From a virus, in the IMG/VR virus record IMGVR_UViG_3300042691_019444, positions 28,971 to 92,970 of that record: a stretch of DNA of 64,000 nucleotides; one strand, written 5' to 3'. Each line of letters opens with the position of its first letter. The stretch's first letter is position 1. The notes beneath the pieces are model-generated. The model was not told the DNA's origin. It did not search any database and worked only from the letters and a program-made list of their open reading frames with translations. Positions 1 through 64,000 of this stretch are shown here, one piece after another. The translations under genes and the position numbers were made by a program.

Positions 1-130
1 GTTGTTTGAGATTGATATGAAGCTGTTGATGATGCATCCGGCCGCAATCATCCCCGGTATGAGTGAGTCGGATCATCGCAAAGCCCGCAATGCAGCCAAG
101 CGTGAACGGCGTCGACTGCGCGGTAAGTAA
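1..130 (+). CDS. 3' end of a hypothetical protein (partial)
   Basis: Open frame from base 2 to TAA at 128-130, ending ...RKARNAAKRERRRLRGK. Confidence 0.55.
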   Translation, partial: LFEIDMKLLMMHPAAIIPGMSESDHRKARNAAKRERRRLRGK

Positions 131-186
131 TCCTCCCCCTTTACTAGTCTCCCGGTCTTCTGATAGTTGTATGTCAGGAGCCAATC

Positions 187-723
187 ATGCGGAGACGTAT
201 ACCCGAGAACACTGGCATTCGTAATCCTAATGGGGGAACGAGCGCCCTAATGGTGCGCGTTCAACGGGAGATGTTCGTTGAGAAGTTGTTGATGGACGAC
301 ACTCCCAATGACCTGATAATTGCTGCTGCCGAACAGCAATTTGGCATTGGGATGCGCGCTACCCAATACCTCATCCAGACAGTAAAGAAGAGATGGGAGC
401 AGGAGACTGCCGATAGACGCCAGTATTGGAAGGACATGGCAATACGGCGGTTGATGCACACCATAAAGGGGGCGCGCGAGGACCGGAAATGGGGCGACGT
501 AGTTGCGGCCGAGCGACTACTAAGTCAGATTCAGGGAACGCAGGCACCTGTTGAGATCAAGGCCGAATTCACGTACGCGCAAGCGGTAGCCGACTACATC
601 AGCAATTACACTGATGATGAGTTGAATGACATGATTGCCCAATACAATGATATGAAGCGACGGGCGTCGGTCATTACGGTACAGGCCGAGCAGGTCTCAC
701 CGCCACTGCTCCCCAAGCTATAG
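187..723 (+). CDS. probable terminase small subunit
   Basis: AGGAG RBS; N-terminal HTH-like segment, helical hairpin, then AERLLSQIQGTQAPVEIK, typical of TerS architecture. Confidence 0.5.
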   Translation: MRRRIPENTGIRNPNGGTSALMVRVQREMFVEKLLMDDTPNDLIIAAAEQQFGIGMRATQYLIQTVKKRWEQETADRRQYWKDMAIRRLMHTIKGAREDRKWGDVVAAERLLSQIQGTQAPVEIKAEFTYAQAVADYISNYTDDELNDMIAQYNDMKRRASVITVQAEQVSPPLLPKL

Positions 724-725
724 CA

Positions 726-743
726 CCGCAACACGTGTTGCGG
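726..743. repeat. 18-bp palindrome copy 1 (exact)
   Basis: CCGCAACACGTGTTGCGG 2 nt after a stop codon, followed by CATAAC and GGAGG RBS. Confidence 0.97.
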
Positions 744-765
744 CATAACGCATGTGGAGGTTGTT

Positions 766-1071
766 ATGAGCGACAACGAACAAGCGTTATGCGTGCCATG
801 CGTACATCTAAACGGGTCGGGGTCCGATACGCTTCTCAAGGAATACCGAGAAGTTGTGGAGGCATTCGACGAACTACAGTTGGCCCTTCAGCGACTTACG
901 TTTCATTCGCGAGACTACTACGTATTGGGAGATGATGCGTGGAAGGTTGCGCGTGATGCCGAGACCGCCAGACGAGCAATGGTGTCAAGGTGTCGGGATG
1001 AGTATCGGCAAATCATGGTGGGGATTCGGAGACAAATTCGGGATAAGGAACGCCAGAGGGAGGTAAGATGA
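766..1071 (+). CDS. hypothetical protein
   Basis: GGAGG RBS then ATG 766; coupled to next ORF. Confidence 0.75.
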   Translation: MSDNEQALCVPCVHLNGSGSDTLLKEYREVVEAFDELQLALQRLTFHSRDYYVLGDDAWKVARDAETARRAMVSRCRDEYRQIMVGIRRQIRDKERQREVR

Positions 1072-1373
1072 GAGTCATATTCGAGTTGGCGGTTGGGATG
1101 GTGTTGGTTGCGGCGATAGTGCATGGTGCGATTCTCAAGCTGAGGGTTGCGATGCTTGAGAAGAAGGTAAAGCAACTGACCACCAAAACGAACAATCCCT
1201 CAACCGTATTCGGGTTCAGGATCGGTACACCAGACATCCATGAAATGGCCCTGAAGATGGGATATGAGCCATTCGCATTGACGGGGGACCAACTCATGGA
1301 TGTGGTCGATTTGGTGATGGAGGAGAAGGCCCATACCCATAAGCCCAATCACCCAATCATAGACGCAAATTAG
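1068..1373 (+). CDS. hypothetical membrane-anchored protein
   Basis: N-terminal hydrophobic helix; ATGA overlap; RBS. Confidence 0.7.
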   Translation: MRVIFELAVGMVLVAAIVHGAILKLRVAMLEKKVKQLTTKTNNPSTVFGFRIGTPDIHEMALKMGYEPFALTGDQLMDVVDLVMEEKAHTHKPNHPIIDAN

Positions 1374-1379
1374 GAGGGT

Positions 1380-2279
1380 GTGATGCGGCGCAAAGTAAGT
1401 TCAGAGGACCCATTCTTCAGATACGACTTTGGTGGGGACCCATCATCACAGGAGTACAGGGGTTGTTCGCTTGTGAAGCCCAGTACGATTCATGAACTTG
1501 TGGAGGAGTTCAATACGGCGGTGAATGCGGTGGAGACTTGCTATGCGCGACTGCGAGAGGCCGAAGCTGACCTTGAGAAAGTGTATAGCTATCAGGGGAG
1601 CACGAATCGGATTCGCATTGATGCGTGCGCCGGATACGGGCATGGATGTGACTTTAGTCCGGCAGGAGCCCAACGCACGATTGAGAAGATGCAGCGAGAA
1701 GCATGGTGGTTCATTGTTGAGCGGCTTGAGATGCGTAGGGTGCTCAGCGTGCAGAAGACCAAAGAGTTAGATGAGCAGTTGAACAAAGGTGAATTGCCTC
1801 CCATTACGTATCCGAACGTGGAGGCATTCGTCCAGAAGTACGCATCAGACATCTCGTCGCTTATTGAGGATCAGATAAAGGAGGTGTTCGGGTTCCTACG
1901 CCCGCGTGGGGGTACGCGCGGCGGGAAGTATAAGACCAATCCTAAGTTCGAGTTGAAGGACCGAGTCATCCTGGCGTATTGGGTCGACGACATGACGTGG
2001 AGTAGTCGATACCAAATCGCCCACAACTACCAGAACGAAGCCCGTGCACTGGAGAGGGTATTCCAGACGTTGGACGGGAAGGGTAATGTGCTGAAGGGCT
2101 ATTACTCAGAGTTGGACATCGCAATGAGGGAGGCACCTGATGGGGTAGGTGAGACTGACTATTTCAAATTCCGGGCATGCAAGAACCGCAACCTACATCT
2201 GCAATTCAAGCGGATGGATCTGGTGAAGAAACTGAACATGATTGCTGGGGGTAAGTCCCTAAAGGAAGCATCGCAATGA
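1380..2279 (+). CDS. DUF4942-like protein
   Basis: C-terminal GETDYFKFRACKNRNLHLQFKRMDLVKKLN pattern resembles DUF4942, a domain usually associated with methyltransferases. Confidence 0.65.
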   Translation: MMRRKVSSEDPFFRYDFGGDPSSQEYRGCSLVKPSTIHELVEEFNTAVNAVETCYARLREAEADLEKVYSYQGSTNRIRIDACAGYGHGCDFSPAGAQRTIEKMQREAWWFIVERLEMRRVLSVQKTKELDEQLNKGELPPITYPNVEAFVQKYASDISSLIEDQIKEVFGFLRPRGGTRGGKYKTNPKFELKDRVILAYWVDDMTWSSRYQIAHNYQNEARALERVFQTLDGKGNVLKGYYSELDIAMREAPDGVGETDYFKFRACKNRNLHLQFKRMDLVKKLNMIAGGKSLKEASQ

Positions 2280-2755
2280 CAAAGCTGAGAGAGCAAGTGC
2301 ATGAGTTCATGGTGGCTACGGGGCAGGAGATTCTGGATAACCCCTCAGTACCACCTTCGCCCGCTACGGTTCGGTTGAGGGTACTGCTTATTGTGGAAGA
2401 AGCGTTTGAGTATGCAATTGCATCTACGTCGGATAGGGGAGCGCACAGATACTTGAGCGCCGCAATGAGCAACGTACTGAAGACCATACAGGAGTTGGAT
2501 GCTGACGTATGGGATCACCCGAACCGCGTAGAGATTGCCGACGCGTTGGCCGATCTTGATTATGTTGTGGAGGGTGCACGCCTTACGTATGGAATCGATG
2601 GGGACCGGATTGCGGACATTGTGCATGCAACCAACATGAAGAAGTTGGAGGGCCCAATCGACCCGGTAACCATGAAGCGACTGAAGCCTCCTGGCTGGGT
2701 TCCGCCGACTGTCGATATCGCTAAGGAGCTGAACAAGCAATGCCTCCCAAAGTAA
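2276..2755 (+). CDS. MazG-like / all-alpha NTP pyrophosphohydrolase
   Basis: EEAFE...EIADALADLDYV...VHATNMKK...KPPGW motifs. Confidence 0.85.
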   Translation: MTKLREQVHEFMVATGQEILDNPSVPPSPATVRLRVLLIVEEAFEYAIASTSDRGAHRYLSAAMSNVLKTIQELDADVWDHPNRVEIADALADLDYVVEGARLTYGIDGDRIADIVHATNMKKLEGPIDPVTMKRLKPPGWVPPTVDIAKELNKQCLPK

Positions 2756-3480
2756 CAGGGCCACTGTTCAAGTGGTTTGGAAGTAAGTGGTTGAGCAGTA
2801 AGACGCTCCCACAACCAACACGGGACTCGTTGATTGAACCGTTCGCGGGAGGAGCTGGTTATGCCTTACGGCATTGTCACCTAAACGTCCTATTGGCTGA
2901 GTCGGATGTTCGATTGCATCATTTGTGGGTGTGGCTCATAAGGTATGCGACCGAAGCGGCCATTAGGGAGATTCCGATCGATATCCCGGTCGGTACAGAT
3001 ATCAGACATTTGGAATTGAGTGTCGGCCAGGAACTACTCCTCAAAAACTGGCAGCGAACGAATAACGTGGGGAATTGCTGGACCATAAGTCCGTGGGGCA
3101 ACAAGCCCGGACAATGGACCGCAAATACCCGCGCACGTGTTGCGGAAGAGATAGGGGCAATCAAGCATTGGAATGTAGCAACCGATGACGGGTTCGAAGT
3201 AATGAAGCGTTCTTACTTCGTTGACGCCACATGGTTCATCGACCCTCCTTATCAGTACAACTACCAATATGGTAAGCGACCAATTGATTATGAAGCTCTA
3301 GGCAAATTGGTAGATAGGTGTGCGGAGCGTGGTCAGGTGATTGTGTGTGAGGCAGTATGTCCCAAGACAGGCCGTGTTCCTACGTGGTTGCCATTCAAGC
3401 ACTTCGGCGACCGCATCACCAGTAGGCGCAAACCCACCAATAACCATCACAGCAAAGAGCTAATTTGGGTCAGTGCCTAA
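2740..3480 (+). CDS. DNA adenine methyltransferase (Dam/D12-like)
   Basis: FKWFGSK, EPFAGGAG (motif I) and DPPY (motif IV). Confidence 0.85.
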   Translation: MPPKVTGPLFKWFGSKWLSSKTLPQPTRDSLIEPFAGGAGYALRHCHLNVLLAESDVRLHHLWVWLIRYATEAAIREIPIDIPVGTDIRHLELSVGQELLLKNWQRTNNVGNCWTISPWGNKPGQWTANTRARVAEEIGAIKHWNVATDDGFEVMKRSYFVDATWFIDPPYQYNYQYGKRPIDYEALGKLVDRCAERGQVIVCEAVCPKTGRVPTWLPFKHFGDRITSRRKPTNNHHSKELIWVSA

Positions 3481-3482
3481 CA

Positions 3483-3500
3483 CGGCAACACGTGTTGCGG
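3483..3500. repeat. 18-bp palindrome copy 2 (1 mismatch)
   Basis: CGGCAACACGTGTTGCGG after a stop codon; extra half-site TTGCGGCATAAG follows. Confidence 0.9.
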
Positions 3501-3556
3501 TAGCTTGCGGCATAAGTAGTAGTAAGCACCGCAAACGGTTGTTGTGAGGAGGTATC

Positions 3557-4306
3557 ATGAAGACCTATACGCTGATTGATGGTAAGTGCCACGAAGGTGT
3601 TGTTGTGAAGAACGTAGGGAGGGGAGCCCCGCGCGTGATGGTCGGAGACCGAACGTTTATGTATGCGGGCACAAGGGACTTTGTTGGGCTTGCGCCTGAT
3701 AAGACCACAACGGTTACGCGCGCACGACTTGCAACTACGATTCATCAGAACCGAAAGTTCATGATTCTGGTGAATGACTGGAAGGGACTTGTTGGGGGGA
3801 CAATGCTGCTGTTCTCCGTAACAGTCAAACTCCCTAAGGGGCATTCGGGCCCGCTTGTGCGGTTGGTGAAGCTAGCTAATTGTCCGATGAGGGGAGCACA
3901 TTTACATGCTCATGGGCAATGCCGGTTGTGTGGGGAGGAGTTAGTGGACAACATTCCTCGCACGAACAACGGTAAGCCATTCAGGCATCCAGATAAGGGG
4001 CTGATTCACGAGTCCACACGCGCACAGGAGTCGATGGTTGGCTGGTTCAACATTCGGTCCCGTGAGGCCCAGAATGGAGAGACAATCGTTGAGGGGTTGT
4101 TGTCGTTTCCGAACCATAACCCCAGACAGTCAATTCCGGGCGACTTGGTTGTTGGGTATCCAATTACGTCGGTGTTGGATACCCAAACATTGTTTAGTGG
4201 ATTCAGGATCGAGTACGCGGGTGGAGAGATTCCGCAATTCAGGACAGTGCCGTATGAGGAGAAGTTGGTAATGGACACGGACTGGTATTTGGACGGTCAA
4301 CTATGA
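3557..4306 (+). CDS. hypothetical protein
   Basis: 249-aa ORF with GAGGAGG RBS. Confidence 0.75.
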   Translation: MKTYTLIDGKCHEGVVVKNVGRGAPRVMVGDRTFMYAGTRDFVGLAPDKTTTVTRARLATTIHQNRKFMILVNDWKGLVGGTMLLFSVTVKLPKGHSGPLVRLVKLANCPMRGAHLHAHGQCRLCGEELVDNIPRTNNGKPFRHPDKGLIHESTRAQESMVGWFNIRSREAQNGETIVEGLLSFPNHNPRQSIPGDLVVGYPITSVLDTQTLFSGFRIEYAGGEIPQFRTVPYEEKLVMDTDWYLDGQL

Positions 4307-4557
4307 CGGCGGAACTCCTGCGGCACATGTTGGGGAACTTCGCACTTGCGTTGTTGTTCATTGGCGCGCTTGCGTTGCTGTGTGGGTATGCGCTTGAGAG
4401 GTATGAGAGATACGAGGAGACAGACGATCCGGAAGAATCACTGGAGAGGAGGGTACGGGCGGTTGAGAATCGGTGTAGGGGGTTGAGAGATCAGATGAAC
4501 AAGGTAGTAGATAGGGTCGAAAGACTAGAACGTAAACAGGAGCGGGAACATGAGTGA
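4303..4557 (+). CDS. hypothetical membrane protein with coiled coil
   Basis: One TM helix then a charged coiled coil; coupled overlaps. Confidence 0.7.
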   Translation: MTAELLRHMLGNFALALLFIGALALLCGYALERYERYEETDDPEESLERRVRAVENRCRGLRDQMNKVVDRVERLERKQEREHE

Positions 4558-5257
4558 TTGTCATGATGGACCCAAGTGGAACCCGAGGCGGGCATCTGCA
4601 CACCTGCTGAGGATTGCGGCGGACTACACGGAGAACGCAACAACCGATAACTCGTTCAGCAGCGTAAGGGAATCGTTGATTGTCATTGCGCTGAAAGAGC
4701 CAATGGTGTCGCGTAATCGCCTGACCGAGATCATGTATGGCGTGCTTGGGTATGATGAGGAGACCATTGCGGAGGAGTGCAGGTGTTTGGTTGATGATGA
4801 GCCGGGACTCATGATCCACCAGACAATTCCGGATGCGGAGTTGGAGTCAATGGCATCGTTGGTTCAGTCTGGTGGGGCCATCAAGTGGAATAGGTGGCCG
4901 AGATTGAGGGCCGTATTCAAGAACACGTCTCCGTCTAACCGGATATGGTTGGAGTTGGTAGCGTTCATCGATACGGTTGTGACGCAGTACGGATGGGGGA
5001 CCAATACGCCGCAAGTAACCGAGGCACTTGCTGATGCTCAGTGTGAATGCGATATGCTGGATATGGACCGCCAGCAATCAATCGCCCGCATCACCGAACT
5101 ACAGGCATCCAATACCAAGAACGTTGAGAAGTTGAGGGCAACTCAGGGTATGCTGAGGCGGGTAGTAAATGCCCTATTGTTCGGTACTCCACCACTCATT
5201 CCGAAAGACGTTCTGACAAATGATGAGATGTACGAGGTACTGAGGATTGACGCCTAA
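4550..5257 (+). CDS. hypothetical protein
   Basis: 235-aa ORF with AGGAG RBS. Confidence 0.7.
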   Translation: MSDCHDGPKWNPRRASAHLLRIAADYTENATTDNSFSSVRESLIVIALKEPMVSRNRLTEIMYGVLGYDEETIAEECRCLVDDEPGLMIHQTIPDAELESMASLVQSGGAIKWNRWPRLRAVFKNTSPSNRIWLELVAFIDTVVTQYGWGTNTPQVTEALADAQCECDMLDMDRQQSIARITELQASNTKNVEKLRATQGMLRRVVNALLFGTPPLIPKDVLTNDEMYEVLRIDA

Positions 5258-5290
5258 CGGTTCAGTTGTACGGGTAACCGTTCCTGAACC

Positions 5291-5326
5291 TGAACGCCGC
5301 ATGGACCTCCCGCCATGCGGCGTTCA
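5291..5326. terminator. GC-rich hairpin, possible terminator or processing site
   Basis: TGAACGCCGCATGG / CCATGCGGCGTTCA perfect 14-bp stem, 8-nt loop; only a weak U tract follows. Confidence 0.55.
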
Positions 5327-5341
5327 CCTATTTGGGCTTCA

Positions 5342-5359
5342 CCGCAACACGTGTTGCGG
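5342..5359. repeat. 18-bp palindrome copy 3 (exact)
   Basis: Exact match, followed by CATAAC and AGGAGG. Confidence 0.97.
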
Positions 5360-5381
5360 CATAACCGGTTAGGAGGTTGTG

Positions 5382-5603
5382 ATGCCTGCTACGGAAGTCC
5401 CTCAAATGGACGTTAGGGTTGTGCTGCTATTGGCGTATACGTCCCGCAACATAGGGGCGTTGAGTGCTTGTGTGGAGCATATGCGAACAGTGCTGGGCAT
5501 GAATTATCCCCAGATTTATGCCATAGCGCGGGAGGTGAATCCGGCGTTGGAACTTGCGGAATGGGATGCATTGTTGGCTGAAGCTGACGACTTGTGGGAG
5601 TGA
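5382..5603 (+). CDS. hypothetical protein
   Basis: AGGAGG RBS. Confidence 0.7.
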   Translation: MPATEVPQMDVRVVLLLAYTSRNIGALSACVEHMRTVLGMNYPQIYAIAREVNPALELAEWDALLAEADDLWE

Positions 5604-5611
5604 GGTGTGTG

Positions 5612-6172
5612 ATGGAAAAGTGTTGTGGGACGTGCATGCACTGGAATAGGTCTGACCCGATCGATGGGTGTGCGGTGGTGGAGGTAGAACGGACTGCCGA
5701 GATAGGTGAGTGCCTGAATAGGGCATTTCCCAACCACACCCCGAGAGTATGGATTAGGTCGAATTGTGGGGCTCTATGTGTCAGATACAAGGAGTTCCGT
5801 TATGACCCCGAGAGGTTGGGGATGGCAATTGTGCTTGAAGCGGTTTACCGAAGTGAGGAATTCGACCGTAGTGGGGAATGCACCCAATTGCCGGACGGGG
5901 TTGAGGCTATACCGGCATTCTGGCGGATGGGTGAGTGTAGGGCATATGCGGGAGCCCAAATGCGGAGAGCCCGAGAAGAGCTGAAGTTGGTTGGCATTCC
6001 GCATGAGAGGGTGAGTGGGTTTGTCAAGGACGCTGAGGAGTTATTGAGACGGCTAATTAGGCAACACGGATGGGGGTCTGTTGAGCTGAAAGCCGAGAAG
6101 GACCGAATTGTTGAGTGTTGGCGTCGCGCCAAACCCCCTCAACCGAAACTGATAGGGAATGAAGGTGTGTGA
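5612..6172 (+). CDS. hypothetical protein, Cys-rich N-terminus
   Basis: CCGTCMHW...C...C; RBS GAGG. Confidence 0.65.
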   Translation: MEKCCGTCMHWNRSDPIDGCAVVEVERTAEIGECLNRAFPNHTPRVWIRSNCGALCVRYKEFRYDPERLGMAIVLEAVYRSEEFDRSGECTQLPDGVEAIPAFWRMGECRAYAGAQMRRAREELKLVGIPHERVSGFVKDAEELLRRLIRQHGWGSVELKAEKDRIVECWRRAKPPQPKLIGNEGV

Positions 6173-6651
6173 TGGAAGACCGCGAAGACTACTGCACTAC
6201 ATGCAAGGACTTCACAGTGCGGTTGAAGTTGTGTGTGAATTGCCATGACCGGGAAGCCCATATGGCACAAGCCACAATCACCAGACTGACCACCAAAGTA
6301 TCGGAGCTTGAATCTGAACTTACCGAGTATCGGAATAGGGTGTTTGCGGGGGATGTGTGGGTTGTGAGGTACGTGGTAGATGGGAATGAGATTGAGCGGT
6401 CAGGTACGGAGATGGAAGTACGTCGGGTGCTGAAGTGGGTGCGGAAGGATGGTAGTGCTACCAATATTCGGTTCGTTCATAAGAGGGTGTATCGAATGCG
6501 GTGCAAGTCCCTACATCAAACCTGTAATGACCCTCCCAAGGGGGACGGTAACTGTATGGCGTACTCGGCATTTTTGAACGACGCCATAGTTGTGAGTAAG
6601 GAGCTGGTTAGGGGAGCGCCTAAGGCGTACCCGCGATGGAGGCCACTATGA
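6169..6651 (+). CDS. hypothetical protein (CxxC...CxxC plus coiled coil)
   Basis: Coupled ORF. Confidence 0.65.
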   Translation: MMEDREDYCTTCKDFTVRLKLCVNCHDREAHMAQATITRLTTKVSELESELTEYRNRVFAGDVWVVRYVVDGNEIERSGTEMEVRRVLKWVRKDGSATNIRFVHKRVYRMRCKSLHQTCNDPPKGDGNCMAYSAFLNDAIVVSKELVRGAPKAYPRWRPL

Positions 6652-6905
6652 AGACCAAACCAACCCCATACCCAACAAATCAAGTCCATCAGGATCGGGG
6701 CATGATGTTGGAGTGTGTGCGTACTGCCAGGGAGTTGATTGTTAGGGCGTTAGGGAGGATTGAGTACTGTGGGGTGGAGATGCCTGATGAGGACCGCAAT
6801 CAGCTTCATGAGGCCGTAGCCGTACTGGACCGGGTAGAGCGTCTAGTCAGAACAACCACATGGAAGGAGGCCACTGATGCCGACAAACCTCATACCGCTA
6901 AGTGA
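6648..6905 (+). CDS. hypothetical protein
   Basis: GGAGG RBS, ATGA overlap. Confidence 0.65.
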   Translation: MKTKPTPYPTNQVHQDRGMMLECVRTARELIVRALGRIEYCGVEMPDEDRNQLHEAVAVLDRVERLVRTTTWKEATDADKPHTAK

Positions 6906-7128
6906 GGCCGGTTACAGGGAGAGGGACTTCGTCCTGAAGCTATGGGCGAACGGGATGATGCCTCGTCTGATTGACCTAAAGGCATTCATGGAGATTGCCA
7001 AGTACGACCCTAGCAGGGATGAGATTGTGGTCGAGATACTTGGTACGACGATGGCAATTAGGGTTGTGGAGTTGTATGGCCCCGAACCGGTAAGGGGGGG
7101 ACGCCAAAAGGAGACTAGAGATGGCTAA
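6877..7128 (+). CDS. hypothetical protein
   Basis: AAGGAGG RBS. Confidence 0.65.
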   Translation: MPTNLIPLSEAGYRERDFVLKLWANGMMPRLIDLKAFMEIAKYDPSRDEIVVEILGTTMAIRVVELYGPEPVRGGRQKETRDG

Positions 7129-7345
7129 GAAGCAAAAGTTGACCGTGAAGGTACCGCCCATTGCGGTGAGTGTTCGGAACACTGATGGGTGTAGTGGTAC
7201 GTCGTTCTATGACACGTTGTTGGTCATTAGGGCTGACAGCAAATACTCCCTAGCGGAGAAGCTGCGCGACCTAGCTAGCCTGATTGGGTCATCCGACAAC
7301 CTACTGAGTTCCGGAACCGTAATGATTGGTTGCCGCCGTAGGTGA
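7121..7345 (+). CDS. hypothetical protein
   Basis: AGGAG RBS. Confidence 0.6.
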   Translation: MAKKQKLTVKVPPIAVSVRNTDGCSGTSFYDTLLVIRADSKYSLAEKLRDLASLIGSSDNLLSSGTVMIGCRRR

Positions 7346-7348
7346 GGG

Positions 7349-7546
7349 ATGGAGATCAAACAAGTCAGGTGTTGGTTGTGTGGTGTTTCGTTTGGGCACG
7401 GGAAGGTAGTGGTGGCCGAGAACGACCTAACCGGTACCCGAACCTATCTGTATGGTTGCCACGACTGCACAACCCGCAGGGACGGCATTAGGGTATTGGA
7501 GATGAAGGCCATCACTATGGACAACGCAACGGAGAAGAGACCATGA
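7349..7546 (+). CDS. small zinc-ribbon-like protein
   Basis: CxxC...CxxC. Confidence 0.6.
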   Translation: MEIKQVRCWLCGVSFGHGKVVVAENDLTGTRTYLYGCHDCTTRRDGIRVLEMKAITMDNATEKRP

Positions 7547-7749
7547 AGGTTATTAGGTACGGCAAAAAAATCCGCAAGCTACTGCGATGTCAGATGTGTG
7601 AGTCGGAGATGGAGGCAATGCCCGATGAACTCAAACCTACCTCGCAGGTGAATAAGAATGGTTCGGTGATGATGGGGTGGACATGCCCGGTATGTGGGGT
7701 GGACGTCTATACGTCAGACGACTCAATCCCAATCGTAATGGAGAGGTAG
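7543..7749 (+). CDS. small zinc-ribbon-like protein
   Basis: CQMC...CPVC. Confidence 0.65.
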   Translation: MKVIRYGKKIRKLLRCQMCESEMEAMPDELKPTSQVNKNGSVMMGWTCPVCGVDVYTSDDSIPIVMER

Positions 7750-7751
7750 CG

Positions 7752-7982
7752 ATGAAGCTCCCCCGGAAAGGCACCCGTATCCATTACGACCCAACACCCG
7801 GCATACAGAATCCCAACCGGTGGAGTGGTCAGTACAGAGGATGTGTGGATGGACAGTTGATTGTTAGGGTATGGTTTCCACACAAGCAACGTTGGAGTTA
7901 TCAGCTATACAGCAGATGGTGGTGGGATGAGGGTCACTTTAGGGTCGGCCCACTACCACGACTCAAATTGATGTCAGCATAG
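7752..7982 (+). CDS. hypothetical protein
   Basis: GAGG RBS, ATG 7752. Confidence 0.6.
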   Translation: MKLPRKGTRIHYDPTPGIQNPNRWSGQYRGCVDGQLIVRVWFPHKQRWSYQLYSRWWWDEGHFRVGPLPRLKLMSA

Positions 7983-7988
7983 GAGGGA

Positions 7989-8480
7989 ATGATGGAACAG
8001 CTAAGAGAGGGTGACGACATACAGACACTCGTTCTGGTGGTTATGTGTGAGTGTTGCCATACCGTGTACCGGTTACGACCAGGTGACTACCATAGGGAGA
8101 ATTATGAGATTGTGTGGAGGTGTGTGGCATGCAACGTCGACAACTACCTGGGTCACGCTCAGAAGTTCTCCGAATATGTAGCGGGTCTGTTGGGTAGACT
8201 GGAGAGTGCTGAACATGAGTTGTTGGAACGCCGAACAATCGCCGGTAGCCCTAGAAGGTTCTTCAGCATACTAACTACTGATGGCCCCCCAGACCAACGT
8301 CCCATAGAGGGAGTGCAGTTGTCTGACGGGTCATGTCTGTTGTGGTGTCCCAATGGTGCGTTGGTTGGATTCGATTCTTTGGAGGGGTTGTTATCTGCAC
8401 ACCCGAACTTCAGACTGTACTGGAAGCAAGGTGAGGACGGACACATGCGCTGGGTGAAGGACCCCAAAGAGACTCCGTAA
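7989..8480 (+). CDS. hypothetical protein with zinc ribbon
   Basis: CECC...CVAC; AGGAGG RBS. Confidence 0.65.
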   Translation: MMEQLREGDDIQTLVLVVMCECCHTVYRLRPGDYHRENYEIVWRCVACNVDNYLGHAQKFSEYVAGLLGRLESAEHELLERRTIAGSPRRFFSILTTDGPPDQRPIEGVQLSDGSCLLWCPNGALVGFDSLEGLLSAHPNFRLYWKQGEDGHMRWVKDPKETP

Positions 8481-8563
8481 CTACCGGGTTGGATCGTAGT
8501 CATTTACCCACCTAGACATTCCGCATCACAGCATTCAATATCAGGGATTGGAGGTGAGTGCGG

Positions 8564-8713
8564 ATGGACCCCGAAATCCCCATCAGTTCAGTTCCTATCA
8601 ATTCGCTACTTGATCCGGAATGGGATGAGGTGGTGAGATGGGGGCCAATCGAGGAAGTGCTCCCACCGCAAGGATTGGGAAGCACGGAGGAAGGAGGCTT
8701 AGACGATGGGTGA
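8564..8713 (+). CDS. small acidic protein (49 aa, not in ORF track)
   Basis: GGAGG RBS at about 8550; MDPEIPISSVPINSLLDPEWDEVVRWGPIEEVLPPQGLGSTEEGGLDDG; stop overlaps the next ATG. Confidence 0.5.
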   Translation: MDPEIPISSVPINSLLDPEWDEVVRWGPIEEVLPPQGLGSTEEGGLDDG

Positions 8714-8951
8714 CGTTATGGTGTATGGGTCTGACCCATTCGATATCACGGTGGTTCGGTACAAGGACGGAGAGCACGCAGGGAAGTTCTGTGCGTTCTA
8801 TACCCAAGAGGTGTTTGCGAGGGGCAGTACACGGGAAGAAGCCATTGAGGCGTTGTGCGCAAAGTTGCGTGGTATGTTCAGCAATTGCGACGTACACCAG
8901 CGAGTGTGTGTTCCGTTCAATAAAGTGTTGCGCCCCAAGAAGGGTGAATGA
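8706..8951 (+). CDS. HicB-like N-terminal-domain protein
   Basis: beta-beta-beta-alpha pattern with FARGSTREEAIEAL; AAGGAGG RBS. Confidence 0.45.
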   Translation: MGDVMVYGSDPFDITVVRYKDGEHAGKFCAFYTQEVFARGSTREEAIEALCAKLRGMFSNCDVHQRVCVPFNKVLRPKKGE

Positions 8952-8953
8952 CA

Positions 8954-8971
8954 CCGCAACATGTGTTGCGG
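8954..8971. repeat. 18-bp palindrome copy 4 (1 mismatch)
   Basis: CCGCAACATGTGTTGCGG abutting the RBS of the large terminase. Confidence 0.92.
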
Positions 8972-8983
8972 TAGGAGGCTCAT

Positions 8984-10636
8984 ATGGGACGCAAACCCCT
9001 AACCCCCTTAGATGTGGATGAGTGGGAGCAGAATAGACCGCCCACTAACCGCGAAGCCCTAATGATGAATGAGGGCGTGCAGGCAACCATACATGCGCTG
9101 TTCGCACGTGCGCGCATAGACCCCGTGTGTACGTTCGACTTAGTTGCCCGCGAAGAGACTAGTAAGGTGAAGATTCGGGCCTTACCGCATCAGCGCCTAT
9201 TTTTCGACTTCGTAATGGCTCACAGACATTGCGTGGTGTTCGAACCGCCCGGTACAAGTAAGACGTTCAATACGGCGTTCATTACGTTGTTCTTGCTGGG
9301 CAATGACCCAACAGAACGCGGAGCCATAATCAGCGCTACACAACCACAAGCCCGTAAGCCGTTGGGGATGGTGCGGAGCTACATTGAAGAGTCGAAAGAG
9401 CTGAAGGCCATATTCCCCAAACTCCAACCCACACTACGACGGGGTGAGCCGTGGACTAAGGACGCCATAACGGTGCATCGACCTCCGGGCATTCGAGACC
9501 CGTCGCTGGTTGCCGTGGGTATCGATGGGGCCTTACCGGGTTCGCGTCTGAGCTGGATTGTGGTGGATGACATTCTGAACCGCGAGAACACCGCCACACA
9601 CGAGCAACGCCTAAAGGTCATAGACTTCTTCGACCTAACGGTACTGAGCCGCAATGACATGAAGACCGGGCGGTGCATCGTAACCAATACGGCGCACCAC
9701 GAACACGACCTCCAGCACTACCTACTGAAGAAGGGTTGGCCTACCCTACGAATGGAGTTGGAGGGGAACGTTTGGATCTATAACACGGATTGGGACTCAC
9801 CCCTGATACGGCCTGCTAAGCATACGCCGTTGAGACCAAATGGGCCGTACCGGTTGACTGACCACGACAAGGACGGGTTTGACGAATTCAATACCAAGTC
9901 CATGTGGCCTGCTAAGTACGACGCTGATGTGGTGGCTGAGCTGAAGCGGAATCACACGCCTAGGCGCTACGCACAGCTATTCAAACAGGAGTGTAGGGAC
10001 GAAGAGTCACAGCGATGCAAGGATTCGTGGATTGAGGCATGTAAGGAGCGCGGTAAGGGACTGAAGCAACTGCACAAGTACGAGGGGCCCAACCTAGTGA
10101 CGACGGGCGTAGACCTAGCGTTTAGGGAGGGAGAGGAGCACGACTTTACGGCGTTCGTTACGGTGGAGTTCATGCAGGATGGCAGTAGGCGCCTATTGGA
10201 AGTCGAGTATGGGCAATGGGACTCTCCGACCATTGTGGACAAGTGCATTGAGAAGGCTGAGCTTTTCAAGTGCATCCTTAGGGTGGAGAACAATGCCGCG
10301 CAGGACACCATCATTCAGTTTGCGCGTAAGCGAAACAAGGCATTACGAATCAGGCCCCACACCACGGGACGCAATAAGGCGCACCCTGAGTACGGTGTGG
10401 AGGGTATGTTTGTTGAGGTACGCAATGCAGGCTGGATATTCCCGTGTGACGATGCACTCAACTGCGATGAATCCGTACAGTGGTTGTTGGAGGGTATGGC
10501 AACCTACGATCCAGCCAAGCACACACATGACGGGCTTATGGCGTTGTGGTTCGCAGTCGAACAAGGACGCGAGTTGGGGGCATTCCGTACACTCAAGTCC
10601 GGAGCTGGCGGTTTCGGTGGGCTAATGAGCAGATGA
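8984..10636 (+). CDS. terL: terminase large subunit
   Basis: Walker A-like PPGTSKT, Walker B IVVDD, RNase H-like GVDLA and C-terminal HTHDGLMALWFA. Confidence 0.9.
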   Translation: MGRKPLTPLDVDEWEQNRPPTNREALMMNEGVQATIHALFARARIDPVCTFDLVAREETSKVKIRALPHQRLFFDFVMAHRHCVVFEPPGTSKTFNTAFITLFLLGNDPTERGAIISATQPQARKPLGMVRSYIEESKELKAIFPKLQPTLRRGEPWTKDAITVHRPPGIRDPSLVAVGIDGALPGSRLSWIVVDDILNRENTATHEQRLKVIDFFDLTVLSRNDMKTGRCIVTNTAHHEHDLQHYLLKKGWPTLRMELEGNVWIYNTDWDSPLIRPAKHTPLRPNGPYRLTDHDKDGFDEFNTKSMWPAKYDADVVAELKRNHTPRRYAQLFKQECRDEESQRCKDSWIEACKERGKGLKQLHKYEGPNLVTTGVDLAFREGEEHDFTAFVTVEFMQDGSRRLLEVEYGQWDSPTIVDKCIEKAELFKCILRVENNAAQDTIIQFARKRNKALRIRPHTTGRNKAHPEYGVEGMFVEVRNAGWIFPCDDALNCDESVQWLLEGMATYDPAKHTHDGLMALWFAVEQGRELGAFRTLKSGAGGFGGLMSR

Positions 10637-10648
10637 AGGGAGCAGACA

Positions 10649-11158
10649 ATGAAACATGCGTGGTTGTTGCTGATGGTGTGGTTGATGGGGTGTTCGTCCA
10701 CTGACCTTCCGAACGGGCTTACGTGCGCAACGTGCGACGCGCGCGTGGATGGCCCTACCGCTATGGTGTGCGTCGATGAGGCGTTCTCTAGCGAGACGGG
10801 TGTGGCCGTAAATGCCATCAGGGAATGGGATGGGGCGTTGTGCGGTAAGTTGCAATTCAAGACCAGAGTCATCGATGGGGCAGATGCCCCGGTAGACGGG
10901 TGTGACTATACGGTGTTGGCCGTAAGCTCGACTGCCCCATGGGTTGCTGAGCATATGGAGGAGAACCTAGCAGGCTTTGCGGATCCCTCCATAGGCGTAG
11001 CTTGGGTGATTATTGACAAGGTTCCGGCAGGGTTGACACGTGCGGTTGTGGTGCACGAATTCGGTCACCTGTTGGGAGTCAAACACGGTGAGGGTGTAAT
11101 GGCCGCAACCCTTACCAACGAATGCATTGCGGCTGAGTCTGTAGGGGAGGTGGAGTGA
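10649..11158 (+). CDS. lipoprotein zinc metalloprotease (matrixin-like)
   Basis: Signal peptide with LMGC lipobox; HEFGHLLGVKH followed by a Met-turn-like GVM. Confidence 0.75.
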   Translation: MKHAWLLLMVWLMGCSSTDLPNGLTCATCDARVDGPTAMVCVDEAFSSETGVAVNAIREWDGALCGKLQFKTRVIDGADAPVDGCDYTVLAVSSTAPWVAEHMEENLAGFADPSIGVAWVIIDKVPAGLTRAVVVHEFGHLLGVKHGEGVMAATLTNECIAAESVGEVE

Positions 11159-11649
11159 TGGATACTGTATTAGGTGGAGCGATGGATGCCGTATTGGATG
11201 TGATGCAGGTAATCCGTAAGGCGCCAAGGGTGTTCTATCTGGTTAGGTTGGCGGATGAGACGGGTGTGAGTGGGACTGGGATTGTGGCGGATGGTGTGCA
11301 GTTCTGGGACGGTACGTGCGTTGTGAATTGGGCCACAACCACAACAAGCACAAGCATCTACAAGTCGATCACCGACGTAACTACCATTCACGGCCATAAC
11401 GGTAAGACGCGAGTGTTCTGGGAGGACATCGACTTCATACACCGTCCTACGCAAACAGCAGTCATGCACGACTGTCAGGTGTTCAAGCCACTACCGGACG
11501 GGTCATGTGAGCTGTTCGATGGTTGGCCTAAACCCGAAGAGGACTACGTCAGTATCCGGTGGTACATAAACCGGTATGGGCGTCGGTTGCACAACCTACC
11601 TAGGGCAACACCCTATGTTGCTCCACCGATGGGTGTAAGGGGCCCCTAG
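11155..11649 (+). CDS. conserved phage hypothetical protein
   Basis: FYLVRLADETGVSGTGIVADGVQFWDG motif seen in phage proteins. Confidence 0.7.
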   Translation: MMDTVLGGAMDAVLDVMQVIRKAPRVFYLVRLADETGVSGTGIVADGVQFWDGTCVVNWATTTTSTSIYKSITDVTTIHGHNGKTRVFWEDIDFIHRPTQTAVMHDCQVFKPLPDGSCELFDGWPKPEEDYVSIRWYINRYGRRLHNLPRATPYVAPPMGVRGP

Positions 11650-11666
11650 TGCGCGGCATAACCCTA

Positions 11667-11684
11667 CCGCAACACGTGTTGCGG
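11667..11684. repeat. 18-bp palindrome copy 5 (exact)
   Basis: Preceded by GCGGCATAAC; runs into TGGAGG RBS. Confidence 0.97.
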
Positions 11685-11695
11685 TGGAGGTTACT

Positions 11696-12133
11696 ATGCG
11701 TCCAACATGCCCGGTCTGTGGTGTCCGTCACACCAAATTCCCCCGTAAGTGCTATTACAACCAACTAGGCTATTACTCACACGCCATCATCATGACTGGC
11801 CTCAGTGACATTCAGGCCATTCTCAACCATCCCCAACTAGATGGTAAGGATTCGTGGAAGAGTGAGTTGCGCAAGTTCGTTGTAATGAAGAACTATGTGC
11901 GGGAATGGGCTGATGAGATTGATCCAAAGCAAGCGGGTAAACCGGATACCTTAGAACCACCGATTGACCTCATACGTGTGATTGTGGTGGCTGAGAATGA
12001 TTTGCAGCGTGCCATACTGGATGGGGCTCTGAAGTACCCGGACATCCGAACACGCATCGATAACCTAGCGGCCAAGCTAGCCAATGAGTGCAGGTTGGCC
12101 GAACGAGAGGAGAGGGCCTATGAAGGTGGGTGA
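11696..12133 (+). CDS. hypothetical protein
   Basis: GGAGG RBS. Confidence 0.7.
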   Translation: MRPTCPVCGVRHTKFPRKCYYNQLGYYSHAIIMTGLSDIQAILNHPQLDGKDSWKSELRKFVVMKNYVREWADEIDPKQAGKPDTLEPPIDLIRVIVVAENDLQRAILDGALKYPDIRTRIDNLAAKLANECRLAEREERAYEGG

Positions 12134-12350
12134 CAAGGTCCGTATCAAACTACATGCCCGCGAAGAATGGGTTGCTGATGTTGCCAATATTGTAGATGGT
12201 GCGGTTGGGACACTGGCATCGATCTATAAGGGGATGTATTTGGTAACGTTCAATCCACCACTCTATCCTACGCGGAAGCGGGGGTCGTATAACCTACCGC
12301 AACCCGTGTCGGGTATGCATTTCGATCGTCAAGACCTCATTGCGGCATAA
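12120..12350 (+). CDS. small SH3/KOW-like hypothetical protein
   Basis: MKVGDKVRIK...GAVGTL...YLVTF pattern. Confidence 0.6.
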   Translation: MKVGDKVRIKLHAREEWVADVANIVDGAVGTLASIYKGMYLVTFNPPLYPTRKRGSYNLPQPVSGMHFDRQDLIAA

Positions 12351-12354
12351 CTTA

Positions 12355-12372
12355 CCGCAACCCGTGTTGCGG
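12355..12372. repeat. 18-bp palindrome copy 6 (1 mismatch)
   Basis: CCGCAACCCGTGTTGCGG; terminal GG forms part of GGAGG. Confidence 0.9.
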
Positions 12373-12380
12373 AGGTGGTT

Positions 12381-12620
12381 ATGCGTACTTCAAAACAACT
12401 CAAGTCTGATGTGCGGTTCGCCAGGCGCATTGCACAGCTCATTTCAGCACACCTATCTGATGATGAGTTTGCACGCTTGTTGGCTATGCTTGATGGGTCC
12501 GACCTTATCGAAGATGCCATTGAGAAGGTCGGGTTCTGGAGATGCCCGCACGTGTACGTGAGGGGCAATCGCAAAGCCGTAAAGCGAGAACCTGTGAAGG
12601 CAATGGGTAAGGAGGAGTGA
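12381..12620 (+). CDS. hypothetical protein
   Basis: RBS and coupling. Confidence 0.65.
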   Translation: MRTSKQLKSDVRFARRIAQLISAHLSDDEFARLLAMLDGSDLIEDAIEKVGFWRCPHVYVRGNRKAVKREPVKAMGKEE

Positions 12621-13132
12621 TGCTGAAGTATGTAAATGATCCCACAATCATCGCATTCACCAGGGCCCGATTACCCTACGGATGGCTCGGTAACATGAGT
12701 GCCTATCCGGTCACCATCTTTGAGGTGTGTTGGCCTACCGCCGAACATGCATTCCAAGCCATGCGGGTGCATGAGAACTATTGGAATACGGTACGGGATG
12801 CTGCATCACCCATGACCGCTAAGATGCTAGTGAGGGGGATGATATCTAGGGGTGGTTACTTTATGGTGGTGGAACCCCGTACCGTGCGTGACATTGAGAA
12901 CATGCGTACGGTGTTGATGCAGAAGGTGATTCAGAATCCCAAGCTAGCAGTAGCGCTACTCCAGACCGGAGACAGCCTAATTGTTGAAGACGTTACTAAG
13001 CAGCCACATGACTTGTTCTGGGGCATGAAGTTGGTTGGAGACCATTGGGTGGGGGACAACATGCTTGGGTTATTGTGGATGGGGGTACGCGCTAGGCTAC
13101 GAGGCATTATTCCTCAACAGGGGGTTCTATGA
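12620..13132 (+). CDS. NADAR (YbiA-like) family protein
   Basis: YGWLGNM, WPTAEHAFQA, LLQTGDSLIVE, DLFWG, GDNMLGLLWMGVR. Confidence 0.88.
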   Translation: MLKYVNDPTIIAFTRARLPYGWLGNMSAYPVTIFEVCWPTAEHAFQAMRVHENYWNTVRDAASPMTAKMLVRGMISRGGYFMVVEPRTVRDIENMRTVLMQKVIQNPKLAVALLQTGDSLIVEDVTKQPHDLFWGMKLVGDHWVGDNMLGLLWMGVRARLRGIIPQQGVL

Positions 13133-13374
13133 GTAAGAAGGTAATTGGCATCGACCTAGCATCCGGTAAGGACTACACGTCAATGGTTGTGATGGGGGGC
13201 GGTAAGGTTCTGCAACTGCATCAAGGTACAACGATGGATGTGGAGCAGATTAGGGCTGCTGTCCGGACATTAGAGACTGCTAATCAGATGTCGGTGAATG
13301 CGAACAATGTTCTGAAGTTCGCAGTATGGTTCAAGTCGCAATTGTTCAGGGAGATGGGAGGGACTGGCATATGA
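13129..13374 (+). CDS. hypothetical protein
   Basis: Coupled ORF; starts with IGIDLA, like an RNase H strand 1 fragment. Confidence 0.55.
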   Translation: MSKKVIGIDLASGKDYTSMVVMGGGKVLQLHQGTTMDVEQIRAAVRTLETANQMSVNANNVLKFAVWFKSQLFREMGGTGI

Positions 13375-13754
13375 AGCCTGTAGACCAGACAGTGTTTACG
13401 GTACCGGGAGGCAATTGCTTCTCAGCGTGTGTTGCGTCGTTGTTGCACCTAAGCATTGATGAGGTGCCGTACTTTATGGGGGATGAACCGCCTGATAAGC
13501 CCAATATGTGGTTCAGGCGGTTCTTGGATTGGTTGAAGCCTAAAGGGTTATGGGCGGTTACCATTGAGCTGGGTAATGGTTGGGTGCCATTCGGTGAATG
13601 CATCCTATCGGGCAAGTCTCCTAGGGGGGACTTTCTACATAGTGTGGTGGCCGATGGTCTAACTATCATTCATGACCCACACCCATCCAGAGCCGGCATA
13701 CTGACGCGGGAAGACGTAGTGGTGCTGATTCCTAGGATCATCTATAGGTTGTAA
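13371..13754 (+). CDS. papain-like fold phage protein
   Basis: Q...GNCFSACVASLL...HSVV...HDPHP (Cys-His-Asp). Confidence 0.55.
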   Translation: MKPVDQTVFTVPGGNCFSACVASLLHLSIDEVPYFMGDEPPDKPNMWFRRFLDWLKPKGLWAVTIELGNGWVPFGECILSGKSPRGDFLHSVVADGLTIIHDPHPSRAGILTREDVVVLIPRIIYRL

Positions 13755-13876
13755 TGACTCTGACGATCAGAGACCTCTACACGACATGTCCTAAGTGCGG
13801 AATGTACTTGGGTGCCTACGCAATGCGCGCACGCGGGCAAGTGCGGCATAAGTGCCAACAACAATCGGAGGCTGAT

Positions 13877-14746
13877 ATGAGTAAGTACAGAGTCGAGACG
13901 TTTGGTCCATTTGAGATTAGCGAAACTGATAACTTCGCAGAATTCACATCCAAAGACGGAGACGGCGTGGACATACCGTTGCAGAACGGGGTGGCGCGTG
14001 TGCGCGTTACAGTGCGCAAGCGTCCCGGAGAACCGTCTGAACCATTCGAGCACCAGATTGGACGCCTTGCTAAGTGCATCATGGCAGAGGTTGAGGGGGA
14101 GCCAAGTACGTCGGACGGTGCGGTTGATGTGGCAATCCGTCTCATCAAACACGCGTACGGGCATAGACCGCTAGACCTAGGTCCTACCATTGCGGTGGAC
14201 TTCGACGGCGTAATCCATTCCTACGTTAGTGGTTGGAAGGGTGTGGATGGGATTCCGGATCCGCCCGTACCAGGGGCCATTGAATGGCTGAATGATGTGG
14301 TTACGGAATGCCGTGTTGTTATCCACACCACAAGGGCCGAGAGTCCTAAAGGGGTGGCCGCCATTGTTGAGTGGTTGAAACGGAACGGCGCAACCCCACA
14401 ACTCTACAACTCAACCATCACCAATAAGAAGGTACCGGCGGTCGTATACATTGACGACAGGGCATTCCGATTCACCGGTACATTCCCATCTATCGAGAAG
14501 CTGCTGATTGGAATGAAGCCCTGGTACAAGCAACCATCCTTTAGCGGACCCCACATAGGGACTCGCGGTAGGACGAGAAGTGAAGCGGCGCACGCTGCTA
14601 TCGATATGATGGAACGAGAAGGGTTGTTGGATGATTCCAAATGTGTTGAGTTGAAGTTTGGAACCGATACGGGGGACTATCGACACACATGTACGGTTGT
14701 GGATACCGTGGCTGAGCCCATGGACCTTACCAAAATCCCCCTCTAA
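13877..14746 (+). CDS. HAD-superfamily phosphatase domain protein
   Basis: IAVDFDGVIHSY, HTTR, K...YIDDR; GGAGG RBS at ATG 13877 (ORF open from 13754). Confidence 0.8.
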   Translation: MSKYRVETFGPFEISETDNFAEFTSKDGDGVDIPLQNGVARVRVTVRKRPGEPSEPFEHQIGRLAKCIMAEVEGEPSTSDGAVDVAIRLIKHAYGHRPLDLGPTIAVDFDGVIHSYVSGWKGVDGIPDPPVPGAIEWLNDVVTECRVVIHTTRAESPKGVAAIVEWLKRNGATPQLYNSTITNKKVPAVVYIDDRAFRFTGTFPSIEKLLIGMKPWYKQPSFSGPHIGTRGRTRSEAAHAAIDMMEREGLLDDSKCVELKFGTDTGDYRHTCTVVDTVAEPMDLTKIPL

Positions 14747-14794
14747 TCCCACCTATACGGCCGACACCAATCCAACTAAACTAACACCTAGGCA

Positions 14795-14812
14795 CCGCAA
14801 CACGTGTTGCGG
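14795..14812. repeat. 18-bp palindrome copy 7 (exact)
   Basis: Followed by CATAAC and AGGAGG. Confidence 0.97.
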
Positions 14813-14834
14813 CATAACAGGTTAGGAGGCATTC

Positions 14835-15047
14835 ATGCGACGACCGTTGTATGTCACGAACAAGGCTATGGTCCACTACATGTATTGGATGTGCGCACAT
14901 AGCGCCAAAGAGCGACGGCTGCAAGAAGCACACTCGCGCGCCACCATATCGTTGGAGGCGTGGTTTGAATTCGTCAGATACCGGGGCAATTCGTACACAC
15001 ATATTGAGTTCTACGAAGCCTGTTGGGGAATCTCCAATGGCCCGTAA
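14835..15047 (+). CDS. hypothetical protein
   Basis: AGGAGG RBS. Confidence 0.6.
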   Translation: MRRPLYVTNKAMVHYMYWMCAHSAKERRLQEAHSRATISLEAWFEFVRYRGNSYTHIEFYEACWGISNGP

Positions 15048-15318
15048 ACGTCTAACCAGTGCACAGCTAACCGCACTAGATAGGGAGGTAGTGGTTGGGG
15101 CGGTATGGACGGTTGAGGAGTTCCATACCCTGAATCCGGTGCAGGTAGTGAGGGAATGTGCTGATGGGTTGTTTGTGTGGGTTGTGCCTAAGTATGGAGT
15201 AGAGGGGCGCAAACACCCGTTCAAAGTAGGCCGTTCATTCTTCGACCTATCGGGGTCCAAGTACATTGGGACCGATAAGGTATGTGACCACGAGCAGATA
15301 ACCGATCTAATAGGATGA
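15037..15318 (+). CDS. hypothetical protein (paralog of 25807..26067)
   Basis: Shared GAxW, PxQxV, VWxVP, SxYxG...CxHE motifs. Confidence 0.65.
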   Translation: MARKRLTSAQLTALDREVVVGAVWTVEEFHTLNPVQVVRECADGLFVWVVPKYGVEGRKHPFKVGRSFFDLSGSKYIGTDKVCDHEQITDLIG

Positions 15319-15560
15319 CTATGAAACTCCAATTCATTGCAACGGTGTTCGAGAAACGTGAGCGAGAGAACGCAACCTCAACAACACTGACGTCCACTAA
15401 CGCTGAGATTGCGATTTACCATTCTCCGAAGGACGCCAAACACTTCGGTCCCGTTAGGGGTACTGAGGGGGAGTCAAACAAGTTCTTTCGGGTAACCATT
15501 GAGGAGGTGCCATACAGTGAAGCCAGCAATGGGACAACCATTGAGGACTACGCTTCATGA
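15315..15560 (+). CDS. hypothetical protein
   Basis: Coupled ORF. Confidence 0.6.
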   Translation: MTMKLQFIATVFEKRERENATSTTLTSTNAEIAIYHSPKDAKHFGPVRGTEGESNKFFRVTIEEVPYSEASNGTTIEDYAS

Positions 15561-15793
15561 ACACCGCGAGGGCTGTCATGCTGTGCGCGGCATCGTACAT
15601 GCTCTCAAGGGAAGCTGATGCCATCTACTACAATCTCGAAGCATCTGATGAGGAGCGCAAACGTGCACGTGAGCTTGATAAGGTATCCCATCAGATGGCA
15701 AAGGATGCCGGCGCACTTGATAGCGATACACTTTGGCATCAAGGGGTGGAGTGGGTAACTAACGCCGATACTGACAAGTATGCGGATGACTAG
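15557..15793 (+). CDS. hypothetical protein
   Basis: Coupled ORF. Confidence 0.6.
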   Translation: MNTARAVMLCAASYMLSREADAIYYNLEASDEERKRARELDKVSHQMAKDAGALDSDTLWHQGVEWVTNADTDKYADD

Positions 15794-15799
15794 GAGGGT

Positions 15800-16096
15800 G
15801 TGATGAAGATGGGATTGATAGATCCGGAGACTGGTGAGGTGTGCGCCGTATTCAAAGTTTCAGAATCGAGCATAGATGACGTTCATAAGGCATTGTGTGA
15901 TAAAGGCACATTCAAGATGCCTGTATCGGTTTGGATTGAATACTTACCGATGCCTAAGGCCAAACCGGCTATCGTTTGTATCAACCCTAAGATTCGCCAA
16001 CACCTGTGCTACACATGGGCAACTAAACTGAGGGACTTGCAACATAGGGATGTGAGATGTGATAGACCTACGCTTGACTACAAGTTCAACATCTGA
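15800..16096 (+). CDS. hypothetical protein
   Basis: AGGAGG RBS. Confidence 0.6.
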   Translation: MMKMGLIDPETGEVCAVFKVSESSIDDVHKALCDKGTFKMPVSVWIEYLPMPKAKPAIVCINPKIRQHLCYTWATKLRDLQHRDVRCDRPTLDYKFNI

Positions 16097-16132
16097 GACG
16101 TTCGGGGTTGACTTGAAGCACGCGAGGCCAAC

Positions 16133-16315
16133 ATGTGCGGTGGAAAGATTCAATCCTATGTGGTGGGGTATCGGCATACTGACGGGCGCAACCTAACCCG
16201 CTACGTTATGGCAAGCTCTGAAGCTGAAGCCATAAGTGTTGTGACGGCCGAACCTACCTGCGCTGAGTTGCAATACGTACAACTCCCCTCCCAATTACAA
16301 CCCCCAAAGCTATGA
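16133..16315 (+). CDS. hypothetical protein
   Basis: GAGG RBS; coupled to the HNH gene. Confidence 0.5.
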   Translation: MCGGKIQSYVVGYRHTDGRNLTRYVMASSEAEAISVVTAEPTCAELQYVQLPSQLQPPKL

Positions 16316-16905
16316 GCCCCCCTAGGTGGTTGACTAAGTTCCCATATAGGGGTGTCGGCATATGTTCGTGGTGCGGTAAGGCCACCCCACCGAAACGACG
16401 ATACTGGTGTTCAAAGGAATGTGTTGAAGAGTGGATGATCCGTAGCAATGCCACGAGCCTACGTAGGGCAACGTTCGAACGGGACAGGGGCGTGTGCGCA
16501 TTGTGCGGGGTCGACACAGAGGCAGTACACAACGAGCTAACCAAACTCTACTACGATGCCCTAGCGAGGCAAGTAGGGGCAGGAACGTATCATGCCAGTC
16601 ATGCCCTAGCTAAGCGCATTCCCGACTCAGACCCCTACAGGGTTCGGATGCGTGAGTTGGGTAGTCCTAAGTGGATGAAGCGCTCTCTGTGGGAGGCCGA
16701 TCATATTCAGACGGTTGTGGAGGGTGGCGGGGGTTGTGGGTTGGAGAACATTCGCACGTTGTGTTGGAAGTGTCATGCTGCGGAGACGGCTAAGCTACAT
16801 GCCCGTCTGAAGGAGTTTCGTAGGCATTGCCCTCCTGATGTGGAGGCGTGGTTGGATGAACTAGGTACCGCAACACGTGTTGCGGCAGATAAGGAGGCCC
16901 CATGA
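16312..16905 (+). CDS. HNH endonuclease
   Basis: RDRGVCALCG...WEADHI...GGG...ENIRTLCWKCH. Confidence 0.88.
   Translation: MSPPRWLTKFPYRGVGICSWCGKATPPKRRYWCSKECVEEWMIRSNATSLRRATFERDRGVCALCGVDTEAVHNELTKLYYDALARQVGAGTYHASHALAKRIPDSDPYRVRMRELGSPKWMKRSLWEADHIQTVVEGGGGCGLENIRTLCWKCHAAETAKLHARLKEFRRHCPPDVEAWLDELGTATRVAADKEAP
16868..16885. repeat. 18-bp palindrome copy 8 (exact, in HNH CDS as TATRVA)
   Basis: Exact match. Confidence 0.97.
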
Positions 16906-17267
16906 AGTGCAGTATGATCGTTCCGAGTGAAGTAGTGGCCGAACACTTACACGCTCGCGCGTGTGCGTGGGTGAAACGTCTATTGGAGAAGTGTGAGGTA
17001 CAGGACGGGAAGGTCGTTATACCAGAGGAGCTAGTTAGGTCACTAAGCAATGCCGGGAAGGATTACCAACAACTAAACCCCATAGACCGATCCATTCTGC
17101 GGTATGAGGCTATGATGCTGATGCTGGCAATCACAAGGCCAGAGTGGCACGGGCGTAAGTTGGTACGGTGTGGGGAGTGCAGTAGGCGCGTCAATGGTGT
17201 ATGTGAAAACCATGGGTCCGAATGTGATGCGGACTGGGGTTGTGTGGAAGGATTGGAGGCACAATGA
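16902..17267 (+). CDS. hypothetical protein
   Basis: AAGGAGG RBS; C-terminal Cys cluster. Confidence 0.65.
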   Translation: MKCSMIVPSEVVAEHLHARACAWVKRLLEKCEVQDGKVVIPEELVRSLSNAGKDYQQLNPIDRSILRYEAMMLMLAITRPEWHGRKLVRCGECSRRVNGVCENHGSECDADWGCVEGLEAQ

Positions 17268-17998
17268 AGAAGGCAAAGTCTGATAAGCAAATCGTCGGGA
17301 CCGTTGAGCATGTTGGCATCGATACGTTGAAGCCCAACAAGTGGAACCCAAATAAGATGACTACCCGCAAGATGGATAGTCTGAAACAAGGACTGATGGA
17401 GGAGGGTTGGCTATCGTCTCAGACGTTGCTGGTGTGGGGTACCGATAAGGACGGAGTTGCCCACAACGTCATTATTGATGGTGAGCATAGGTGGCGGGCA
17501 GCGAAGGCTTGTGGGTTCAAACAGGCTCCTATTGTGGTGCTGAACAACATCACTGAGATGGAGGCAAAACGGCTAACCATCAAGCTCAATCAACGACGTG
17601 GTGAGTTTGACAGTACGATGCTTGGAGACCTGTTGAAAGAGGTTGCACGCGAGACGGATGCAGCGCTGTCGCTGGGCTTTGAGGATGACTATGTGAGCAA
17701 GCTCATTGCATCTACGGATAAGACCGTAAGTGCGGCAGTATCGGCAGCAACTCCTCCCCCTGCACCGCCACCCCCTCCTGCTCCACCGCCACCTCCTCCA
17801 ACTAAGGTGGACGGCATCAAGGGCGTACAACCAAACACCCGCATTCCGGTCGTCTTCTACATGGATTCAGATGAGGATGCGACTTTGGTGCGTGAAGTGT
17901 TTGCGCACGCTCAACGGCAATTCGAGTCTGACAGTAAGTTGCTGTTGAGTGCCGCCAAGTACATCAAGGCCAATCCGACCGCTATTCCAAAGGGGTAA
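17264..17998 (+). CDS. ParB/Srx-family N-terminal domain protein with Pro-rich linker
   Basis: LKPNKWNPNKM and IIDGEHRWRAA (ParB box I/II-like); poly-Pro linker; small C-terminal domain. Confidence 0.85.
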   Translation: MKKAKSDKQIVGTVEHVGIDTLKPNKWNPNKMTTRKMDSLKQGLMEEGWLSSQTLLVWGTDKDGVAHNVIIDGEHRWRAAKACGFKQAPIVVLNNITEMEAKRLTIKLNQRRGEFDSTMLGDLLKEVARETDAALSLGFEDDYVSKLIASTDKTVSAAVSAATPPPAPPPPPAPPPPPPTKVDGIKGVQPNTRIPVVFYMDSDEDATLVREVFAHAQRQFESDSKLLLSAAKYIKANPTAIPKG

Positions 17999-19335
17999 TG
18001 ATGAAACGCGTAATGCCGGACGGCTCCAGTATCGACATGACCTATAAGTCCCCCCGCGTTAGTGGGGAGATTTATGAATGTGGGTTGCCCCTTACGTTTG
18101 ACCAGTACAGCTATTGCGAATTCAGGTGCGCATACTGTTTCGCATTCAGTACTAAGTCGGTGAATATGGGGGGCAGTAAGGAGAAGAGTCTAAGTCGATA
18201 CGACTACCCGCTTACGTGCGTTGATGTGGAACGGGTAAAGTCCCTGTTCCTGAAGCGCACAACCAGTGAGAAGGGTGTTGTGCCGATGATACAGAACCTC
18301 ATGGCAAAGCGGGCCCCCTTCCATTGGGGAGGGCTATGTGATCCGTTCGACGGCCATGAGGAGAGGTATCAGGTAGGGTTGGAGCTGCTCCGGTTCTTGC
18401 GCGCCATGAACTACCCGACGGTGTTGTGTACTAAGGGTGTGTTGATGACCCGAGACCCATGGCGTAGCGTGCTGATGCAGAGTAACTTTCGGTTCCAGCA
18501 AAGCATCATTACTCAGGACCCTGTGAAGGTGGCAGTAGTGGATGCAGGGTGCCCTGATGCGGAAGCTAGGTTTGAGGCTATGCGCGTACTTGCGCGCGAG
18601 ATGGGCCTCATTACGACGTTGCGGTTACGGCCCATCATACCGGGCATCGTTACGCCTAAGGACTGCGTGGAACTTATCAGGCGTGCTCACGCGTGTGGGG
18701 CAGTAGGTGTGAGTACGGAGTTCTTCTGCGTTGAGGCACGGGGGGAACATAATCGAGAGCGGTATGCGCCGATGAATGAGGTGGCGGGCATTGACATCTT
18801 TGACTTCTACCGTAAGAACTCACCAGGCCAGAGCGGATACTTGCGCCTAAACCCTGAGGTGAAGAATCCGTACTTCGACGCCATGGAGTCGACCGCTAAG
18901 TCGTTGGGGATGCGGTTTGCCATCAGTGACTTCCATGGCAAGGAGCGGAATAACTGCACTACATGCTGTGCGGTTTACTGGGATGATGAGACCCAATTGG
19001 GAGGCAATGCTGAAGGGCCCTTTATCAACTACGGTACACTCACGCGCGGCATCCAATTGGCATCCCGTACGGGATTCGTGTCGTTTGGGGATGTGGCTGA
19101 ATCGCTCGATTGGGCCGAGCATATTGTGGATAGTAACTTTCAGGGGTACATGTGCTCGAACCTGGAGCGTAGCCGCAACCGCAATAAGACGTTGAAGGAC
19201 GCCCTACAGGGGGAATGGAATGACCCCAATAACAGCAAGTCCCCTCACCGCTACACGTACGGCCAACTGAAGCCCATACGGGTGAATGATGCCGGGGATG
19301 TGGTGTATCAGTGGGTAGGTAGGAAACCAACCTAG
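17998..19335 (+). CDS. radical SAM enzyme (spore photoproduct lyase-like)
   Basis: DQYSYCEFRCAYCF CxxxCxxC, GGLCDPF, TKG, RLRPIIPG. Confidence 0.85.
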   Translation: MMKRVMPDGSSIDMTYKSPRVSGEIYECGLPLTFDQYSYCEFRCAYCFAFSTKSVNMGGSKEKSLSRYDYPLTCVDVERVKSLFLKRTTSEKGVVPMIQNLMAKRAPFHWGGLCDPFDGHEERYQVGLELLRFLRAMNYPTVLCTKGVLMTRDPWRSVLMQSNFRFQQSIITQDPVKVAVVDAGCPDAEARFEAMRVLAREMGLITTLRLRPIIPGIVTPKDCVELIRRAHACGAVGVSTEFFCVEARGEHNRERYAPMNEVAGIDIFDFYRKNSPGQSGYLRLNPEVKNPYFDAMESTAKSLGMRFAISDFHGKERNNCTTCCAVYWDDETQLGGNAEGPFINYGTLTRGIQLASRTGFVSFGDVAESLDWAEHIVDSNFQGYMCSNLERSRNRNKTLKDALQGEWNDPNNSKSPHRYTYGQLKPIRVNDAGDVVYQWVGRKPT

Positions 19336-19336
19336 A

Positions 19337-19354
19337 CCGCAACACGTGTTGCGG
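19337..19354. repeat. 18-bp palindrome copy 9 (exact)
   Basis: Between the radical SAM stop and the glycosyltransferase RBS. Confidence 0.97.
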
Positions 19355-19365
19355 TGGAGTGGCAG

Positions 19366-20367
19366 ATGAGCATTATCAACCTGTTCTTTCTGGTACCTCC
19401 GTCGCAGCTTGGCGGTTGTACGTCGTTCACCCTGCATCTGTACCATGCGCTTATCAACCTAGGGCACACCCCTAGGTTGTGCCGCATTACGGACACTGAC
19501 AAAATCAAGGCCAGTAAGTTTCCGTATGGACTTGAGATATGGAATGTTCCGCTTGAGTACGCATTGAACTTAGTTGGCAATGAGCCTGCCCTAATCACGT
19601 ACTGCTTCTGGAAGAAGTATGCTGTGCATGCCGAACCGCTGATAAGGGCCGGAGTACCAATGGTGGTGCATGACCCCGCCGAGTTTCATTCGGATGAGTT
19701 GGAGTTGTTCAAACGGTTGCGGTATCGCCCAATAGTTATACGGGACCGCAACGTGAGGGGACTAAAGGCGTTAGGTGTGGAGTCTACGTACATTCCACAC
19801 CCGTACGCCACATCTCCTACTGTGCCGATGCCTAAGGTCTACAGAGCCTTATGCTTGGCAAGGGTGGACTTTAGGAAACGCACTCACTGGATAGTGACCG
19901 CCAACAAGGCGTTGAGCGAATCGAAGCAATGCCACCTATACGGGGAGGTGAATCGTATTTACGAATATCACCAACTACGCAAGGAACATCCTGATTGGAA
20001 GCAGTGGTATCACGGGCAATTCCCCGACAGGTTGGGGGCTGCGGTGGAGTTGTTTGGTGGGGCTGAGTATGCTGTGGACCTAACTCACATTCAGGGAGAC
20101 GGGGGTGGCACGCAGTACACATTCTTTGAGGCGTGGAATGCCGGCATCCCGTTGGTACTGAACAGGGCATGGGAAACCGGGGTAACCGATGAGGTTAGGG
20201 ACGGAGATAGTTGTGTGATGGTAAACAATGCCGATGAGTTGGTTGAGGTATTGAATACCAATCCTAAGAACTTCGCTGGAATAGTTGAGGGGGGCACACG
20301 CATAATGCACGCACACGGCAATGACGTTGCGATGCTGTATGCAGAACAAGCCATTAGGAGGCCATAA
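19366..20367 (+). CDS. GT-B fold glycosyltransferase
   Basis: N-terminal GG...HL...LGH; ARVDFRK; DGGGTQYTFFEAWNAGIPLVL. Confidence 0.8.
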   Translation: MSIINLFFLVPPSQLGGCTSFTLHLYHALINLGHTPRLCRITDTDKIKASKFPYGLEIWNVPLEYALNLVGNEPALITYCFWKKYAVHAEPLIRAGVPMVVHDPAEFHSDELELFKRLRYRPIVIRDRNVRGLKALGVESTYIPHPYATSPTVPMPKVYRALCLARVDFRKRTHWIVTANKALSESKQCHLYGEVNRIYEYHQLRKEHPDWKQWYHGQFPDRLGAAVELFGGAEYAVDLTHIQGDGGGTQYTFFEAWNAGIPLVLNRAWETGVTDEVRDGDSCVMVNNADELVEVLNTNPKNFAGIVEGGTRIMHAHGNDVAMLYAEQAIRRP

Positions 20368-21137
20368 TGCTGATCGATATCGGAATTGGTAAGAAGGTGT
20401 TTGTGGGGGTTGTCAGTCATGCTCGCCCGGACAATGTTGCTAAGATGAGAGAGCTAGTTGGCGACGCAACGTGGTTCGTTGGAATTGGAGAGAGTAAGGC
20501 ATACAAGGCAGCGGGGGCGGTTCATGTGGTGGAGAGTGGTCCCTTGTGCCGTAGTCGTAATGCCATCATCGACAATGCGGGCGCGAAGGCTGCTGATTAT
20601 TGTGTGGAGTTGAGTGACGATCTGACCAAAGTACAGATTGCAGTATCAACACCTAAGAAGCTAGCGGCTCAAGACTCCGACTTTCAAACCGTAACCAGAA
20701 TGGTGATTGAAGGGATGCTGGCGGTTGGGGCTAAGTTGGGCGGGGCTGCCCCTACTTCCAATCCGTTCTATTCAAATGTGGATGCCCCAATTCATAAGTC
20801 CTCATTCATCGTTGGGGACTTCATCGTAATCGATACGTCGTGCGGGCTTAGGTTCTCCGAAGAAATGACCCTCAAGGAAGACTACGACTATACGATGCAG
20901 CACATTTACACGTTCGGGTGTGTTGCCCGTAGGGATGATGTGTTGATGACATTCCTACATCGTAAGAACAAGGGGGGTGCCGTAGAGGTGAGAACGCCTC
21001 AGTTGGAGCAGGATAACATCGCGTATCTGAAGACGCGTTGGCCTGACTGCATTGTTGATAACCCGAGACGCCCCAATGAGATTCTGTTGAAGCTCCCCAA
21101 GTATCTCAATCAGGGGCGGGCATCGGTGTCGAAATGA
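20367..21137 (+). CDS. GT-A fold glycosyltransferase (TET-associated/GREB1-like)
   Basis: VVSHARP, SRNAI, LSDD, KEDYDY, H..NKGG...R, YLKTRWP. Confidence 0.75.
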   Translation: MLIDIGIGKKVFVGVVSHARPDNVAKMRELVGDATWFVGIGESKAYKAAGAVHVVESGPLCRSRNAIIDNAGAKAADYCVELSDDLTKVQIAVSTPKKLAAQDSDFQTVTRMVIEGMLAVGAKLGGAAPTSNPFYSNVDAPIHKSSFIVGDFIVIDTSCGLRFSEEMTLKEDYDYTMQHIYTFGCVARRDDVLMTFLHRKNKGGAVEVRTPQLEQDNIAYLKTRWPDCIVDNPRRPNEILLKLPKYLNQGRASVSK

Positions 21138-21817
21138 AGGGGTTAGTGGTATCGGCTAAAGGCGCTGAGGAACGGGACCTAATTGAATACGATGGAGTAT
21201 TGGTTAGGAGGGATTGGGGGCCCGACATAGGTGTGTTGAAGGAATGGGCTCCAGTTTACCGGTGCTTGGAGTCGAGAATACCAGGGCACCGCGTGATGGA
21301 TATAGGTGGCAATATAGGCATGTTCAGTACTAAGGCATTGAAGTTAGGGGCTGAACATGTTGTGGCGTTTGAGCCAGAACCAGGGGCATTCAGTGTGTTG
21401 AGTGCCAATCTGATGGGGAAGAATGCGATTGCCTATAACGTGGCAGTAGGGGCAACCAATGGGACGGTCAGGTTGAGTGTATCGCCTAGCGGTAATGCCA
21501 CGTCAGCAACCACTATGGTGCATGTGAATAGGCGGCAATCGATCGAGGTACCCAAAGTTTCATTCCTTGAGATGGTTGAACAGTACAGGCCGACGTTTCT
21601 CAAGGTGGATTGTGAGGGGGCGGAACTTGAGTTTTTGGATGGTTATCGGATGCCCGCTTGCGTGAAGGTAGTGACTGCCGAGCTACATCGGGAATTTGCT
21701 GGTTGGGAGTCATTGTGTCAGCGGGTGATTGGGTCCTTCAGTGAGTGGACGGCAATAAAGAAGCCATTGTCGTATTCGTTCCACAGGTGTTGGCTCATAA
21801 ACTACGAGAGACCATGA
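21134..21817 (+). CDS. FkbM-family SAM methyltransferase
   Basis: MDIGGNIGMF, AFEPEP, LKVDCEGAE. Confidence 0.88.
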   Translation: MKGLVVSAKGAEERDLIEYDGVLVRRDWGPDIGVLKEWAPVYRCLESRIPGHRVMDIGGNIGMFSTKALKLGAEHVVAFEPEPGAFSVLSANLMGKNAIAYNVAVGATNGTVRLSVSPSGNATSATTMVHVNRRQSIEVPKVSFLEMVEQYRPTFLKVDCEGAELEFLDGYRMPACVKVVTAELHREFAGWESLCQRVIGSFSEWTAIKKPLSYSFHRCWLINYERP

Positions 21818-22740
21818 TTTACCAAACCAATCAGCCGTGGACTGTGCAGGTCGAACTAGTTGAGGGATGCAATAGGTTGTGCGCGTTCTGTGGCATAAAC
21901 GCTATACGGACACGACCAGGTGATTACAAGTACATGACCGTTGAGACGGCAACCAAAGTAGCGATTGAGCTGGGGGCAATCGCTCCTAAGTGCAAGATTC
22001 ATTTCGCAATGCATGGTGAGCCATTACAGCATCCACAATTCCATTCGATGGTCTCATTGTTCCGCACAATCCTACCTGAAGTTGAGATGATGGTAGTCAC
22101 GAATGGGCGTGTGATTATGAACGACCTACAGGGAGGGCTGAATCGGATATTCGAGGCTGGGATCGATATGGTGATGCTCGATACGTACGAGCCTGAGCGG
22201 GGGCGCCTACGCGCGGGTGTGGAGATACTGCGAGGCATTCTGGTCTCAGACTATTATGGTGATGTGGTGAAGGGTAATGCCCCGAACCCGTATATGAATC
22301 ATCACCGTAAGGTGCGTGGATACTTGTGCGTGATGGATGATATTGGGATTCGTAATGGTGAGCACCCTTCACGGAAACTACACAACCATTCCGGTTCAAA
22401 CCCGTTAGGAACTAAGGTCCAGTCTCCACTTCAGAAGACATGCACTAAACCGTTCCGTGAGATGAGTGTGAATTGGAATGGGGATGTGCGGTTGTGTTGC
22501 GAAGACTGGACTGGTGCCTATACGTGCGGCAATTTGAACGAGAGGTCTGCTGCCGATATTTGGTACGGCCCTGAATTCGAATCCGCGCGTACAATGCTTC
22601 AGAACAAGCGGCGTGATTTCGGAGCCTGTAAGGTATGTGATGCTAGTAGTGGGATGAGATGTGGATTGCTGCCGAAATACCCGTCAGTCAGTCCTGAAGT
22701 TGAGAGCATTGTTAGGAACACTGAGAAGGAGGCAAAATGA
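21814..22740 (+). CDS. radical SAM protein with SPASM/twitch domain
   Basis: CNRLCAFC, HGEPL, TNG; CTKPF...GDVRLCCED...GNL...CKVC. Confidence 0.88.
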   Translation: MIYQTNQPWTVQVELVEGCNRLCAFCGINAIRTRPGDYKYMTVETATKVAIELGAIAPKCKIHFAMHGEPLQHPQFHSMVSLFRTILPEVEMMVVTNGRVIMNDLQGGLNRIFEAGIDMVMLDTYEPERGRLRAGVEILRGILVSDYYGDVVKGNAPNPYMNHHRKVRGYLCVMDDIGIRNGEHPSRKLHNHSGSNPLGTKVQSPLQKTCTKPFREMSVNWNGDVRLCCEDWTGAYTCGNLNERSAADIWYGPEFESARTMLQNKRRDFGACKVCDASSGMRCGLLPKYPSVSPEVESIVRNTEKEAK

Positions 22741-23474
22741 AACGAAGACTGCAAAGCACCGCAACACGTGTTGCGGTCAAACCCGGTACGGTGCACCCGG
22801 TTGAGTACGTTCCCTATAAGGACCTAAAGAAGTCCGATTACAACCCTCGCAAGATGCCAAAGGCAAAGCTGGAGCGACTAGCTACGAACATTGCATTGTT
22901 CGGGTTCGTTGAGAACGTAGTTGTACGGAAGGAGACGGGGGAGATTATTGGTGGGCATCAGCGCATTGCTGCGCTTGAGTTGTTGGCGTCGGGTAAGTTT
23001 ACGCCCAAGAATGCTGAAGGTAAGGAGATTGAATTCACACCCATCGTCAAGGTGCCAGTCATATACGTTGAGGGGTTGTCGGACTTTGACGTAAAGAATC
23101 TCAATCTCAGTCTGAACAGCATCAGTGGTGAGTGGGATTCCGATAAGCTGGGTACGCTTATCAATCAGATGGTCAGTGAGGTGGAGACCGCAATGGACAA
23201 CATTGCGAAGGATGCACTTGCATATCTGTCGCCCAGCGGGTTGTCCACCGATGAGCTGAATGCAATCATCAACAAGGAATCTGAGGACGGGTTGGCGCCT
23301 GAACGTACAACCGGTGTCCCCAAGCTAAACCTTGAGTTTACGTCGAAGGAACTTAGGGATGCATTCAAGGCGTTCGTTGGTGAGGAGAAGCAAGACGGGA
23401 TTCCGAGCGGGGACCTACTTGCTAAGCGGTTGGGAATTGAGGTTGTGAAGAAGCGGAAGTCGAAGCGTACCTAA
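22737..23474 (+). CDS. ParB/Srx-family N-terminal domain protein
   Basis: YNPRKM, FGFVENVVV, IIGGHQRIAAL, LNSISGEWD. Confidence 0.85.
   Translation: MKRRLQSTATRVAVKPGTVHPVEYVPYKDLKKSDYNPRKMPKAKLERLATNIALFGFVENVVVRKETGEIIGGHQRIAALELLASGKFTPKNAEGKEIEFTPIVKVPVIYVEGLSDFDVKNLNLSLNSISGEWDSDKLGTLINQMVSEVETAMDNIAKDALAYLSPSGLSTDELNAIINKESEDGLAPERTTGVPKLNLEFTSKELRDAFKAFVGEEKQDGIPSGDLLAKRLGIEVVKKRKSKRT
22759..22776. repeat. 18-bp palindrome copy 10 (exact, in the 5' end of the ParB-like CDS as TATRVA)
   Basis: Exact match. Confidence 0.97.
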
Positions 23475-23666
23475 TTCGGCATCTCCACCGCTTAGTACCA
23501 AACTCCCTCCCCCGATCACAACAATCCGTCAACATACTAGGACGTTCAATACCGTGCTTTGAGCGCGGCATACGTAGTCCTATGCTCGCCAAGTAGACGG
23601 CTATTGCTAGGGCCAGAAGGTGGATTGCTGCGTTCATTAGTGGGTTGTACTAGGTACGGGCCCCTA

Positions 23667-23684
23667 CCGCAACACGTGTTGCGG
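23667..23684. repeat. 18-bp palindrome copy 11 (exact)
   Basis: Followed by CATAACGCACGTGGAGG, nearly identical to copy 1. Confidence 0.97.
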
Positions 23685-23706
23685 CATAACGCACGTGGAG
23701 GTTGTG

Positions 23707-24390
23707 ATGCGCTCACGTGTTATTGACTACAGGGCTGAGTTCGAAAGCACCAAACGCGAGCACGATGCAGTGTTGGACGAAGCATCGTTTGAGGTGGCAG
23801 GCATACGCGCAACCGCTGAAGGTGAGTTGAAACTACTGTGCGGGAAGTTGGGTATCCGGTACAGGGATGCCAATAAGTCCGATCATCCCGAAATTGCTCA
23901 CCATATGCGTGGGTTGGCAATCAAGACCAATAAGGTGTTCGATAGGGCCATCTGTAGGCGTAAGGCCCTACACCTATGGATGTGTGAATGTGCAAAGTTG
24001 GCCGAGTTGAAGTGTGGGGACAATCCTGGTTTGCTGCTCATGTATGACTCGATTTCGGTTAGTAGTTATTCGACGCAGGGATTCGGAGCCGCTACCTACG
24101 CGTCCGGATATGCAACGTTGGTTGCGTGGCAGTTGAAACAGATATGCGATTGGTTAGTGGTTGAGGTGATATGCAACCAACTAGACCGGTCGTACGACGT
24201 AATGGTTGGGGTTGAGTCGAAGTTGGACGTTGAGATTCTGAAGCTGAAACCAACCGCTATCACGTTGCGTGAGTGGCTGAAGAAGTGTTGGGCGGTAGGT
24301 TGCAATCCTAGGGTGTTCAATCCGTACTTGCCGCACGGCATAGAGGCGAAGCTGGGATTAGACTACTTTGGAGGTGAAATCAATGGGTAA
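23707..24390 (+). CDS. hypothetical protein
   Basis: GGAGG RBS. Confidence 0.7.
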   Translation: MRSRVIDYRAEFESTKREHDAVLDEASFEVAGIRATAEGELKLLCGKLGIRYRDANKSDHPEIAHHMRGLAIKTNKVFDRAICRRKALHLWMCECAKLAELKCGDNPGLLLMYDSISVSSYSTQGFGAATYASGYATLVAWQLKQICDWLVVEVICNQLDRSYDVMVGVESKLDVEILKLKPTAITLREWLKKCWAVGCNPRVFNPYLPHGIEAKLGLDYFGGEING

Positions 24391-25156
24391 TTGGGTTGAA
24401 TCCATATGTGCCAATTGTGGAAACCCGTATGAGCGACAAAGCCTATATGGGCAAGTTCATAAGGTGCGGATGCGCGTACGCGTAAGGGGGACTTCGCCCC
24501 GAACTATCACACGTAATGCGCACGTGTCGTTCTGCCCCCTATGTTTGGAGAAGCGTAAGTGTCGGGTGTGCGGGGTTAGGTTTGAGAGGTACCCACATCC
24601 CAAATATCCAATCAAGTATGTGTGTCATAAGGACGAGACAGTGACTAAGCGGTATGCGCGTGAGTATGAGCCTATGAGGGTATGCCCGTCCTGTTACCGA
24701 ATGAGCAAGTGCAAGCAATGCGGGTGGAAGTTCGACTATAAGAAGGCCGGATACGTTAGGCGCCCACCATTGTGTCCTTCGTGCAAGGCTGAGCGGCGGA
24801 AACAGATGTGTTACGTGTATGTGAAACGGTACCGCAATGCTCATCCGGATCGTGCACGCGCCATAGAACGAAACACACAAGCCAAGAAAGCATTGCGATT
24901 CAAGACTGATCCTACCTACAGGGAGCACGTACGTGCGCGCCAGCGCGAATGGGCGAAGCGCGATCGGGTAAAGAAACGGACCCTGAAGACCCTAATTGAG
25001 TCGACGTGTCTGAACACTCCAATTGGGTTACTACGTGATAGGCGTTATGATTGTATGCACTACAATGCGAGGCTGTCTCGCGTTGTGAAGGAGAGACCAC
25101 ACGCATCTAACGTATGCCCCGAAGGATGTAAGTTCTACCGCAAAGGGAGAGGCTAA
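24383..25156 (+). CDS. basic multi-zinc-finger protein
   Basis: Six CxxC pairs, Arg/Lys-rich. Confidence 0.7.
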   Translation: MGNWVESICANCGNPYERQSLYGQVHKVRMRVRVRGTSPRTITRNAHVSFCPLCLEKRKCRVCGVRFERYPHPKYPIKYVCHKDETVTKRYAREYEPMRVCPSCYRMSKCKQCGWKFDYKKAGYVRRPPLCPSCKAERRKQMCYVYVKRYRNAHPDRARAIERNTQAKKALRFKTDPTYREHVRARQREWAKRDRVKKRTLKTLIESTCLNTPIGLLRDRRYDCMHYNARLSRVVKERPHASNVCPEGCKFYRKGRG

Positions 25157-25157
25157 G

Positions 25158-25556
25158 ATGGAATCTGATAACAAGTATTGTCCACCGGCAGGTGATGCGA
25201 AGTGGCCTGTACTGGATTCGTCGGGGATGCCCCTATCTGGACTACCGACAGTGACCGCCCATACTTGGTATGAGGCAAATGAGAAGGTTCGTAAGGAATG
25301 GGGACCGGAATTCAAAGCCGCACCATTGGGGTATAAGATCCCAGAACAGGCAACCCCTTCACGCCCCCAAGTTCCTCCCACAATAACGACCAATATCAAG
25401 AAGGCAATGCGCGGCCGCATAGTGCTGGACATCACATTCCTTCCAGACAACGACCTAAGCGACGAAGCAACACTGAGGTTGGTACGGTGGAGATTGGGAG
25501 TCGCCCCATTGCCATTCAAGTATTCGCTATCTATGACGCGCGACGAAAATGAGTAA
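25158..25556 (+). CDS. hypothetical protein
   Basis: RBS and coupling. Confidence 0.6.
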   Translation: MESDNKYCPPAGDAKWPVLDSSGMPLSGLPTVTAHTWYEANEKVRKEWGPEFKAAPLGYKIPEQATPSRPQVPPTITTNIKKAMRGRIVLDITFLPDNDLSDEATLRLVRWRLGVAPLPFKYSLSMTRDENE

Positions 25557-25773
25557 GTGCTACGGCAACGAGTACGGGGGCGTCACGCATTGTAAGGAAT
25601 GCCGTCCAGGTCGACCCTTGTGCCGTTGGCAGCGACGTAGCAGTAAGCGCTATCAGGTGTGTATGTGTTCGGCCTATCACTTCCCCCATAGGGTTGGATC
25701 TGGCTTGTGTGGCAATCGAGATGCCCAGAACTTGATACTGTACGGTCCTCCCCCTCAATCTACATCCCCCTAG
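25549..25773 (+). CDS. small Cys-rich protein
   Basis: CxCxxYHFPHRxGSxxC. Confidence 0.6.
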   Translation: MSKCYGNEYGGVTHCKECRPGRPLCRWQRRSSKRYQVCMCSAYHFPHRVGSGLCGNRDAQNLILYGPPPQSTSP

Positions 25774-25806
25774 TTGCGGCATAACCAACTAAACTACGAG
25801 GTTAGG

Positions 25807-26067
25807 ATGCGAGTACGCATTGTGTTGACACCAGGGGCGTTGTGGAAGTTGGGTAGCGAATACGCGTCGCTAAGTCCGATTCAAATTGTGGTAAGTGGTA
25901 GTGAGTACGTGTGGATTGTCCCATTGGCACCCACATATGAGGCGTGGAGATCGACACATAATGTACGGAGGTATCCGATACGGGTGTCGAAAGACCGATT
26001 CAGTTTCCACGATTCAAGGTATCTTGGTCACGAACCGATTTGCGAACATGAACCGGTGACCACATGA
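25807..26067 (+). CDS. hypothetical protein (paralog of 15037..15318)
   Basis: GAGG RBS; shared motifs. Confidence 0.65.
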   Translation: MRVRIVLTPGALWKLGSEYASLSPIQIVVSGSEYVWIVPLAPTYEAWRSTHNVRRYPIRVSKDRFSFHDSRYLGHEPICEHEPVTT

Positions 26068-26339
26068 ATCAGAATCCTCCGTTGTGGGTCAAAGACGTAT
26101 TGGCAACAATCGCAACAGTCGAGACGGCCAAGATGTTCTCATTCGTATTCACCGATGAGAAGTATCCGGTCTATATGCGCAAGCTACACGGAGTGATTCC
26201 GTATATTGTGCATTACAGTGACAAGTCTCCGAAGGCTGATGATTGTGAGGCGTGTGCGGCCGGAACATGCATACAACGGATTGAGCAATACCCGAACGCG
26301 TTGGTTGTGGTGCACAATCGGCGTAACGAACTTTCGTAG
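26064..26339 (+). CDS. hypothetical protein
   Basis: Coupled ORF. Confidence 0.55.
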   Translation: MNQNPPLWVKDVLATIATVETAKMFSFVFTDEKYPVYMRKLHGVIPYIVHYSDKSPKADDCEACAAGTCIQRIEQYPNALVVVHNRRNELS

Positions 26340-26348
26340 GAGGATGAG

Positions 26349-26585
26349 ATGACCACCCCATTGGATGACCACTGTAGGGAATTGGTTAGGGTTGCAAAGG
26401 ATGCTGGTGAGAAGGCTGATGCTGAGAAGACATCTGATGCATGCATTGCGGCGTCGGACCGGTACAGGGAAGCCGCGATGGCTGTGATTCTGACTAACAA
26501 CGATGCCTATGAGGCATTGTATGAACGAGCGTGCCATTACTTCGCTAAATTCCGCGAAGTCACATTCCCTCTCACATCTCCTTAG
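26349..26585 (+). CDS. hypothetical protein
   Basis: AGGAGG RBS. Confidence 0.6.
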   Translation: MTTPLDDHCRELVRVAKDAGEKADAEKTSDACIAASDRYREAAMAVILTNNDAYEALYERACHYFAKFREVTFPLTSP

Positions 26586-26622
26586 CTATCCCCAATTCAT
26601 CGAGTCATGTATGCTGTCCACA

Positions 26623-26640
26623 CCGCAACACGTGTTGCGG
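26623..26640. repeat. 18-bp palindrome copy 12 (exact)
   Basis: Directly followed by TAGGAGG. Confidence 0.97.
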
Positions 26641-26653
26641 TAGGAGGCACACC

Positions 26654-27199
26654 ATGATCGAGCGTATCGTAGCCAATCCGGACCATGAAAATGTATTCCC
26701 AATCGGGCTTGCCCTAGAGCCCGAGTATGCGGCAATTGCACGCGCGCAAGGCGCCATCCTGCTCCCCTATGATTACGAGTTTGCTATGTGCAACCCCATC
26801 GGGGCATTCAATAGGGTTGAGTATGGTACCTATTCGGCAAACGGTAGTCGACGAGGGACACCCCTAATTCAATTCCAAGTGAAGGTGGGGGCGATGCTGT
26901 ATGCGGATTGCCTAAGTCGTATTCATTGGGTGGCCTGCATCGTTCCTCGGAACGTTGCAACATCACGGCTGAACGTAAACATGAATGCGATGTTGCAAGG
27001 GGGGCTGAACGTGGTGCATCCGCAGAATGCAACCCCGTCAATCAAGTTCGATCAATTCCAAAGCACAGCTCCCGTATGTATTGGTGGTGAATTCGACATC
27101 AATCCAGTCATTCCGGCGTTCTATGGTTTCGGACTCCACGCGCATTCGGTGTATGACGTAGAATGCTTGTGGGTAGCGATGAGTAGGACTCGGAGGTAG
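26654..27199 (+). CDS. hypothetical protein (possibly virion-associated)
   Basis: AGGAGG RBS; upstream of portal. Confidence 0.65.
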   Translation: MIERIVANPDHENVFPIGLALEPEYAAIARAQGAILLPYDYEFAMCNPIGAFNRVEYGTYSANGSRRGTPLIQFQVKVGAMLYADCLSRIHWVACIVPRNVATSRLNVNMNAMLQGGLNVVHPQNATPSIKFDQFQSTAPVCIGGEFDINPVIPAFYGFGLHAHSVYDVECLWVAMSRTRR

Positions 27200-27453
27200 T
27201 GATGTTCAATAAGGCGTTGATATGGATTGCGGCAAGATTTGAGAAGCTATCAGTCACACTGAAGTTGAGAGCCCTGAGCAACGATGGCAATTCTGTCAAT
27301 GACCGAGTTGTGCCATACCCTCCCATCATATCGACAGACGGACTGAGCATGAGATGTCCACTAACCGAGACTGAGGTACGGCGGGAGATGGTTACTAAAC
27401 CGGAGATGCCTAGTGTGTTGAGGGGCAGTCTCCAAGATAGGATAAAGCGATGA
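27199..27453 (+). CDS. hypothetical protein
   Basis: Coupled to portal. Confidence 0.55.
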   Translation: MMFNKALIWIAARFEKLSVTLKLRALSNDGNSVNDRVVPYPPIISTDGLSMRCPLTETEVRREMVTKPEMPSVLRGSLQDRIKR

Positions 27454-29582
27454 ACGAGCCTATCGACTACCAATCCGCATATGGGTTCAGCCCTAACTCT
27501 GCAACGTTCAGGGTCGCTAAGCTGGCGGACACTGAACGGTATAAGGAGATGACGTATTGGGAACGGTATTTCCAATGCAAACAACACGACCATAAGCGGT
27601 ACGATTTTTCGGGGAGGTTGATAAAGAGTATGGTTGGGTACGCCCAACCACTGCTCTCAACCACAACATCGGTCTACGTACCCCTACAGGAACGCAGGCC
27701 GAGCGTTCCGTATCGCATAGTGCGGATTATCGTCAACTCCTTCACAAAGATGACATTCGGTGAAGGTAGGTTTCCGGACTTCAATGTACCTTCCGACAAG
27801 GACGCTGATGCGTTCGTTGATGAGCTGAGTAAAGTTGCGGGGTTGCCCAGCAAAATGATTCAGGCTCGTAACATCGGAGGGGCTGCGGGAACGGTGGGGT
27901 TGTCGTGGTGTTACCTAAATGGCAATCCGCTCGTAGACGTGCACAACGGTAAGAACTTGTACGTACACGAGTGGGCCGATTGGGTGAACAGGGTGCCCAA
28001 TCACGTGACTGAAGTTTACAAGTACCGAAAGGACGTATGGGACCCTGAGAAGAAACAACAAGTGCGAGAGGAGTATTGGTATAGGCGTGATTGGACTCCT
28101 CAGGCTGATGTGGTGTTTCAAGATGTCAAGGTGAAGGGGTCAGAGGAGCCGAATTGGGTTGTGGACGAAGAGCGGACTAAGCTCCACGATGACGGCTTCT
28201 GCCACTTTATTTGGATTCGCAATTTACCCGGTACGGACGATTCCCAAGATGGGTTGCCGGACTGTGAAGGAGTGTGGGAACAATCAGACTCCCTCGATAT
28301 GGCGTGGAGTGTGTTATGCAGGGGTACGATTCTGAATCTCGACCCCACACTCAAGCTCAAAATGGACCCCGAAGCGATTGATTACGCGTTCGTGCGTAAG
28401 GGGTCTGACCAGGCGATTGTTACGGGTAAAGACGGAGACGCCTCGTACTTGGAGTTGGCGGGTACGAGTGTGAATGCCGGACTGTCGCTTGTGAAGGAGT
28501 TACGTACACAAATTCTCGAAACGACTGAGTGTGTGATTCCGGACCCCGATAAGATTGCGGCAGCCGGTACGAGTGCAGTTGCCCTCAAAATGATCTATGC
28601 CCTTATGTTGGGGAAAACTGACATCTTGAGGGAGCAATATGGGAAAGCACTGCACGAGTTGGTTCGACAGATGCTTATGGTTGCTCAGAAATACTACAGT
28701 CCTCATGAAGAGCAGATTGTTGATGAGACTACTGGTGAGGTGAAGACCGAACTAGTGCAGGGCATTGTCAATCTACCGCTCAAGGTTGTTGAGACGGAAT
28801 CCGAAGACCCTGATAGCAACGAAATAACCATCACACTTGAACCTCACAATCCTGGGAGCAATTCCCAAATTGAACTTGTGTGGGGACCGTATTTCAAACC
28901 AACTGCCGATGACCATCAGAAGATTGCGACTACGTTGGTTCAGGCCACGGGCGGTAAAGCATTCTGTGGTACGAAGACCGCAATTGATGTCTTTGCTGCG
29001 GTATTGTCTCGCGACCCAAGTAAGATGCTTGAGGATCTGAAACATGACGAACACGCTACCCGTCAAGCCGCAATGGAGATTGCGACCGATATGGATGCGG
29101 CAATGAATGCAGGGGGTGAAACTGAACCGCCAGAACTTGAAGATCCGGTATCTCAGGAGGCGGCAGCACAGCAACCACAACCCCCAGCAATGCCGGGGGC
29201 TCCTGCTGCTCCTCAGCAGCCTCTACAACAGATGCCCCGTATCAACATTACTGCTACCGACGTGGCTTCAATCGTGCTCGTAAACGAGGCGCGTGCGAGC
29301 CAAGGATTGGGACCTATGGTGAAGCCGGATGGTTCGATGGATCCGGATGGTTTCATGACCGTAGCGCTGTTCAAGGCTAAGACTGCAAACATCCTTGCGG
29401 CAGTCGCTAACGCGGAGAAGGGTCAGGTTGGAATCAAGTCTGCAAACGAACCACCCCCAGCACCGTTCGGTGGTAATGGCCCTCCGCAAAAGGGACCCCC
29501 TCAAAAGGGACCCCCTCAAAAGGGACCCCCTAATGCTCCTCCGGATGAGAAGCAATTTCCCCCCGATGCGGAATCGAAGTAA
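27450..29582 (+). CDS. portal protein with Pro/Gln-rich C-terminal extension
   Basis: 710 aa, SPP1-like portal pattern (IVNSFTKMTFG, DASYLEL, SAVALKM), first gene of the head module. Confidence 0.8.
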   Translation: MNEPIDYQSAYGFSPNSATFRVAKLADTERYKEMTYWERYFQCKQHDHKRYDFSGRLIKSMVGYAQPLLSTTTSVYVPLQERRPSVPYRIVRIIVNSFTKMTFGEGRFPDFNVPSDKDADAFVDELSKVAGLPSKMIQARNIGGAAGTVGLSWCYLNGNPLVDVHNGKNLYVHEWADWVNRVPNHVTEVYKYRKDVWDPEKKQQVREEYWYRRDWTPQADVVFQDVKVKGSEEPNWVVDEERTKLHDDGFCHFIWIRNLPGTDDSQDGLPDCEGVWEQSDSLDMAWSVLCRGTILNLDPTLKLKMDPEAIDYAFVRKGSDQAIVTGKDGDASYLELAGTSVNAGLSLVKELRTQILETTECVIPDPDKIAAAGTSAVALKMIYALMLGKTDILREQYGKALHELVRQMLMVAQKYYSPHEEQIVDETTGEVKTELVQGIVNLPLKVVETESEDPDSNEITITLEPHNPGSNSQIELVWGPYFKPTADDHQKIATTLVQATGGKAFCGTKTAIDVFAAVLSRDPSKMLEDLKHDEHATRQAAMEIATDMDAAMNAGGETEPPELEDPVSQEAAAQQPQPPAMPGAPAAPQQPLQQMPRINITATDVASIVLVNEARASQGLGPMVKPDGSMDPDGFMTVALFKAKTANILAAVANAEKGQVGIKSANEPPPAPFGGNGPPQKGPPQKGPPQKGPPNAPPDEKQFPPDAESK
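29481..29531 (+). repeat. 15-bp tandem repeat (PPQKG x3) in portal tail
   Basis: cctc(c/a)..aaaagggaccc units. Confidence 0.85.
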
Positions 29583-29591
29583 CCTGTCGGC

Positions 29592-30743
29592 ATGGCCGAT
29601 CCATCTCCCAAACGTAAACGCCCCCAAGTAGAATCCGAAACAGTGCGAGCGCAACGCCCGGTCGTGTACTCGCGCGCGGCCGCAACACGTGTTGCGGAAG
29701 CCGAGTTATTGAATCGGAGACAAGCCACCGATTACGCGAGCAAAGTCGGAATCGATAAGGTCAAAAAGACTTTGAACGATGCGCGTGAAGACCTAAAGGA
29801 TCGAACGCGTAAGCTGCATCCGGCCTTAGGTGACGACACCTTCACAGCCATGCATCTGAAAGCAACTATGATTCAGATTGATATTGTGGTTGGGAACATG
29901 AAGCCGGATATTGCGTCAGCCGTGAGTGAGTCAAAGCAGATTGCGGCAGATAGGGCGCAAGAGAACAGTCTGAAGACGCTAAGTGCCATTGACTCACGGT
30001 TTGAAGGGTTGGTTAGGGGCATGCCGTTGGAGGTTGCGATGCAGTTCGACCCGGATGCCGTGGGTAAGAATGCATCGATACTTAGACGTCTAATGGAATC
30101 ACCAGAATCCGACTCAGTAGGGAATGCCATTATGGAGCGGTATGGGACCGCCGTAGTGGGTGCATTTGAGGATAAGTTGAGAGTCGGTATGGTGACCGGT
30201 AAGTCGTTTGCGGAAATGCGCGAGGACTTGATAGCGGAGTCTACTTGGCTACAGTCACAACCCATGTATTGGGCTCAACGGATAGTGCGCACTGAAGTGA
30301 TGGGTGCCTATTCGAGAGCTGCATTGGAGAATGCTAAAGATGCCAATAAGATTCTAGGCGATATGGTCAAGATTCTGGTGGCGGGGTTTGATGACCGTAC
30401 CGCATGGGACTCATATCAGGTGCATGGACAAATTAGGAAGTTGAGCGAGCCGTTTGAGTGGATAACCCGAGACGGCCAACGCATAGCCTATATGACTCCC
30501 CCTAACCGCCCCAATGACCGCGAAACCGTAATCTATCACAGGGTTGTGATGCCAATTCCTGATGACCTGAAACCGGTATCTGATGCGGAATATGAGGCGG
30601 TGTTTGTGAAGCAATGTAAGAGCAAGAAGAACAAGTCTCCATCACCCCCCGCACGCCCGCGTATGACAACCGTCCCCCTAACATGGTTTGGGACTGGTAT
30701 TCCGGACGACATGCAATCCGATTTCGAAGCGGCTAGTGAGTGA
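29592..30743 (+). CDS. head morphogenesis / minor capsid protein (MuF-like)
   Basis: WAQRIVRTEVMGAY, DDRT, HGQIR, PPNRPNDR; follows portal. Confidence 0.8.
   Translation: MADPSPKRKRPQVESETVRAQRPVVYSRAAATRVAEAELLNRRQATDYASKVGIDKVKKTLNDAREDLKDRTRKLHPALGDDTFTAMHLKATMIQIDIVVGNMKPDIASAVSESKQIAADRAQENSLKTLSAIDSRFEGLVRGMPLEVAMQFDPDAVGKNASILRRLMESPESDSVGNAIMERYGTAVVGAFEDKLRVGMVTGKSFAEMREDLIAESTWLQSQPMYWAQRIVRTEVMGAYSRAALENAKDANKILGDMVKILVAGFDDRTAWDSYQVHGQIRKLSEPFEWITRDGQRIAYMTPPNRPNDRETVIYHRVVMPIPDDLKPVSDAEYEAVFVKQCKSKKNKSPSPPARPRMTTVPLTWFGTGIPDDMQSDFEAASE
29680..29697. repeat. 18-bp palindrome copy 13 (exact, in MuF-like CDS as AATRVA)
   Basis: Exact match. Confidence 0.97.
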
Positions 30744-30771
30744 TGTAGAATCACATTGAAAGGACTGCAAC

Positions 30772-30963
30772 ATGCCTATGAAGAACATGACCAATGGGAC
30801 GCCAAATCTGACCAGTCAGAGCAAGAAGAAGGCATACGAATCAGAAGGTGTGACATCTGAGATGGTAACCAAATTGCCATTCATGGATGAGGTTGGGGAC
30901 GACCATGAACCCGCCATCGAATGGCCTGAAGTGGATACGCCAACCGTTTTCAAGGTGAAGTGA
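30772..30963 (+). CDS. small acidic hypothetical protein
   Basis: AAGGA RBS; coupled. Confidence 0.55.
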   Translation: MPMKNMTNGTPNLTSQSKKKAYESEGVTSEMVTKLPFMDEVGDDHEPAIEWPEVDTPTVFKVK

Positions 30964-31577
30964 TGGCTGAACAATCTCGTGATGATAAGGGGCGATTTGC
31001 CGGGGGATCTGGAGGGTCTTCTGGTTCATTTGGTAAACAGATGAAAGCATTTGGGGAAAGGGGTGGTGCGAATGCTGAACGCGGATTGGCAAATATAGGG
31101 CAATCCGCGAAAATGAAAGGGCACGACAAAGCATTCAAAGATGCGAGTGCCCGCGCAAACACTGAGAATACATCTCAATCGCACCGCGAAGCGGCATCGC
31201 GAGCGAAAGCTGCGGGTGAAGTTGCAACGCGTGAACGACAACCCGCCAGTGAATACAAACGCGCTCACGAAGAGCATAGTGAAAAGGCCGCCGATTTAGA
31301 ACGTAAGGAGATTCAATCATTAGGCGATAAGTCGACACACACGGCTCGTGCCGAAGAGGCCAGTAAATCTGCTGATAAGGTAGGAGCTTCGGCGAAAACG
31401 CGTGACGATCATAATCGGGCATTTGATGCACATTCGCACGCATCAACCATGCACGGTAAAGCGCGAAACGAAGCAATGCGAGCAGGCAAAAAAGACTTAG
31501 CAGAACGGCACGGGTCTGAAATGAAGAGGCACTATAACGCGGCTGAGAAACATAGCGATATTGCGGATTCACTATAA
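30960..31577 (+). CDS. His/Ala-rich putative internal head protein
   Basis: N-terminal RDDKGRF motif, Gly/Ser linker, repeated H..AA..H helices. Confidence 0.6.
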   Translation: MMAEQSRDDKGRFAGGSGGSSGSFGKQMKAFGERGGANAERGLANIGQSAKMKGHDKAFKDASARANTENTSQSHREAASRAKAAGEVATRERQPASEYKRAHEEHSEKAADLERKEIQSLGDKSTHTARAEEASKSADKVGASAKTRDDHNRAFDAHSHASTMHGKARNEAMRAGKKDLAERHGSEMKRHYNAAEKHSDIADSL

Positions 31578-31595
31578 CCGCAACACGTGTTGCGG
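31578..31595. repeat. 18-bp palindrome copy 14 (exact)
   Basis: Immediately after TAA; runs into AGAGG RBS. Confidence 0.97.
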
Positions 31596-31606
31596 AGAGG
31601 CCAACA

Positions 31607-31903
31607 ATGTCTGAATCGTTGAAAGCGTTAGCTCGCAAAATTCAGAAGGCTAGGGAGGAAGCCCTCAATAACTTGTCGAGAGCCGCTAAACAACAATCGG
31701 AAGAACAGCAGTCCATCTTGGACTCAATGTCCAATGTCAAGCGGCGATTGACTGGCAGCGGTGATGCTGCCAATATCTCCAAGCGTGTGTTGACTCAGCT
31801 CTCCAGGTCTGAGCGCGCATATAAGGGTTGGGAAACCCGCCGAAACAACAAGGAGCAAGACAATGGCAATGGGACAACAGACGGGGACAGCGAATCACTC
31901 TGA
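31607..31903 (+). CDS. hypothetical protein
   Basis: RBS; RSERAYKGWETRR motif. Confidence 0.65.
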   Translation: MSESLKALARKIQKAREEALNNLSRAAKQQSEEQQSILDSMSNVKRRLTGSGDAANISKRVLTQLSRSERAYKGWETRRNNKEQDNGNGTTDGDSESL

Positions 31904-32084
31904 TGCGGATACGCAATGTGTCCAGAAAGACGGAGACACCACGAAGGAACCCGATGTGAACAGCAAGTTCACCGCCGAAGGTGGGGTATCCATCTTTGAT
32001 GACCTGGAAGCCGGTAAGGAGTCGGGGTTTGACGAAGGTGTCGGGTCGATTGGTGTTGGGAAGAAACCATTCAACGTCCGATAA
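31863..32084 (+). CDS. small acidic hypothetical protein
   Basis: AAGGAG RBS. Confidence 0.6.
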   Translation: MAMGQQTGTANHSDADTQCVQKDGDTTKEPDVNSKFTAEGGVSIFDDLEAGKESGFDEGVGSIGVGKKPFNVR

Positions 32085-32093
32085 GGAGCAATC

Positions 32094-32504
32094 ATGGGCC
32101 AGACTCGTCTCGACGGAAGTCTACAAGCGGGACCCCCTAACGCATCTGAAGGGACGTTTCCGGCTTCCCAAACAACCATCCCATTGGTACTGACTCCTAA
32201 TCCCAAACCGTGGCAAGTCGCTGAACCTACGTTGACGCGTAGGGTCAATTCACCATCCCCATCCTGGAAGACCCTATCGGGTATTGGGGCGAATGACACC
32301 GTAACTGAGGCTCATTTCATTTATCTGCGTACTGATTCGCAGTTGTCGGTGCGAATTACGCAAGAAGTGAATGGGGACCCCGTAACCGCAACCCTGAATG
32401 TTCGTGGGTTGCTAATTCTCGAAGTGTCTGACTCCGAACCAATCACATTGGTTGAAGTACAGGGCACCGCAACACTCGATTTCTACGCACAAGGACAGAG
32501 GTGA
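32094..32504 (+). CDS. putative virion structural protein
   Basis: Beta-rich; AAGGAG RBS; head module. Confidence 0.6.
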   Translation: MGQTRLDGSLQAGPPNASEGTFPASQTTIPLVLTPNPKPWQVAEPTLTRRVNSPSPSWKTLSGIGANDTVTEAHFIYLRTDSQLSVRITQEVNGDPVTATLNVRGLLILEVSDSEPITLVEVQGTATLDFYAQGQR

Positions 32505-32507
32505 TAC

Positions 32508-33137
32508 ATGAGCACTGTGAAAGAGTCTTTTGATCAAGCCAACCCGAACACCATCGCCGATCTGCTGAGGGCAATTGGGTTCGGAAACGTGTTGGCGGGA
32601 CTGCGACGTCAGGTCATTCGAGCGTCGTTGTCTTCACACAAGTTGGTTCTGCCCAACATCATGAAGTGTCAGCGCCTTGTTGGCGTGTACGCACGTGTGG
32701 GAACGGGCACTCCCGGTGCACAATCAATTCAGACTGTCGGGGCAACTCCATCGGCCGGACAGGTTGCTCAGACCCATACGGGTGACGTGTTGTTCGCATC
32801 GGCCGATGCGTGGACAGAAGTTGATGTGGAGTACGAGCCCGTATTGGGTGAAGTGGTCTCGCTCTCATCCAAGCCCGTTGTGTCCAATACGTTCTCCGCT
32901 CCAGGTGCACTGACCCTCATCTCTGCCGTTGGGTACACGAGTGCAGGCGCCACGGTAGCCCTCACGGTTGTGGCTCCCGGTACGTCGGTGACGACCGGAC
33001 AAGTCGCACTCGCTGCGAGCAAGAATGCAGTCAACTTCGCATCCGCAGACTCCATCGTTCGCGCAGACGCTGTCTATATCAAGGGCTACGCGAGCGAACC
33101 CGGTGCCGTATTGGCATCCACGAGCAACATTCTGTAA
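32508..33137 (+). CDS. putative capsid decoration / structural protein
   Basis: Ala/Val/Thr-rich with an internal duplication (GQVA...F.SAD). Confidence 0.6.
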   Translation: MSTVKESFDQANPNTIADLLRAIGFGNVLAGLRRQVIRASLSSHKLVLPNIMKCQRLVGVYARVGTGTPGAQSIQTVGATPSAGQVAQTHTGDVLFASADAWTEVDVEYEPVLGEVVSLSSKPVVSNTFSAPGALTLISAVGYTSAGATVALTVVAPGTSVTTGQVALAASKNAVNFASADSIVRADAVYIKGYASEPGAVLASTSNIL

Positions 33138-33171
33138 TCCGCTGTAGGTCAGTTCAATCAGGAGGCCCCTC

Positions 33172-34032
33172 ATGCCCACTAAATCGACAGATACCAACGA
33201 GTTCATTTCATCTCTGGTCAACCCGGTTGTTACCGAAGGTTCGGGCGGTAGTGCGGACGGTTCGGAGACTAAGTCGGATACCAAACAAGGCGAGACTAAG
33301 TCGGATACCAAAGAGACCAAGTCCGGCTCAGACGAAACCAAACCAGAAACCAAACGGAAGGCCGATGACGGCGAGGATGTAGATGTGGATGAGAATGAGC
33401 GCGTCACAATGACGTTCGCTCAGTTTCAGAAGCGTCTCAAGCAAGCCCAGCGAGCAGTTCTGCGCGGTACGTTTGAATCCGATGATGTTCAGAAGATCCG
33501 GAAAGACTGGGAGAAGTCACAAGCGGCGCTGAAGGAACTCAATGAGATCAAGAAGTCGAGAATGGATGAGGTTGAAAGGGCGAAGAAGGAAGCCGAGGAA
33601 GCCAAACTCCAACTCGCTGAGCTTGAGAATTCGGTGAAGGAACGTGAGCTGAATGACCTAGCTAACCGGGGCGAACAGGAAGTCCTGAACGTGGCAAAGA
33701 AGTTCATTCATTCCGACTACATCGAGGATGCTGTGCTGCTATTCCAGGGACACCTTGGGAAGTTGAGTGAAGCTGAGTTGGAGCAACTAACGCCTGAGAG
33801 TGTCAATTCGTGGTTCAAGGATTACGTCAAACGGCGTCCTGCATTGGCCGTCTCAAGTGGCGAGAAGTCGGATAAACCGCAGCCTCGTCCAATCAATAGT
33901 GGGGCTGCCCCAAACAAGCCAAATTCGGATGACAAGTCCGCACTTGCGAAGACCCCACGTCCTGGGCAACCCAATTCAATGACTCGTGCGGAATGGGATG
34001 ATTTCAAGCGTCGCAATGGCTTGGATTACTAA
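33172..34032 (+). CDS. capsid scaffolding protein
   Basis: Charged low-complexity N-terminus, coiled coil, C-terminal MTRAEWDDFKRR; directly upstream of capsid. Confidence 0.75.
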   Translation: MPTKSTDTNEFISSLVNPVVTEGSGGSADGSETKSDTKQGETKSDTKETKSGSDETKPETKRKADDGEDVDVDENERVTMTFAQFQKRLKQAQRAVLRGTFESDDVQKIRKDWEKSQAALKELNEIKKSRMDEVERAKKEAEEAKLQLAELENSVKERELNDLANRGEQEVLNVAKKFIHSDYIEDAVLLFQGHLGKLSEAELEQLTPESVNSWFKDYVKRRPALAVSSGEKSDKPQPRPINSGAAPNKPNSDDKSALAKTPRPGQPNSMTRAEWDDFKRRNGLDY

Positions 34033-34043
34033 TCCCTCCTTCA

Positions 34044-34061
34044 CCGCAATACGTGTTGCGG
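34044..34061. repeat. 18-bp palindrome copy 15 (1 mismatch)
   Basis: CCGCAATACGTGTTGCGG. Confidence 0.92.
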
Positions 34062-34206
34062 TGCACTCCCCAACAATCAACGATTGACAAGTTCCTATGA
34101 CGGAATATCGTCGTAGTGTTGATATGCTCCACCACGCGACGACGGCGGCAACGGTCGGTTCGGGAGCACGCATAGCGTCACTCACACCGATTCAAGGAGA
34201 GTCCAA

Positions 34207-35601
34207 ATGTCAGGCATTATCGTAGGAATTCCCCCGGCCGTTCTCGACCTCGTTCAGCAAGGCGTACTTGAGCGCACGTTCCATGACGGGTTGTACCCGA
34301 AACTCCAATTCCGGTCTGAGGCCATGGCAGAGGAGTGGCCCGCGAACACCGGTACGGAAATGTTCATGACCCGTCCCGGTCTCCTGACTCCGGTCACGGA
34401 ACCGATGGTTGCGGGTGTGGACCCTACGCCGCAAACGGTGAATCATGAGCAGTGGGTTGCGCGTCTTGCGCGTTACTCGTCTGCAATCGATACACACGCT
34501 CCCACGTCGGTTGTGTCGAATGCCAATCAGTTCCTTCGCAACATCAACCAGCTCGGTCTTCAGGCCGGTATGTCGGTCAACCGCATTGCCCGCAATGAGT
34601 TGTTCAAGGCGTACCTGTCCGGCCATACCCTCACGACCGCAGCAGTGAGTTCTGGCGACCTGACGGTTCCGGTTGCATCGCTGAACGGCTTCACTGACGT
34701 CATCATTCTCGGCACCAATACGCGCCCCGAGACCGTGAGTCCGACTCGCCCATTGCCCATCAAGATTGGCATCGGGTCCGCTCGCATTTCTCGTAACGTG
34801 GTTGGGTTCACTCCGACCGATCCGACTGACCCCTACGGACCGGGAAGCATCGTGTTGGACGTGGCAATTCCGGTTTCCGGTTTCGCGGCACGTACGGCGG
34901 TTGTTTCGGACTACGCTCCTCGTATCATTCGTGCTGGTGGCGGTGCATCCATCGACGCCATTACGAGTTCCGATACGTTCGTGTTCCAACTCATCATCAA
35001 TGCGATGAACTACCTTCGATCGAAGAACGTTCCGCCGCATTCGGATGGTCTGTATCACGCGCACATTGGACCGCTGTCCAACTCGCAAATCTACAACGAC
35101 CAAGCGTGGCAGCGTCTCCACACGGCGTGCCCCGATCATATCCGATACAAGGAAGGGTTCCTCGGAATCATCGGCCGCACAATGTTCTACGAGAACACCG
35201 AAGTTCCTGATTCGTTGAACGCGGGCGCGCGTACGGCCACTGGAACCAATGCGTTCTACTCGCGAGGTATTGGGTCTGAGACCACGAACGAATCCGGTGT
35301 GGATATCGGCCGCATCATCGTCACTGGGCGTGGTTCGATCTACGAGCGTTACCTCGATGAAATGAAGTACATCACCGAAGCCGGCGTCACCGGTAAGGTT
35401 GGAGAGTTCAGCGTTGCCAACAATGGCATTCAAGTCGCGTTGGAGCGCATCCGGTTGGTTCTGCGTTCTCCAATCGATCGTCTGATGGACATTGTGTCGG
35501 CGGCGTGGTCGTGTTCGACATCGTTCCCCGTCCCCAGCGACATCAGTGCTGGTGGGCCCGAGCGCTTCAAGCGTGCCGTTGTGATTGAGCACGCTCTCTA
35601 A
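34207..35601 (+). CDS. major capsid protein
   Basis: 464 aa after scaffold; AAGGAG RBS; HK97-like pattern (P.N.G, NVPP..DG.Y...I.P, G.LG.I.R..F.E); strongly biased codons. Confidence 0.8.
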   Translation: MSGIIVGIPPAVLDLVQQGVLERTFHDGLYPKLQFRSEAMAEEWPANTGTEMFMTRPGLLTPVTEPMVAGVDPTPQTVNHEQWVARLARYSSAIDTHAPTSVVSNANQFLRNINQLGLQAGMSVNRIARNELFKAYLSGHTLTTAAVSSGDLTVPVASLNGFTDVIILGTNTRPETVSPTRPLPIKIGIGSARISRNVVGFTPTDPTDPYGPGSIVLDVAIPVSGFAARTAVVSDYAPRIIRAGGGASIDAITSSDTFVFQLIINAMNYLRSKNVPPHSDGLYHAHIGPLSNSQIYNDQAWQRLHTACPDHIRYKEGFLGIIGRTMFYENTEVPDSLNAGARTATGTNAFYSRGIGSETTNESGVDIGRIIVTGRGSIYERYLDEMKYITEAGVTGKVGEFSVANNGIQVALERIRLVLRSPIDRLMDIVSAAWSCSTSFPVPSDISAGGPERFKRAVVIEHAL

Positions 35602-35661
35602 TCCTACCTACGCATCACCCCACTACATCTCAGTACCTCCTACGGCATTATGATGCCGTTA

Positions 35662-35679
35662 CCGCAACACGTGTTGCGG
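35662..35679. repeat. 18-bp palindrome copy 16 (exact)
   Basis: After the ACGGCAT/ATGCCGT hairpin (35642-35659). Confidence 0.97.
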
Positions 35680-35735
35680 TCCGTGGGATTACGTCGTAAT
35701 CTCGCATCTGTAACCCATTGTCTGGAGGCTAACAA

Positions 35736-36095
35736 ATGGCACGTCAACCGCTACCCGCTCAAGAAACTGCTCCCCAAATGCAAGGTGAGAACCCGAGTTA
35801 CGGGGGTGCGATGCTCACGCTGGACAATGTTCCTGCCGGGCAGAGCCCGAATGTATTGCTCGATGACACCGGAGTTATTCGGGGTTCAGTGGTCAAACCG
35901 AACCAAACACCAGCCAACGCTCCTGTTGTACGGAAGTTCGTTGTGCTGAAGACCGGTTCGATTCAACAACAAGGGCTGAGAGTCAGTCTGCCGGAAGGCA
36001 AAATCATTGACAGCAACAACTATGACATCAAGGACCTTGTCCGGACTGGCATCAAGCTGCGGGAACTCAAAGAAGGCGACGAAGAGAGGTACTGA
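35736..36095 (+). CDS. hypothetical protein (head module)
   Basis: GGAGG RBS. Confidence 0.65.
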   Translation: MARQPLPAQETAPQMQGENPSYGGAMLTLDNVPAGQSPNVLLDDTGVIRGSVVKPNQTPANAPVVRKFVVLKTGSIQQQGLRVSLPEGKIIDSNNYDIKDLVRTGIKLRELKEGDEERY

Positions 36096-36484
36096 TGTTT
36101 ACGCCCAACGAGAAAGCGCGCATCCGTCACCACATGGGATATCTCAATGTGTCTGAGGTCTCTACTTTCGCGTTGGGCATCCCTGCGGCAGTTGAGACTC
36201 AGTATTTGATCGAAGGTGCCATGAACAAGGTTCTGCCGGATGCGGAACCGATTGTGCGGGGCATTATTGCTAAGCTCGATTTGATTGATGCTCAAATGGT
36301 CGATGATACGGAGTTGTTGTCCGTACGGAAGGTCGATGAGATTGAGCTGAATCCTGAGGAAATGCAATTGCTGCGCAAGGAATACCGATTCCGTCAACGG
36401 GAGTTGGGAAATCTACTGGGTATCGAACCCAACCCATACGACCAGCGTTTCCGATCTTCAGTCAACGTCGCAGTTCGCAATTGA
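36095..36484 (+). CDS. putative head-tail adaptor
   Basis: Helical 129 aa; position after capsid. Confidence 0.55.
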   Translation: MFTPNEKARIRHHMGYLNVSEVSTFALGIPAAVETQYLIEGAMNKVLPDAEPIVRGIIAKLDLIDAQMVDDTELLSVRKVDEIELNPEEMQLLRKEYRFRQRELGNLLGIEPNPYDQRFRSSVNVAVRN

Positions 36485-36509
36485 CGCATAGTCGCGATAG
36501 ACTTGCGGT

Positions 36510-37046
36510 ATGCGCAAGCCTACCCCTCTGACTCCACAACAAGCCAAGAACACATTTATCAATCGGTTTGGTAACCGCGTAGATAGGTTGCGTCAGATAT
36601 GCACGCGATTTGGGTTACGGCCCTATCGGGTGTATTTGGTGTGGGCGCACTGGAGCGGTGCTGAACCGGGTGTGGGTACGTATCGGGAAGTGAAACGTAC
36701 CGAAATCCTCCCTACGCCAAAGGTCACTGAGAGCGTCAGTTACAACTCGAAAAGCGTTGGTAAGGTGCCTGACGGGTCCTATGTTGTGCGGAAGATTTCT
36801 CCGAAGCTAACTGAGGATCAACTCAATGGCACCTATTACCCCGAACAGGGGAAAGAGACGCCTCCTAACATTGAGTTCTATTACGAGATTGTTGAGGATG
36901 GGCGCGGAGACTATCCACCAATCCGGCGTAAGTGCTATCTGAAAGGCCCTCCATTCAGGATGGCGGGTAAGTTGGATTGGAGTCTTACGCTGATGAGGAT
37001 TGAGGAAGACAACGAACGAGACGGTCAGAAGGAGTACCCTGAATGA
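36510..37046 (+). CDS. putative head closure protein
   Basis: Size and synteny. Confidence 0.5.
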   Translation: MRKPTPLTPQQAKNTFINRFGNRVDRLRQICTRFGLRPYRVYLVWAHWSGAEPGVGTYREVKRTEILPTPKVTESVSYNSKSVGKVPDGSYVVRKISPKLTEDQLNGTYYPEQGKETPPNIEFYYEIVEDGRGDYPPIRRKCYLKGPPFRMAGKLDWSLTLMRIEEDNERDGQKEYPE

Positions 37047-37561
37047 CTGTCCGAATAGACATCAAGAACTTGCCTAAGGCGGTCAACAACCTAAGCGAGT
37101 CATTGACTAGGGCTCAGCATAAGGGACTTGTGTCGGCAGCCCTATCCGGTGTCAGTTGGCTGAAGATGGCAGTCATGCAGGTACAGGGGCGTCCGCCATT
37201 TCCGCCGTTTGACGTAGGTACTTTTCGGAATGGTTGGATGTTTGAATCGACGGACTTTGGGGCCCGCATTTACAACCAAACTCCTCATGCTCCATTCATC
37301 GTTGGAGGCGTTAGGCCGGATAGCGTGAAGCCCGGAAAGCGTATGATCTCCGCCCTAACCGAATGGGTGCTACGTAAACAGATTGCAGGCGATTCGAAAG
37401 AAGCTAGCAGCATCGCATATGCAATTGGCAATAAGATGCGGAAGACCGGAATCTTCATGGACCCCCAATTCAGATTCGTTGCACGGGTTGTTGAGTATCT
37501 GAATGACGAGGTTCCCAAACAAGTAGCGGCTGAGTTGAAACGCGCCGGATGGAAGGTGTGA
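37043..37561 (+). CDS. neck/tail completion protein (HK97 gp10-like)
   Basis: PFDVGTFRNGW...IYNQTPHAPFI..G...L.EWV.RK pattern. Confidence 0.65.
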   Translation: MTVRIDIKNLPKAVNNLSESLTRAQHKGLVSAALSGVSWLKMAVMQVQGRPPFPPFDVGTFRNGWMFESTDFGARIYNQTPHAPFIVGGVRPDSVKPGKRMISALTEWVLRKQIAGDSKEASSIAYAIGNKMRKTGIFMDPQFRFVARVVEYLNDEVPKQVAAELKRAGWKV

Positions 37562-37562
37562 T

Positions 37563-38225
37563 ATGGCACATGAACAGTGGAGTGGCATTCCGTCCCATGT
37601 TGCGTGGGATCCGACATGGCCCGAAGTACCTAATCCTGGGCTTGCGTATGCGGCCGCACGCGACCACGCCATAGAACGGTTGTTTGACTACTTGGCTGAG
37701 GTGGAGTGGCGGTACGGTGCGTTGGATGGGCGAGACCTAAATGCATTCACAATCAAGCGCACGAGTATGTTTCCAGAACAGCCACGCAAAGAAGCCACAA
37801 TCAACCTTCCGGCCATAGGTGTGATACCAAGTAAGCATATTCAGGATGAGCCATGGTTGGGTCCACCCCCCACAATTGAGGAGTCCTATCATGTCTATGG
37901 GAAGGATACGGTGCTGGTGACATGTGGGGAGTATATGGAATCCCTCGTATTGGATGTGTGGACTGAATACCCGGCTCAGCGCCGTAGCATCATTGCTGGT
38001 ATGGAATCGAGTGTATTCCATACCGAACGAGGTCCCCTGTATCTCACTCTCCCTAACTACTTTGATCGTGTGGCGGTGTTTACGTTCGAGGGAACTACGA
38101 GGCAGGAAGGGGATGCCCCTAAGATGCAAAGGCAGTTCTTTGCTCACTTGGAATTGCGCGTAGAAGCCGTCTATTTGGCGCGTATGCGTCCTTTCGCACC
38201 GCACGCTATGGTTGAGACCGAATAA
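37563..38225 (+). CDS. putative tail terminator
   Basis: LPAIGV, LDVW motifs; directly upstream of sheath. Confidence 0.55.
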   Translation: MAHEQWSGIPSHVAWDPTWPEVPNPGLAYAAARDHAIERLFDYLAEVEWRYGALDGRDLNAFTIKRTSMFPEQPRKEATINLPAIGVIPSKHIQDEPWLGPPPTIEESYHVYGKDTVLVTCGEYMESLVLDVWTEYPAQRRSIIAGMESSVFHTERGPLYLTLPNYFDRVAVFTFEGTTRQEGDAPKMQRQFFAHLELRVEAVYLARMRPFAPHAMVETE

Positions 38226-38243
38226 CCGCAACACGTGTTGCGG
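38226..38243. repeat. 18-bp palindrome copy 17 (exact)
   Basis: Immediately after TAA. Confidence 0.97.
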
Positions 38244-38311
38244 TAGACGTGAAGCGAAAGCCCTAGTATTCTGCTCACTGAGCTAGTCAGAACACTCCAT
38301 TGGAGGTACCG

Positions 38312-40513
38312 ATGTCCGTTTACATCCGTCGATTCACAGAAGATCCGGGGCTCGATGTCTTGCTGGACATCGAATCAGTCAACATCCTTGACCTGAACCC
38401 ATCCGAGAACATCACTTCGGTAGGTACAGGGACCGCGTTGCTTGTTGCGGAGTTTGAGGATGGCAATTTCAACGAGCCGACAGAAGTATTCGGACCTACG
38501 GACCTGCGGAATACGTTCGGTTCATTCGGATACACTTACGATGGCATTCAGGCGAGCAACCCGTGCGCCCGTAAGCGATATGCCGACAGTGCGGTTCAGC
38601 CCGAGTATTGGAATGGTAATGGGGCAATTGCCCTCAACGGTAAGAAGTTCAAGCGACTCATCGTGACCCGTGTCGACACGAGTGTTGGGGAAGTGACGTT
38701 TACGCGTCTCGCAAGCACGCACGGCACATACAATCCGACCTATAACCTTGAACCCTCTCAGACGCTTGTGGTTGAGACAGATTTGGTTGCGGCCACTACA
38801 GTCACGTTCAGTGCTACGGCGGCAGTCGTAACAGGCGTTGGAGGCGTCTTTACGGGCATCAATGCGGGCGACACACTGACGCTCGGATACGATGGGGCGG
38901 ACAACTTCACTACGACGTTCCAGGTCGGTGACACAACCATCGGTGCGGTTGTTGCTCGAATCAACCAGTATGCTGGGTTCACATTCGCATCTTCATCGGG
39001 CGGCCAACTACGTCTTACGGGACGTCAGCGTGGTACGGGTGGGAATGTGCGGGTTGTGAGTGGCACTACGGGTCTGATTACGGCAATCGGTCACTCGGCA
39101 GGCACTACGGCCGGAACCGGTAACGTTGCCAATATCGACGCAGTGACGGTCGCCGAAGTACATGCGTTGGTTCATGCGGCAGTTGCGGCCCTGTATGTTA
39201 CGACGGATTGGGATGGTGCAATCGTCATCTACAATTCTGACACAAGCGGAGTTGCGAAAGTCCGTGCTACGGTGGCGACTACTGCGACCGATTTCGGATT
39301 CAGTCTCGGTACATGGGGAATTCAGGCGACTGCTGCTGATGATGTGACCATTCCTGCGGGTACGCGTGTGCGCAACGCGGGCGGGAGTGAGTGGGTAACA
39401 ATGCAGTCCATCACTGCGGGCTCTACGGCCTTCACGGACTGGACCGTAAAGATTCGCCCAGCGACCGATGACGGTACGGCCACAAGCGCTCTGGTCAGTA
39501 CGTTGGTTGTGTTGCCCTATGCCGTAAGGGGAGCAATGTTCGGCGTCACCAACGAACTTCCGGTCAATGGTGCGTTGTCCGAGCTGGAGATTGACAATCG
39601 CTACTACACTGCAATTCAGTCGACGGTGGACCTGAATAGCGTGGCGCGCGAAGCCAATCTGATTTGGGCTGCTCGCCAATCAAACATTGTTCGGCGTGCA
39701 ATGCTTGAGAACGTAGTTACGGCGAGTGCGAGCGGATGTCTGGGTCGATGCACTGCAATCCGTCCCCCACTGGGAACTACCCGAACGGTCGCCAAGGGTA
39801 CGGCTGAGCCGGGCATTCAGCCTTACCGCAATGAGCGGGTGTTCTACACCTATCCCGGCGTACAGACCTACGTTCCGGCGATTGCGTTGCGCGGTACTGC
39901 TGGAGGTGCGGGGTTCACGGCGGATGGAGTCATCAACACTGGCGCTGATGGGTTCTTGATGTCCGTGCTATCGCGCCTCGCATCGGAAGAGAATCCGGGT
40001 CAACTCACTACGTTCTTGGATGCGGTGAGGGGACTTGAGAGTGGAACCGAGTACAGCGGTTGGGTCATTGACGACTATAAGTCATTCAAGCGCTATGGGA
40101 TTGTCGCTGCACGTATGGATGACGGGGTTGCCATTTTCCAATCAGGCGTTACGAGCGTAAACCCAACCACAACGCCTGACCGGGTGAGGATTGCTCGTCG
40201 TCGTATGGCGGATGAGATTCAGGATTCGTTGGCACGCATTGCCAAGCCATACGGTAAGAAGACAAATCGCCGTGAGCGTCGCAATATGTTGGCGAGCGCA
40301 TTCACTACCTACATGACAGGGTTGGTGAGTCCCGACGACCCAACCAAACAGAGAATTGAGGGGTTCTCAATCGACGTCAAAACTCCCAACACACCCAACG
40401 TGATTGCGAGTGGTGCTTACTATCTCGTGGTACGCGCCAGAACCCTCTCAACCCTTGACGCAATTGTCATCCAATCCGAGATTGGCGATACCGTCACATT
40501 CTCTGAAGTGTAG
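38312..40513 (+). CDS. tail sheath protein
   Basis: ITSVGTGTALLVAEFEDG...V....D....FG N-terminus; RIARRRMADEIQDSL C-terminal domain. Confidence 0.85.
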   Translation: MSVYIRRFTEDPGLDVLLDIESVNILDLNPSENITSVGTGTALLVAEFEDGNFNEPTEVFGPTDLRNTFGSFGYTYDGIQASNPCARKRYADSAVQPEYWNGNGAIALNGKKFKRLIVTRVDTSVGEVTFTRLASTHGTYNPTYNLEPSQTLVVETDLVAATTVTFSATAAVVTGVGGVFTGINAGDTLTLGYDGADNFTTTFQVGDTTIGAVVARINQYAGFTFASSSGGQLRLTGRQRGTGGNVRVVSGTTGLITAIGHSAGTTAGTGNVANIDAVTVAEVHALVHAAVAALYVTTDWDGAIVIYNSDTSGVAKVRATVATTATDFGFSLGTWGIQATAADDVTIPAGTRVRNAGGSEWVTMQSITAGSTAFTDWTVKIRPATDDGTATSALVSTLVVLPYAVRGAMFGVTNELPVNGALSELEIDNRYYTAIQSTVDLNSVAREANLIWAARQSNIVRRAMLENVVTASASGCLGRCTAIRPPLGTTRTVAKGTAEPGIQPYRNERVFYTYPGVQTYVPAIALRGTAGGAGFTADGVINTGADGFLMSVLSRLASEENPGQLTTFLDAVRGLESGTEYSGWVIDDYKSFKRYGIVAARMDDGVAIFQSGVTSVNPTTTPDRVRIARRRMADEIQDSLARIAKPYGKKTNRRERRNMLASAFTTYMTGLVSPDDPTKQRIEGFSIDVKTPNTPNVIASGAYYLVVRARTLSTLDAIVIQSEIGDTVTFSEV

Positions 40514-40521
40514 AGGTCACA

Positions 40522-40794
40522 ATGGATAAGAATGCTATCGATTTGGTGAAAGCATGGGCTGCGAAGAACAAGGCCCCAAAGGGAGGTAAGGTTCCTCCCC
40601 CGAAGGCTCCGGTGCCTCAACAGAATCCGCCTCTAGGGCAACCTGCACCGGGGACTCCTCCGGTTGTAGGTACACCCGTTGATGACGATGAGGACGAGAA
40701 GAAAGTACCTCCTCCGAATCCGAAGAAGAAGCCTCCCACGCCATTGGCTGCATTCGCAAAGAAGAAGGGACCGCCGGTTCCGCCGGCTCAGTAA
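40522..40794 (+). CDS. Pro/Lys-rich low-complexity protein
   Basis: GAGG RBS; lies between sheath and tube. Confidence 0.55.
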   Translation: MDKNAIDLVKAWAAKNKAPKGGKVPPPKAPVPQQNPPLGQPAPGTPPVVGTPVDDDEDEKKVPPPNPKKKPPTPLAAFAKKKGPPVPPAQ

Positions 40795-40800
40795 CAGACT

Positions 40801-40818
40801 CCGCAACACGTGTTGCGG
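40801..40818. repeat. 18-bp palindrome copy 18 (exact)
   Basis: Exact match. Confidence 0.97.
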
Positions 40819-40839
40819 TGAGTCGGAAAGGATCGAACC

Positions 40840-41274
40840 ATGGCATTGAGACTCAAAGGGCAAGAAGTTGAAGTTCGGATCATCAAAGCGGGTGTACTTC
40901 AGGACACCATTACGAAGATCAAGAACTTTGAACTTGAGGTGAAGCTCGATCTGCTTGAAGAAGACTTCCTCGGTATGACCACAACCGAATACGACGAAGT
41001 ATATAGCGGAGTCGGATTCAGTTTTGAGATGCAGTTGGATAGTCCTGACTTCCTCGACTTGCAACGAGCAATCATTGACAAGGCACGCCGAATCACACCC
41101 GACGTGCAATACACCATCACGGGAACGTTGTTGTTCCCTAGCGGTGCAACTCGCGCTCTGATTATTCCGGATGCGCATTTCGGTGCGCAACCAATCAACG
41201 CTGGAGGCCGGAAGGAATACGTCACAGTGTCGTGCGAAGGTGCGGCCAGTGACTATACCATCCAATCGTTGTAA
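40840..41274 (+). CDS. tail tube protein
   Basis: 144 aa, beta-rich, downstream of sheath. Confidence 0.75.
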   Translation: MALRLKGQEVEVRIIKAGVLQDTITKIKNFELEVKLDLLEEDFLGMTTTEYDEVYSGVGFSFEMQLDSPDFLDLQRAIIDKARRITPDVQYTITGTLLFPSGATRALIIPDAHFGAQPINAGGRKEYVTVSCEGAASDYTIQSL

Positions 41275-41303
41275 GATAGACCTCGCACCCCGCTGTGCGA
41301 TTG

Positions 41304-41390
41304 TGGGGGGATGGTCGTTAGCGGCTCCGTAGCGGAGACGGAGTTGGCCTCCCGCTAACGATTCATCCCCCCAACCCTTTTCTGGAGGCC
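41304..41390 (+). promoter_or_regulatory. structured RNA leader with anti-SD, upstream of tail chaperone
   Basis: 21-bp stem 41304-41324/41352-41373; inner hairpin; GGCCTCC (41346-52) complementary to RBS GGAGGCC (41384-90). Confidence 0.55.
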
Positions 41391-41395
41391 CGACA

Positions 41396-41923
41396 ATGAA
41401 TACCCGTGAGATCAATCCGACCGACGTACAGAGTGATGAGATTGTGGAGGAAGCGGCTAAGGTCGTTTCAAACATGCTGAATCCGAGTGCATCAAAGACG
41501 AAGACCGTAAAGGGTGCACCGGAATGGGCAATCATCCCCCCAGGGTTCAGTCCACCACAAGGCGCGCGAGTGTGCTTTATGAAGTTCCGTGCCGAATGGA
41601 CCGATACGCCGGAGAAGGGGGACCGTCAATGCATCATCTGGTCACTGAGCCTTATGGATGAACGCAATGCGCTCGCACGTGCGCGTGGGGACGTTCTCCG
41701 AACACTCGATGAGATGGCAAAGCAAACGGTGCGGGTTGTCGACGGCAATATGGTCGACTGGACCGGTAAGTTGCGGGAGGGGGATCTCGATATGTGGTGG
41801 AATGACATCGGGCCCCGTTGTAGGACGCTCATTCAGCGCCACTACAATCAGACTCACAACTTGACGGCAGCGGAGCAGGAGGATTTTTTCGAGAATTGCA
41901 TCGCTGTTCTCGTGAGGGATTGA
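41396..41923 (+). CDS. tail assembly chaperone (gpG-like)
   Basis: Between tube and tape measure; ends EDFFENC with a T TTT TTC slippery site. Confidence 0.75.
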   Translation: MNTREINPTDVQSDEIVEEAAKVVSNMLNPSASKTKTVKGAPEWAIIPPGFSPPQGARVCFMKFRAEWTDTPEKGDRQCIIWSLSLMDERNALARARGDVLRTLDEMAKQTVRVVDGNMVDWTGKLREGDLDMWWNDIGPRCRTLIQRHYNQTHNLTAAEQEDFFENCIAVLVRD

Positions 41924-42198
41924 GTCCGTTCGATAACACCAAAGTTCGACAACTAGAACTTTTAGGTGTGGACCCAGATCCCTTAGTGAACCTGCTCCGC
42001 GTGAAGATGTTAGCGCAAGAAATGGACGCGGTGCAGATAGAGCGAATACGGTTCAAACAGAAGATTCAGTTGGGTCGCTATGCCCGCCAATCAGTCCTGC
42101 AATGGGACGACGTTTCTCTAAGCGACTTTCTTCTGTACTATGATCTAATGACCGAAGTGGTCTCGTCCGAAAACACAACAATCCCCACTGAAGATTGA
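41884..42198 (+). CDS. -1 frameshift extension of tail chaperone (gpGT-like)
   Basis: -1 frame open from the slippery heptamer TTTTTTC (41884-90) to TGA 42198. Confidence 0.7.
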   Translation, partial: FFRELHRCSREGLSPFDNTKVRQLELLGVDPDPLVNLLRVKMLAQEMDAVQIERIRFKQKIQLGRYARQSVLQWDDVSLSDFLLYYDLMTEVVSSENTTIPTED

Positions 42199-42205
42199 GG
42201 CTGAG

Positions 42206-44185
42206 ATGGCTGACAATCAAGCTGAAGTATCAGTAAACCTACGCGCCGACGACAAGGCCAGTGATGTCATTCGCAATATGCGCTCTGAGTCGGATAAGGC
42301 GTCCGAATCCGTACAGGGGTTGGGCGGGCGATTGGCAACTATGGCTCAACAGGCCGTCTCTAACTTCGTTGGCAACACGGTGATTCCGAAGGTTCTTGAG
42401 TATGGGTCGGAGTTGGTAAACAACGCGATGCATGTTCAGGAACAAGTGCGCAAGATTGGGAGTTACTTCGTGACCTCTGCTGGTGCGGAGTGGGGCACGG
42501 CTATGGAGAAGGCTGAGGGGGTTGAGGCCGAATTGGCGAGGATGGCAATTCGTATCGGTATGGATATTGATACGGCACGCGCAGCATTCTCAAACATGGC
42601 AAAGGCTGCCGATGCTGGCGAAGGTTCAATTGACAACGTTCTAAAGCGCACTGAGCAATTGATGCAAATCTCCGACATTACGTTGGAGCCGGTTGAAACA
42701 CTGGCATCAGAATACGCAATGATGGAGAAAGGCATCGTACGTAGTAAGGGTGCGCTTACTAAGATGCTGTTCAGTACTGGCATTTTCGGTAAGAACATCA
42801 AGAAGGCTGGAGCGTATTGGGGGAAGCTAACCGAAGAGCAACGCAAGTCCGCGTTGGACGATGCGATTGGTAAGTTGGCAAATAAGATGGAGGCTGCTCC
42901 GCAGTCGATGGCATCACTGCTATCTTCGTTGAATGCCGTCAAACAACGAATCATGGATATTGCTGGTAAGAACCTAGTTGCCAATATGACGCCTAGGGTT
43001 CAGGCCCTTCTGGATTACTTGGAGCGCAAACGTCCACAACTCGAACAGATGGCATCGAAGTTTGGTAATGAGTTGGCAATTGCTGGCGACAAGGGTGTGG
43101 AGTGGATTAGTGAGAAGTTCGATTACCTCATTTTGCATTGGGATGAGGTAATGAATTCGATCAAGGACGGGGCAACTAAGGTCTACAAGGTCGCGAAGTT
43201 CATTGTGGATAATGCGGATACGATTGCGTATGCGTATGGGCTACATGCATTGAGCCCCACCATACTCGCAGGTATCCAAAATGCAGGCGCCCTGAAGGCT
43301 ATGGGGAGCGGTATCACAGGGTTCACAGGGTTGCTGGCGGCAGCGAAGGGTGGACTTGTCGCATTCAGCGCCCAATTGGCAGCAGTAGCCCTCGCCGTGG
43401 GAGCGGCAGTAGTCGCATTCATGGCCGCTAAGGCTCAGTACGATGCTTTGCAAAAGGAAGGCGGAATGAGTGCGGCATGGCAGTCATTCCGGTACGGGAA
43501 CAAGGCATACTCTGAAGCGGACTTGTCGGGATTCCGTAACTCGATGGAAGAGGCACTCAAGAGCAATAGGCTTGAGACGGCTGCTGCTATTCTGAAGACC
43601 AAACAGGAGGCGGTTGCTGAGCGCAAGACTGCTGCTCAGCAGCAATTCGGAGCCGATGCCCCTGAGCACTACAGTGCGATGGGCATCACTGCGATGGAGA
43701 ATCTGGTTGAGGACTTCAGCAAACGAATGCCCACCATGGGGGACATCGCTGCCGCAAATGCCATTCAGACTCAGGCCGAATTGGTTGCGATGTATAACAT
43801 GGCAATCCGTTCTGACAATCAGGCCCTAGCGTCATATGTGGCGAGCATTGCGGGGCGGTCTGAAGCCCTTGCCTATGGGTTGGCCGACAATGCGACGTTG
43901 ATTGAGGGTGGGTTCGATTCCTTCATTTCACGCCTAGACGATAAGACAAAAGAGTTCGTTGGTAGTATGAATAAGATGTACGGGGAGGCACATCCGGGGC
44001 GCACGGGTAGGAAGGAACCTAAGGTGGAGTCTGGTGTGCATATGCACGGGGGGCAAACATTCCAGATCAAGCAAGAGTTCCGCGAGGCAGACCCGGATCG
44101 AATTGCCATCTACATGCGGCGAGATTTGGTGAAGGCTGCTACGGCACGGGCCCGCTCGCGCGTGCGCACACCATTTGGAGTTTAG
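42206..44185 (+). CDS. tape measure protein
   Basis: 659 aa, Ala-rich helical with a hydrophobic segment; LRADDKAS N-terminus. Confidence 0.85.
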   Translation: MADNQAEVSVNLRADDKASDVIRNMRSESDKASESVQGLGGRLATMAQQAVSNFVGNTVIPKVLEYGSELVNNAMHVQEQVRKIGSYFVTSAGAEWGTAMEKAEGVEAELARMAIRIGMDIDTARAAFSNMAKAADAGEGSIDNVLKRTEQLMQISDITLEPVETLASEYAMMEKGIVRSKGALTKMLFSTGIFGKNIKKAGAYWGKLTEEQRKSALDDAIGKLANKMEAAPQSMASLLSSLNAVKQRIMDIAGKNLVANMTPRVQALLDYLERKRPQLEQMASKFGNELAIAGDKGVEWISEKFDYLILHWDEVMNSIKDGATKVYKVAKFIVDNADTIAYAYGLHALSPTILAGIQNAGALKAMGSGITGFTGLLAAAKGGLVAFSAQLAAVALAVGAAVVAFMAAKAQYDALQKEGGMSAAWQSFRYGNKAYSEADLSGFRNSMEEALKSNRLETAAAILKTKQEAVAERKTAAQQQFGADAPEHYSAMGITAMENLVEDFSKRMPTMGDIAAANAIQTQAELVAMYNMAIRSDNQALASYVASIAGRSEALAYGLADNATLIEGGFDSFISRLDDKTKEFVGSMNKMYGEAHPGRTGRKEPKVESGVHMHGGQTFQIKQEFREADPDRIAIYMRRDLVKAATARARSRVRTPFGV

Positions 44186-44187
44186 GT

Positions 44188-44205
44188 CCGCAACACGTGT
44201 TGCGG
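44188..44205. repeat. 18-bp palindrome copy 19 (exact)
   Basis: Between the stop codon and TAGGAG. Confidence 0.97.
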
Positions 44206-44217
44206 TAGGAGCGAATC

Positions 44218-45444
44218 ATGCCGACCATTACGATCAAGGATTCGACCGCCAATAAGATTGAGATCATGACGAACGTCATGACCATAACGGAGTTGTCTGG
44301 TCGTAAACGCACCATCACCCTAAGTCAGACCAGTCTACCCAAGAAGGGAGCCAATTGGGGTATTGAACAGCGTCTACCTACGGTGTTCCCACCCGGAGCA
44401 ATTGAGGGCTCTCAGCAGGTGTTGGGACCCATTCCGGTTGATACGACGTTTGAGGGGGTATGGCGTCGAACTAAATTGGGTCGTAATCCGGTGGTTGTTG
44501 ATGAGAGCGGTAGTGAGACTCGTATCATCTACCCTGAAACCGTTAGGGCGTTGATTGAAGATGTTGTGGCGCGGGGCTCACTCCTACAGGTTACATGGCA
44601 ATCCATAACCAGGAATGGGCGCATTGCTCGCTTCAATTGTCCGATTGATACCCGATGGGACATTCATTGGGAGATGACTCTGAAGTGGGTTAGCTTTGGA
44701 CCGTCATTCCCAGAACGGCTGGTGTTGACGCGTAGTGGTGGGGGTACTCAGGCATTGATTGATGGGCTGTTGTTGGATTCTGAAACTCTAGGGGTGTTGG
44801 ACGGCGCAACCATAGCGGTCGATAAGAAGGCAAAGAAGTCAAAGGGTGCACCGGAATTGACCATCGGGCAGGTGAGTGCATTTCTGGATGGTCCGAATAG
44901 GTTGGTTCAGCAATTGGGACGTAAGGTGCGGGAGCTTACGGGGAAGTTGAAGGCCGTGGCCGATCTGGCTACTAAGTTCAAACAACAACCTGCACTGATT
45001 ACGAATACGATTCTGGCTACATGCGAGAACATTGTGGCTCAATGCAATCAGTTTCAGGATGAATATGGGCGCAACCCCCCGGAGGTGTCGTCTTACGATA
45101 CGCGGGTATCGAGCATCACAAACATGGTTCGATATTACGCTGAAGCCAACAGGCTTGCTGATGCTTTGAAGGAGAAGGCTCAGGCACTTAGGGACGAACA
45201 GAAACGTAGGGCTGAGGCGTTGAATGAAACGGGCGTAATCTCCGATATCATTGCCCTTCATTTGGTGAGGGATGGAGATACGCTGATGAGTATTAGTCAA
45301 CGCTACTATGGCACTCCTGACAATGGGTCAGTGATTGCGAAGGCTAACGGGTTGAAGTATCCGATTTTCGCAGCCGAAACCACGACTGGGCGCCCCGATA
45401 TTGGTGGTAAGACGTTGTTGGTAATTCCGGTCATTAGGAAATAG
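44218..45444 (+). CDS. baseplate/tube initiator with C-terminal LysM domain
   Basis: HLVRDGDTLMSISQRYYG...IAKANGL. Confidence 0.75.
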   Translation: MPTITIKDSTANKIEIMTNVMTITELSGRKRTITLSQTSLPKKGANWGIEQRLPTVFPPGAIEGSQQVLGPIPVDTTFEGVWRRTKLGRNPVVVDESGSETRIIYPETVRALIEDVVARGSLLQVTWQSITRNGRIARFNCPIDTRWDIHWEMTLKWVSFGPSFPERLVLTRSGGGTQALIDGLLLDSETLGVLDGATIAVDKKAKKSKGAPELTIGQVSAFLDGPNRLVQQLGRKVRELTGKLKAVADLATKFKQQPALITNTILATCENIVAQCNQFQDEYGRNPPEVSSYDTRVSSITNMVRYYAEANRLADALKEKAQALRDEQKRRAEALNETGVISDIIALHLVRDGDTLMSISQRYYGTPDNGSVIAKANGLKYPIFAAETTTGRPDIGGKTLLVIPVIRK

Positions 45445-45446
45445 AC

Positions 45447-47084
45447 ATGTCACAATCATACTACCCCCTATGCCGAGTCCGTGTGGTGGTCAGATTCGAG
45501 GAATTTGGTAAGGAGTTGTCTACGCCGCCACCCAAGAAGCCGCTTACGCTACGCAAGGGTTCAAAGGATGACGGCGAAACGTTGGAGTATGTACTTGATC
45601 CGGATTCTCCCGAGGGAACTAAGCGCTACATGTTGGCGGGTAAGGGTAAGACTAAGGCGCAAGAAGCAAGTGCTGACGACCGCACGCAAGTGATTGACGG
45701 AATCCTTCCTACAAGCGCGACCCTAACTCGCAATTCGATCGTTAGTCCCGATACGTTGGAGTTGGAGATTCCGTATTTGGACTTCCCGTTTGACCCCCGT
45801 CTCATTAGGTCTTGCGCGGTACAGTTCTATATGGGGACCGTAAAGGCTGACGATTGGCAAGACAGTATTGGGAGGGGTAGGTCGGTGGCGTTGCCCGATA
45901 ATGGCATCTATAAGGTCGGAGACGTGTCCAATAGGGCGTTCGATGGTTGGGTGGATTCGTATAGGGTGGAGTGGAGTGAGGACGGGGTTGGGAAGGTCAG
46001 TTTGTCGTGCCGTGATGGGACGCAATTGTTGGTAGACACCAAAGCTCCTCCCCAACTGAAGTTCGATGTGAAGTTACCGCTCGATGAAGCGGTTGCCCAA
46101 TACCTATCCAACTTTCCGCAATTCGAGGGATTGAGTGTTGAGTACCGCCCGCCCGGTACGGAGCCCCCCACAATCTCCGATTCATTGGTAAAGGGTATTG
46201 ACCCCCAGACTACAGGGCCCACTAAGGGCAACGATAAGATGAGTGTGTGGGACCATCTGATGGATATGGCGGGCATCGCGGGGCACGTAGTCAGAATGGA
46301 CGGGAACGTGATTGTGATTCAGCGCCCGCGCACCCTATACGCGAACGGCTTTTCAAGGTCAACTGACCCGTACGTGCCTAAGGTGGTCAATGGATTGGAT
46401 TGCACGTATCGAACACTCGTGTACGGCCACAATCTTCGGAACTTCGATGTTGCCCGCAAGTATTCGGATGCAGTGCCAACCAACATCGAAGTTCGGTGTT
46501 ATCTGCCTAGCCGTAAGAAGACATTGGCAGTGAGGTTTCCTGGTGTGGCGAGTGCAAAGACTGGAGAAAAGACCGATAACAAGGTCGTGGTTTATCGGGT
46601 GGATGGTGTGGGCACTAAGGAGGCATTGAAGATAATTGCACAATCCATCTATGAGCAGATCAGTAGGCAAGAAATGGAAGTGTCATTCAAGACTGCCGGT
46701 CTAGCTTCGTTGGGTAACGACAATGACACTCCAGACTTGTTGTGGTTGACGAGTGGTGATGCCATTCAGGTGTTGTTTGCGCGAGATAAGGATTCAAGCC
46801 CGTTAGTGCCCGCTGATGTTGCTCAGGTCGAAGAAGCATTGCTGGACCGTGGACGTATGGTTGCGTACCTGAAAGAGCTTGGGTATGCGTCGTCTGTAGC
46901 GAATGCTTATGCTGATGTGTATGCGGACGCTGGATACCAAACCATATTCCGCACTAACGAAGCAACGTATGATTGGTCAATCGAAGAGGGATTGCATATC
47001 AACATCAAAGCCATCAACTACATTGAGGTTCGCAACGATAAGCCCTTACCGGGGGACTTGGAACCTACACCGGAGGCCAAATGA
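45447..47084 (+). CDS. baseplate hub (gp27/gpD-like)
   Basis: FDGWVD...CRD.T.LLVD; synteny. Confidence 0.7.
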   Translation: MSQSYYPLCRVRVVVRFEEFGKELSTPPPKKPLTLRKGSKDDGETLEYVLDPDSPEGTKRYMLAGKGKTKAQEASADDRTQVIDGILPTSATLTRNSIVSPDTLELEIPYLDFPFDPRLIRSCAVQFYMGTVKADDWQDSIGRGRSVALPDNGIYKVGDVSNRAFDGWVDSYRVEWSEDGVGKVSLSCRDGTQLLVDTKAPPQLKFDVKLPLDEAVAQYLSNFPQFEGLSVEYRPPGTEPPTISDSLVKGIDPQTTGPTKGNDKMSVWDHLMDMAGIAGHVVRMDGNVIVIQRPRTLYANGFSRSTDPYVPKVVNGLDCTYRTLVYGHNLRNFDVARKYSDAVPTNIEVRCYLPSRKKTLAVRFPGVASAKTGEKTDNKVVVYRVDGVGTKEALKIIAQSIYEQISRQEMEVSFKTAGLASLGNDNDTPDLLWLTSGDAIQVLFARDKDSSPLVPADVAQVEEALLDRGRMVAYLKELGYASSVANAYADVYADAGYQTIFRTNEATYDWSIEEGLHINIKAINYIEVRNDKPLPGDLEPTPEAK

Positions 47085-48100
47085 CATCGCCGTTCAACAA
47101 CGTATTTCCTGACATGATTGGGTGGCTTCAGGACGCACTGGCAAGTCCTGGGATGGATACGCGTGTGTGGAGTAGCTACGGAGTTGTGGACAAGGACCGT
47201 AGTGATGATGAGGGGGGTAAGGCCGTTCAGTTTACGAAGGAATGGGGACCTACGGTGCGGGTCGTATTGCAACCTGACGACAACCTAGTGACGTGTCGGG
47301 TTTCGGCCCCCATAGCAGGGAGTTTGGAAGCTAGTTGGAATCCGTTCGGTGCTGGTGATGAGGTGTTGGTAGTTATGCCGGGAGGGTCGTTGTTGGCGCC
47401 TCCTGTGATTGTTGGGCGCCTCAACAACGAACTAGACGGGTTTCCCGAGAAGGTTGCTGGTAAGGAGACCAATCAAAACAACTTAGGGTTCACGCGCAGT
47501 CGAATTCCATTCATCTTTGAAACGTCCAGTCTTTGGATGGTGCGTTCAGCCCTTACGGGCGCGATGCTGGGCATTGATGAGTTGGGCAACCTTACCATCC
47601 GTGACGGGGAAGGTAGTGCCCTACAATTCGGTCCTAGCGGCTTTGCGATGCAGGACAAGGAGGGTACGGGGCAGATAGCTCTGAATACGGTTGAGGGGTT
47701 CGCCAGTATGTGGATTCGGAACACCCTAATAAAGATGGATGGCACCGAAATGAACATTGCGGCAAGCGGAAACGTCGCAATCAGTTCGGCAGGCAATGTT
47801 CCGGTTCTACATGCCATTACGCTTGAACAGCTAATCAACGTACTGACTGCGTGGTTGACGATATTAGCAAATGCTATGACGTTGTTACCAAATCCAATCA
47901 CGCCTGCATCGTTGGCCCCGTTGTTCGATCCTATGCTCGCGGGAGGCGGATTCATAAATGCTGCGCTCGCAATGGCGGCCGGAAATGCGAACGGTGCATA
48001 TGGGGCAATGTTCACAGCCATACAAGGGGCAGTATCGTCATCCATGGCAGTGACCCCTCTAACACCGGGCGCGTGTTGTCCGGCCATCGTGCTAGGATAG
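47081..48100 (+). CDS. baseplate central spike (gpV/gp5-like)
   Basis: OB-fold motif PFGAGDEVLVVMPGG...PVIVGRL, then beta-helix-like repeats. Confidence 0.75.
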   Translation: MTSPFNNVFPDMIGWLQDALASPGMDTRVWSSYGVVDKDRSDDEGGKAVQFTKEWGPTVRVVLQPDDNLVTCRVSAPIAGSLEASWNPFGAGDEVLVVMPGGSLLAPPVIVGRLNNELDGFPEKVAGKETNQNNLGFTRSRIPFIFETSSLWMVRSALTGAMLGIDELGNLTIRDGEGSALQFGPSGFAMQDKEGTGQIALNTVEGFASMWIRNTLIKMDGTEMNIAASGNVAISSAGNVPVLHAITLEQLINVLTAWLTILANAMTLLPNPITPASLAPLFDPMLAGGGFINAALAMAAGNANGAYGAMFTAIQGAVSSSMAVTPLTPGACCPAIVLG

Positions 48101-48109
48101 GAGGCAATC

Positions 48110-48424
48110 ATGGGTTCTCCTCCCCCGCCCCCAGAATCATCCAGTAATGACCAAGATGTGGTTGAGGCTGGTGTGGACTTCGACCTCAATCCGCCTACGG
48201 CTAGTTCGTTGTGTGGATTCAAGTTTCCGCCGACATTCAGCTTCTCATTTTCATTCCATATACCGGGGTTCCCCGCGTGCATAACTAACCCCCTAAGCTG
48301 CATTCCAATCCCGTGGTTATCGCTTTCATGTGACCTGTCCAACCCCATCAGTGGGGGGTGGGGAGGAGAGCGTACCGACACATCAGATAAGCCAGACGAT
48401 GAAGATAAGCCGTGGGTAGAGTAG
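48110..48424 (+). CDS. small Pro/Cys-rich baseplate-associated protein
   Basis: AGGAGG RBS; follows spike. Confidence 0.55.
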   Translation: MGSPPPPPESSSNDQDVVEAGVDFDLNPPTASSLCGFKFPPTFSFSFSFHIPGFPACITNPLSCIPIPWLSLSCDLSNPISGGWGGERTDTSDKPDDEDKPWVE

Positions 48425-48434
48425 AATCGGATCG

Positions 48435-48452
48435 CCGCAACACGTGTTGCGG
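48435..48452. repeat. 18-bp palindrome copy 20 (exact)
   Basis: Exact match. Confidence 0.97.
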
Positions 48453-48467
48453 TGAAAGGGTTCTACG

Positions 48468-49346
48468 ATGTCCGGTCTATATGCGTCTGATATCTACGGA
48501 GTTGATCCGTGGGGAACTACAGGTCCCGCTCCGGGCCGTAGCATCCTAGCGGAACCCGTTCGTGAGAATACGATTCGCATTGCATTCTTCGCACCCGTTC
48601 TCATCAATTACTTGGAAGACATCAGAGACTCTCTGACTCCCAACAAGTACGTGGTGAATGCGATAAGTGGCGTAGGACTGGATGGGAATGCCGTACATGA
48701 AGTGAGAGTCGTAAAGGTGATGACGGTTGATGGTGAGCCCGCCCAACTGGACATCGTATTGGATCGCAATCTCTCTCATTGGCCGTGTCGTTATGAAGTG
48801 CAGGCATTCGGCGTCTATATGGCGACGGGTGCATTGTTTCCATCCCCTATGGTGGTGGAGTTTGACAGCGTTAGGGAGGAATTCGTAAAGCCGTCTGTGG
48901 ACTTCTATAGGTCTACGAAGGACGTGAGTAACCCTACGTCGCTGTCGGCCCTACTGGACCCCGTACCCGATGTGAATGACTTCAATTTGGGGTCATTCAC
49001 GTATGGCGATGATGGGGATTATGCGATGGACGAAGGTGTGGAGAATCTGCGTAAGCGGCTATATCGCAGAGTGATTGTCAAACCAGGGGGGTTCGTGTGG
49101 CTTCCGGAATACGGGGTTGGGATTACGAATTACGGTAAGCGGGTGAACAGTGCCGGAATCCGAGAGAAGCTAAGGTCGGAAATGGAATCCCAAATAAACC
49201 AAGAGCCGGACGTGAAGGCATCGAAAGTCTTACTTGCACAGTCCACGACACCGGGCTTGTTCAAAGTTTACATGAAGGTTCTTACGAAGGATAACAAGGC
49301 GTATCAATTCGCATACGAATACCCCCTAGTGGATTCGGTGTTCTAA
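48468..49346 (+). CDS. baseplate wedge / sheath initiator (gp25-like C-terminus)
   Basis: GVENLRKRL.RR...PG....LPEYGVG...QEPDV. Confidence 0.7.
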   Translation: MSGLYASDIYGVDPWGTTGPAPGRSILAEPVRENTIRIAFFAPVLINYLEDIRDSLTPNKYVVNAISGVGLDGNAVHEVRVVKVMTVDGEPAQLDIVLDRNLSHWPCRYEVQAFGVYMATGALFPSPMVVEFDSVREEFVKPSVDFYRSTKDVSNPTSLSALLDPVPDVNDFNLGSFTYGDDGDYAMDEGVENLRKRLYRRVIVKPGGFVWLPEYGVGITNYGKRVNSAGIREKLRSEMESQINQEPDVKASKVLLAQSTTPGLFKVYMKVLTKDNKAYQFAYEYPLVDSVF

Positions 49347-49356
49347 GGAGTCAATC

Positions 49357-50466
49357 ATGTCTGACCTACCTACGAGACTCGACCTCTTCAACATCGGGCG
49401 TTCCTACGTGAAGAGTAGGGCTGCTCGCATTGACCCCGCCCAAATTGACATTACGGGGTCCGATGTGAATCTTTATGTGGGGAGCAATTCGGTCATTGGT
49501 GCCGAACTAGTCAACCAACTGAATGCTGCAATTGCCACACTGTTCTTGGAGACTGCCGAGAATGACGATCTAGATAGGTATGTGTGGGACCGATACCGGG
49601 AGACCCGCAAAGCTGCATCACCCGCGTATGGGGTGGTTCGGTTCTATAGGGATGTAGCGACTGCGGGTGCCGGGTCTGTTCCGTTGGGTACTAAGGTCGG
49701 TACGAAGACCGGTATCGAATACGTTACAACGACAGTTGCGACGTTTGATACGACGGATACGGTTGCGTATGCAAACGTCCGCAGTACTCAGGCCGGTAAA
49801 GCCCAACAAGCGGGGCAGAATGCCATTCGGCGGATTCTCAATCCGGCGTTGTTGTGGGATCCGTCGCTGAAAGTGAACAATGATGCCGCAACTGCACACG
49901 CTAATGACCGAGAGCTTGATTCGGTGTTCCGTGAGCGTGTACGTGATTTCTGGTTGAGTGCCAGACGAGGGACATTGTCCGCAATATCGTATGGCGCACG
50001 CCGTGTTCCAGGTATCTACAGTGCGTCAGCAATTGAAGCCCTAACTACTGACGCGCAACCCGCGCGTGTAGTGAATTTGTTCTTGGCTGACGAAAGTGGC
50101 ATTGCCTCACAGGCAATCAGCCAATCCGTACTTGCGGAGTTGATGGAGTGGAGAGCGGGGGGGATTGCTGTCATCCCATACACATGCAACGTTCAGATGC
50201 AGAAAATCACCTATAAGTTGCAATTCATTGCAGGAGTAGAGACGGCTCCGGTGGTGGATAAGATTCGGGCCGTTACGGCGGAGAAGGTCAATACGCTAGG
50301 CGGCAATGAGACGCTTATGAGGTCTATGCTGTTCTCGATTCTGGAGATGTATAAGGGTGCGGGCCTGATTCCATCTCAGGACAGCATTGTTGAGCCAGCG
50401 GGAGACATTGTTCCGGCTACCGGTTACACGATCCGCACTGACCTAACCAATGTGACGGTGCTCTGA
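49357..50466 (+). CDS. baseplate J-like protein
   Basis: AENDDLDR...RKAA, G.VP.GT, E.D..FR.R, RRGT..AI...A..VPG. Confidence 0.85.
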   Translation: MSDLPTRLDLFNIGRSYVKSRAARIDPAQIDITGSDVNLYVGSNSVIGAELVNQLNAAIATLFLETAENDDLDRYVWDRYRETRKAASPAYGVVRFYRDVATAGAGSVPLGTKVGTKTGIEYVTTTVATFDTTDTVAYANVRSTQAGKAQQAGQNAIRRILNPALLWDPSLKVNNDAATAHANDRELDSVFRERVRDFWLSARRGTLSAISYGARRVPGIYSASAIEALTTDAQPARVVNLFLADESGIASQAISQSVLAELMEWRAGGIAVIPYTCNVQMQKITYKLQFIAGVETAPVVDKIRAVTAEKVNTLGGNETLMRSMLFSILEMYKGAGLIPSQDSIVEPAGDIVPATGYTIRTDLTNVTVL

Positions 50467-52265
50467 TGAGTGGCATTTACACGAAAGATCAATTGCTCGC
50501 CATATGGGTGAGCGCTACCGATAAGAGCTATAACGAACCATTCATTCGCAAGGGTGAAGGCAACGGGCTTGAGGCGTATACGCAAGGGTTCGCCCAGTAT
50601 GAGCGTGTATCTAGGGCCATCGACAATACGTTCCAGTCCATGTTCATCAGCTCATGGAGTGGGCAAACGGCACCATCGGCAAGTGGTGAGAAGCGCGCAC
50701 GTGTATCGCTGAAAGTGAATCGAGAGAAGCTATTCGAATTGCCTGTTGTTGTGCCTGTTGAGTTGATGGTTGAGGAGATTGCTACGGACCATTCTGCCGA
50801 TGGGGCGGTGGAGGTTAGGACTGGGCGTAAGTATGCAATCACGGCATCGGTTGCATGGTTACCAGGGGAGAGCCAAGAACAGAGTGTTGGGGCTGTCGCC
50901 ACCGTGCCTGGATGGGGGCACAACAATCCAGATGTCAACTCCATCAGAGGTATTGTGCAGTACGGTAAGACCCTAATAGGGGCAGCGGCAACGGTTGAGA
51001 GTATGTTCCCGCGCGAAGTGCTTACGGCCGAAGCTGGGGGTGATAGTTTCTACACCCCACATATCGGACAGTATGTTCGGTTCACTGCGGGGTGGAATGC
51101 TGGCAAAGTACGTAAAATTGGTGAGTATAAGGGTTCATCGACCGTAGATGCCGGTAAGGTAGCATTGGATGCCATTATGGTGTTCTACGGTTCATTCTCA
51201 GCAGGTCAATTCGCTATTGGTGAGGAGGTAATGGACTCCGTCACGGGCGCACTGGGAGACGTATTGGCTATCAACGGGACTGCCACTACGTTGATGATTA
51301 GGCGCAAAGAGGGAGTGTATGGGTTGAGTGGTGCGCTGATTACGCCATCCGCAACATTCAACTTCACATCAGTCGATATGACCGGAATGTGCTACGCATT
51401 GGGAATCGGTACCATTACCGGCCCGATGGATGAAATTGGGCATGAGACTGTCGATCAAGCCGTAACGGGTGCGACGGGATTTCTAGCAGCCATTGTTGGA
51501 AGTTATGCATTCATATACCCAACTGGGAACGTCGCATTTGACGGCACTAATCTTATAGCTGGATGGACAAGTGGAGAACTCATTTTCCCGGTTAGTGTGG
51601 GGGTCGATCCCATGCTGGTGAATGAGACAACTCAGACGGCTTCGTGGGAGATTCTGAGTTGGGATGATGACTTGGGGATTGCATTCCACAATGAAGCATC
51701 TCCAACCTTGGGGCGTAGCGGTACGCTCGATGAGTTGGGAATGGAACGTAAAATCCCAAGGGTATCGGGTGAAAATGATGCCCAATACAGTGAGCGTATA
51801 TCGAAGTTGGCTGACGTGGTAAGTCCGAGGGCAATAGCGAGAGCTGCAACTAGGATTCTTCAGCCGCTAGGTGTTAGTCCGTGCATCAGGGAAGTTGGGC
51901 AATTGGGGTTCAGGGGGTTCTATTACGACGTTCCCACTAACTATGCTCCTAAGTATGCGTTCGCGTGGGATATGGACTTCAGTGTGCGCCCCCAAGATGC
52001 GTGGAAACTCCTACTCAGTTATGCGGACTTCCGAGCCTTCATGGCAATTGGGGTTCCGCCTACCGGTATTGGGGAGTTCGGATTCGCATATGATGACCAT
52101 CCGTTGGGATTCTTCGACTCCACACCATATCTAACGTTCTTTGATGGTTATCCAGTGACGACAAGCAATGTCCTGAAGTCGTTGTGGAATGACATCAACC
52201 AACGCAAAGCGGGGGGCGTCGGATTCGTAATCTACTCAGAATCAGACGGTTGCGTGCATGAATAA
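50466..52265 (+). CDS. baseplate wedge (gpI-like) / tail protein
   Basis: TLDELG.ER.I.R..GE.D..Y..RI motif; follows J. Confidence 0.65.
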   Translation: MSGIYTKDQLLAIWVSATDKSYNEPFIRKGEGNGLEAYTQGFAQYERVSRAIDNTFQSMFISSWSGQTAPSASGEKRARVSLKVNREKLFELPVVVPVELMVEEIATDHSADGAVEVRTGRKYAITASVAWLPGESQEQSVGAVATVPGWGHNNPDVNSIRGIVQYGKTLIGAAATVESMFPREVLTAEAGGDSFYTPHIGQYVRFTAGWNAGKVRKIGEYKGSSTVDAGKVALDAIMVFYGSFSAGQFAIGEEVMDSVTGALGDVLAINGTATTLMIRRKEGVYGLSGALITPSATFNFTSVDMTGMCYALGIGTITGPMDEIGHETVDQAVTGATGFLAAIVGSYAFIYPTGNVAFDGTNLIAGWTSGELIFPVSVGVDPMLVNETTQTASWEILSWDDDLGIAFHNEASPTLGRSGTLDELGMERKIPRVSGENDAQYSERISKLADVVSPRAIARAATRILQPLGVSPCIREVGQLGFRGFYYDVPTNYAPKYAFAWDMDFSVRPQDAWKLLLSYADFRAFMAIGVPPTGIGEFGFAYDDHPLGFFDSTPYLTFFDGYPVTTSNVLKSLWNDINQRKAGGVGFVIYSESDGCVHE

Positions 52266-52311
52266 TGACGGATGAGACCTCATCCGGTATCTTCTAACAG
52301 AGAGGTGATAA

Positions 52312-53928
52312 ATGGACGGTTCGAACCGACTCGTAGTCAACACGCTGGAACGCGCAGTATCGACTGACATCAACCGAATGCAGTCATTCAAAGACGCAAT
52401 GGTTGGTGAGTTTGCCCGCTACTTCTTTGGAGTGTATGAGAATTCCGTAGAGTTGATTGGTGGTGTGGTTAGCCAACCGGCTCCGGGGGCGTTATCACCC
52501 TACGTCAACCACGGTGTGGTCAACGGACTACTCCCCAAGCCGATCAACGGAACGCTAGATATGTTGATCGAACCTGGATTGCTGTTCACGGAGGATGCGG
52601 CGTACACACCAGCCAATGACTCGTTCTGGCGATACGTCAAAGATCCGGGTGTTACGACTACGGGTGTACTGACACTTACGACGGGTTCACCTGGTACCCG
52701 CATTGACGTGATTGAGTGTCAGTATGTGGACACCGTTATTGAGCAGGATAACCGGGACATTTTCAATCCGTCGACGGGGTTGTTTACTCCGACACTCGTC
52801 GATAAGGTCAAGGCCGGTAGGTTGCAGTATCGTATTCGTACCGGAACGTCAGGCGCCGGATTTCCAGGTGTGGTTGCTGGATGGATGCCTTTGGCGGTTG
52901 CGTCTGTACCCAATACCGCCACAAGTTGGGATGATGTGACGCTGTATGACGTCCGCAATTTGGTGTCCAAATATCATAACGCCCCATTCGCATCTTGGAA
53001 GGCTGATGCGGAATTGGAAAGCAACCATATTTCGGCAGCGTGGGATGCTGGTCTCACTAACCTCTACGTGACCGGAAAGGCTAAGGGGCGTATTGGGCAA
53101 TTCATGATTGAGGGGTACATTTCGAATCACCCAACCAACGCCACGAGTTTCAATGCTGCTAACCATGCATTCTGGCAAGCTGGACTCGCCGCTATGACTG
53201 CGGGTGCACCATGGTACGTCTATGCGTGCTTCCCATTCGGATTGCCATTCTGGCGGAAGTACAACGGAGCACCGAATTCGCCTCGACGGCCTGCCGGGAT
53301 GTGTGGGGTGTTGACTGTTAGCCAAATTGTCCCAACGTCGCGCGGGTTGCCTAACGCAGTCATTCCCCTACCTACTGCGACAGGTTTGGGGGGTTCCACA
53401 CAATTCGCAATTCCAATCGCTGCCGGATTACCATCCACCACAACGGTCGGTGAAGGTGGTGGATTCCTTACTGACGGGCAATGGACCATCTTTGATGAAG
53501 GTGTGACAGCCGTAACTCCATCAACCATGGCTCCAGCGGCCGGTTCAGGTACATCGCAGTACAACTACACGGATGGAGCCCTGTATCCTGGGCACGCGCG
53601 TGCATGTAAGTACCTAGTCACTCGTTCGTATACGGTTCCGGCCCTAGGTGCCAATACGGCGCTCAATCTTAGAGCGGTTGTCAGGGTATGCGATGCGGTG
53701 TCGGGTGCCACAATTGCGACAGTGTCTCAACACTACCTCACACTCGTCGGTAAGGCTGGTGACACCGCCATATCGACAGTATTCATTATTGAGGTTCCGC
53801 ATTTCCTAAGTCTGGCTCTCTTGGGTTCACGTCGAATTGAAATCGACTACAATCCAGACTTCGGCGGCGTAACGCCATCAGCCAGAACCGAAACCGCTAC
53901 AATCATTGGGTGGAAGATAGCAGACTGA
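52312..53928 (+). CDS. tail fibre / receptor-binding protein
   Basis: GTRIDVI fibre N-terminal motif; position after baseplate. Confidence 0.65.
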   Translation: MDGSNRLVVNTLERAVSTDINRMQSFKDAMVGEFARYFFGVYENSVELIGGVVSQPAPGALSPYVNHGVVNGLLPKPINGTLDMLIEPGLLFTEDAAYTPANDSFWRYVKDPGVTTTGVLTLTTGSPGTRIDVIECQYVDTVIEQDNRDIFNPSTGLFTPTLVDKVKAGRLQYRIRTGTSGAGFPGVVAGWMPLAVASVPNTATSWDDVTLYDVRNLVSKYHNAPFASWKADAELESNHISAAWDAGLTNLYVTGKAKGRIGQFMIEGYISNHPTNATSFNAANHAFWQAGLAAMTAGAPWYVYACFPFGLPFWRKYNGAPNSPRRPAGMCGVLTVSQIVPTSRGLPNAVIPLPTATGLGGSTQFAIPIAAGLPSTTTVGEGGGFLTDGQWTIFDEGVTAVTPSTMAPAAGSGTSQYNYTDGALYPGHARACKYLVTRSYTVPALGANTALNLRAVVRVCDAVSGATIATVSQHYLTLVGKAGDTAISTVFIIEVPHFLSLALLGSRRIEIDYNPDFGGVTPSARTETATIIGWKIAD

Positions 53929-53946
53929 CCGCAACACGTGTTGCGG
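53929..53946. repeat. 18-bp palindrome copy 21 (exact)
   Basis: Immediately after TGA, before AGGAGG. Confidence 0.97.
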
Positions 53947-53961
53947 TGTAGGAGGCCAGCT

Positions 53962-54618
53962 ATGGCAACGAATCAGTACGACTTGGATAGGGTTGCGCAT
54001 TCCATTGTTGAAGAGGCTTTGCGCATTGCGCACGTGCGATGGGATGACAAGTGGGAGCACAAGCATCTAGGCGAGTCTGCTGGCGTGAATATGGTGGCCT
54101 TCAGACAACTACTTCCCAAGGGTGCTTATTGGGATTTGGCTAAACCGTTCAGGTGTTGGAAGGAGAATGGGACCTATAAGACGCAAGGAGTGTCTACGTG
54201 TGGTCTGATTGCTCTCGGCATCATTGGGCGTGTACTTGAGAGTATGGGCATTTCGATGCCCTGGATGACTGAGAAGTATTGGGATTGGACAGACCCGTTG
54301 GGTGCCAATGACAAGGCGTACAATGACCTGGACGTGGTGTCGTGTCTGACTATGTTGGGACTTGCGACCCAATCCCGGCGTCCTAAAGGTGTATACCCAC
54401 AATCTGGTGACATGGTCTGCATAGGTAGTGGTACTGCCACACATGTCTTCACCGTAGTGTCCACTGATGGGCATTATGTGTGGTCGGTGGACGGGGGCGC
54501 CGTAGATACGGAACACGGGAATCTGCAATGTGTCCGGTTGACTAAACGCGATTGGAGGGGATTGCGCGTCAACTGGATAATCAATACAACCGAATTGGTG
54601 CGCAAACTATCAAAGTGA
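53962..54618 (+). CDS. putative endolysin (CHAP/NlpC-P60-like)
   Basis: STCGL...P..GD.V.I...HVF.V...SVDGG (Cys-His); first gene of the lysis block. Confidence 0.6.
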   Translation: MATNQYDLDRVAHSIVEEALRIAHVRWDDKWEHKHLGESAGVNMVAFRQLLPKGAYWDLAKPFRCWKENGTYKTQGVSTCGLIALGIIGRVLESMGISMPWMTEKYWDWTDPLGANDKAYNDLDVVSCLTMLGLATQSRRPKGVYPQSGDMVCIGSGTATHVFTVVSTDGHYVWSVDGGAVDTEHGNLQCVRLTKRDWRGLRVNWIINTTELVRKLSK

Positions 54619-54624
54619 GGCGTA

Positions 54625-54993
54625 ATGAACTCGGCATACATCCCTCTGATCGCAATCGTAGTTTCAGTCGTGATGGTTGTAATTCAGGCCCTCACACGAT
54701 ACGGAGTTGCCAAGACTGAGGAAGGGAACAATAGAAGGTTCGAGGCACTTGAGACGGCAATCGAAGCCAACGCGGTATCGGTTCAAGAAACAGCGAAGCA
54801 AATTGCGGATATCCGTGTGGCAATACGTGGCCTAGAGACTCAGATGCTCAAACATTCCGATATAGTCAGTAGGGAGTTGTTTGATGCGAAGGTTGAAAGT
54901 CTCAATCAGCAGTTGGTCAACATCAGTAAGGTGCAGGCTGAGGTTGTGTCCAAACTTGTGAAGGTACTGCACCAAAAGGAGACGGCCCTATGA
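54625..54993 (+). CDS. membrane protein with coiled coil (lysis module)
   Basis: One N-terminal TM helix. Confidence 0.6.
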   Translation: MNSAYIPLIAIVVSVVMVVIQALTRYGVAKTEEGNNRRFEALETAIEANAVSVQETAKQIADIRVAIRGLETQMLKHSDIVSRELFDAKVESLNQQLVNISKVQAEVVSKLVKVLHQKETAL

Positions 54994-55292
54994 TTCAGAA
55001 TCTCGCGAAGTTGTTTGCTCCGGATGGTCCGCTGTCGATGCTGAGTAGTCGAAAGGCGTGGGTCGCTGTGGCGGCCATCGCGGCTGCCGGTCTGATGTTG
55101 TATCTGACCAAAATCAATAGTGCGGAGTTCCTGAACTTCGTACAGAACATTGTCACGCTGTGGATTGGTGCCATTGCTGTTGAGAAATCAGCCCTCTATC
55201 TAGGGCCCTATCCGAACGGTAAAGCACCAGACGCGCCGACAACCCAACCCACTCAACCAACAACCCAACCAATAGAGTCAAAGGGGCAATGA
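54990..55292 (+). CDS. putative holin
   Basis: SRKAW followed by two TM helices. Confidence 0.6.
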   Translation: MIQNLAKLFAPDGPLSMLSSRKAWVAVAAIAAAGLMLYLTKINSAEFLNFVQNIVTLWIGAIAVEKSALYLGPYPNGKAPDAPTTQPTQPTTQPIESKGQ

Positions 55293-55750
55293 CAATGAGG
55301 AATGCAATCTCAACGGTTCTGTCGTTCGTAGTGTCCATCATGGCACTCATCGGTCTACTGATGTGCACTAATGGGTGTTCATCGAGCTTCGTGAAAGCTC
55401 AGCAAGAAGGAGTCATGACTGCGATTGCCGCAACCAACGGCGGCGGATTCACACTCCTACAGTTGCGGCAATCGGAACGGTTGGCGTGCGTCGATAAAAG
55501 CGATACACGTCCAAAGGCCGAAGCCTGCATTGCTACGGTTGATGAGAAGTATAAGGCTCCATTGGAGTCGTTCTACTACTTCAGAGAAACAATGACGGCA
55601 TGGCAGAATGCCTTGTTGCTATACCAGGATGGGAAGCTGTCGGAGGCGGAATTGATTCCGTTTTCGGCTGAGGTGCTGAAAGCATATACGAACTTGGTCA
55701 AGGCCCTTACGCCACTGGGAATCAAACTCCCAGCATGGAATGGAGTCTGA
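55289..55750 (+). CDS. lipoprotein/secreted protein (spanin-like candidate)
   Basis: Hydrophobic signal then NGC. Confidence 0.5.
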   Translation: MTMRNAISTVLSFVVSIMALIGLLMCTNGCSSSFVKAQQEGVMTAIAATNGGGFTLLQLRQSERLACVDKSDTRPKAEACIATVDEKYKAPLESFYYFRETMTAWQNALLLYQDGKLSEAELIPFSAEVLKAYTNLVKALTPLGIKLPAWNGV

Positions 55751-55751
55751 G

Positions 55752-55964
55752 ATGGTAGTGCCCATTCCCAAAGAATTGGCCGACTCTGTTTCGACAATTG
55801 CGAAGGAGTTGGCATCACTACTGCTCAGCAGAGGAGCCACCGAAGAACAGATTCGCAATCTGTTTCTCCAATTCCGCAACACAACCGCATCTTGGGATCT
55901 TCAGAAGACCCAAATGGATGTTGAGTTGCGGAAGGCGTTGGATGCGAAGTTCGGGCCCGCGTAG
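55752..55964 (+). CDS. hypothetical protein
   Basis: GGAG RBS. Confidence 0.55.
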   Translation: MVVPIPKELADSVSTIAKELASLLLSRGATEEQIRNLFLQFRNTTASWDLQKTQMDVELRKALDAKFGPA

Positions 55965-55973
55965 GAGGCTCCT

Positions 55974-56162
55974 ATGTCGATGAATGAGAAGGCACTTGAG
56001 GGGTTGAAGGTCTGGGCTAAAGGCCGAAAGACCAGCACCATCAAGGAGCATTTGGAAGGGAAGGCTGAAGACCCCGAAGCGCTGGCGGTTTGGATTCGCA
56101 AACAAGCGCTAGGGGAGGAGGAATTCAAACGTCATCAGGAGATGGCTCGGAAGAAGAAGTAA
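55974..56162 (+). CDS. small basic protein
   Basis: AGGAGG RBS; DPEALAVWI motif. Confidence 0.6.
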   Translation: MSMNEKALEGLKVWAKGRKTSTIKEHLEGKAEDPEALAVWIRKQALGEEEFKRHQEMARKKK

Positions 56163-56676
56163 TCTCCTCCACCACTGTAGTCTGAAGGGGTTGCTCTGAC
56201 CCCGCCATCCAACTCACCAACATTGTAAGCCCCGCCCACTCATCTTCATCGTTGTTGTGAAGATGGTTGGAGACGGTCATGTTTGTCGAATTGAATCGGA
56301 GTGTGCGGGGACCACTTACTCCTTCGGCAAGTTCTCCTTTGAACGTGTCGGCTGCTGGTCTGACATTGAATTCCAACAGGAAGTCTACATCCTTGAGATA
56401 GTGAGTGATGTAGTCGACGAACGCCTTAGTTTCCTCACCACTGGCAATCACCGCAACACGTGTTGCGGCGGAATGCAGGCCGATTCGTTTCAGATAGTTA
56501 CTGACCTCCATGGCGTTGTGCTTCTGGATCTCTTTTCGGTAATCGTGACTGGTATTGCCTGGGATGTAGGCCAACTGAAACTCACATTCCACACCTTTGG
56601 ATTCGACCATCTTGGCGATGAGGAAGTCAATTGGTTCGGTTGTGTGCTTGGGGTTGATGTAAAGGATGGTCAGCAT
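56125..56676 (-). CDS. hypothetical protein (only clear minus-strand gene)
   Basis: AGGAG RBS upstream on the minus strand; normal composition. Confidence 0.65.
   Translation of the reverse strand: MLTILYINPKHTTEPIDFLIAKMVESKGVECEFQLAYIPGNTSHDYRKEIQKHNAMEVSNYLKRIGLHSAATRVAVIASGEETKAFVDYITHYLKDVDFLLEFNVRPAADTFKGELAEGVSGPRTLRFNSTNMTVSNHLHNNDEDEWAGLTMLVSWMAGSEQPLQTTVVEEITSSSEPSPDDV
56451..56468. repeat. 18-bp palindrome copy 22 (exact, in minus-strand CDS as AATRVA)
   Basis: Exact match. Confidence 0.97.
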
Positions 56677-56743
56677 GGGGCTCCTATTGTGTGCAAACTG
56701 AAACGGGGGTTGTTACAAATTGGGCATACGGCATAATTGCCGC

Positions 56744-58237
56744 ATGGGACATATCAACATCATTGTGGACAACCGTCTACGTCTAGATCCCACTACGCCC
56801 GATTGGGTTGTAAGGAGGTTGTGCGTACCGTTCATCCATAAGAATCCGAAGTTCGCCGAATTGAAGTCTCGTGGCTATTATGCCGCAAAGGAGCCTGAAT
56901 TCATTCGCACGTATGAGATTGATGAGAATGACCAGGCATCGTTCCCCCGTGGTGGTACCGATAGACTCCGTAGCACATTGAAAGACATTGGGTATGAGTG
57001 GGCATTCAGGGACCTAAGTGTGGAGGGAATGCCGGCATCCATTCCGCCCCATAGGCGCACACCCTACGGTTACCAAGAAGAAGCCATTACGATGGCTCTA
57101 CGACGCCGTAATTGCCTCATTAGGGCGCCAACCGGGGCAGGTAAGACAACTATCGCGCTTGCCATAACGGCACGTCTCCAACGCTACACCCTAATCATTG
57201 TGCATCAGTACGGTTTAGAGAAGCAGTGGATGGAGCGGATTGTAGATGAGTTGGGCATACCGGCGAGCGATATTGGAATCATTGGTGGAGGTAAGTTCAG
57301 AATTCGCCCCGTAACGATTGGCATTCAGAAGTCCATATTCAACATCATGGAGAAGGGCGGAGAAGAGGCAGATGAGTTGCGGCGCACGTTTGGATTGGTA
57401 ATTGGGGATGAGATTCAGTTGTTCGCTGCTCGCACGTTCATTGGGTGCATCGATCCGTTTCCAGCTAAGTATAGGTTGGGAATAAGTGCCGATGAAACTC
57501 GTGCCGATAGGAAGGAGTTTCTGATTTACGACCTATTTGGGAAGGTAGCGGCAGACATTCCCAAAGAACGGGTGTTGGAGCAGGGTGCCATTGTGGATGT
57601 GGAGATTAGGGTATATCCGACTAACTTCACATGCCCCGAATATACCGACGCATATAGGCCGGATTTCAATCTGTTGCTTGAGCGGATGAAGTACGACGTT
57701 GATCGCAACGAAGTTGTGATGAATGCGATTGCTGAAGCCCGTAAGCTGGGAACTGTAATGGTGTTTTCGCATCGCATTGACCATTGCCACCTAATTGACT
57801 CAATGTGCGCGGAAGCCCGTATCAAGTCCGGTCTGATGATTGGTAGTAAGGAGTGGGCAAGTGCATTCGACGCTACGAAGCTAGGGTTGAAACAAGGAAC
57901 GATCGATGTGGCGATTGGTACGATCAAAGCGATCGGGCAAGGACTGGATATACCGAGCGTGAACAGCGGAGTAGTAACAACCCCACTAGCTGGCGGTAAA
58001 GGTAAACAGCAATTTGGACAAGTGAGGGGGCGAATTTGTAGGGCCTCACACGGCAAAAGTGTAGGGTTCATTCACTACATTTGGGACCGGCATATTGTGG
58101 GGATTGCTGCGCTACGCAACCTGATTCGGTGGAACACCAAAGTCGTAGTTCTGAATGACGGAGTGTGGGTGGACGCCAAACGGTATGTTCAGCTATTGCG
58201 AAAGTCCCTAACGGATTTCAGCAAGGGAGGTATGTGA
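56744..58237 (+). CDS. SF2 (DEAD/DEAH-like) helicase
   Basis: APTGAGKT, GDEIQ, ISAD, GQGLDIP, QVRGRICR. Confidence 0.9.
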   Translation: MGHINIIVDNRLRLDPTTPDWVVRRLCVPFIHKNPKFAELKSRGYYAAKEPEFIRTYEIDENDQASFPRGGTDRLRSTLKDIGYEWAFRDLSVEGMPASIPPHRRTPYGYQEEAITMALRRRNCLIRAPTGAGKTTIALAITARLQRYTLIIVHQYGLEKQWMERIVDELGIPASDIGIIGGGKFRIRPVTIGIQKSIFNIMEKGGEEADELRRTFGLVIGDEIQLFAARTFIGCIDPFPAKYRLGISADETRADRKEFLIYDLFGKVAADIPKERVLEQGAIVDVEIRVYPTNFTCPEYTDAYRPDFNLLLERMKYDVDRNEVVMNAIAEARKLGTVMVFSHRIDHCHLIDSMCAEARIKSGLMIGSKEWASAFDATKLGLKQGTIDVAIGTIKAIGQGLDIPSVNSGVVTTPLAGGKGKQQFGQVRGRICRASHGKSVGFIHYIWDRHIVGIAALRNLIRWNTKVVVLNDGVWVDAKRYVQLLRKSLTDFSKGGM

Positions 58238-58500
58238 TGAAGGTGCGGTCTATTACGGTTACGGTCGGACCCGTTACGTTTTCGCCAGTGTCATACAATA
58301 CGTTTGTGGTCGGACCACTGAGTATGACGGCCGAGATTCAGGAGGGGGATGATGAGAAGGAGGTTATTGCCGATATGACCTCCACACTCAGAAAGATGTT
58401 AGCCCAACAACACGCAACTATGGTTGCTGATTACGCGAAGTCGCTCGATTACAACGATCGCGCAGTCAAAGAATTCATGCGCTCAAAGGGTAGGGGTTGA
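58237..58500 (+). CDS. hypothetical protein
   Basis: GGAGG RBS; coupled. Confidence 0.65.
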   Translation: MKVRSITVTVGPVTFSPVSYNTFVVGPLSMTAEIQEGDDEKEVIADMTSTLRKMLAQQHATMVADYAKSLDYNDRAVKEFMRSKGRG

Positions 58501-58537
58501 GCATGAGACGTAGGTTGGTGGACAACGAACCAATCCG

Positions 58538-58555
58538 CCGCAACACGTGTTGCGG
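58538..58555. repeat. 18-bp palindrome copy 23 (exact)
   Basis: Exact match. Confidence 0.97.
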
Positions 58556-58694
58556 TCCCGCGCGTACGTGCGCACATAATAATTTACCAGAAACAACCGC
58601 ATGCGCCCGCGCACACGTACGTACGCATACGCGTGTGAATCCGGATTTGTGTTCCGCTTCGCTACACACAAATCCGGGGGAGCAAGGGGTGGGA

Positions 58695-59243
58695 ATGACA
58701 GGTAATACCGCAACACGTATTGCGGTGCAGTTGGACTTACCGGAGGGGACCACTGAATTGGACTGGGAACTAGTTGGTAAACTGACAACCCCTCAAGTGG
58801 AGTCACCAATTGCGAATAAGATGGCTGATTGGGCACGCGGCCGAACCAAGGGTAGACAGGAATCTACGAGGGAATCAGCCCGTAAGGAAATGGAACGGAT
58901 TATTGGTGGGGATGATTGGGCTAATTGCCGTCCAATCCATTTGGTTGAGCTATATGCGATGTTGCATGAGCGAATCTATGGGGTACCCCCTGAGGAGTTG
59001 GCGTCGAACAGGGTAAGGATTAGTGCAATCCGTACAATCGCCGACATGCTTAGGAGGCACTTCGCCAATGACGTTGAACGTATGGTGGACTTCATTCGGT
59101 GGTGCTGGGTACGGGAAGAAGGACGTCACAATTGGCGACGTAAGAATGGGGTTGAGTTGAAGCGCATGAATTGGCGTTGGCAATTCAGTCCATCAATGCT
59201 GACTGATTACAGGATGGCAATTGCAGACGAACGAGGGGACTAA
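58695..59243 (+). CDS. putative replication initiator / helicase-associated protein
   Basis: Upstream of DnaB-like helicase; start uncertain (ORF open from 58497). Confidence 0.45.
   Translation: MTGNTATRIAVQLDLPEGTTELDWELVGKLTTPQVESPIANKMADWARGRTKGRQESTRESARKEMERIIGGDDWANCRPIHLVELYAMLHERIYGVPPEELASNRVRISAIRTIADMLRRHFANDVERMVDFIRWCWVREEGRHNWRRKNGVELKRMNWRWQFSPSMLTDYRMAIADERGD
58708..58725. repeat. 18-bp palindrome copy 24 (1 mismatch, TATRIA)
   Basis: CCGCAACACGTATTGCGG, the reverse complement of copy 15. Confidence 0.92.
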
Positions 59244-59623
59244 TGCGAACACGTCTCATTCAGTATCGGGATAAGATACCGTACGAGTTGCATGGGGTGA
59301 TTGTGGGGGCGATGGGTGGGGAACCCTACGAGATATTCGACCCCCCGTGGTGGGCAATCCATCGATGGGTATGGTGGTTGTTTATGACTCGGTACCATGG
59401 CAGATGGCGAGCCATACGTGCAACAATCCGCAGACTACTATTGGATTTGAGACTATTGAGCAAACCTGCATTGGGAGAAGTCCGTCCTAGGTCTGAACCT
59501 AGCTTCAAATACGGCATAATCGATTTCCGCGTGGACCGATGGGTTCGCAGTGTGAGGGTGTGGAGAATTACCGAAGTGAATGTTTCATATTGGGAGCGCG
59601 TACCATGGCACGGAAACCGATAG
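59243..59623 (+). CDS. Trp/Arg-rich hypothetical protein
   Basis: Coupled ORF. Confidence 0.5.
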   Translation: MRTRLIQYRDKIPYELHGVIVGAMGGEPYEIFDPPWWAIHRWVWWLFMTRYHGRWRAIRATIRRLLLDLRLLSKPALGEVRPRSEPSFKYGIIDFRVDRWVRSVRVWRITEVNVSYWERVPWHGNR

Positions 59624-61083
59624 ATACCGATGACGAGAAGACACGAGTTGAACCGGTAGTGGTCAATCACAATACGACCAATGAGCAAATCATAATTGCG
59701 GCCGCACTGGCAGATGAATGGACCAGAAAGCGGTTGGTTCGGCGGTTCGGAAACCCCGATGCATTTGGGGCCAAGATTCATTCCAAGCTATGGGGGGCAA
59801 TCATCACGATGGATGCGGAGAGGTTGGAGTTTGACCCCGCAACCATACAGTCGTTGGTTGATACGGATACGGCTGAGTATGCACAGGAGTTGGTGGATGC
59901 CCGCCCGGTTGTACCCCCCAACCTAGACCACCATATCGAGATGTTGGATTGGGATATGCGTAGGTTGAGGGTTGCTCAGACCTCATTGGCTGAACTAATC
60001 CACAACATAAAGAACCCGAGCGCCGGTAAGGATACGATTGCGACGCTCGCTAGGTCGATTTCTGAGGAGTTGGGGCACGGTGAGGATAGGTTGCGGATTG
60101 ATTCGAATGAGGTTCTGACTAAGCAATTCGCAGACATCGATGCCCGGTGCAAGGGGATTGCAATCTACCCATATGGTTTGGATGGCTTTGACAGGTATGA
60201 GGACGACGAACCCCGAATCATGCCCGGAATGGCACCTAAACAGACAACGCTAATTACCGGGGTGAGCGGTAGTGGTAAGTCGTCTGTTACGGCCCGAATC
60301 ATACTGGAACAGATAAGGATGGGCCGTAAGGTTGTGTATGGGGCATGGGAGATGAATCCCGGCATTACGCTGGAGTTGTTGGCTGTTCTGAAGTTGCAAC
60401 TGAGTAGAACCAAATTCGTCGCAGGTCTCTACACACCTGCCGAGATCGTGAATGTGAAGGTTGCGATGCGGGAGCTTGCCAAGTTCATCACATTCATCGA
60501 AGTACCGAGTGTGATAATTCGACGTAAGAGGGAGACGCGGTCTTCAATACGCCCCAACAATACTCAGAGCATCAACCTGTTATGTGATGAGCTGGATGAG
60601 TTGAGTCCGGATGTGTTCGTTGGGGACTTGGTACGTAAGTCGTTTATGTCGTTGGACCCAGAGCAAGAAGAACTTGCACTGAATCTGTTTCAGCGGCGCA
60701 TCGAGAACAGTAGTTACCACGCTATGTTCGTACAGCAACAACGACTCAAGGACATTGAGATGCGCCCCGATAAACGCCCTACACGCGAGGGCGTAAAGGG
60801 TAGTTCGGCATGGGTTGAGATGGCCGATACCGCGTTAGGGGTGCACAGGGAGGCGTTGTGGAAGGATGTGGACGACAACATCATTGAGATTGACGTCATG
60901 AAGCAACGATACGGGAAATGGCCGTTAGCAGTTCAATTCGATTGGAATCCACTGTTCTCAACACTCAAGTTGGGGAGGACTGTGGATTACTCGATTGGAT
61001 TGGGGGAGGAGAACGGCGTAGGGGCTAGTGGAGTCGACACCATATTGGGACGCAAGGGGCGGAAATATGGGCGGCGAGGTTGA
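59605..61083 (+). CDS. replicative DNA helicase (DnaB-like)
   Basis: EQIIIAA N-terminal domain, GVSGSGKS, WEM, RP...KGS...EMAD, KQRYG. Confidence 0.88.
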   Translation: MARKPIDTDDEKTRVEPVVVNHNTTNEQIIIAAALADEWTRKRLVRRFGNPDAFGAKIHSKLWGAIITMDAERLEFDPATIQSLVDTDTAEYAQELVDARPVVPPNLDHHIEMLDWDMRRLRVAQTSLAELIHNIKNPSAGKDTIATLARSISEELGHGEDRLRIDSNEVLTKQFADIDARCKGIAIYPYGLDGFDRYEDDEPRIMPGMAPKQTTLITGVSGSGKSSVTARIILEQIRMGRKVVYGAWEMNPGITLELLAVLKLQLSRTKFVAGLYTPAEIVNVKVAMRELAKFITFIEVPSVIIRRKRETRSSIRPNNTQSINLLCDELDELSPDVFVGDLVRKSFMSLDPEQEELALNLFQRRIENSSYHAMFVQQQRLKDIEMRPDKRPTREGVKGSSAWVEMADTALGVHREALWKDVDDNIIEIDVMKQRYGKWPLAVQFDWNPLFSTLKLGRTVDYSIGLGEENGVGASGVDTILGRKGRKYGRRG

Positions 61084-62020
61084 CGTACCTAGGTTGTTGA
61101 GAGCGTTGCGAATTGATGCACGTCTGAATGGGAATGAGTGGTGGGCACCATGCCCTAATCCAAAGCACGCCGAACACATCCCTAGTTGGTCGATTAGGGA
61201 TGATGCCGATAGGGAGAATCACGGAAACCATTATTGCTTTGGATGTGAGTGGGGCGGGGATGCGATTGAGTTGGCGAGCGTGGTTACGGGGATGTCCCGC
61301 AGGGCTACGCGTGAGTGGTTGGTAGAGCACGGGCTAATTCGTAGTAAGCGGGGTGAATTGCCAACAATTAGGGTTGTTGTGCGTAGTCCGGTGAAGACTG
61401 CTGTGAGCTTACCGTTTGGTGTGAATTTGAAGCCTCTTAGTGAGTGGTCCGAAAGCGCGAGAGCATATGCGGTTCGGAGAGGTATCACTGACGGTCAGGT
61501 AAGAGACTTCCGGTTGGGCTATGCAATACGGGGGCGACTAGAGGGCCGGATTGTGTTTCCGGCATACGATAAGAACGGTGCAATTACGGGTTACACGTCC
61601 AGAACGTTTAGAGACCACGAAACTAGGTATCTCAATCCCAACACCAGTGAGGGGTTTCCGGAGCACAAGGCAATCTTTGGGGAGCATTTATGGGATGGTG
61701 ATTCGGTTGTGGTTACGTCGGAGGGGGCCATCAACGTACTCAGTGCTCACGCCGTAATGCCATCCATCAATGTGGCTGGCCTGTATGGGTCACATCTGAA
61801 GGAAACGCAAGTGCTGAAACTAGCGAGGTTTCGGAAAATCGTAGTGTTGGAAGACCCCGACCCAACCGGGCGTGATTATGCGGTTGAGTTGAAGGAAGCA
61901 TTCTTTGAGTCGGACACCAGAGTGGTAGTTGCCAAGATGCCGGATGGGTACGACCCGAATGCCCTGTACTGTAAAGACCCTGAAGTGCTGAGATGCCTAA
62001 TAAGGGAGGCTGTGAAATGA
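61067..62020 (+). CDS. DNA primase (CHC2 zinc finger + TOPRIM)
   Basis: CPNPKH...YCFGC, GRIVFP...GYTSR, EG, DPDPTG, DPN. Confidence 0.88.
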   Translation: MGGEVDVPRLLRALRIDARLNGNEWWAPCPNPKHAEHIPSWSIRDDADRENHGNHYCFGCEWGGDAIELASVVTGMSRRATREWLVEHGLIRSKRGELPTIRVVVRSPVKTAVSLPFGVNLKPLSEWSESARAYAVRRGITDGQVRDFRLGYAIRGRLEGRIVFPAYDKNGAITGYTSRTFRDHETRYLNPNTSEGFPEHKAIFGEHLWDGDSVVVTSEGAINVLSAHAVMPSINVAGLYGSHLKETQVLKLARFRKIVVLEDPDPTGRDYAVELKEAFFESDTRVVVAKMPDGYDPNALYCKDPEVLRCLIREAVK

Positions 62021-62544
62021 AAGCTAGTAAGGTTTCGGATGACGACATCATGTTGGCAATCGTAAAGGCGCGTGGAGTGCTTTCGAATGCTGCTCCCATA
62101 TTGGGCATCAGTCGAATAACGCTTTGGAGATTGATTGGTAGCAGGGGGTTAGGGGACCGCGTTGATGAGGTGCGGGTGTCTATAGCGAATCATGGGCTTG
62201 AGGGTGTGCCTAAGAATAAGACCGTTCCAAGCCCATGGCCGCTGATTAGTCAGTACGCGTATGCGGGGCAGACCGATATGGTGTTAGGGATGTTGAGGGT
62301 GGCAATCGAGAAGGCCAGGGGGGACCTTAGGAAAGCTGGACGCCTATTGGGTATTAGTCGGTCCAGCGCATACAATTATGTGGAGCGCTACCAGCTCCGG
62401 GGGTTCGTTGCCGCAACACGTGTTGCGGCACGGGTTGAACGCGTACGGCGTAAGGCCAGGCCGAAGGGTGTGGGCCAACCCGAATGGAAGGGTCGGTGGA
62501 AGACTAAGGGCAATCACGGTTTAGTCGAACAAAATCGACCCTAG
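62017..62544 (+). CDS. tandem Fis-type HTH DNA-binding protein
   Basis: KARGVLSNAAPILGISRITLWR and KARGDLRKAGRLLGISRSSAYN. Confidence 0.75.
   Translation: MKASKVSDDDIMLAIVKARGVLSNAAPILGISRITLWRLIGSRGLGDRVDEVRVSIANHGLEGVPKNKTVPSPWPLISQYAYAGQTDMVLGMLRVAIEKARGDLRKAGRLLGISRSSAYNYVERYQLRGFVAATRVAARVERVRRKARPKGVGQPEWKGRWKTKGNHGLVEQNRP
62411..62428. repeat. 18-bp palindrome copy 25 (exact, in Fis-HTH CDS as AATRVA)
   Basis: Extends to a 22-bp palindrome TGCC...GGCA. Confidence 0.97.
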
Positions 62545-62679
62545 GTAGAATCGGAGCGGGGTCCAGCACCGGTTACCCTACCGGTCGGTCAAACGTTCGA
62601 TCTAGGGCTACGCAAGATTTAGCACATAACCTCATGTGAAATTTCCACGATGTGCAATGGTTGCGTGGTTTCTGGGGTG

Positions 62680-62695
62680 TGCAAGGGATGTGCCG
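62680..62695 (-). promoter_or_regulatory. sigma54-like promoter (-24/-12)
   Basis: Minus strand CGGCAC-ATCCC-TTGCA with correct GG-N10-GC spacing. Confidence 0.4.
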
Positions 62696-62854
62696 TTGCA
62701 CCATTGCAAATTCGAAATTTGAGCATTGCAAGGTTGCAATATCACTCTGCGGTGAGCCAATTCTTCCACTTGGGTGGGCTTAGGTTACGCAGGGGTAAAT
62801 TTCAAAGTTGAAATTGGGGGTGTGGCAAGTGATTGGATTTGCTCAGCCAAACCT

Positions 62855-62870
62855 TGGCACACGGGGTGCA
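62855..62870 (+). promoter_or_regulatory. sigma54-like promoter (-24/-12)
   Basis: TGGCAC-ACGGG-GTGCA with correct spacing. Confidence 0.5.
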
Positions 62871-63031
62871 ATATAGCTTTTGTGCAAGGGCAGTAACGGT
62901 AACCAATTGCAAAAGGAGACGGGCAGATAGGTGTAGGTAGTGCGGTGGTAACGCGGGTTGACCTAGTGACCGCGTGAGGCGCACTGAAAAACCGGAGGGT
63001 GCATTGCGTGCACCCGTACGGCACTAGGCTG

Positions 63032-63044
63032 GATCTTTGACAAC
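63032..63044 (+). promoter_or_regulatory. boxA-like antitermination element
   Basis: GATCTTTGACAAC resembles rrn/nut boxA, in a noncoding leader. Confidence 0.5.
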
Positions 63045-63106
63045 ATAACGCAGTAAGCCAACGGGCGCACCATACGGTACCAAATGCAGGGAGGTAGGGT
63101 GCGCTA

Positions 63107-63124
63107 CCGCAACACGTGTTGCGG
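63107..63124. repeat. 18-bp palindrome copy 26 (exact)
   Basis: Exact match. Confidence 0.97.
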
Positions 63125-63143
63125 TTAGGCTGCTAGAGACGGC

Positions 63144-63462
63144 GATATTTAGTGCTCTAAGCCTGTAACTAGGAGAGCGCCATGAACATGAAACAAGTTG
63201 TAAGGTGTGTGAATGATACGCTGATGGCAGACGTCGGGATTCAGTGCACTAACGCTAGTATAGAGCGTGCAGTGCGTGAAGATTGTGCAAATGTGGCAGG
63301 GACTTACCCAAGCAAGCGCGAGATTGAATTGCTAATCATGGGGGATGATGAAGGAAACATCCCTGAAACCGTAGTATGTAGGTTTCCGAATTTGAGTGCC
63401 CTAATTAGTGAGCAGTTCTAAATCGGTCCGGTACGTGTTACCGGTTTAGAGCACTAAATATC
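63144..63462. repeat. 26-bp inverted repeat pair flanking a single gene
   Basis: 63144-63169 GATATTTAGTGCTCTAAGCCTGTAAC vs 63437-63462 (reverse complement GATATTTAGTGCTCTAAACCGGTAAC), 24/26 identical. Confidence 0.9.
63182..63421 (+). CDS. hypothetical protein enclosed by inverted repeats
   Basis: AGGAG RBS; 79 aa. Confidence 0.65.
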   Translation: MNMKQVVRCVNDTLMADVGIQCTNASIERAVREDCANVAGTYPSKREIELLIMGDDEGNIPETVVCRFPNLSALISEQF

Positions 63463-63474
63463 AAACTGAAGTTC

Positions 63475-63533
63475 AGTGCCCCGAGCCCGTAACCATTACA
63501 ACAGAGTTGTGGGCGTTGCTGGCTCGGGGCACT
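63475..63533. other. long hairpin (possible RNA processing site)
   Basis: AGTGCCCCGAGCC / GGCTCGGGGCACT 13-bp stem plus inner ACAAC/GTTGT stem. Confidence 0.7.
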
Positions 63534-63577
63534 CAATTTCGGGTGTGCAACGTAAAGCAAACAACGGAGAAATCATC

Positions 63578-64000
63578 ATGAAGAAGAATGTAACTGCAAC
63601 GTTCGCCGGAATCGTCAACGCCATCGCCGACAAGGGTGCAAAGTCCCCCCGCGAAGCTCGCGACAATTCCGCACGTATGGCCAAGTTGGTTGAGACGCTC
63701 TCAACTGGCATCCTTGTCCGTGAAGGGAAGAAGGATGTCAATGTGGGTCCAACCCACGGTCTTCACCTAGCAATGACTCTCATTCGGTACCAGATCAAAG
63801 CGGGTGAGAAGCCTGCACTCCCCGAGAAGTACATTCAGCGTTACCCGTGGGAGAAGGCCCACGACGCCCTCCTGGCACTGGCCGATGAGGCCAAATTGGA
63901 TCGAGAGACCTTGTTGGGAGCATTCGGTATCAAGGTTCGCTATCCGACCCCTGCGGTGGAGACCCCTGCGGTGGAGACCCCTGCGGTGGAGACCCCTGCG
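63578..64000 (+). CDS. hypothetical protein (partial, runs off the window)
   Basis: GGAG RBS; MKKNVTATFAGIV...; ends in TPAVE repeats. Confidence 0.7.
   Translation, partial: MKKNVTATFAGIVNAIADKGAKSPREARDNSARMAKLVETLSTGILVREGKKDVNVGPTHGLHLAMTLIRYQIKAGEKPALPEKYIQRYPWEKAHDALLALADEAKLDRETLLGAFGIKVRYPTPAVETPAVETPAVETPA
63946..64000 (+). repeat. 15-bp tandem repeat GACCCCTGCGGTGGA (at least 3.7 units)
   Basis: Direct reading; encodes TPAVE. Confidence 0.9.

Follow-up and report, generated by a model that had tools for sequence, protein, structure and literature searches.

The closest known case to the repeat described here is, by analogy, the set of 17-bp dyad repeats of Cluster O mycobacteriophages, Corndog and its relatives, whose genomes carry more than 30 copies each (34 in Corndog) and in which the function is likewise unexplained (PMC4351075). 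The likeness extends to the number of copies, which is also 34 in the phage described here, to the invariance of the arms, and to a genome-wide distribution in which many copies are intergenic or at gene 5' ends, some lie within genes, and none is held to a strict orientation with respect to transcription (PMC4351075). In the Cluster O repeats, however, a variable 3-bp spacer separates the 7-bp arms (TGTTCGGNNNCCGAACA), and the copies become denser toward one genome end (PMC4351075), whereas the palindrome here is contiguous, of even length, with a conserved centre and significantly even spacing, and differs from lineage to lineage within a large family of uncultured phages unrelated to Cluster O.

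The stoperators of Cluster A mycobacteriophages are also short sites in many copies through the genome, located in short intergenic regions and lineage-specific in sequence, and in that system one phage protein reads the site and blocks transcription (PMC6550527, PMC9283540). They differ in being asymmetric, 13-14 bp long, oriented with transcription and bound by the monomeric immunity repressor of temperate phages (PMC6550527, PMC9283540). The site here is palindromic, its asymmetric variant occurs in both orientations, and a search of the phage found no tyrosine integrase, so that a role in lysogenic immunity like that of stoperators is unlikely. On plasmid RK2, the OB operators of KorB are dispersed palindromes read by a dimeric ParB-family helix-turn-helix (HTH) protein that silences transcription (PMC11790492). 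The systems of KorB with OB (PMC11790492), Noc with NBS and ParB with parS share with ours palindromes (there of 13-16 bp) spread over a replicon, where a dimeric ParB-family HTH reader silences transcription or organises DNA, and our phage encodes a protein, g6, with a predicted ParB-type DNA-binding domain. In contrast to those proteins, g6 has no ParB_N CTPase domain, which is what makes them clamps; moreover, the ParB_N proteins of the phage are missing from one palindrome-bearing relative, and the central hexamer of parS is not kept in relatives. REP elements are likewise short, genome-specific palindromes that occur many times over at the ends of genes, but here there is no RAYT gene, tetranucleotide tag or host copy, and the copies are perfect and their positions conserved. 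The CIRs of Streptomyces phage phiC31 are highly conserved 17-bp inverted repeats in many intergenic regions that serve as repressor-bound operators, and thus resemble our repeat in recurring between many genes of one phage genome; phiC31 differs in being temperate and in having about 18 copies.

Results

The window analysed here is a stretch of 64,000 nucleotides, bases 28971-92970 of the 92,970-bp IMG/VR record IMGVR_UViG_3300042691_019444, which has a 69-bp terminal overlap and represents an uncultured phage of about 93 kb whose capsid has a best match of 30% to any cultured phage. All 26 copies of an 18-bp palindrome claimed by a sequence-only reading of the window were recovered, 21 exact and five with one mismatch (Table 1), including two, at 34044 and 58708, that are indeed mirror-image variants (position 7 C>T; position 12 G>A). 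No further copies were found in the window at up to two mismatches, and dinucleotide-preserving shuffles of it contained 0 copies, against the 26 observed. The search of the full genome, exact and with mismatches, that the same reading had called for returned 34 copies, 29 of them exact. The true conserved unit is 20 bp, A-CCGCAACACGTGTTGCGG-T (listed as 18 bp in Table 1), with no conservation found in the flanks beyond it.

All of the approximately 136 genes of the phage are on the + strand. As had been described, most copies follow a stop codon and run into the next ribosome-binding site: about 26 of the 34 are intergenic, typically 0-20 nt past the stop and 8-24 nt before the start. The palindrome occurs roughly once per 2.7 kb, and the proposed test of spacing, with intergenic positions taken into account, found it more evenly distributed than chance. 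The gaps have a CV of 0.50, whereas simulated copies placed uniformly give 0.96 and copies assigned to gene junctions at random give 0.95; none of 20,000 simulations reached so low a value (P<1e-4). The result also holds against junctions whose gap measures 15 nt or more (P=1.5e-4). Two relatives are equally even (CV 0.51, P=8e-4; CV 0.53, P=0.003). The palindrome is not the promoter of one temporal class, again in agreement with the earlier reading, its flanks being unconserved and the start codon too near. A canonical terminator was also considered and rejected; the genome copy at 8630 stands before a canonical terminator, and hence is not itself the 3' end signal.

A second, strand-specific motif, (A/G)CGGCATAA(C/G), is present in about 13-16 copies, in the window at 3507, 5356, 11653, 12342, 13843, 14809, 23681 and 25776 besides the one in Table 1. 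A palindrome lies within 90 bp of 10 of the 13 good GCGGCATAAC motifs; the motif is fused to the right arm of the palindrome in five cases and sits 3-4 nt upstream of it in two, an arrangement with operator-like geometry.

Table 1. Palindrome copies, promoter-like motif and candidate reader genes in the window (positions are those of the window).
Feature	Position	Strand
Palindrome, exact; right side fused to CATAAC motif	726..743	.
(A/G)CGGCATAA(C/G), candidate promoter element, often touching palindrome	740..749	+
Palindrome, 1 mismatch (position 2)	3483..3500	.
Palindrome, exact; fused to CATAAC	5342..5359	.
Palindrome, 1 mismatch (centre); terminase large subunit start 12 nt downstream	8954..8971	.
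Palindrome, exact; GCGGCATAAC motif 4 nt upstream	11667..11684	.
Palindrome, 1 mismatch (centre); GCGGCATAAC motif 3 nt upstream	12355..12372	.
Palindrome, exact; fused to CATAAC	14795..14812	.
Palindrome, exact; within final 12 codons of HNH gene (frame A-T-R-V-A)	16868..16885	.
ParB_N protein heading glycosyltransferase/methyltransferase/radical-SAM cluster; earlier-proposed reader, unsupported	17264..17998	+
Palindrome, exact; intergenic	19337..19354	.
Second ParB_N-like protein; homologues in G008 and G2, none in G1	22737..23474	+
Palindrome, exact; first codons of ParB_N-like gene	22759..22776	.
Palindrome, exact; fused to CATAAC	23667..23684	.
Palindrome, exact; intergenic	26623..26640	.
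Palindrome, exact; portal gene ends 97 nt before	29680..29697	.
Palindrome, exact; adjoins upstream stop codon	31578..31595	.
Palindrome, 1 mismatch (position 7 C>T); sigma70-like promoter downstream, then major capsid gene	34044..34061	.
Palindrome, exact; 60 nt past major capsid gene; position common to L006 and G008	35662..35679	.
Palindrome, exact; position common to L006 and G008	38226..38243	.
Palindrome, exact; intergenic	40801..40818	.
Palindrome, exact; position common to G008	44188..44205	.
Palindrome, exact; position common to G008	48435..48452	.
Palindrome, exact; adjoins upstream stop codon	53929..53946	.
Palindrome, exact; within doubtful ORF	56451..56468	.
Palindrome, exact; upstream part of gene adjoining DnaB-like helicase	58538..58555	.
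Palindrome, 1 mismatch (position 12 G>A, mirror of 34044)	58708..58725	.
175-aa protein, two Fis-type HTH (HTH_8) modules, directly 3' of primase; candidate palindrome reader	62017..62544	+
Palindrome, exact; inside tandem Fis-type HTH gene, past second HTH	62411..62428	.
Palindrome, exact; intergenic	63107..63124	.

Tiling by a palindrome is a trait of the phage family, and the sequence of the palindrome is lineage-specific. Relatives carry 20-31 copies each of their own (for example TGGAACTCGAGTTCCA, TGGAAACCCGGGTTTCCA and CCGCAAACCGGTTTGCGG), with 24 exact copies in G001, 20 copies in G002 and 31 in G008, and the 22-kb loci L098 and L103 hold 12 and 19. Position and sequence are kept where the flanks diverge: all three copies in L006 are exact at a DNA identity of 68%, and a palindrome is present in both G0 and G008 at 11 of 17 comparable junctions despite protein divergence of about 50%, observations that suggest purifying selection on the palindrome. 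Every one of the 31 copies in G008 carries exactly one transition, which destroys CACGTG, a hexamer avoided in that genome (3 seen against 31.8 expected); the palindrome is hence under a second, DNA-level constraint. The resulting asymmetric variant always precedes + strand genes and does so in both orientations, in a ratio of 25:6. Such a bias (two-sided binomial P ~9e-4 by manual calculation) means that some constraint is strand-specific. The 20-bp palindromes of G2 and L141 are identical although the DNA polymerases of the two phages are only 43% identical, and the palindrome common to L098 and L103 goes with a figure of 62%. The arms of the palindrome described here (CCGCAAC...GTTGCGG) recur in an unrelated phage type, L009/L010, around a non-palindromic centre, CACCTG, with most copies in one orientation before GGAG-ATG; no protein shared between this type and the palindrome phage was detectable in the DNA compared.

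Three proteins had been put forward as readers of the palindrome. The two ParB_N proteins sit in a glycosyltransferase/radical-SAM cluster that is absent from relatives, and they are poor candidates because one complete palindrome-bearing relative, with 24 copies, has no ParB_N protein at all. The likeness to parS noted with them is incidental, the centres in relatives being CTCGAG, CCCGGG, ACCGGT or TCGATC-type rather than CACGTG. The third, the tandem Fis-type HTH protein, remains a live candidate. Its HTH_8 modules occupy one position, after the primase, in each of the four complete genomes; this phage encodes them as a single fused protein, and some relatives have two small genes instead. 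In L118, primase and helicase are direct neighbours, no HTH gene lies between them, and there is no multi-copy palindrome; in L132, which has a repeat family, no HTH_8 module was detected after the primase. A second candidate is g6, encoded beside a sigma-like gene outside the window and predicted to carry a ParB-type DNA-binding domain: its central domain matches the DNA-binding domains of ParB, Noc and Spo0J (Z 8.0-9.3; 91-97 residues aligned at an rmsd of 2.3-2.6 Å), and the unrelated fold that ranks next has Z 4.9. No covariation with the palindrome was seen for g6 or the HTH_8 modules. The pairs listed as sharing an identical palindrome (G2/L141, L098/L103 and G0/G008) differ in the putative recognition helices of both, g6 is the least conserved shared protein in these pairs (26-38%), and it is also found in at least eight loci of 11-22 kb that lack a repeat family.

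Discussion

The genomic evidence makes it most likely that the palindrome is a binding site for a phage-encoded protein. An unlikely alternative, though one with several points in its favour, is that it acts as an RNA hairpin in long polycistronic transcripts, where, lying just before the ribosome-binding site, it could serve in RNA processing, stabilise the transcript, insulate translation or bind a protein in the manner of lambda boxB or the MS2 operator. Every gene is on one strand, most copies lie 0-20 nt past a stop and have a Shine-Dalgarno sequence immediately following their right arm, the sense RNA can form an 8-bp hairpin (-11.9 kcal/mol), and both the orientation of the L009/L010 copies and the bias in G008 fit a transcribed element. 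However, unbiased word counts in relatives yield at least nine independent repeat families, all self-complementary through a central tetramer of ACGT, TCGA or CCGG, which in a free loop would happen by chance with a probability of 1/16 per family. Since a hairpin loop needs no self-complementary centre, this evidence points to two-fold recognition of double-stranded DNA, as the sequence-only reading had preferred, and so does the occurrence of the asymmetric variant both ways before + strand genes; in G008, the commoner orientation is the one whose hairpin is less stable in the sense RNA (-8.5 against -9.9 kcal/mol). Changes compatible with G-U pairing are not favoured among the one-mismatch variants, and a structural hairpin would not require identity at all 18-20 positions. 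We regard as quite improbable a hairpin or cruciform formed by extruded or single-stranded DNA in replication or recombination, for instance as a periodic priming or helicase-loading signal on the lagging-strand template, or as a site where an SbcCD-like nuclease enters during recombination-dependent replication. In favour of this, either strand of a perfect palindrome can form one and the same hairpin, and the copies are evenly spaced in three genomes, at 2.7-4.3 kb, a distance comparable to the length of Okazaki fragments. Among the phage's genes are those for SbcC- and SbcD-like proteins, a UvsX-like recombinase, and a helicase and a primase resembling DnaB and DnaG, and two copies lie 170 bp apart before the gene adjoining the helicase and primase genes. 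Yet 18 bp is short for cruciform extrusion, structure-specific enzymes need no sequence identity across copies, central symmetry is not needed by a hairpin, and most copies lack origin-like features.

It is also conceivable, if improbable to much the same degree, that a host protein reads the palindrome and that phages of one host converge on its site. This would fit the palindromes shared by distant relatives and the fact that no examined phage protein covaries with the palindrome, and the arms of L009/L010, shared without a detectable common protein, could point to a host factor. Against this, a multi-copy family of the palindrome is present in none of 185,579 species genomes, where most of the 41 exact matches fall within the coding region of one conserved gene, MerR-like in type, and the remainder are mostly isolated terminator-like hairpins or other coding sequence; host regulators, moreover, rarely require 18-20 perfectly matched bases. 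Least probable is a mobile palindrome of the REP kind, selfish and of no use to the phage. Its patchy occurrence (no palindrome family was found in the 43.7 kb of G003, whose capsid protein is 62% identical), the identity of copies within each genome, and their presence in both orientations and at gene ends are what such an element would show, but a Y1/RAYT transposase is absent from the four complete genomes, neither a GTAG or CGTC tag nor any host copy is present, spacing is more even than chance, and intact copies persist at orthologous junctions of genomes about 50% diverged in protein. The palindrome is neither a canonical terminator nor a host repeat, nor is it REP/RAYT-like.

We tentatively predict, then, that the palindrome is a double-stranded DNA site of a phage protein forming a genome-wide array of operators or roadblocks. 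In this proposal, a sequence-specific protein whose two reading heads are equivalent, or nearly so, would read the site, which would be kept at about one per 2.7 kb wherever a tightly packed one-strand genome tolerates a copy, that is, in the space separating a stop codon from the ribosome-binding site that follows, or in frame at the ends of proteins. Where the palindrome abuts a GCGGCATAAC promoter-like motif or lies just downstream of it, the bound protein would occlude that promoter, while elsewhere it would block or punctuate read-through. The likeliest reader may be the paired Fis-type HTH modules whose coding sequence directly follows the primase gene, with the ParB-type HTH protein beside the sigma-like gene as the other candidate. 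Repeats of this kind have already been seen in other phages.

Copy number, placement and spacing of the palindrome

A search allowing up to two mismatches recovered 26 copies of CCGCAACACGTGTTGCGG in the window, 21 of them exact and five with one mismatch, whereas 100 dinucleotide-preserving shuffles yielded none; these are the 26 sites that the sequence-only reading had listed, with none further. The window covers bases 28971-92970 of a 92,970-bp IMG/VR virus record, the ends of which overlap by 69 bp; across this whole genome the count rises to 34, including 29 exact copies. When all 34 are combined in an information profile, the conserved unit extends to 20 bp, with an A before and a T after the 18-mer. 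The palindrome is contiguous, of even length and conserved at its centre, and outside the 20-bp unit the flanks are unconserved apart from a purine-rich Shine-Dalgarno tendency downstream.

A simple gene call, heuristic rather than made with a trained gene finder (and for the high-GC relatives based on GC3 only), gives about 136 genes, all on the + strand and covering 93% of the genome. Around 26 of the 34 copies are intergenic, typically lying 0-20 nt past a stop codon and 8-24 nt ahead of the next start. Several others fall in frame at protein ends, where they mostly encode A-T-R-V-A; the copy within the sigma-like gene of G001, a complete relative genome, reads G-T-R-V-P in the same register. 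The circular gaps between copies have a CV of 0.50, compared with 0.96 for uniform placement and 0.95 for 34 random gene starts, and no simulation under either model, out of 20,000, gave a value as low. The spacing is also more even than expected when the choice is restricted to the 58 junctions whose gap is 15 nt or more (P=1.5e-4). The sequence-only reading had named, as an outcome that would refute it, a spacing no different from random once intergenic positions were allowed for; since the spacing is more even than that of random gene junctions, it is not refuted on this count.

Coordinates of the palindrome-associated features and candidate genes
Feature	Position	Coordinates refer to	Remark
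Palindrome copies in frame at protein ends	16868, 22759, 29680, 62411	window	
Palindrome copy in frame at protein end	1339	genome	
Motif (A/G)CGGCATAA(C/G)	740-749, 3507, 5356, 11653, 12342, 13843, 14809, 23681, 25776	window	strand-specific
Motif (A/G)CGGCATAA(C/G)	4045, 5409, 8719, 26777	genome	strand-specific
Sigma70-like promoter	34085-34112	window	TTGACA, 16 nt, TATCGT
g5, sigma-like protein	3362-4012	genome	
g6, predicted ParB-type HTH protein	4080-5342	genome	
ParB_N protein	17264-17998	window	
Second ParB_N-like protein	22737-23474	window	
Cluster flanked by the ParB_N proteins	17264-23474	window	
Fused HTH_8 (Fis-type) gene	62017-62544	window	175 aa
Two palindrome copies followed by GGTTCGAnTCC	77090-77140, 79339-79390	G008	locus L081

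A family of uncultured phages with lineage-specific palindromes

No cultured relative was found at the DNA level among 50,697 phage records, and the capsid and terminase proteins are only 24-30% identical to those of cultured phages, the best capsid match (30%) being to a Streptomyces phage. The genome encodes terminase, portal, capsid and tail proteins, together with a family-B-like DNA polymerase, helicases, a UvsX-like recombinase, SbcC- and SbcD-like proteins, a DnaB-like helicase and a DnaG-like primase. No tRNAs were found, no Rfam family reached its gathering score in 99 kb, and none of the four complete genomes (this phage, G001, G002 and G008) encodes a tyrosine integrase.

Palindrome tiling is a family trait and not a peculiarity of this genome. 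A syntenic fragment with 68% DNA identity (L006) carries the palindrome of this phage in three exact copies, of which two lie at matching junctions and one at a different junction, and relatives anchored by the capsid gene carry other palindromes. In the complete 95-kb genome G001 the repeat is TGGAACTCGAGTTCCA, with 24 exact copies, and in the 87-kb G002 it is TGGAAACCCGGGTTTCCA, with 20; both sets are evenly spaced. The 85-kb G008, which shares 57 proteins with this phage at about 50% identity, carries CCGCAACACGTATTGCGG 31 times. Among 80 metagenome loci anchored by the polymerase gene, CCGCAAACCGGTTTGCGG occurs in 12 and 19 copies in 22 kb (L098/L103), and further families include CGTTAACCCGGGTTAACG, CGAAACTCGAGTTTCG, GGATGATCGATCATCC, TTTCGGATCGATCCGAAA and TGAGGTCGACCTCA. 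The trait is patchy, as several polymerase loci of 11-22 kb hold no repeat family; no palindrome family was seen either in the 43.7 kb examined of G003, a partial relative with a 62% identical capsid. A copy is present in both this phage and G008 at 11 of 17 comparable junctions, and its retention there despite flanking non-coding DNA that can no longer be aligned indicates that the whole site has been under long-term purifying selection.

Other repeat types occur at greater distance. G009, a 70-kb distant polymerase relative (L083-L086) that has neither g6 nor the palindrome, contains 11-13 dispersed copies of GGAGTCCTTCAAGGAA, the core of which, TCCTT-C-AAGGA, is an odd-length dyad. Two IMG/VR fragments, L009 and L010, from a phage type in which no protein similarity to this phage was detected in the available fragments, carry CCGCAACACCTGTTGCGG, with the same arms as the palindrome of this phage and a non-palindromic centre; several of these copies are followed by tcaaGGAGctagatATG.

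Recognition of duplex DNA or of an RNA hairpin

The main rival to a DNA-binding site is an RNA hairpin acting at gene junctions, which we judge unlikely. Folded on the sense strand, the form found in this phage would reach -11.9 kcal/mol. A hairpin cannot pair its central four bases, however, and so gives no reason for a symmetric centre; yet at least nine independent repeat families, collected by repeated-word counts with no requirement for palindromy, are each self-complementary through a central tetramer of ACGT, TCGA or CCGG, which for any one family has a probability of 1/16 by chance. This central symmetry would follow directly from two-fold recognition of duplex DNA.

The variant in G008 bears on the same choice. 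A single transition makes each of its 31 copies asymmetric; it falls at position 12, or at position 7 where the change is on the other strand. The two orientations occur 25 and 6 times, with + strand genes downstream in every case. The commoner orientation forms the weaker sense-strand RNA hairpin (-8.5 against -9.9 kcal/mol for the rarer), which argues that RNA stability is not the property being preserved; the bias in orientation may even result from selection for a less stable hairpin in the transcript. The symmetric centres of the families and the use of both orientations in G008 thus bear out the earlier preference for a double-stranded DNA site over an RNA hairpin. CACGTG occurs three times in G008 against 31.8 expected, many other 6-bp palindromes are also avoided, and the double change that would restore symmetry is absent from every copy. 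On our reading, each G008 copy would have lost a restriction-type hexamer through the one change that the element tolerates.

We note that hexamer avoidance is visible in this phage as well, where AAGCTT, CTGCAG, GAGCTC, AGGCCT, CCGCGG, CCCGGG and CTCGAG do not occur and TGGCCA occurs once. The hexamers depleted in G008 include CGGCCG, CTCGAG, GGGCCC and CACGTG, and such avoidance is far weaker in G001 and G002. Two palindrome copies in G008 are each followed by the tRNA T-arm consensus GGTTCGAnTCC; ARAGORN called no tRNAs in that genome.

Terminators, promoters and host repeats

The palindrome is not an intrinsic (Rho-independent) terminator. No copy is followed by a T run, and the only three canonical hairpin-plus-T-run terminators all lie in the replication region, separate from the palindromes; one of them stands 46 nt downstream of a palindrome, which is therefore not itself the terminator. 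Geometry likewise rules out a promoter or activator site: the start codon is too close, often 8-12 nt away, and the flanks are too poorly conserved for a promoter of the adjacent gene. Together with the palindromic form of the element, this agrees with the earlier statement that the array is not a promoter of one temporal class.

Some 13-16 copies of a strand-specific motif, (A/G)CGGCATAA(C/G), precede start codons by 15-56 nt, and two of them immediately follow canonical terminators. The motif is also present in G008, and the L098/L103 lineage has it in the form GCGGCATTAC. This GCGGCATAAC motif would fit a promoter role better than the palindrome does, and is likely to be the promoter element for g5, a conserved sigma-like protein with a weak Sigma70_r2 match, the best solved relative of which is FliA. 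A palindrome is found no more than 90 bp from ten of 13 good motif copies; five of these are fused to its right arm and two stand just upstream of it, as would be expected where an operator overlaps the core of a promoter. The idea that palindrome half-sites serve as free promoter elements was rejected, as it holds only in the lineage of this phage, whose half-sites have GCGG in common with the GCGGCATAAC motif; G001 and G002 show nothing of the kind. The major capsid gene is preceded, at about 95 nt, by a sigma70-like promoter that itself lies about 23 nt past a palindrome; the TTGAC box of this promoter is kept in L006 and in a second related locus, L015.

The exact palindrome has 41 matches in 185,579 species genomes, all isolated and none belonging to a multi-copy family, which rules out a host repeat family. 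Most of these encode P-Q-H-V-L-R-F-W-E in a MerR-like gene, and others are single terminator-like hairpins or other coding sequence; in four candidate genomes there was no enrichment over a reversed-pattern control. A REP/RAYT mobile element was rejected as well, there being no bacterial multi-copy family and no Y1 (RAYT) transposase (PF01797) in this phage, G001, G002 or G008, although it was detected in control genomes.

Candidate readers

The two ParB_N proteins of the window had been put forward as readers of the palindrome. They flank both ends of a cluster that runs from the first ParB_N protein through an unknown 445-aa protein, a GT-B-like and a TET-associated-type glycosyltransferase, an FkbM methyltransferase and a radical-SAM/SPASM enzyme to the second ParB_N-like protein, and that resembles a module for the modification of DNA or glycans. 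G001, G002 and G008 lack the cluster, except that G002 and G008 encode a homologue of the second ParB_N-like protein. Because G001 has no ParB_N protein despite 24 copies of its own palindrome, we abandon these proteins as readers for the family.

We rank as the first candidate a pair of HTH_8 (Fis-type) modules, which directly follow the primase in all four complete genomes, fused in this phage and in G008 and encoded by two adjacent small genes in G001, G002 and the locus L141. Two related but non-identical heads would fit the palindrome and the asymmetric G008 site alike. A palindrome copy lies inside the HTH_8 gene here and about 70 nt before the gene start in G002, while in the locus L118 the primase abuts the helicase with no HTH_8 gene between them and there is no multi-copy palindrome; L132 is an exception to this association.

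The second candidate is g6, which occurs in each of the four complete genomes and has its gene between those of the sigma-like protein and the polymerase; it belongs to a large family of 1,416 representatives. No Pfam match was found in the 93 members checked, g6 itself has no ParB_N match, and the C-terminal half of g6 had no tblastn match among cultured phages. The AlphaFold model of g6 (mean pLDDT 81) predicts that a SAP-like N-terminus bearing a zinc ribbon is followed by an acidic stretch of about 50 residues, a linker rich in lysine and proline, a helical HTH domain of the ParB type and a small beta-rich domain at the C-terminus; the helical domain matches the DNA-binding domains of ParB, Noc and Spo0J with Z 8.0-9.3, the next fold scoring 4.9. 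Three points speak against g6 as the reader: loci without a repeat family encode it too, no other protein shared by phages with identical palindromes is as poorly conserved, and the putative recognition helix of g6 differs within such pairs. Neither this helix nor the HTH_8 helices were seen to covary with palindrome type among the few pairs available, and for this reason, together with the L132 exception, the assignment of a reader stays at the level of candidates.

Proposed role and relation to known arrays

We suggest that the palindrome is probably recognized as duplex DNA by a two-headed protein. That such recognition is combined with a genome-wide operator or roadblock role, in which the bound array would occlude the phage's own promoters and punctuate read-through, is a more tentative proposal, to which we give somewhat less than even weight; geometry and known analogues are the grounds for this specific role. 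It is much less probable, and less so than the RNA hairpin, that the palindromes are a deliberately even tiling by a tightly bound protein, with a two-headed Fis-type HTH reader, that acts physically and not gene by gene. Such a tiling could mark phage DNA as self, or could stall DNA-translocating or loop-extruding host machines at fixed intervals, among which could be type I restriction enzymes, RecBCD-like nucleases and SMC-type defence complexes; as the CACGTG-free sites of G008 suggest, the sequence of the site would then be shaped jointly by its reader and by host restriction. Further rivals are a function as single-stranded DNA in replication or recombination, a reader supplied by the host, and a selfish element.

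Working models for the action of such arrays are provided by stoperators (PMC6550527, PMC9283540) and by KorB operators (PMC11790492), although defining features of each are missing here. The stoperators of Cluster A mycobacteriophages also occur in many copies in short intergenic regions throughout the genome, but they are asymmetric sites of 13-14 bp, oriented with transcription, whereas the element described here is a perfect palindrome, or in G008 a variant lying both ways. Stoperators are bound by the immunity repressor of a temperate phage; no tyrosine integrase was found in the four complete genomes here. The geometry of the site would fit the ParB-parS, KorB-OB and Noc-NBS systems, in which a palindrome of about 16 bp is read by two HTH domains, and a fold of their type is predicted for g6, whose putative recognition helix was not seen to covary with palindrome type; their readers carry a ParB_N CTPase domain that g6 lacks by sequence match. 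The closest known case is the 17-bp dyad repeat of Cluster O mycobacteriophages, of which Corndog has 34 copies with function unknown (PMC4351075). There too, more than 30 dyad-symmetric copies with invariant arms are dispersed over the genome; the Cluster O repeat TGTTCGGNNNCCGAACA, however, consists of 7-bp arms around a variable 3-bp spacer and differs in sequence from the contiguous, even-length palindrome seen here, and neither DNA nor capsid comparison relates the Corndog-like phages to this one.

The genome of phiC31 has conserved inverted repeats. Dispersed perfect palindromes have been noted before in a few phage groups, Cluster O and phiC31 among them, and mostly left unexplained. 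What is new here is the even spacing, the lineage-specific sequences within a large uncultured family, the symmetry through the middle of the site and the variant from which a restriction hexamer is absent. The trait recurs in a large uncultured group of phages of roughly 85-95 kb, each lineage with its own sequence, and in one lineage a second selective layer has removed a restriction hexamer from every copy. The natural site variants and the two candidate readers make in vitro tests possible without culturing the phage. Were the reader and its role to be found, orthogonal protein-site pairs might become available as tools, and the result would explain a class of repeats that is found across unrelated phages.
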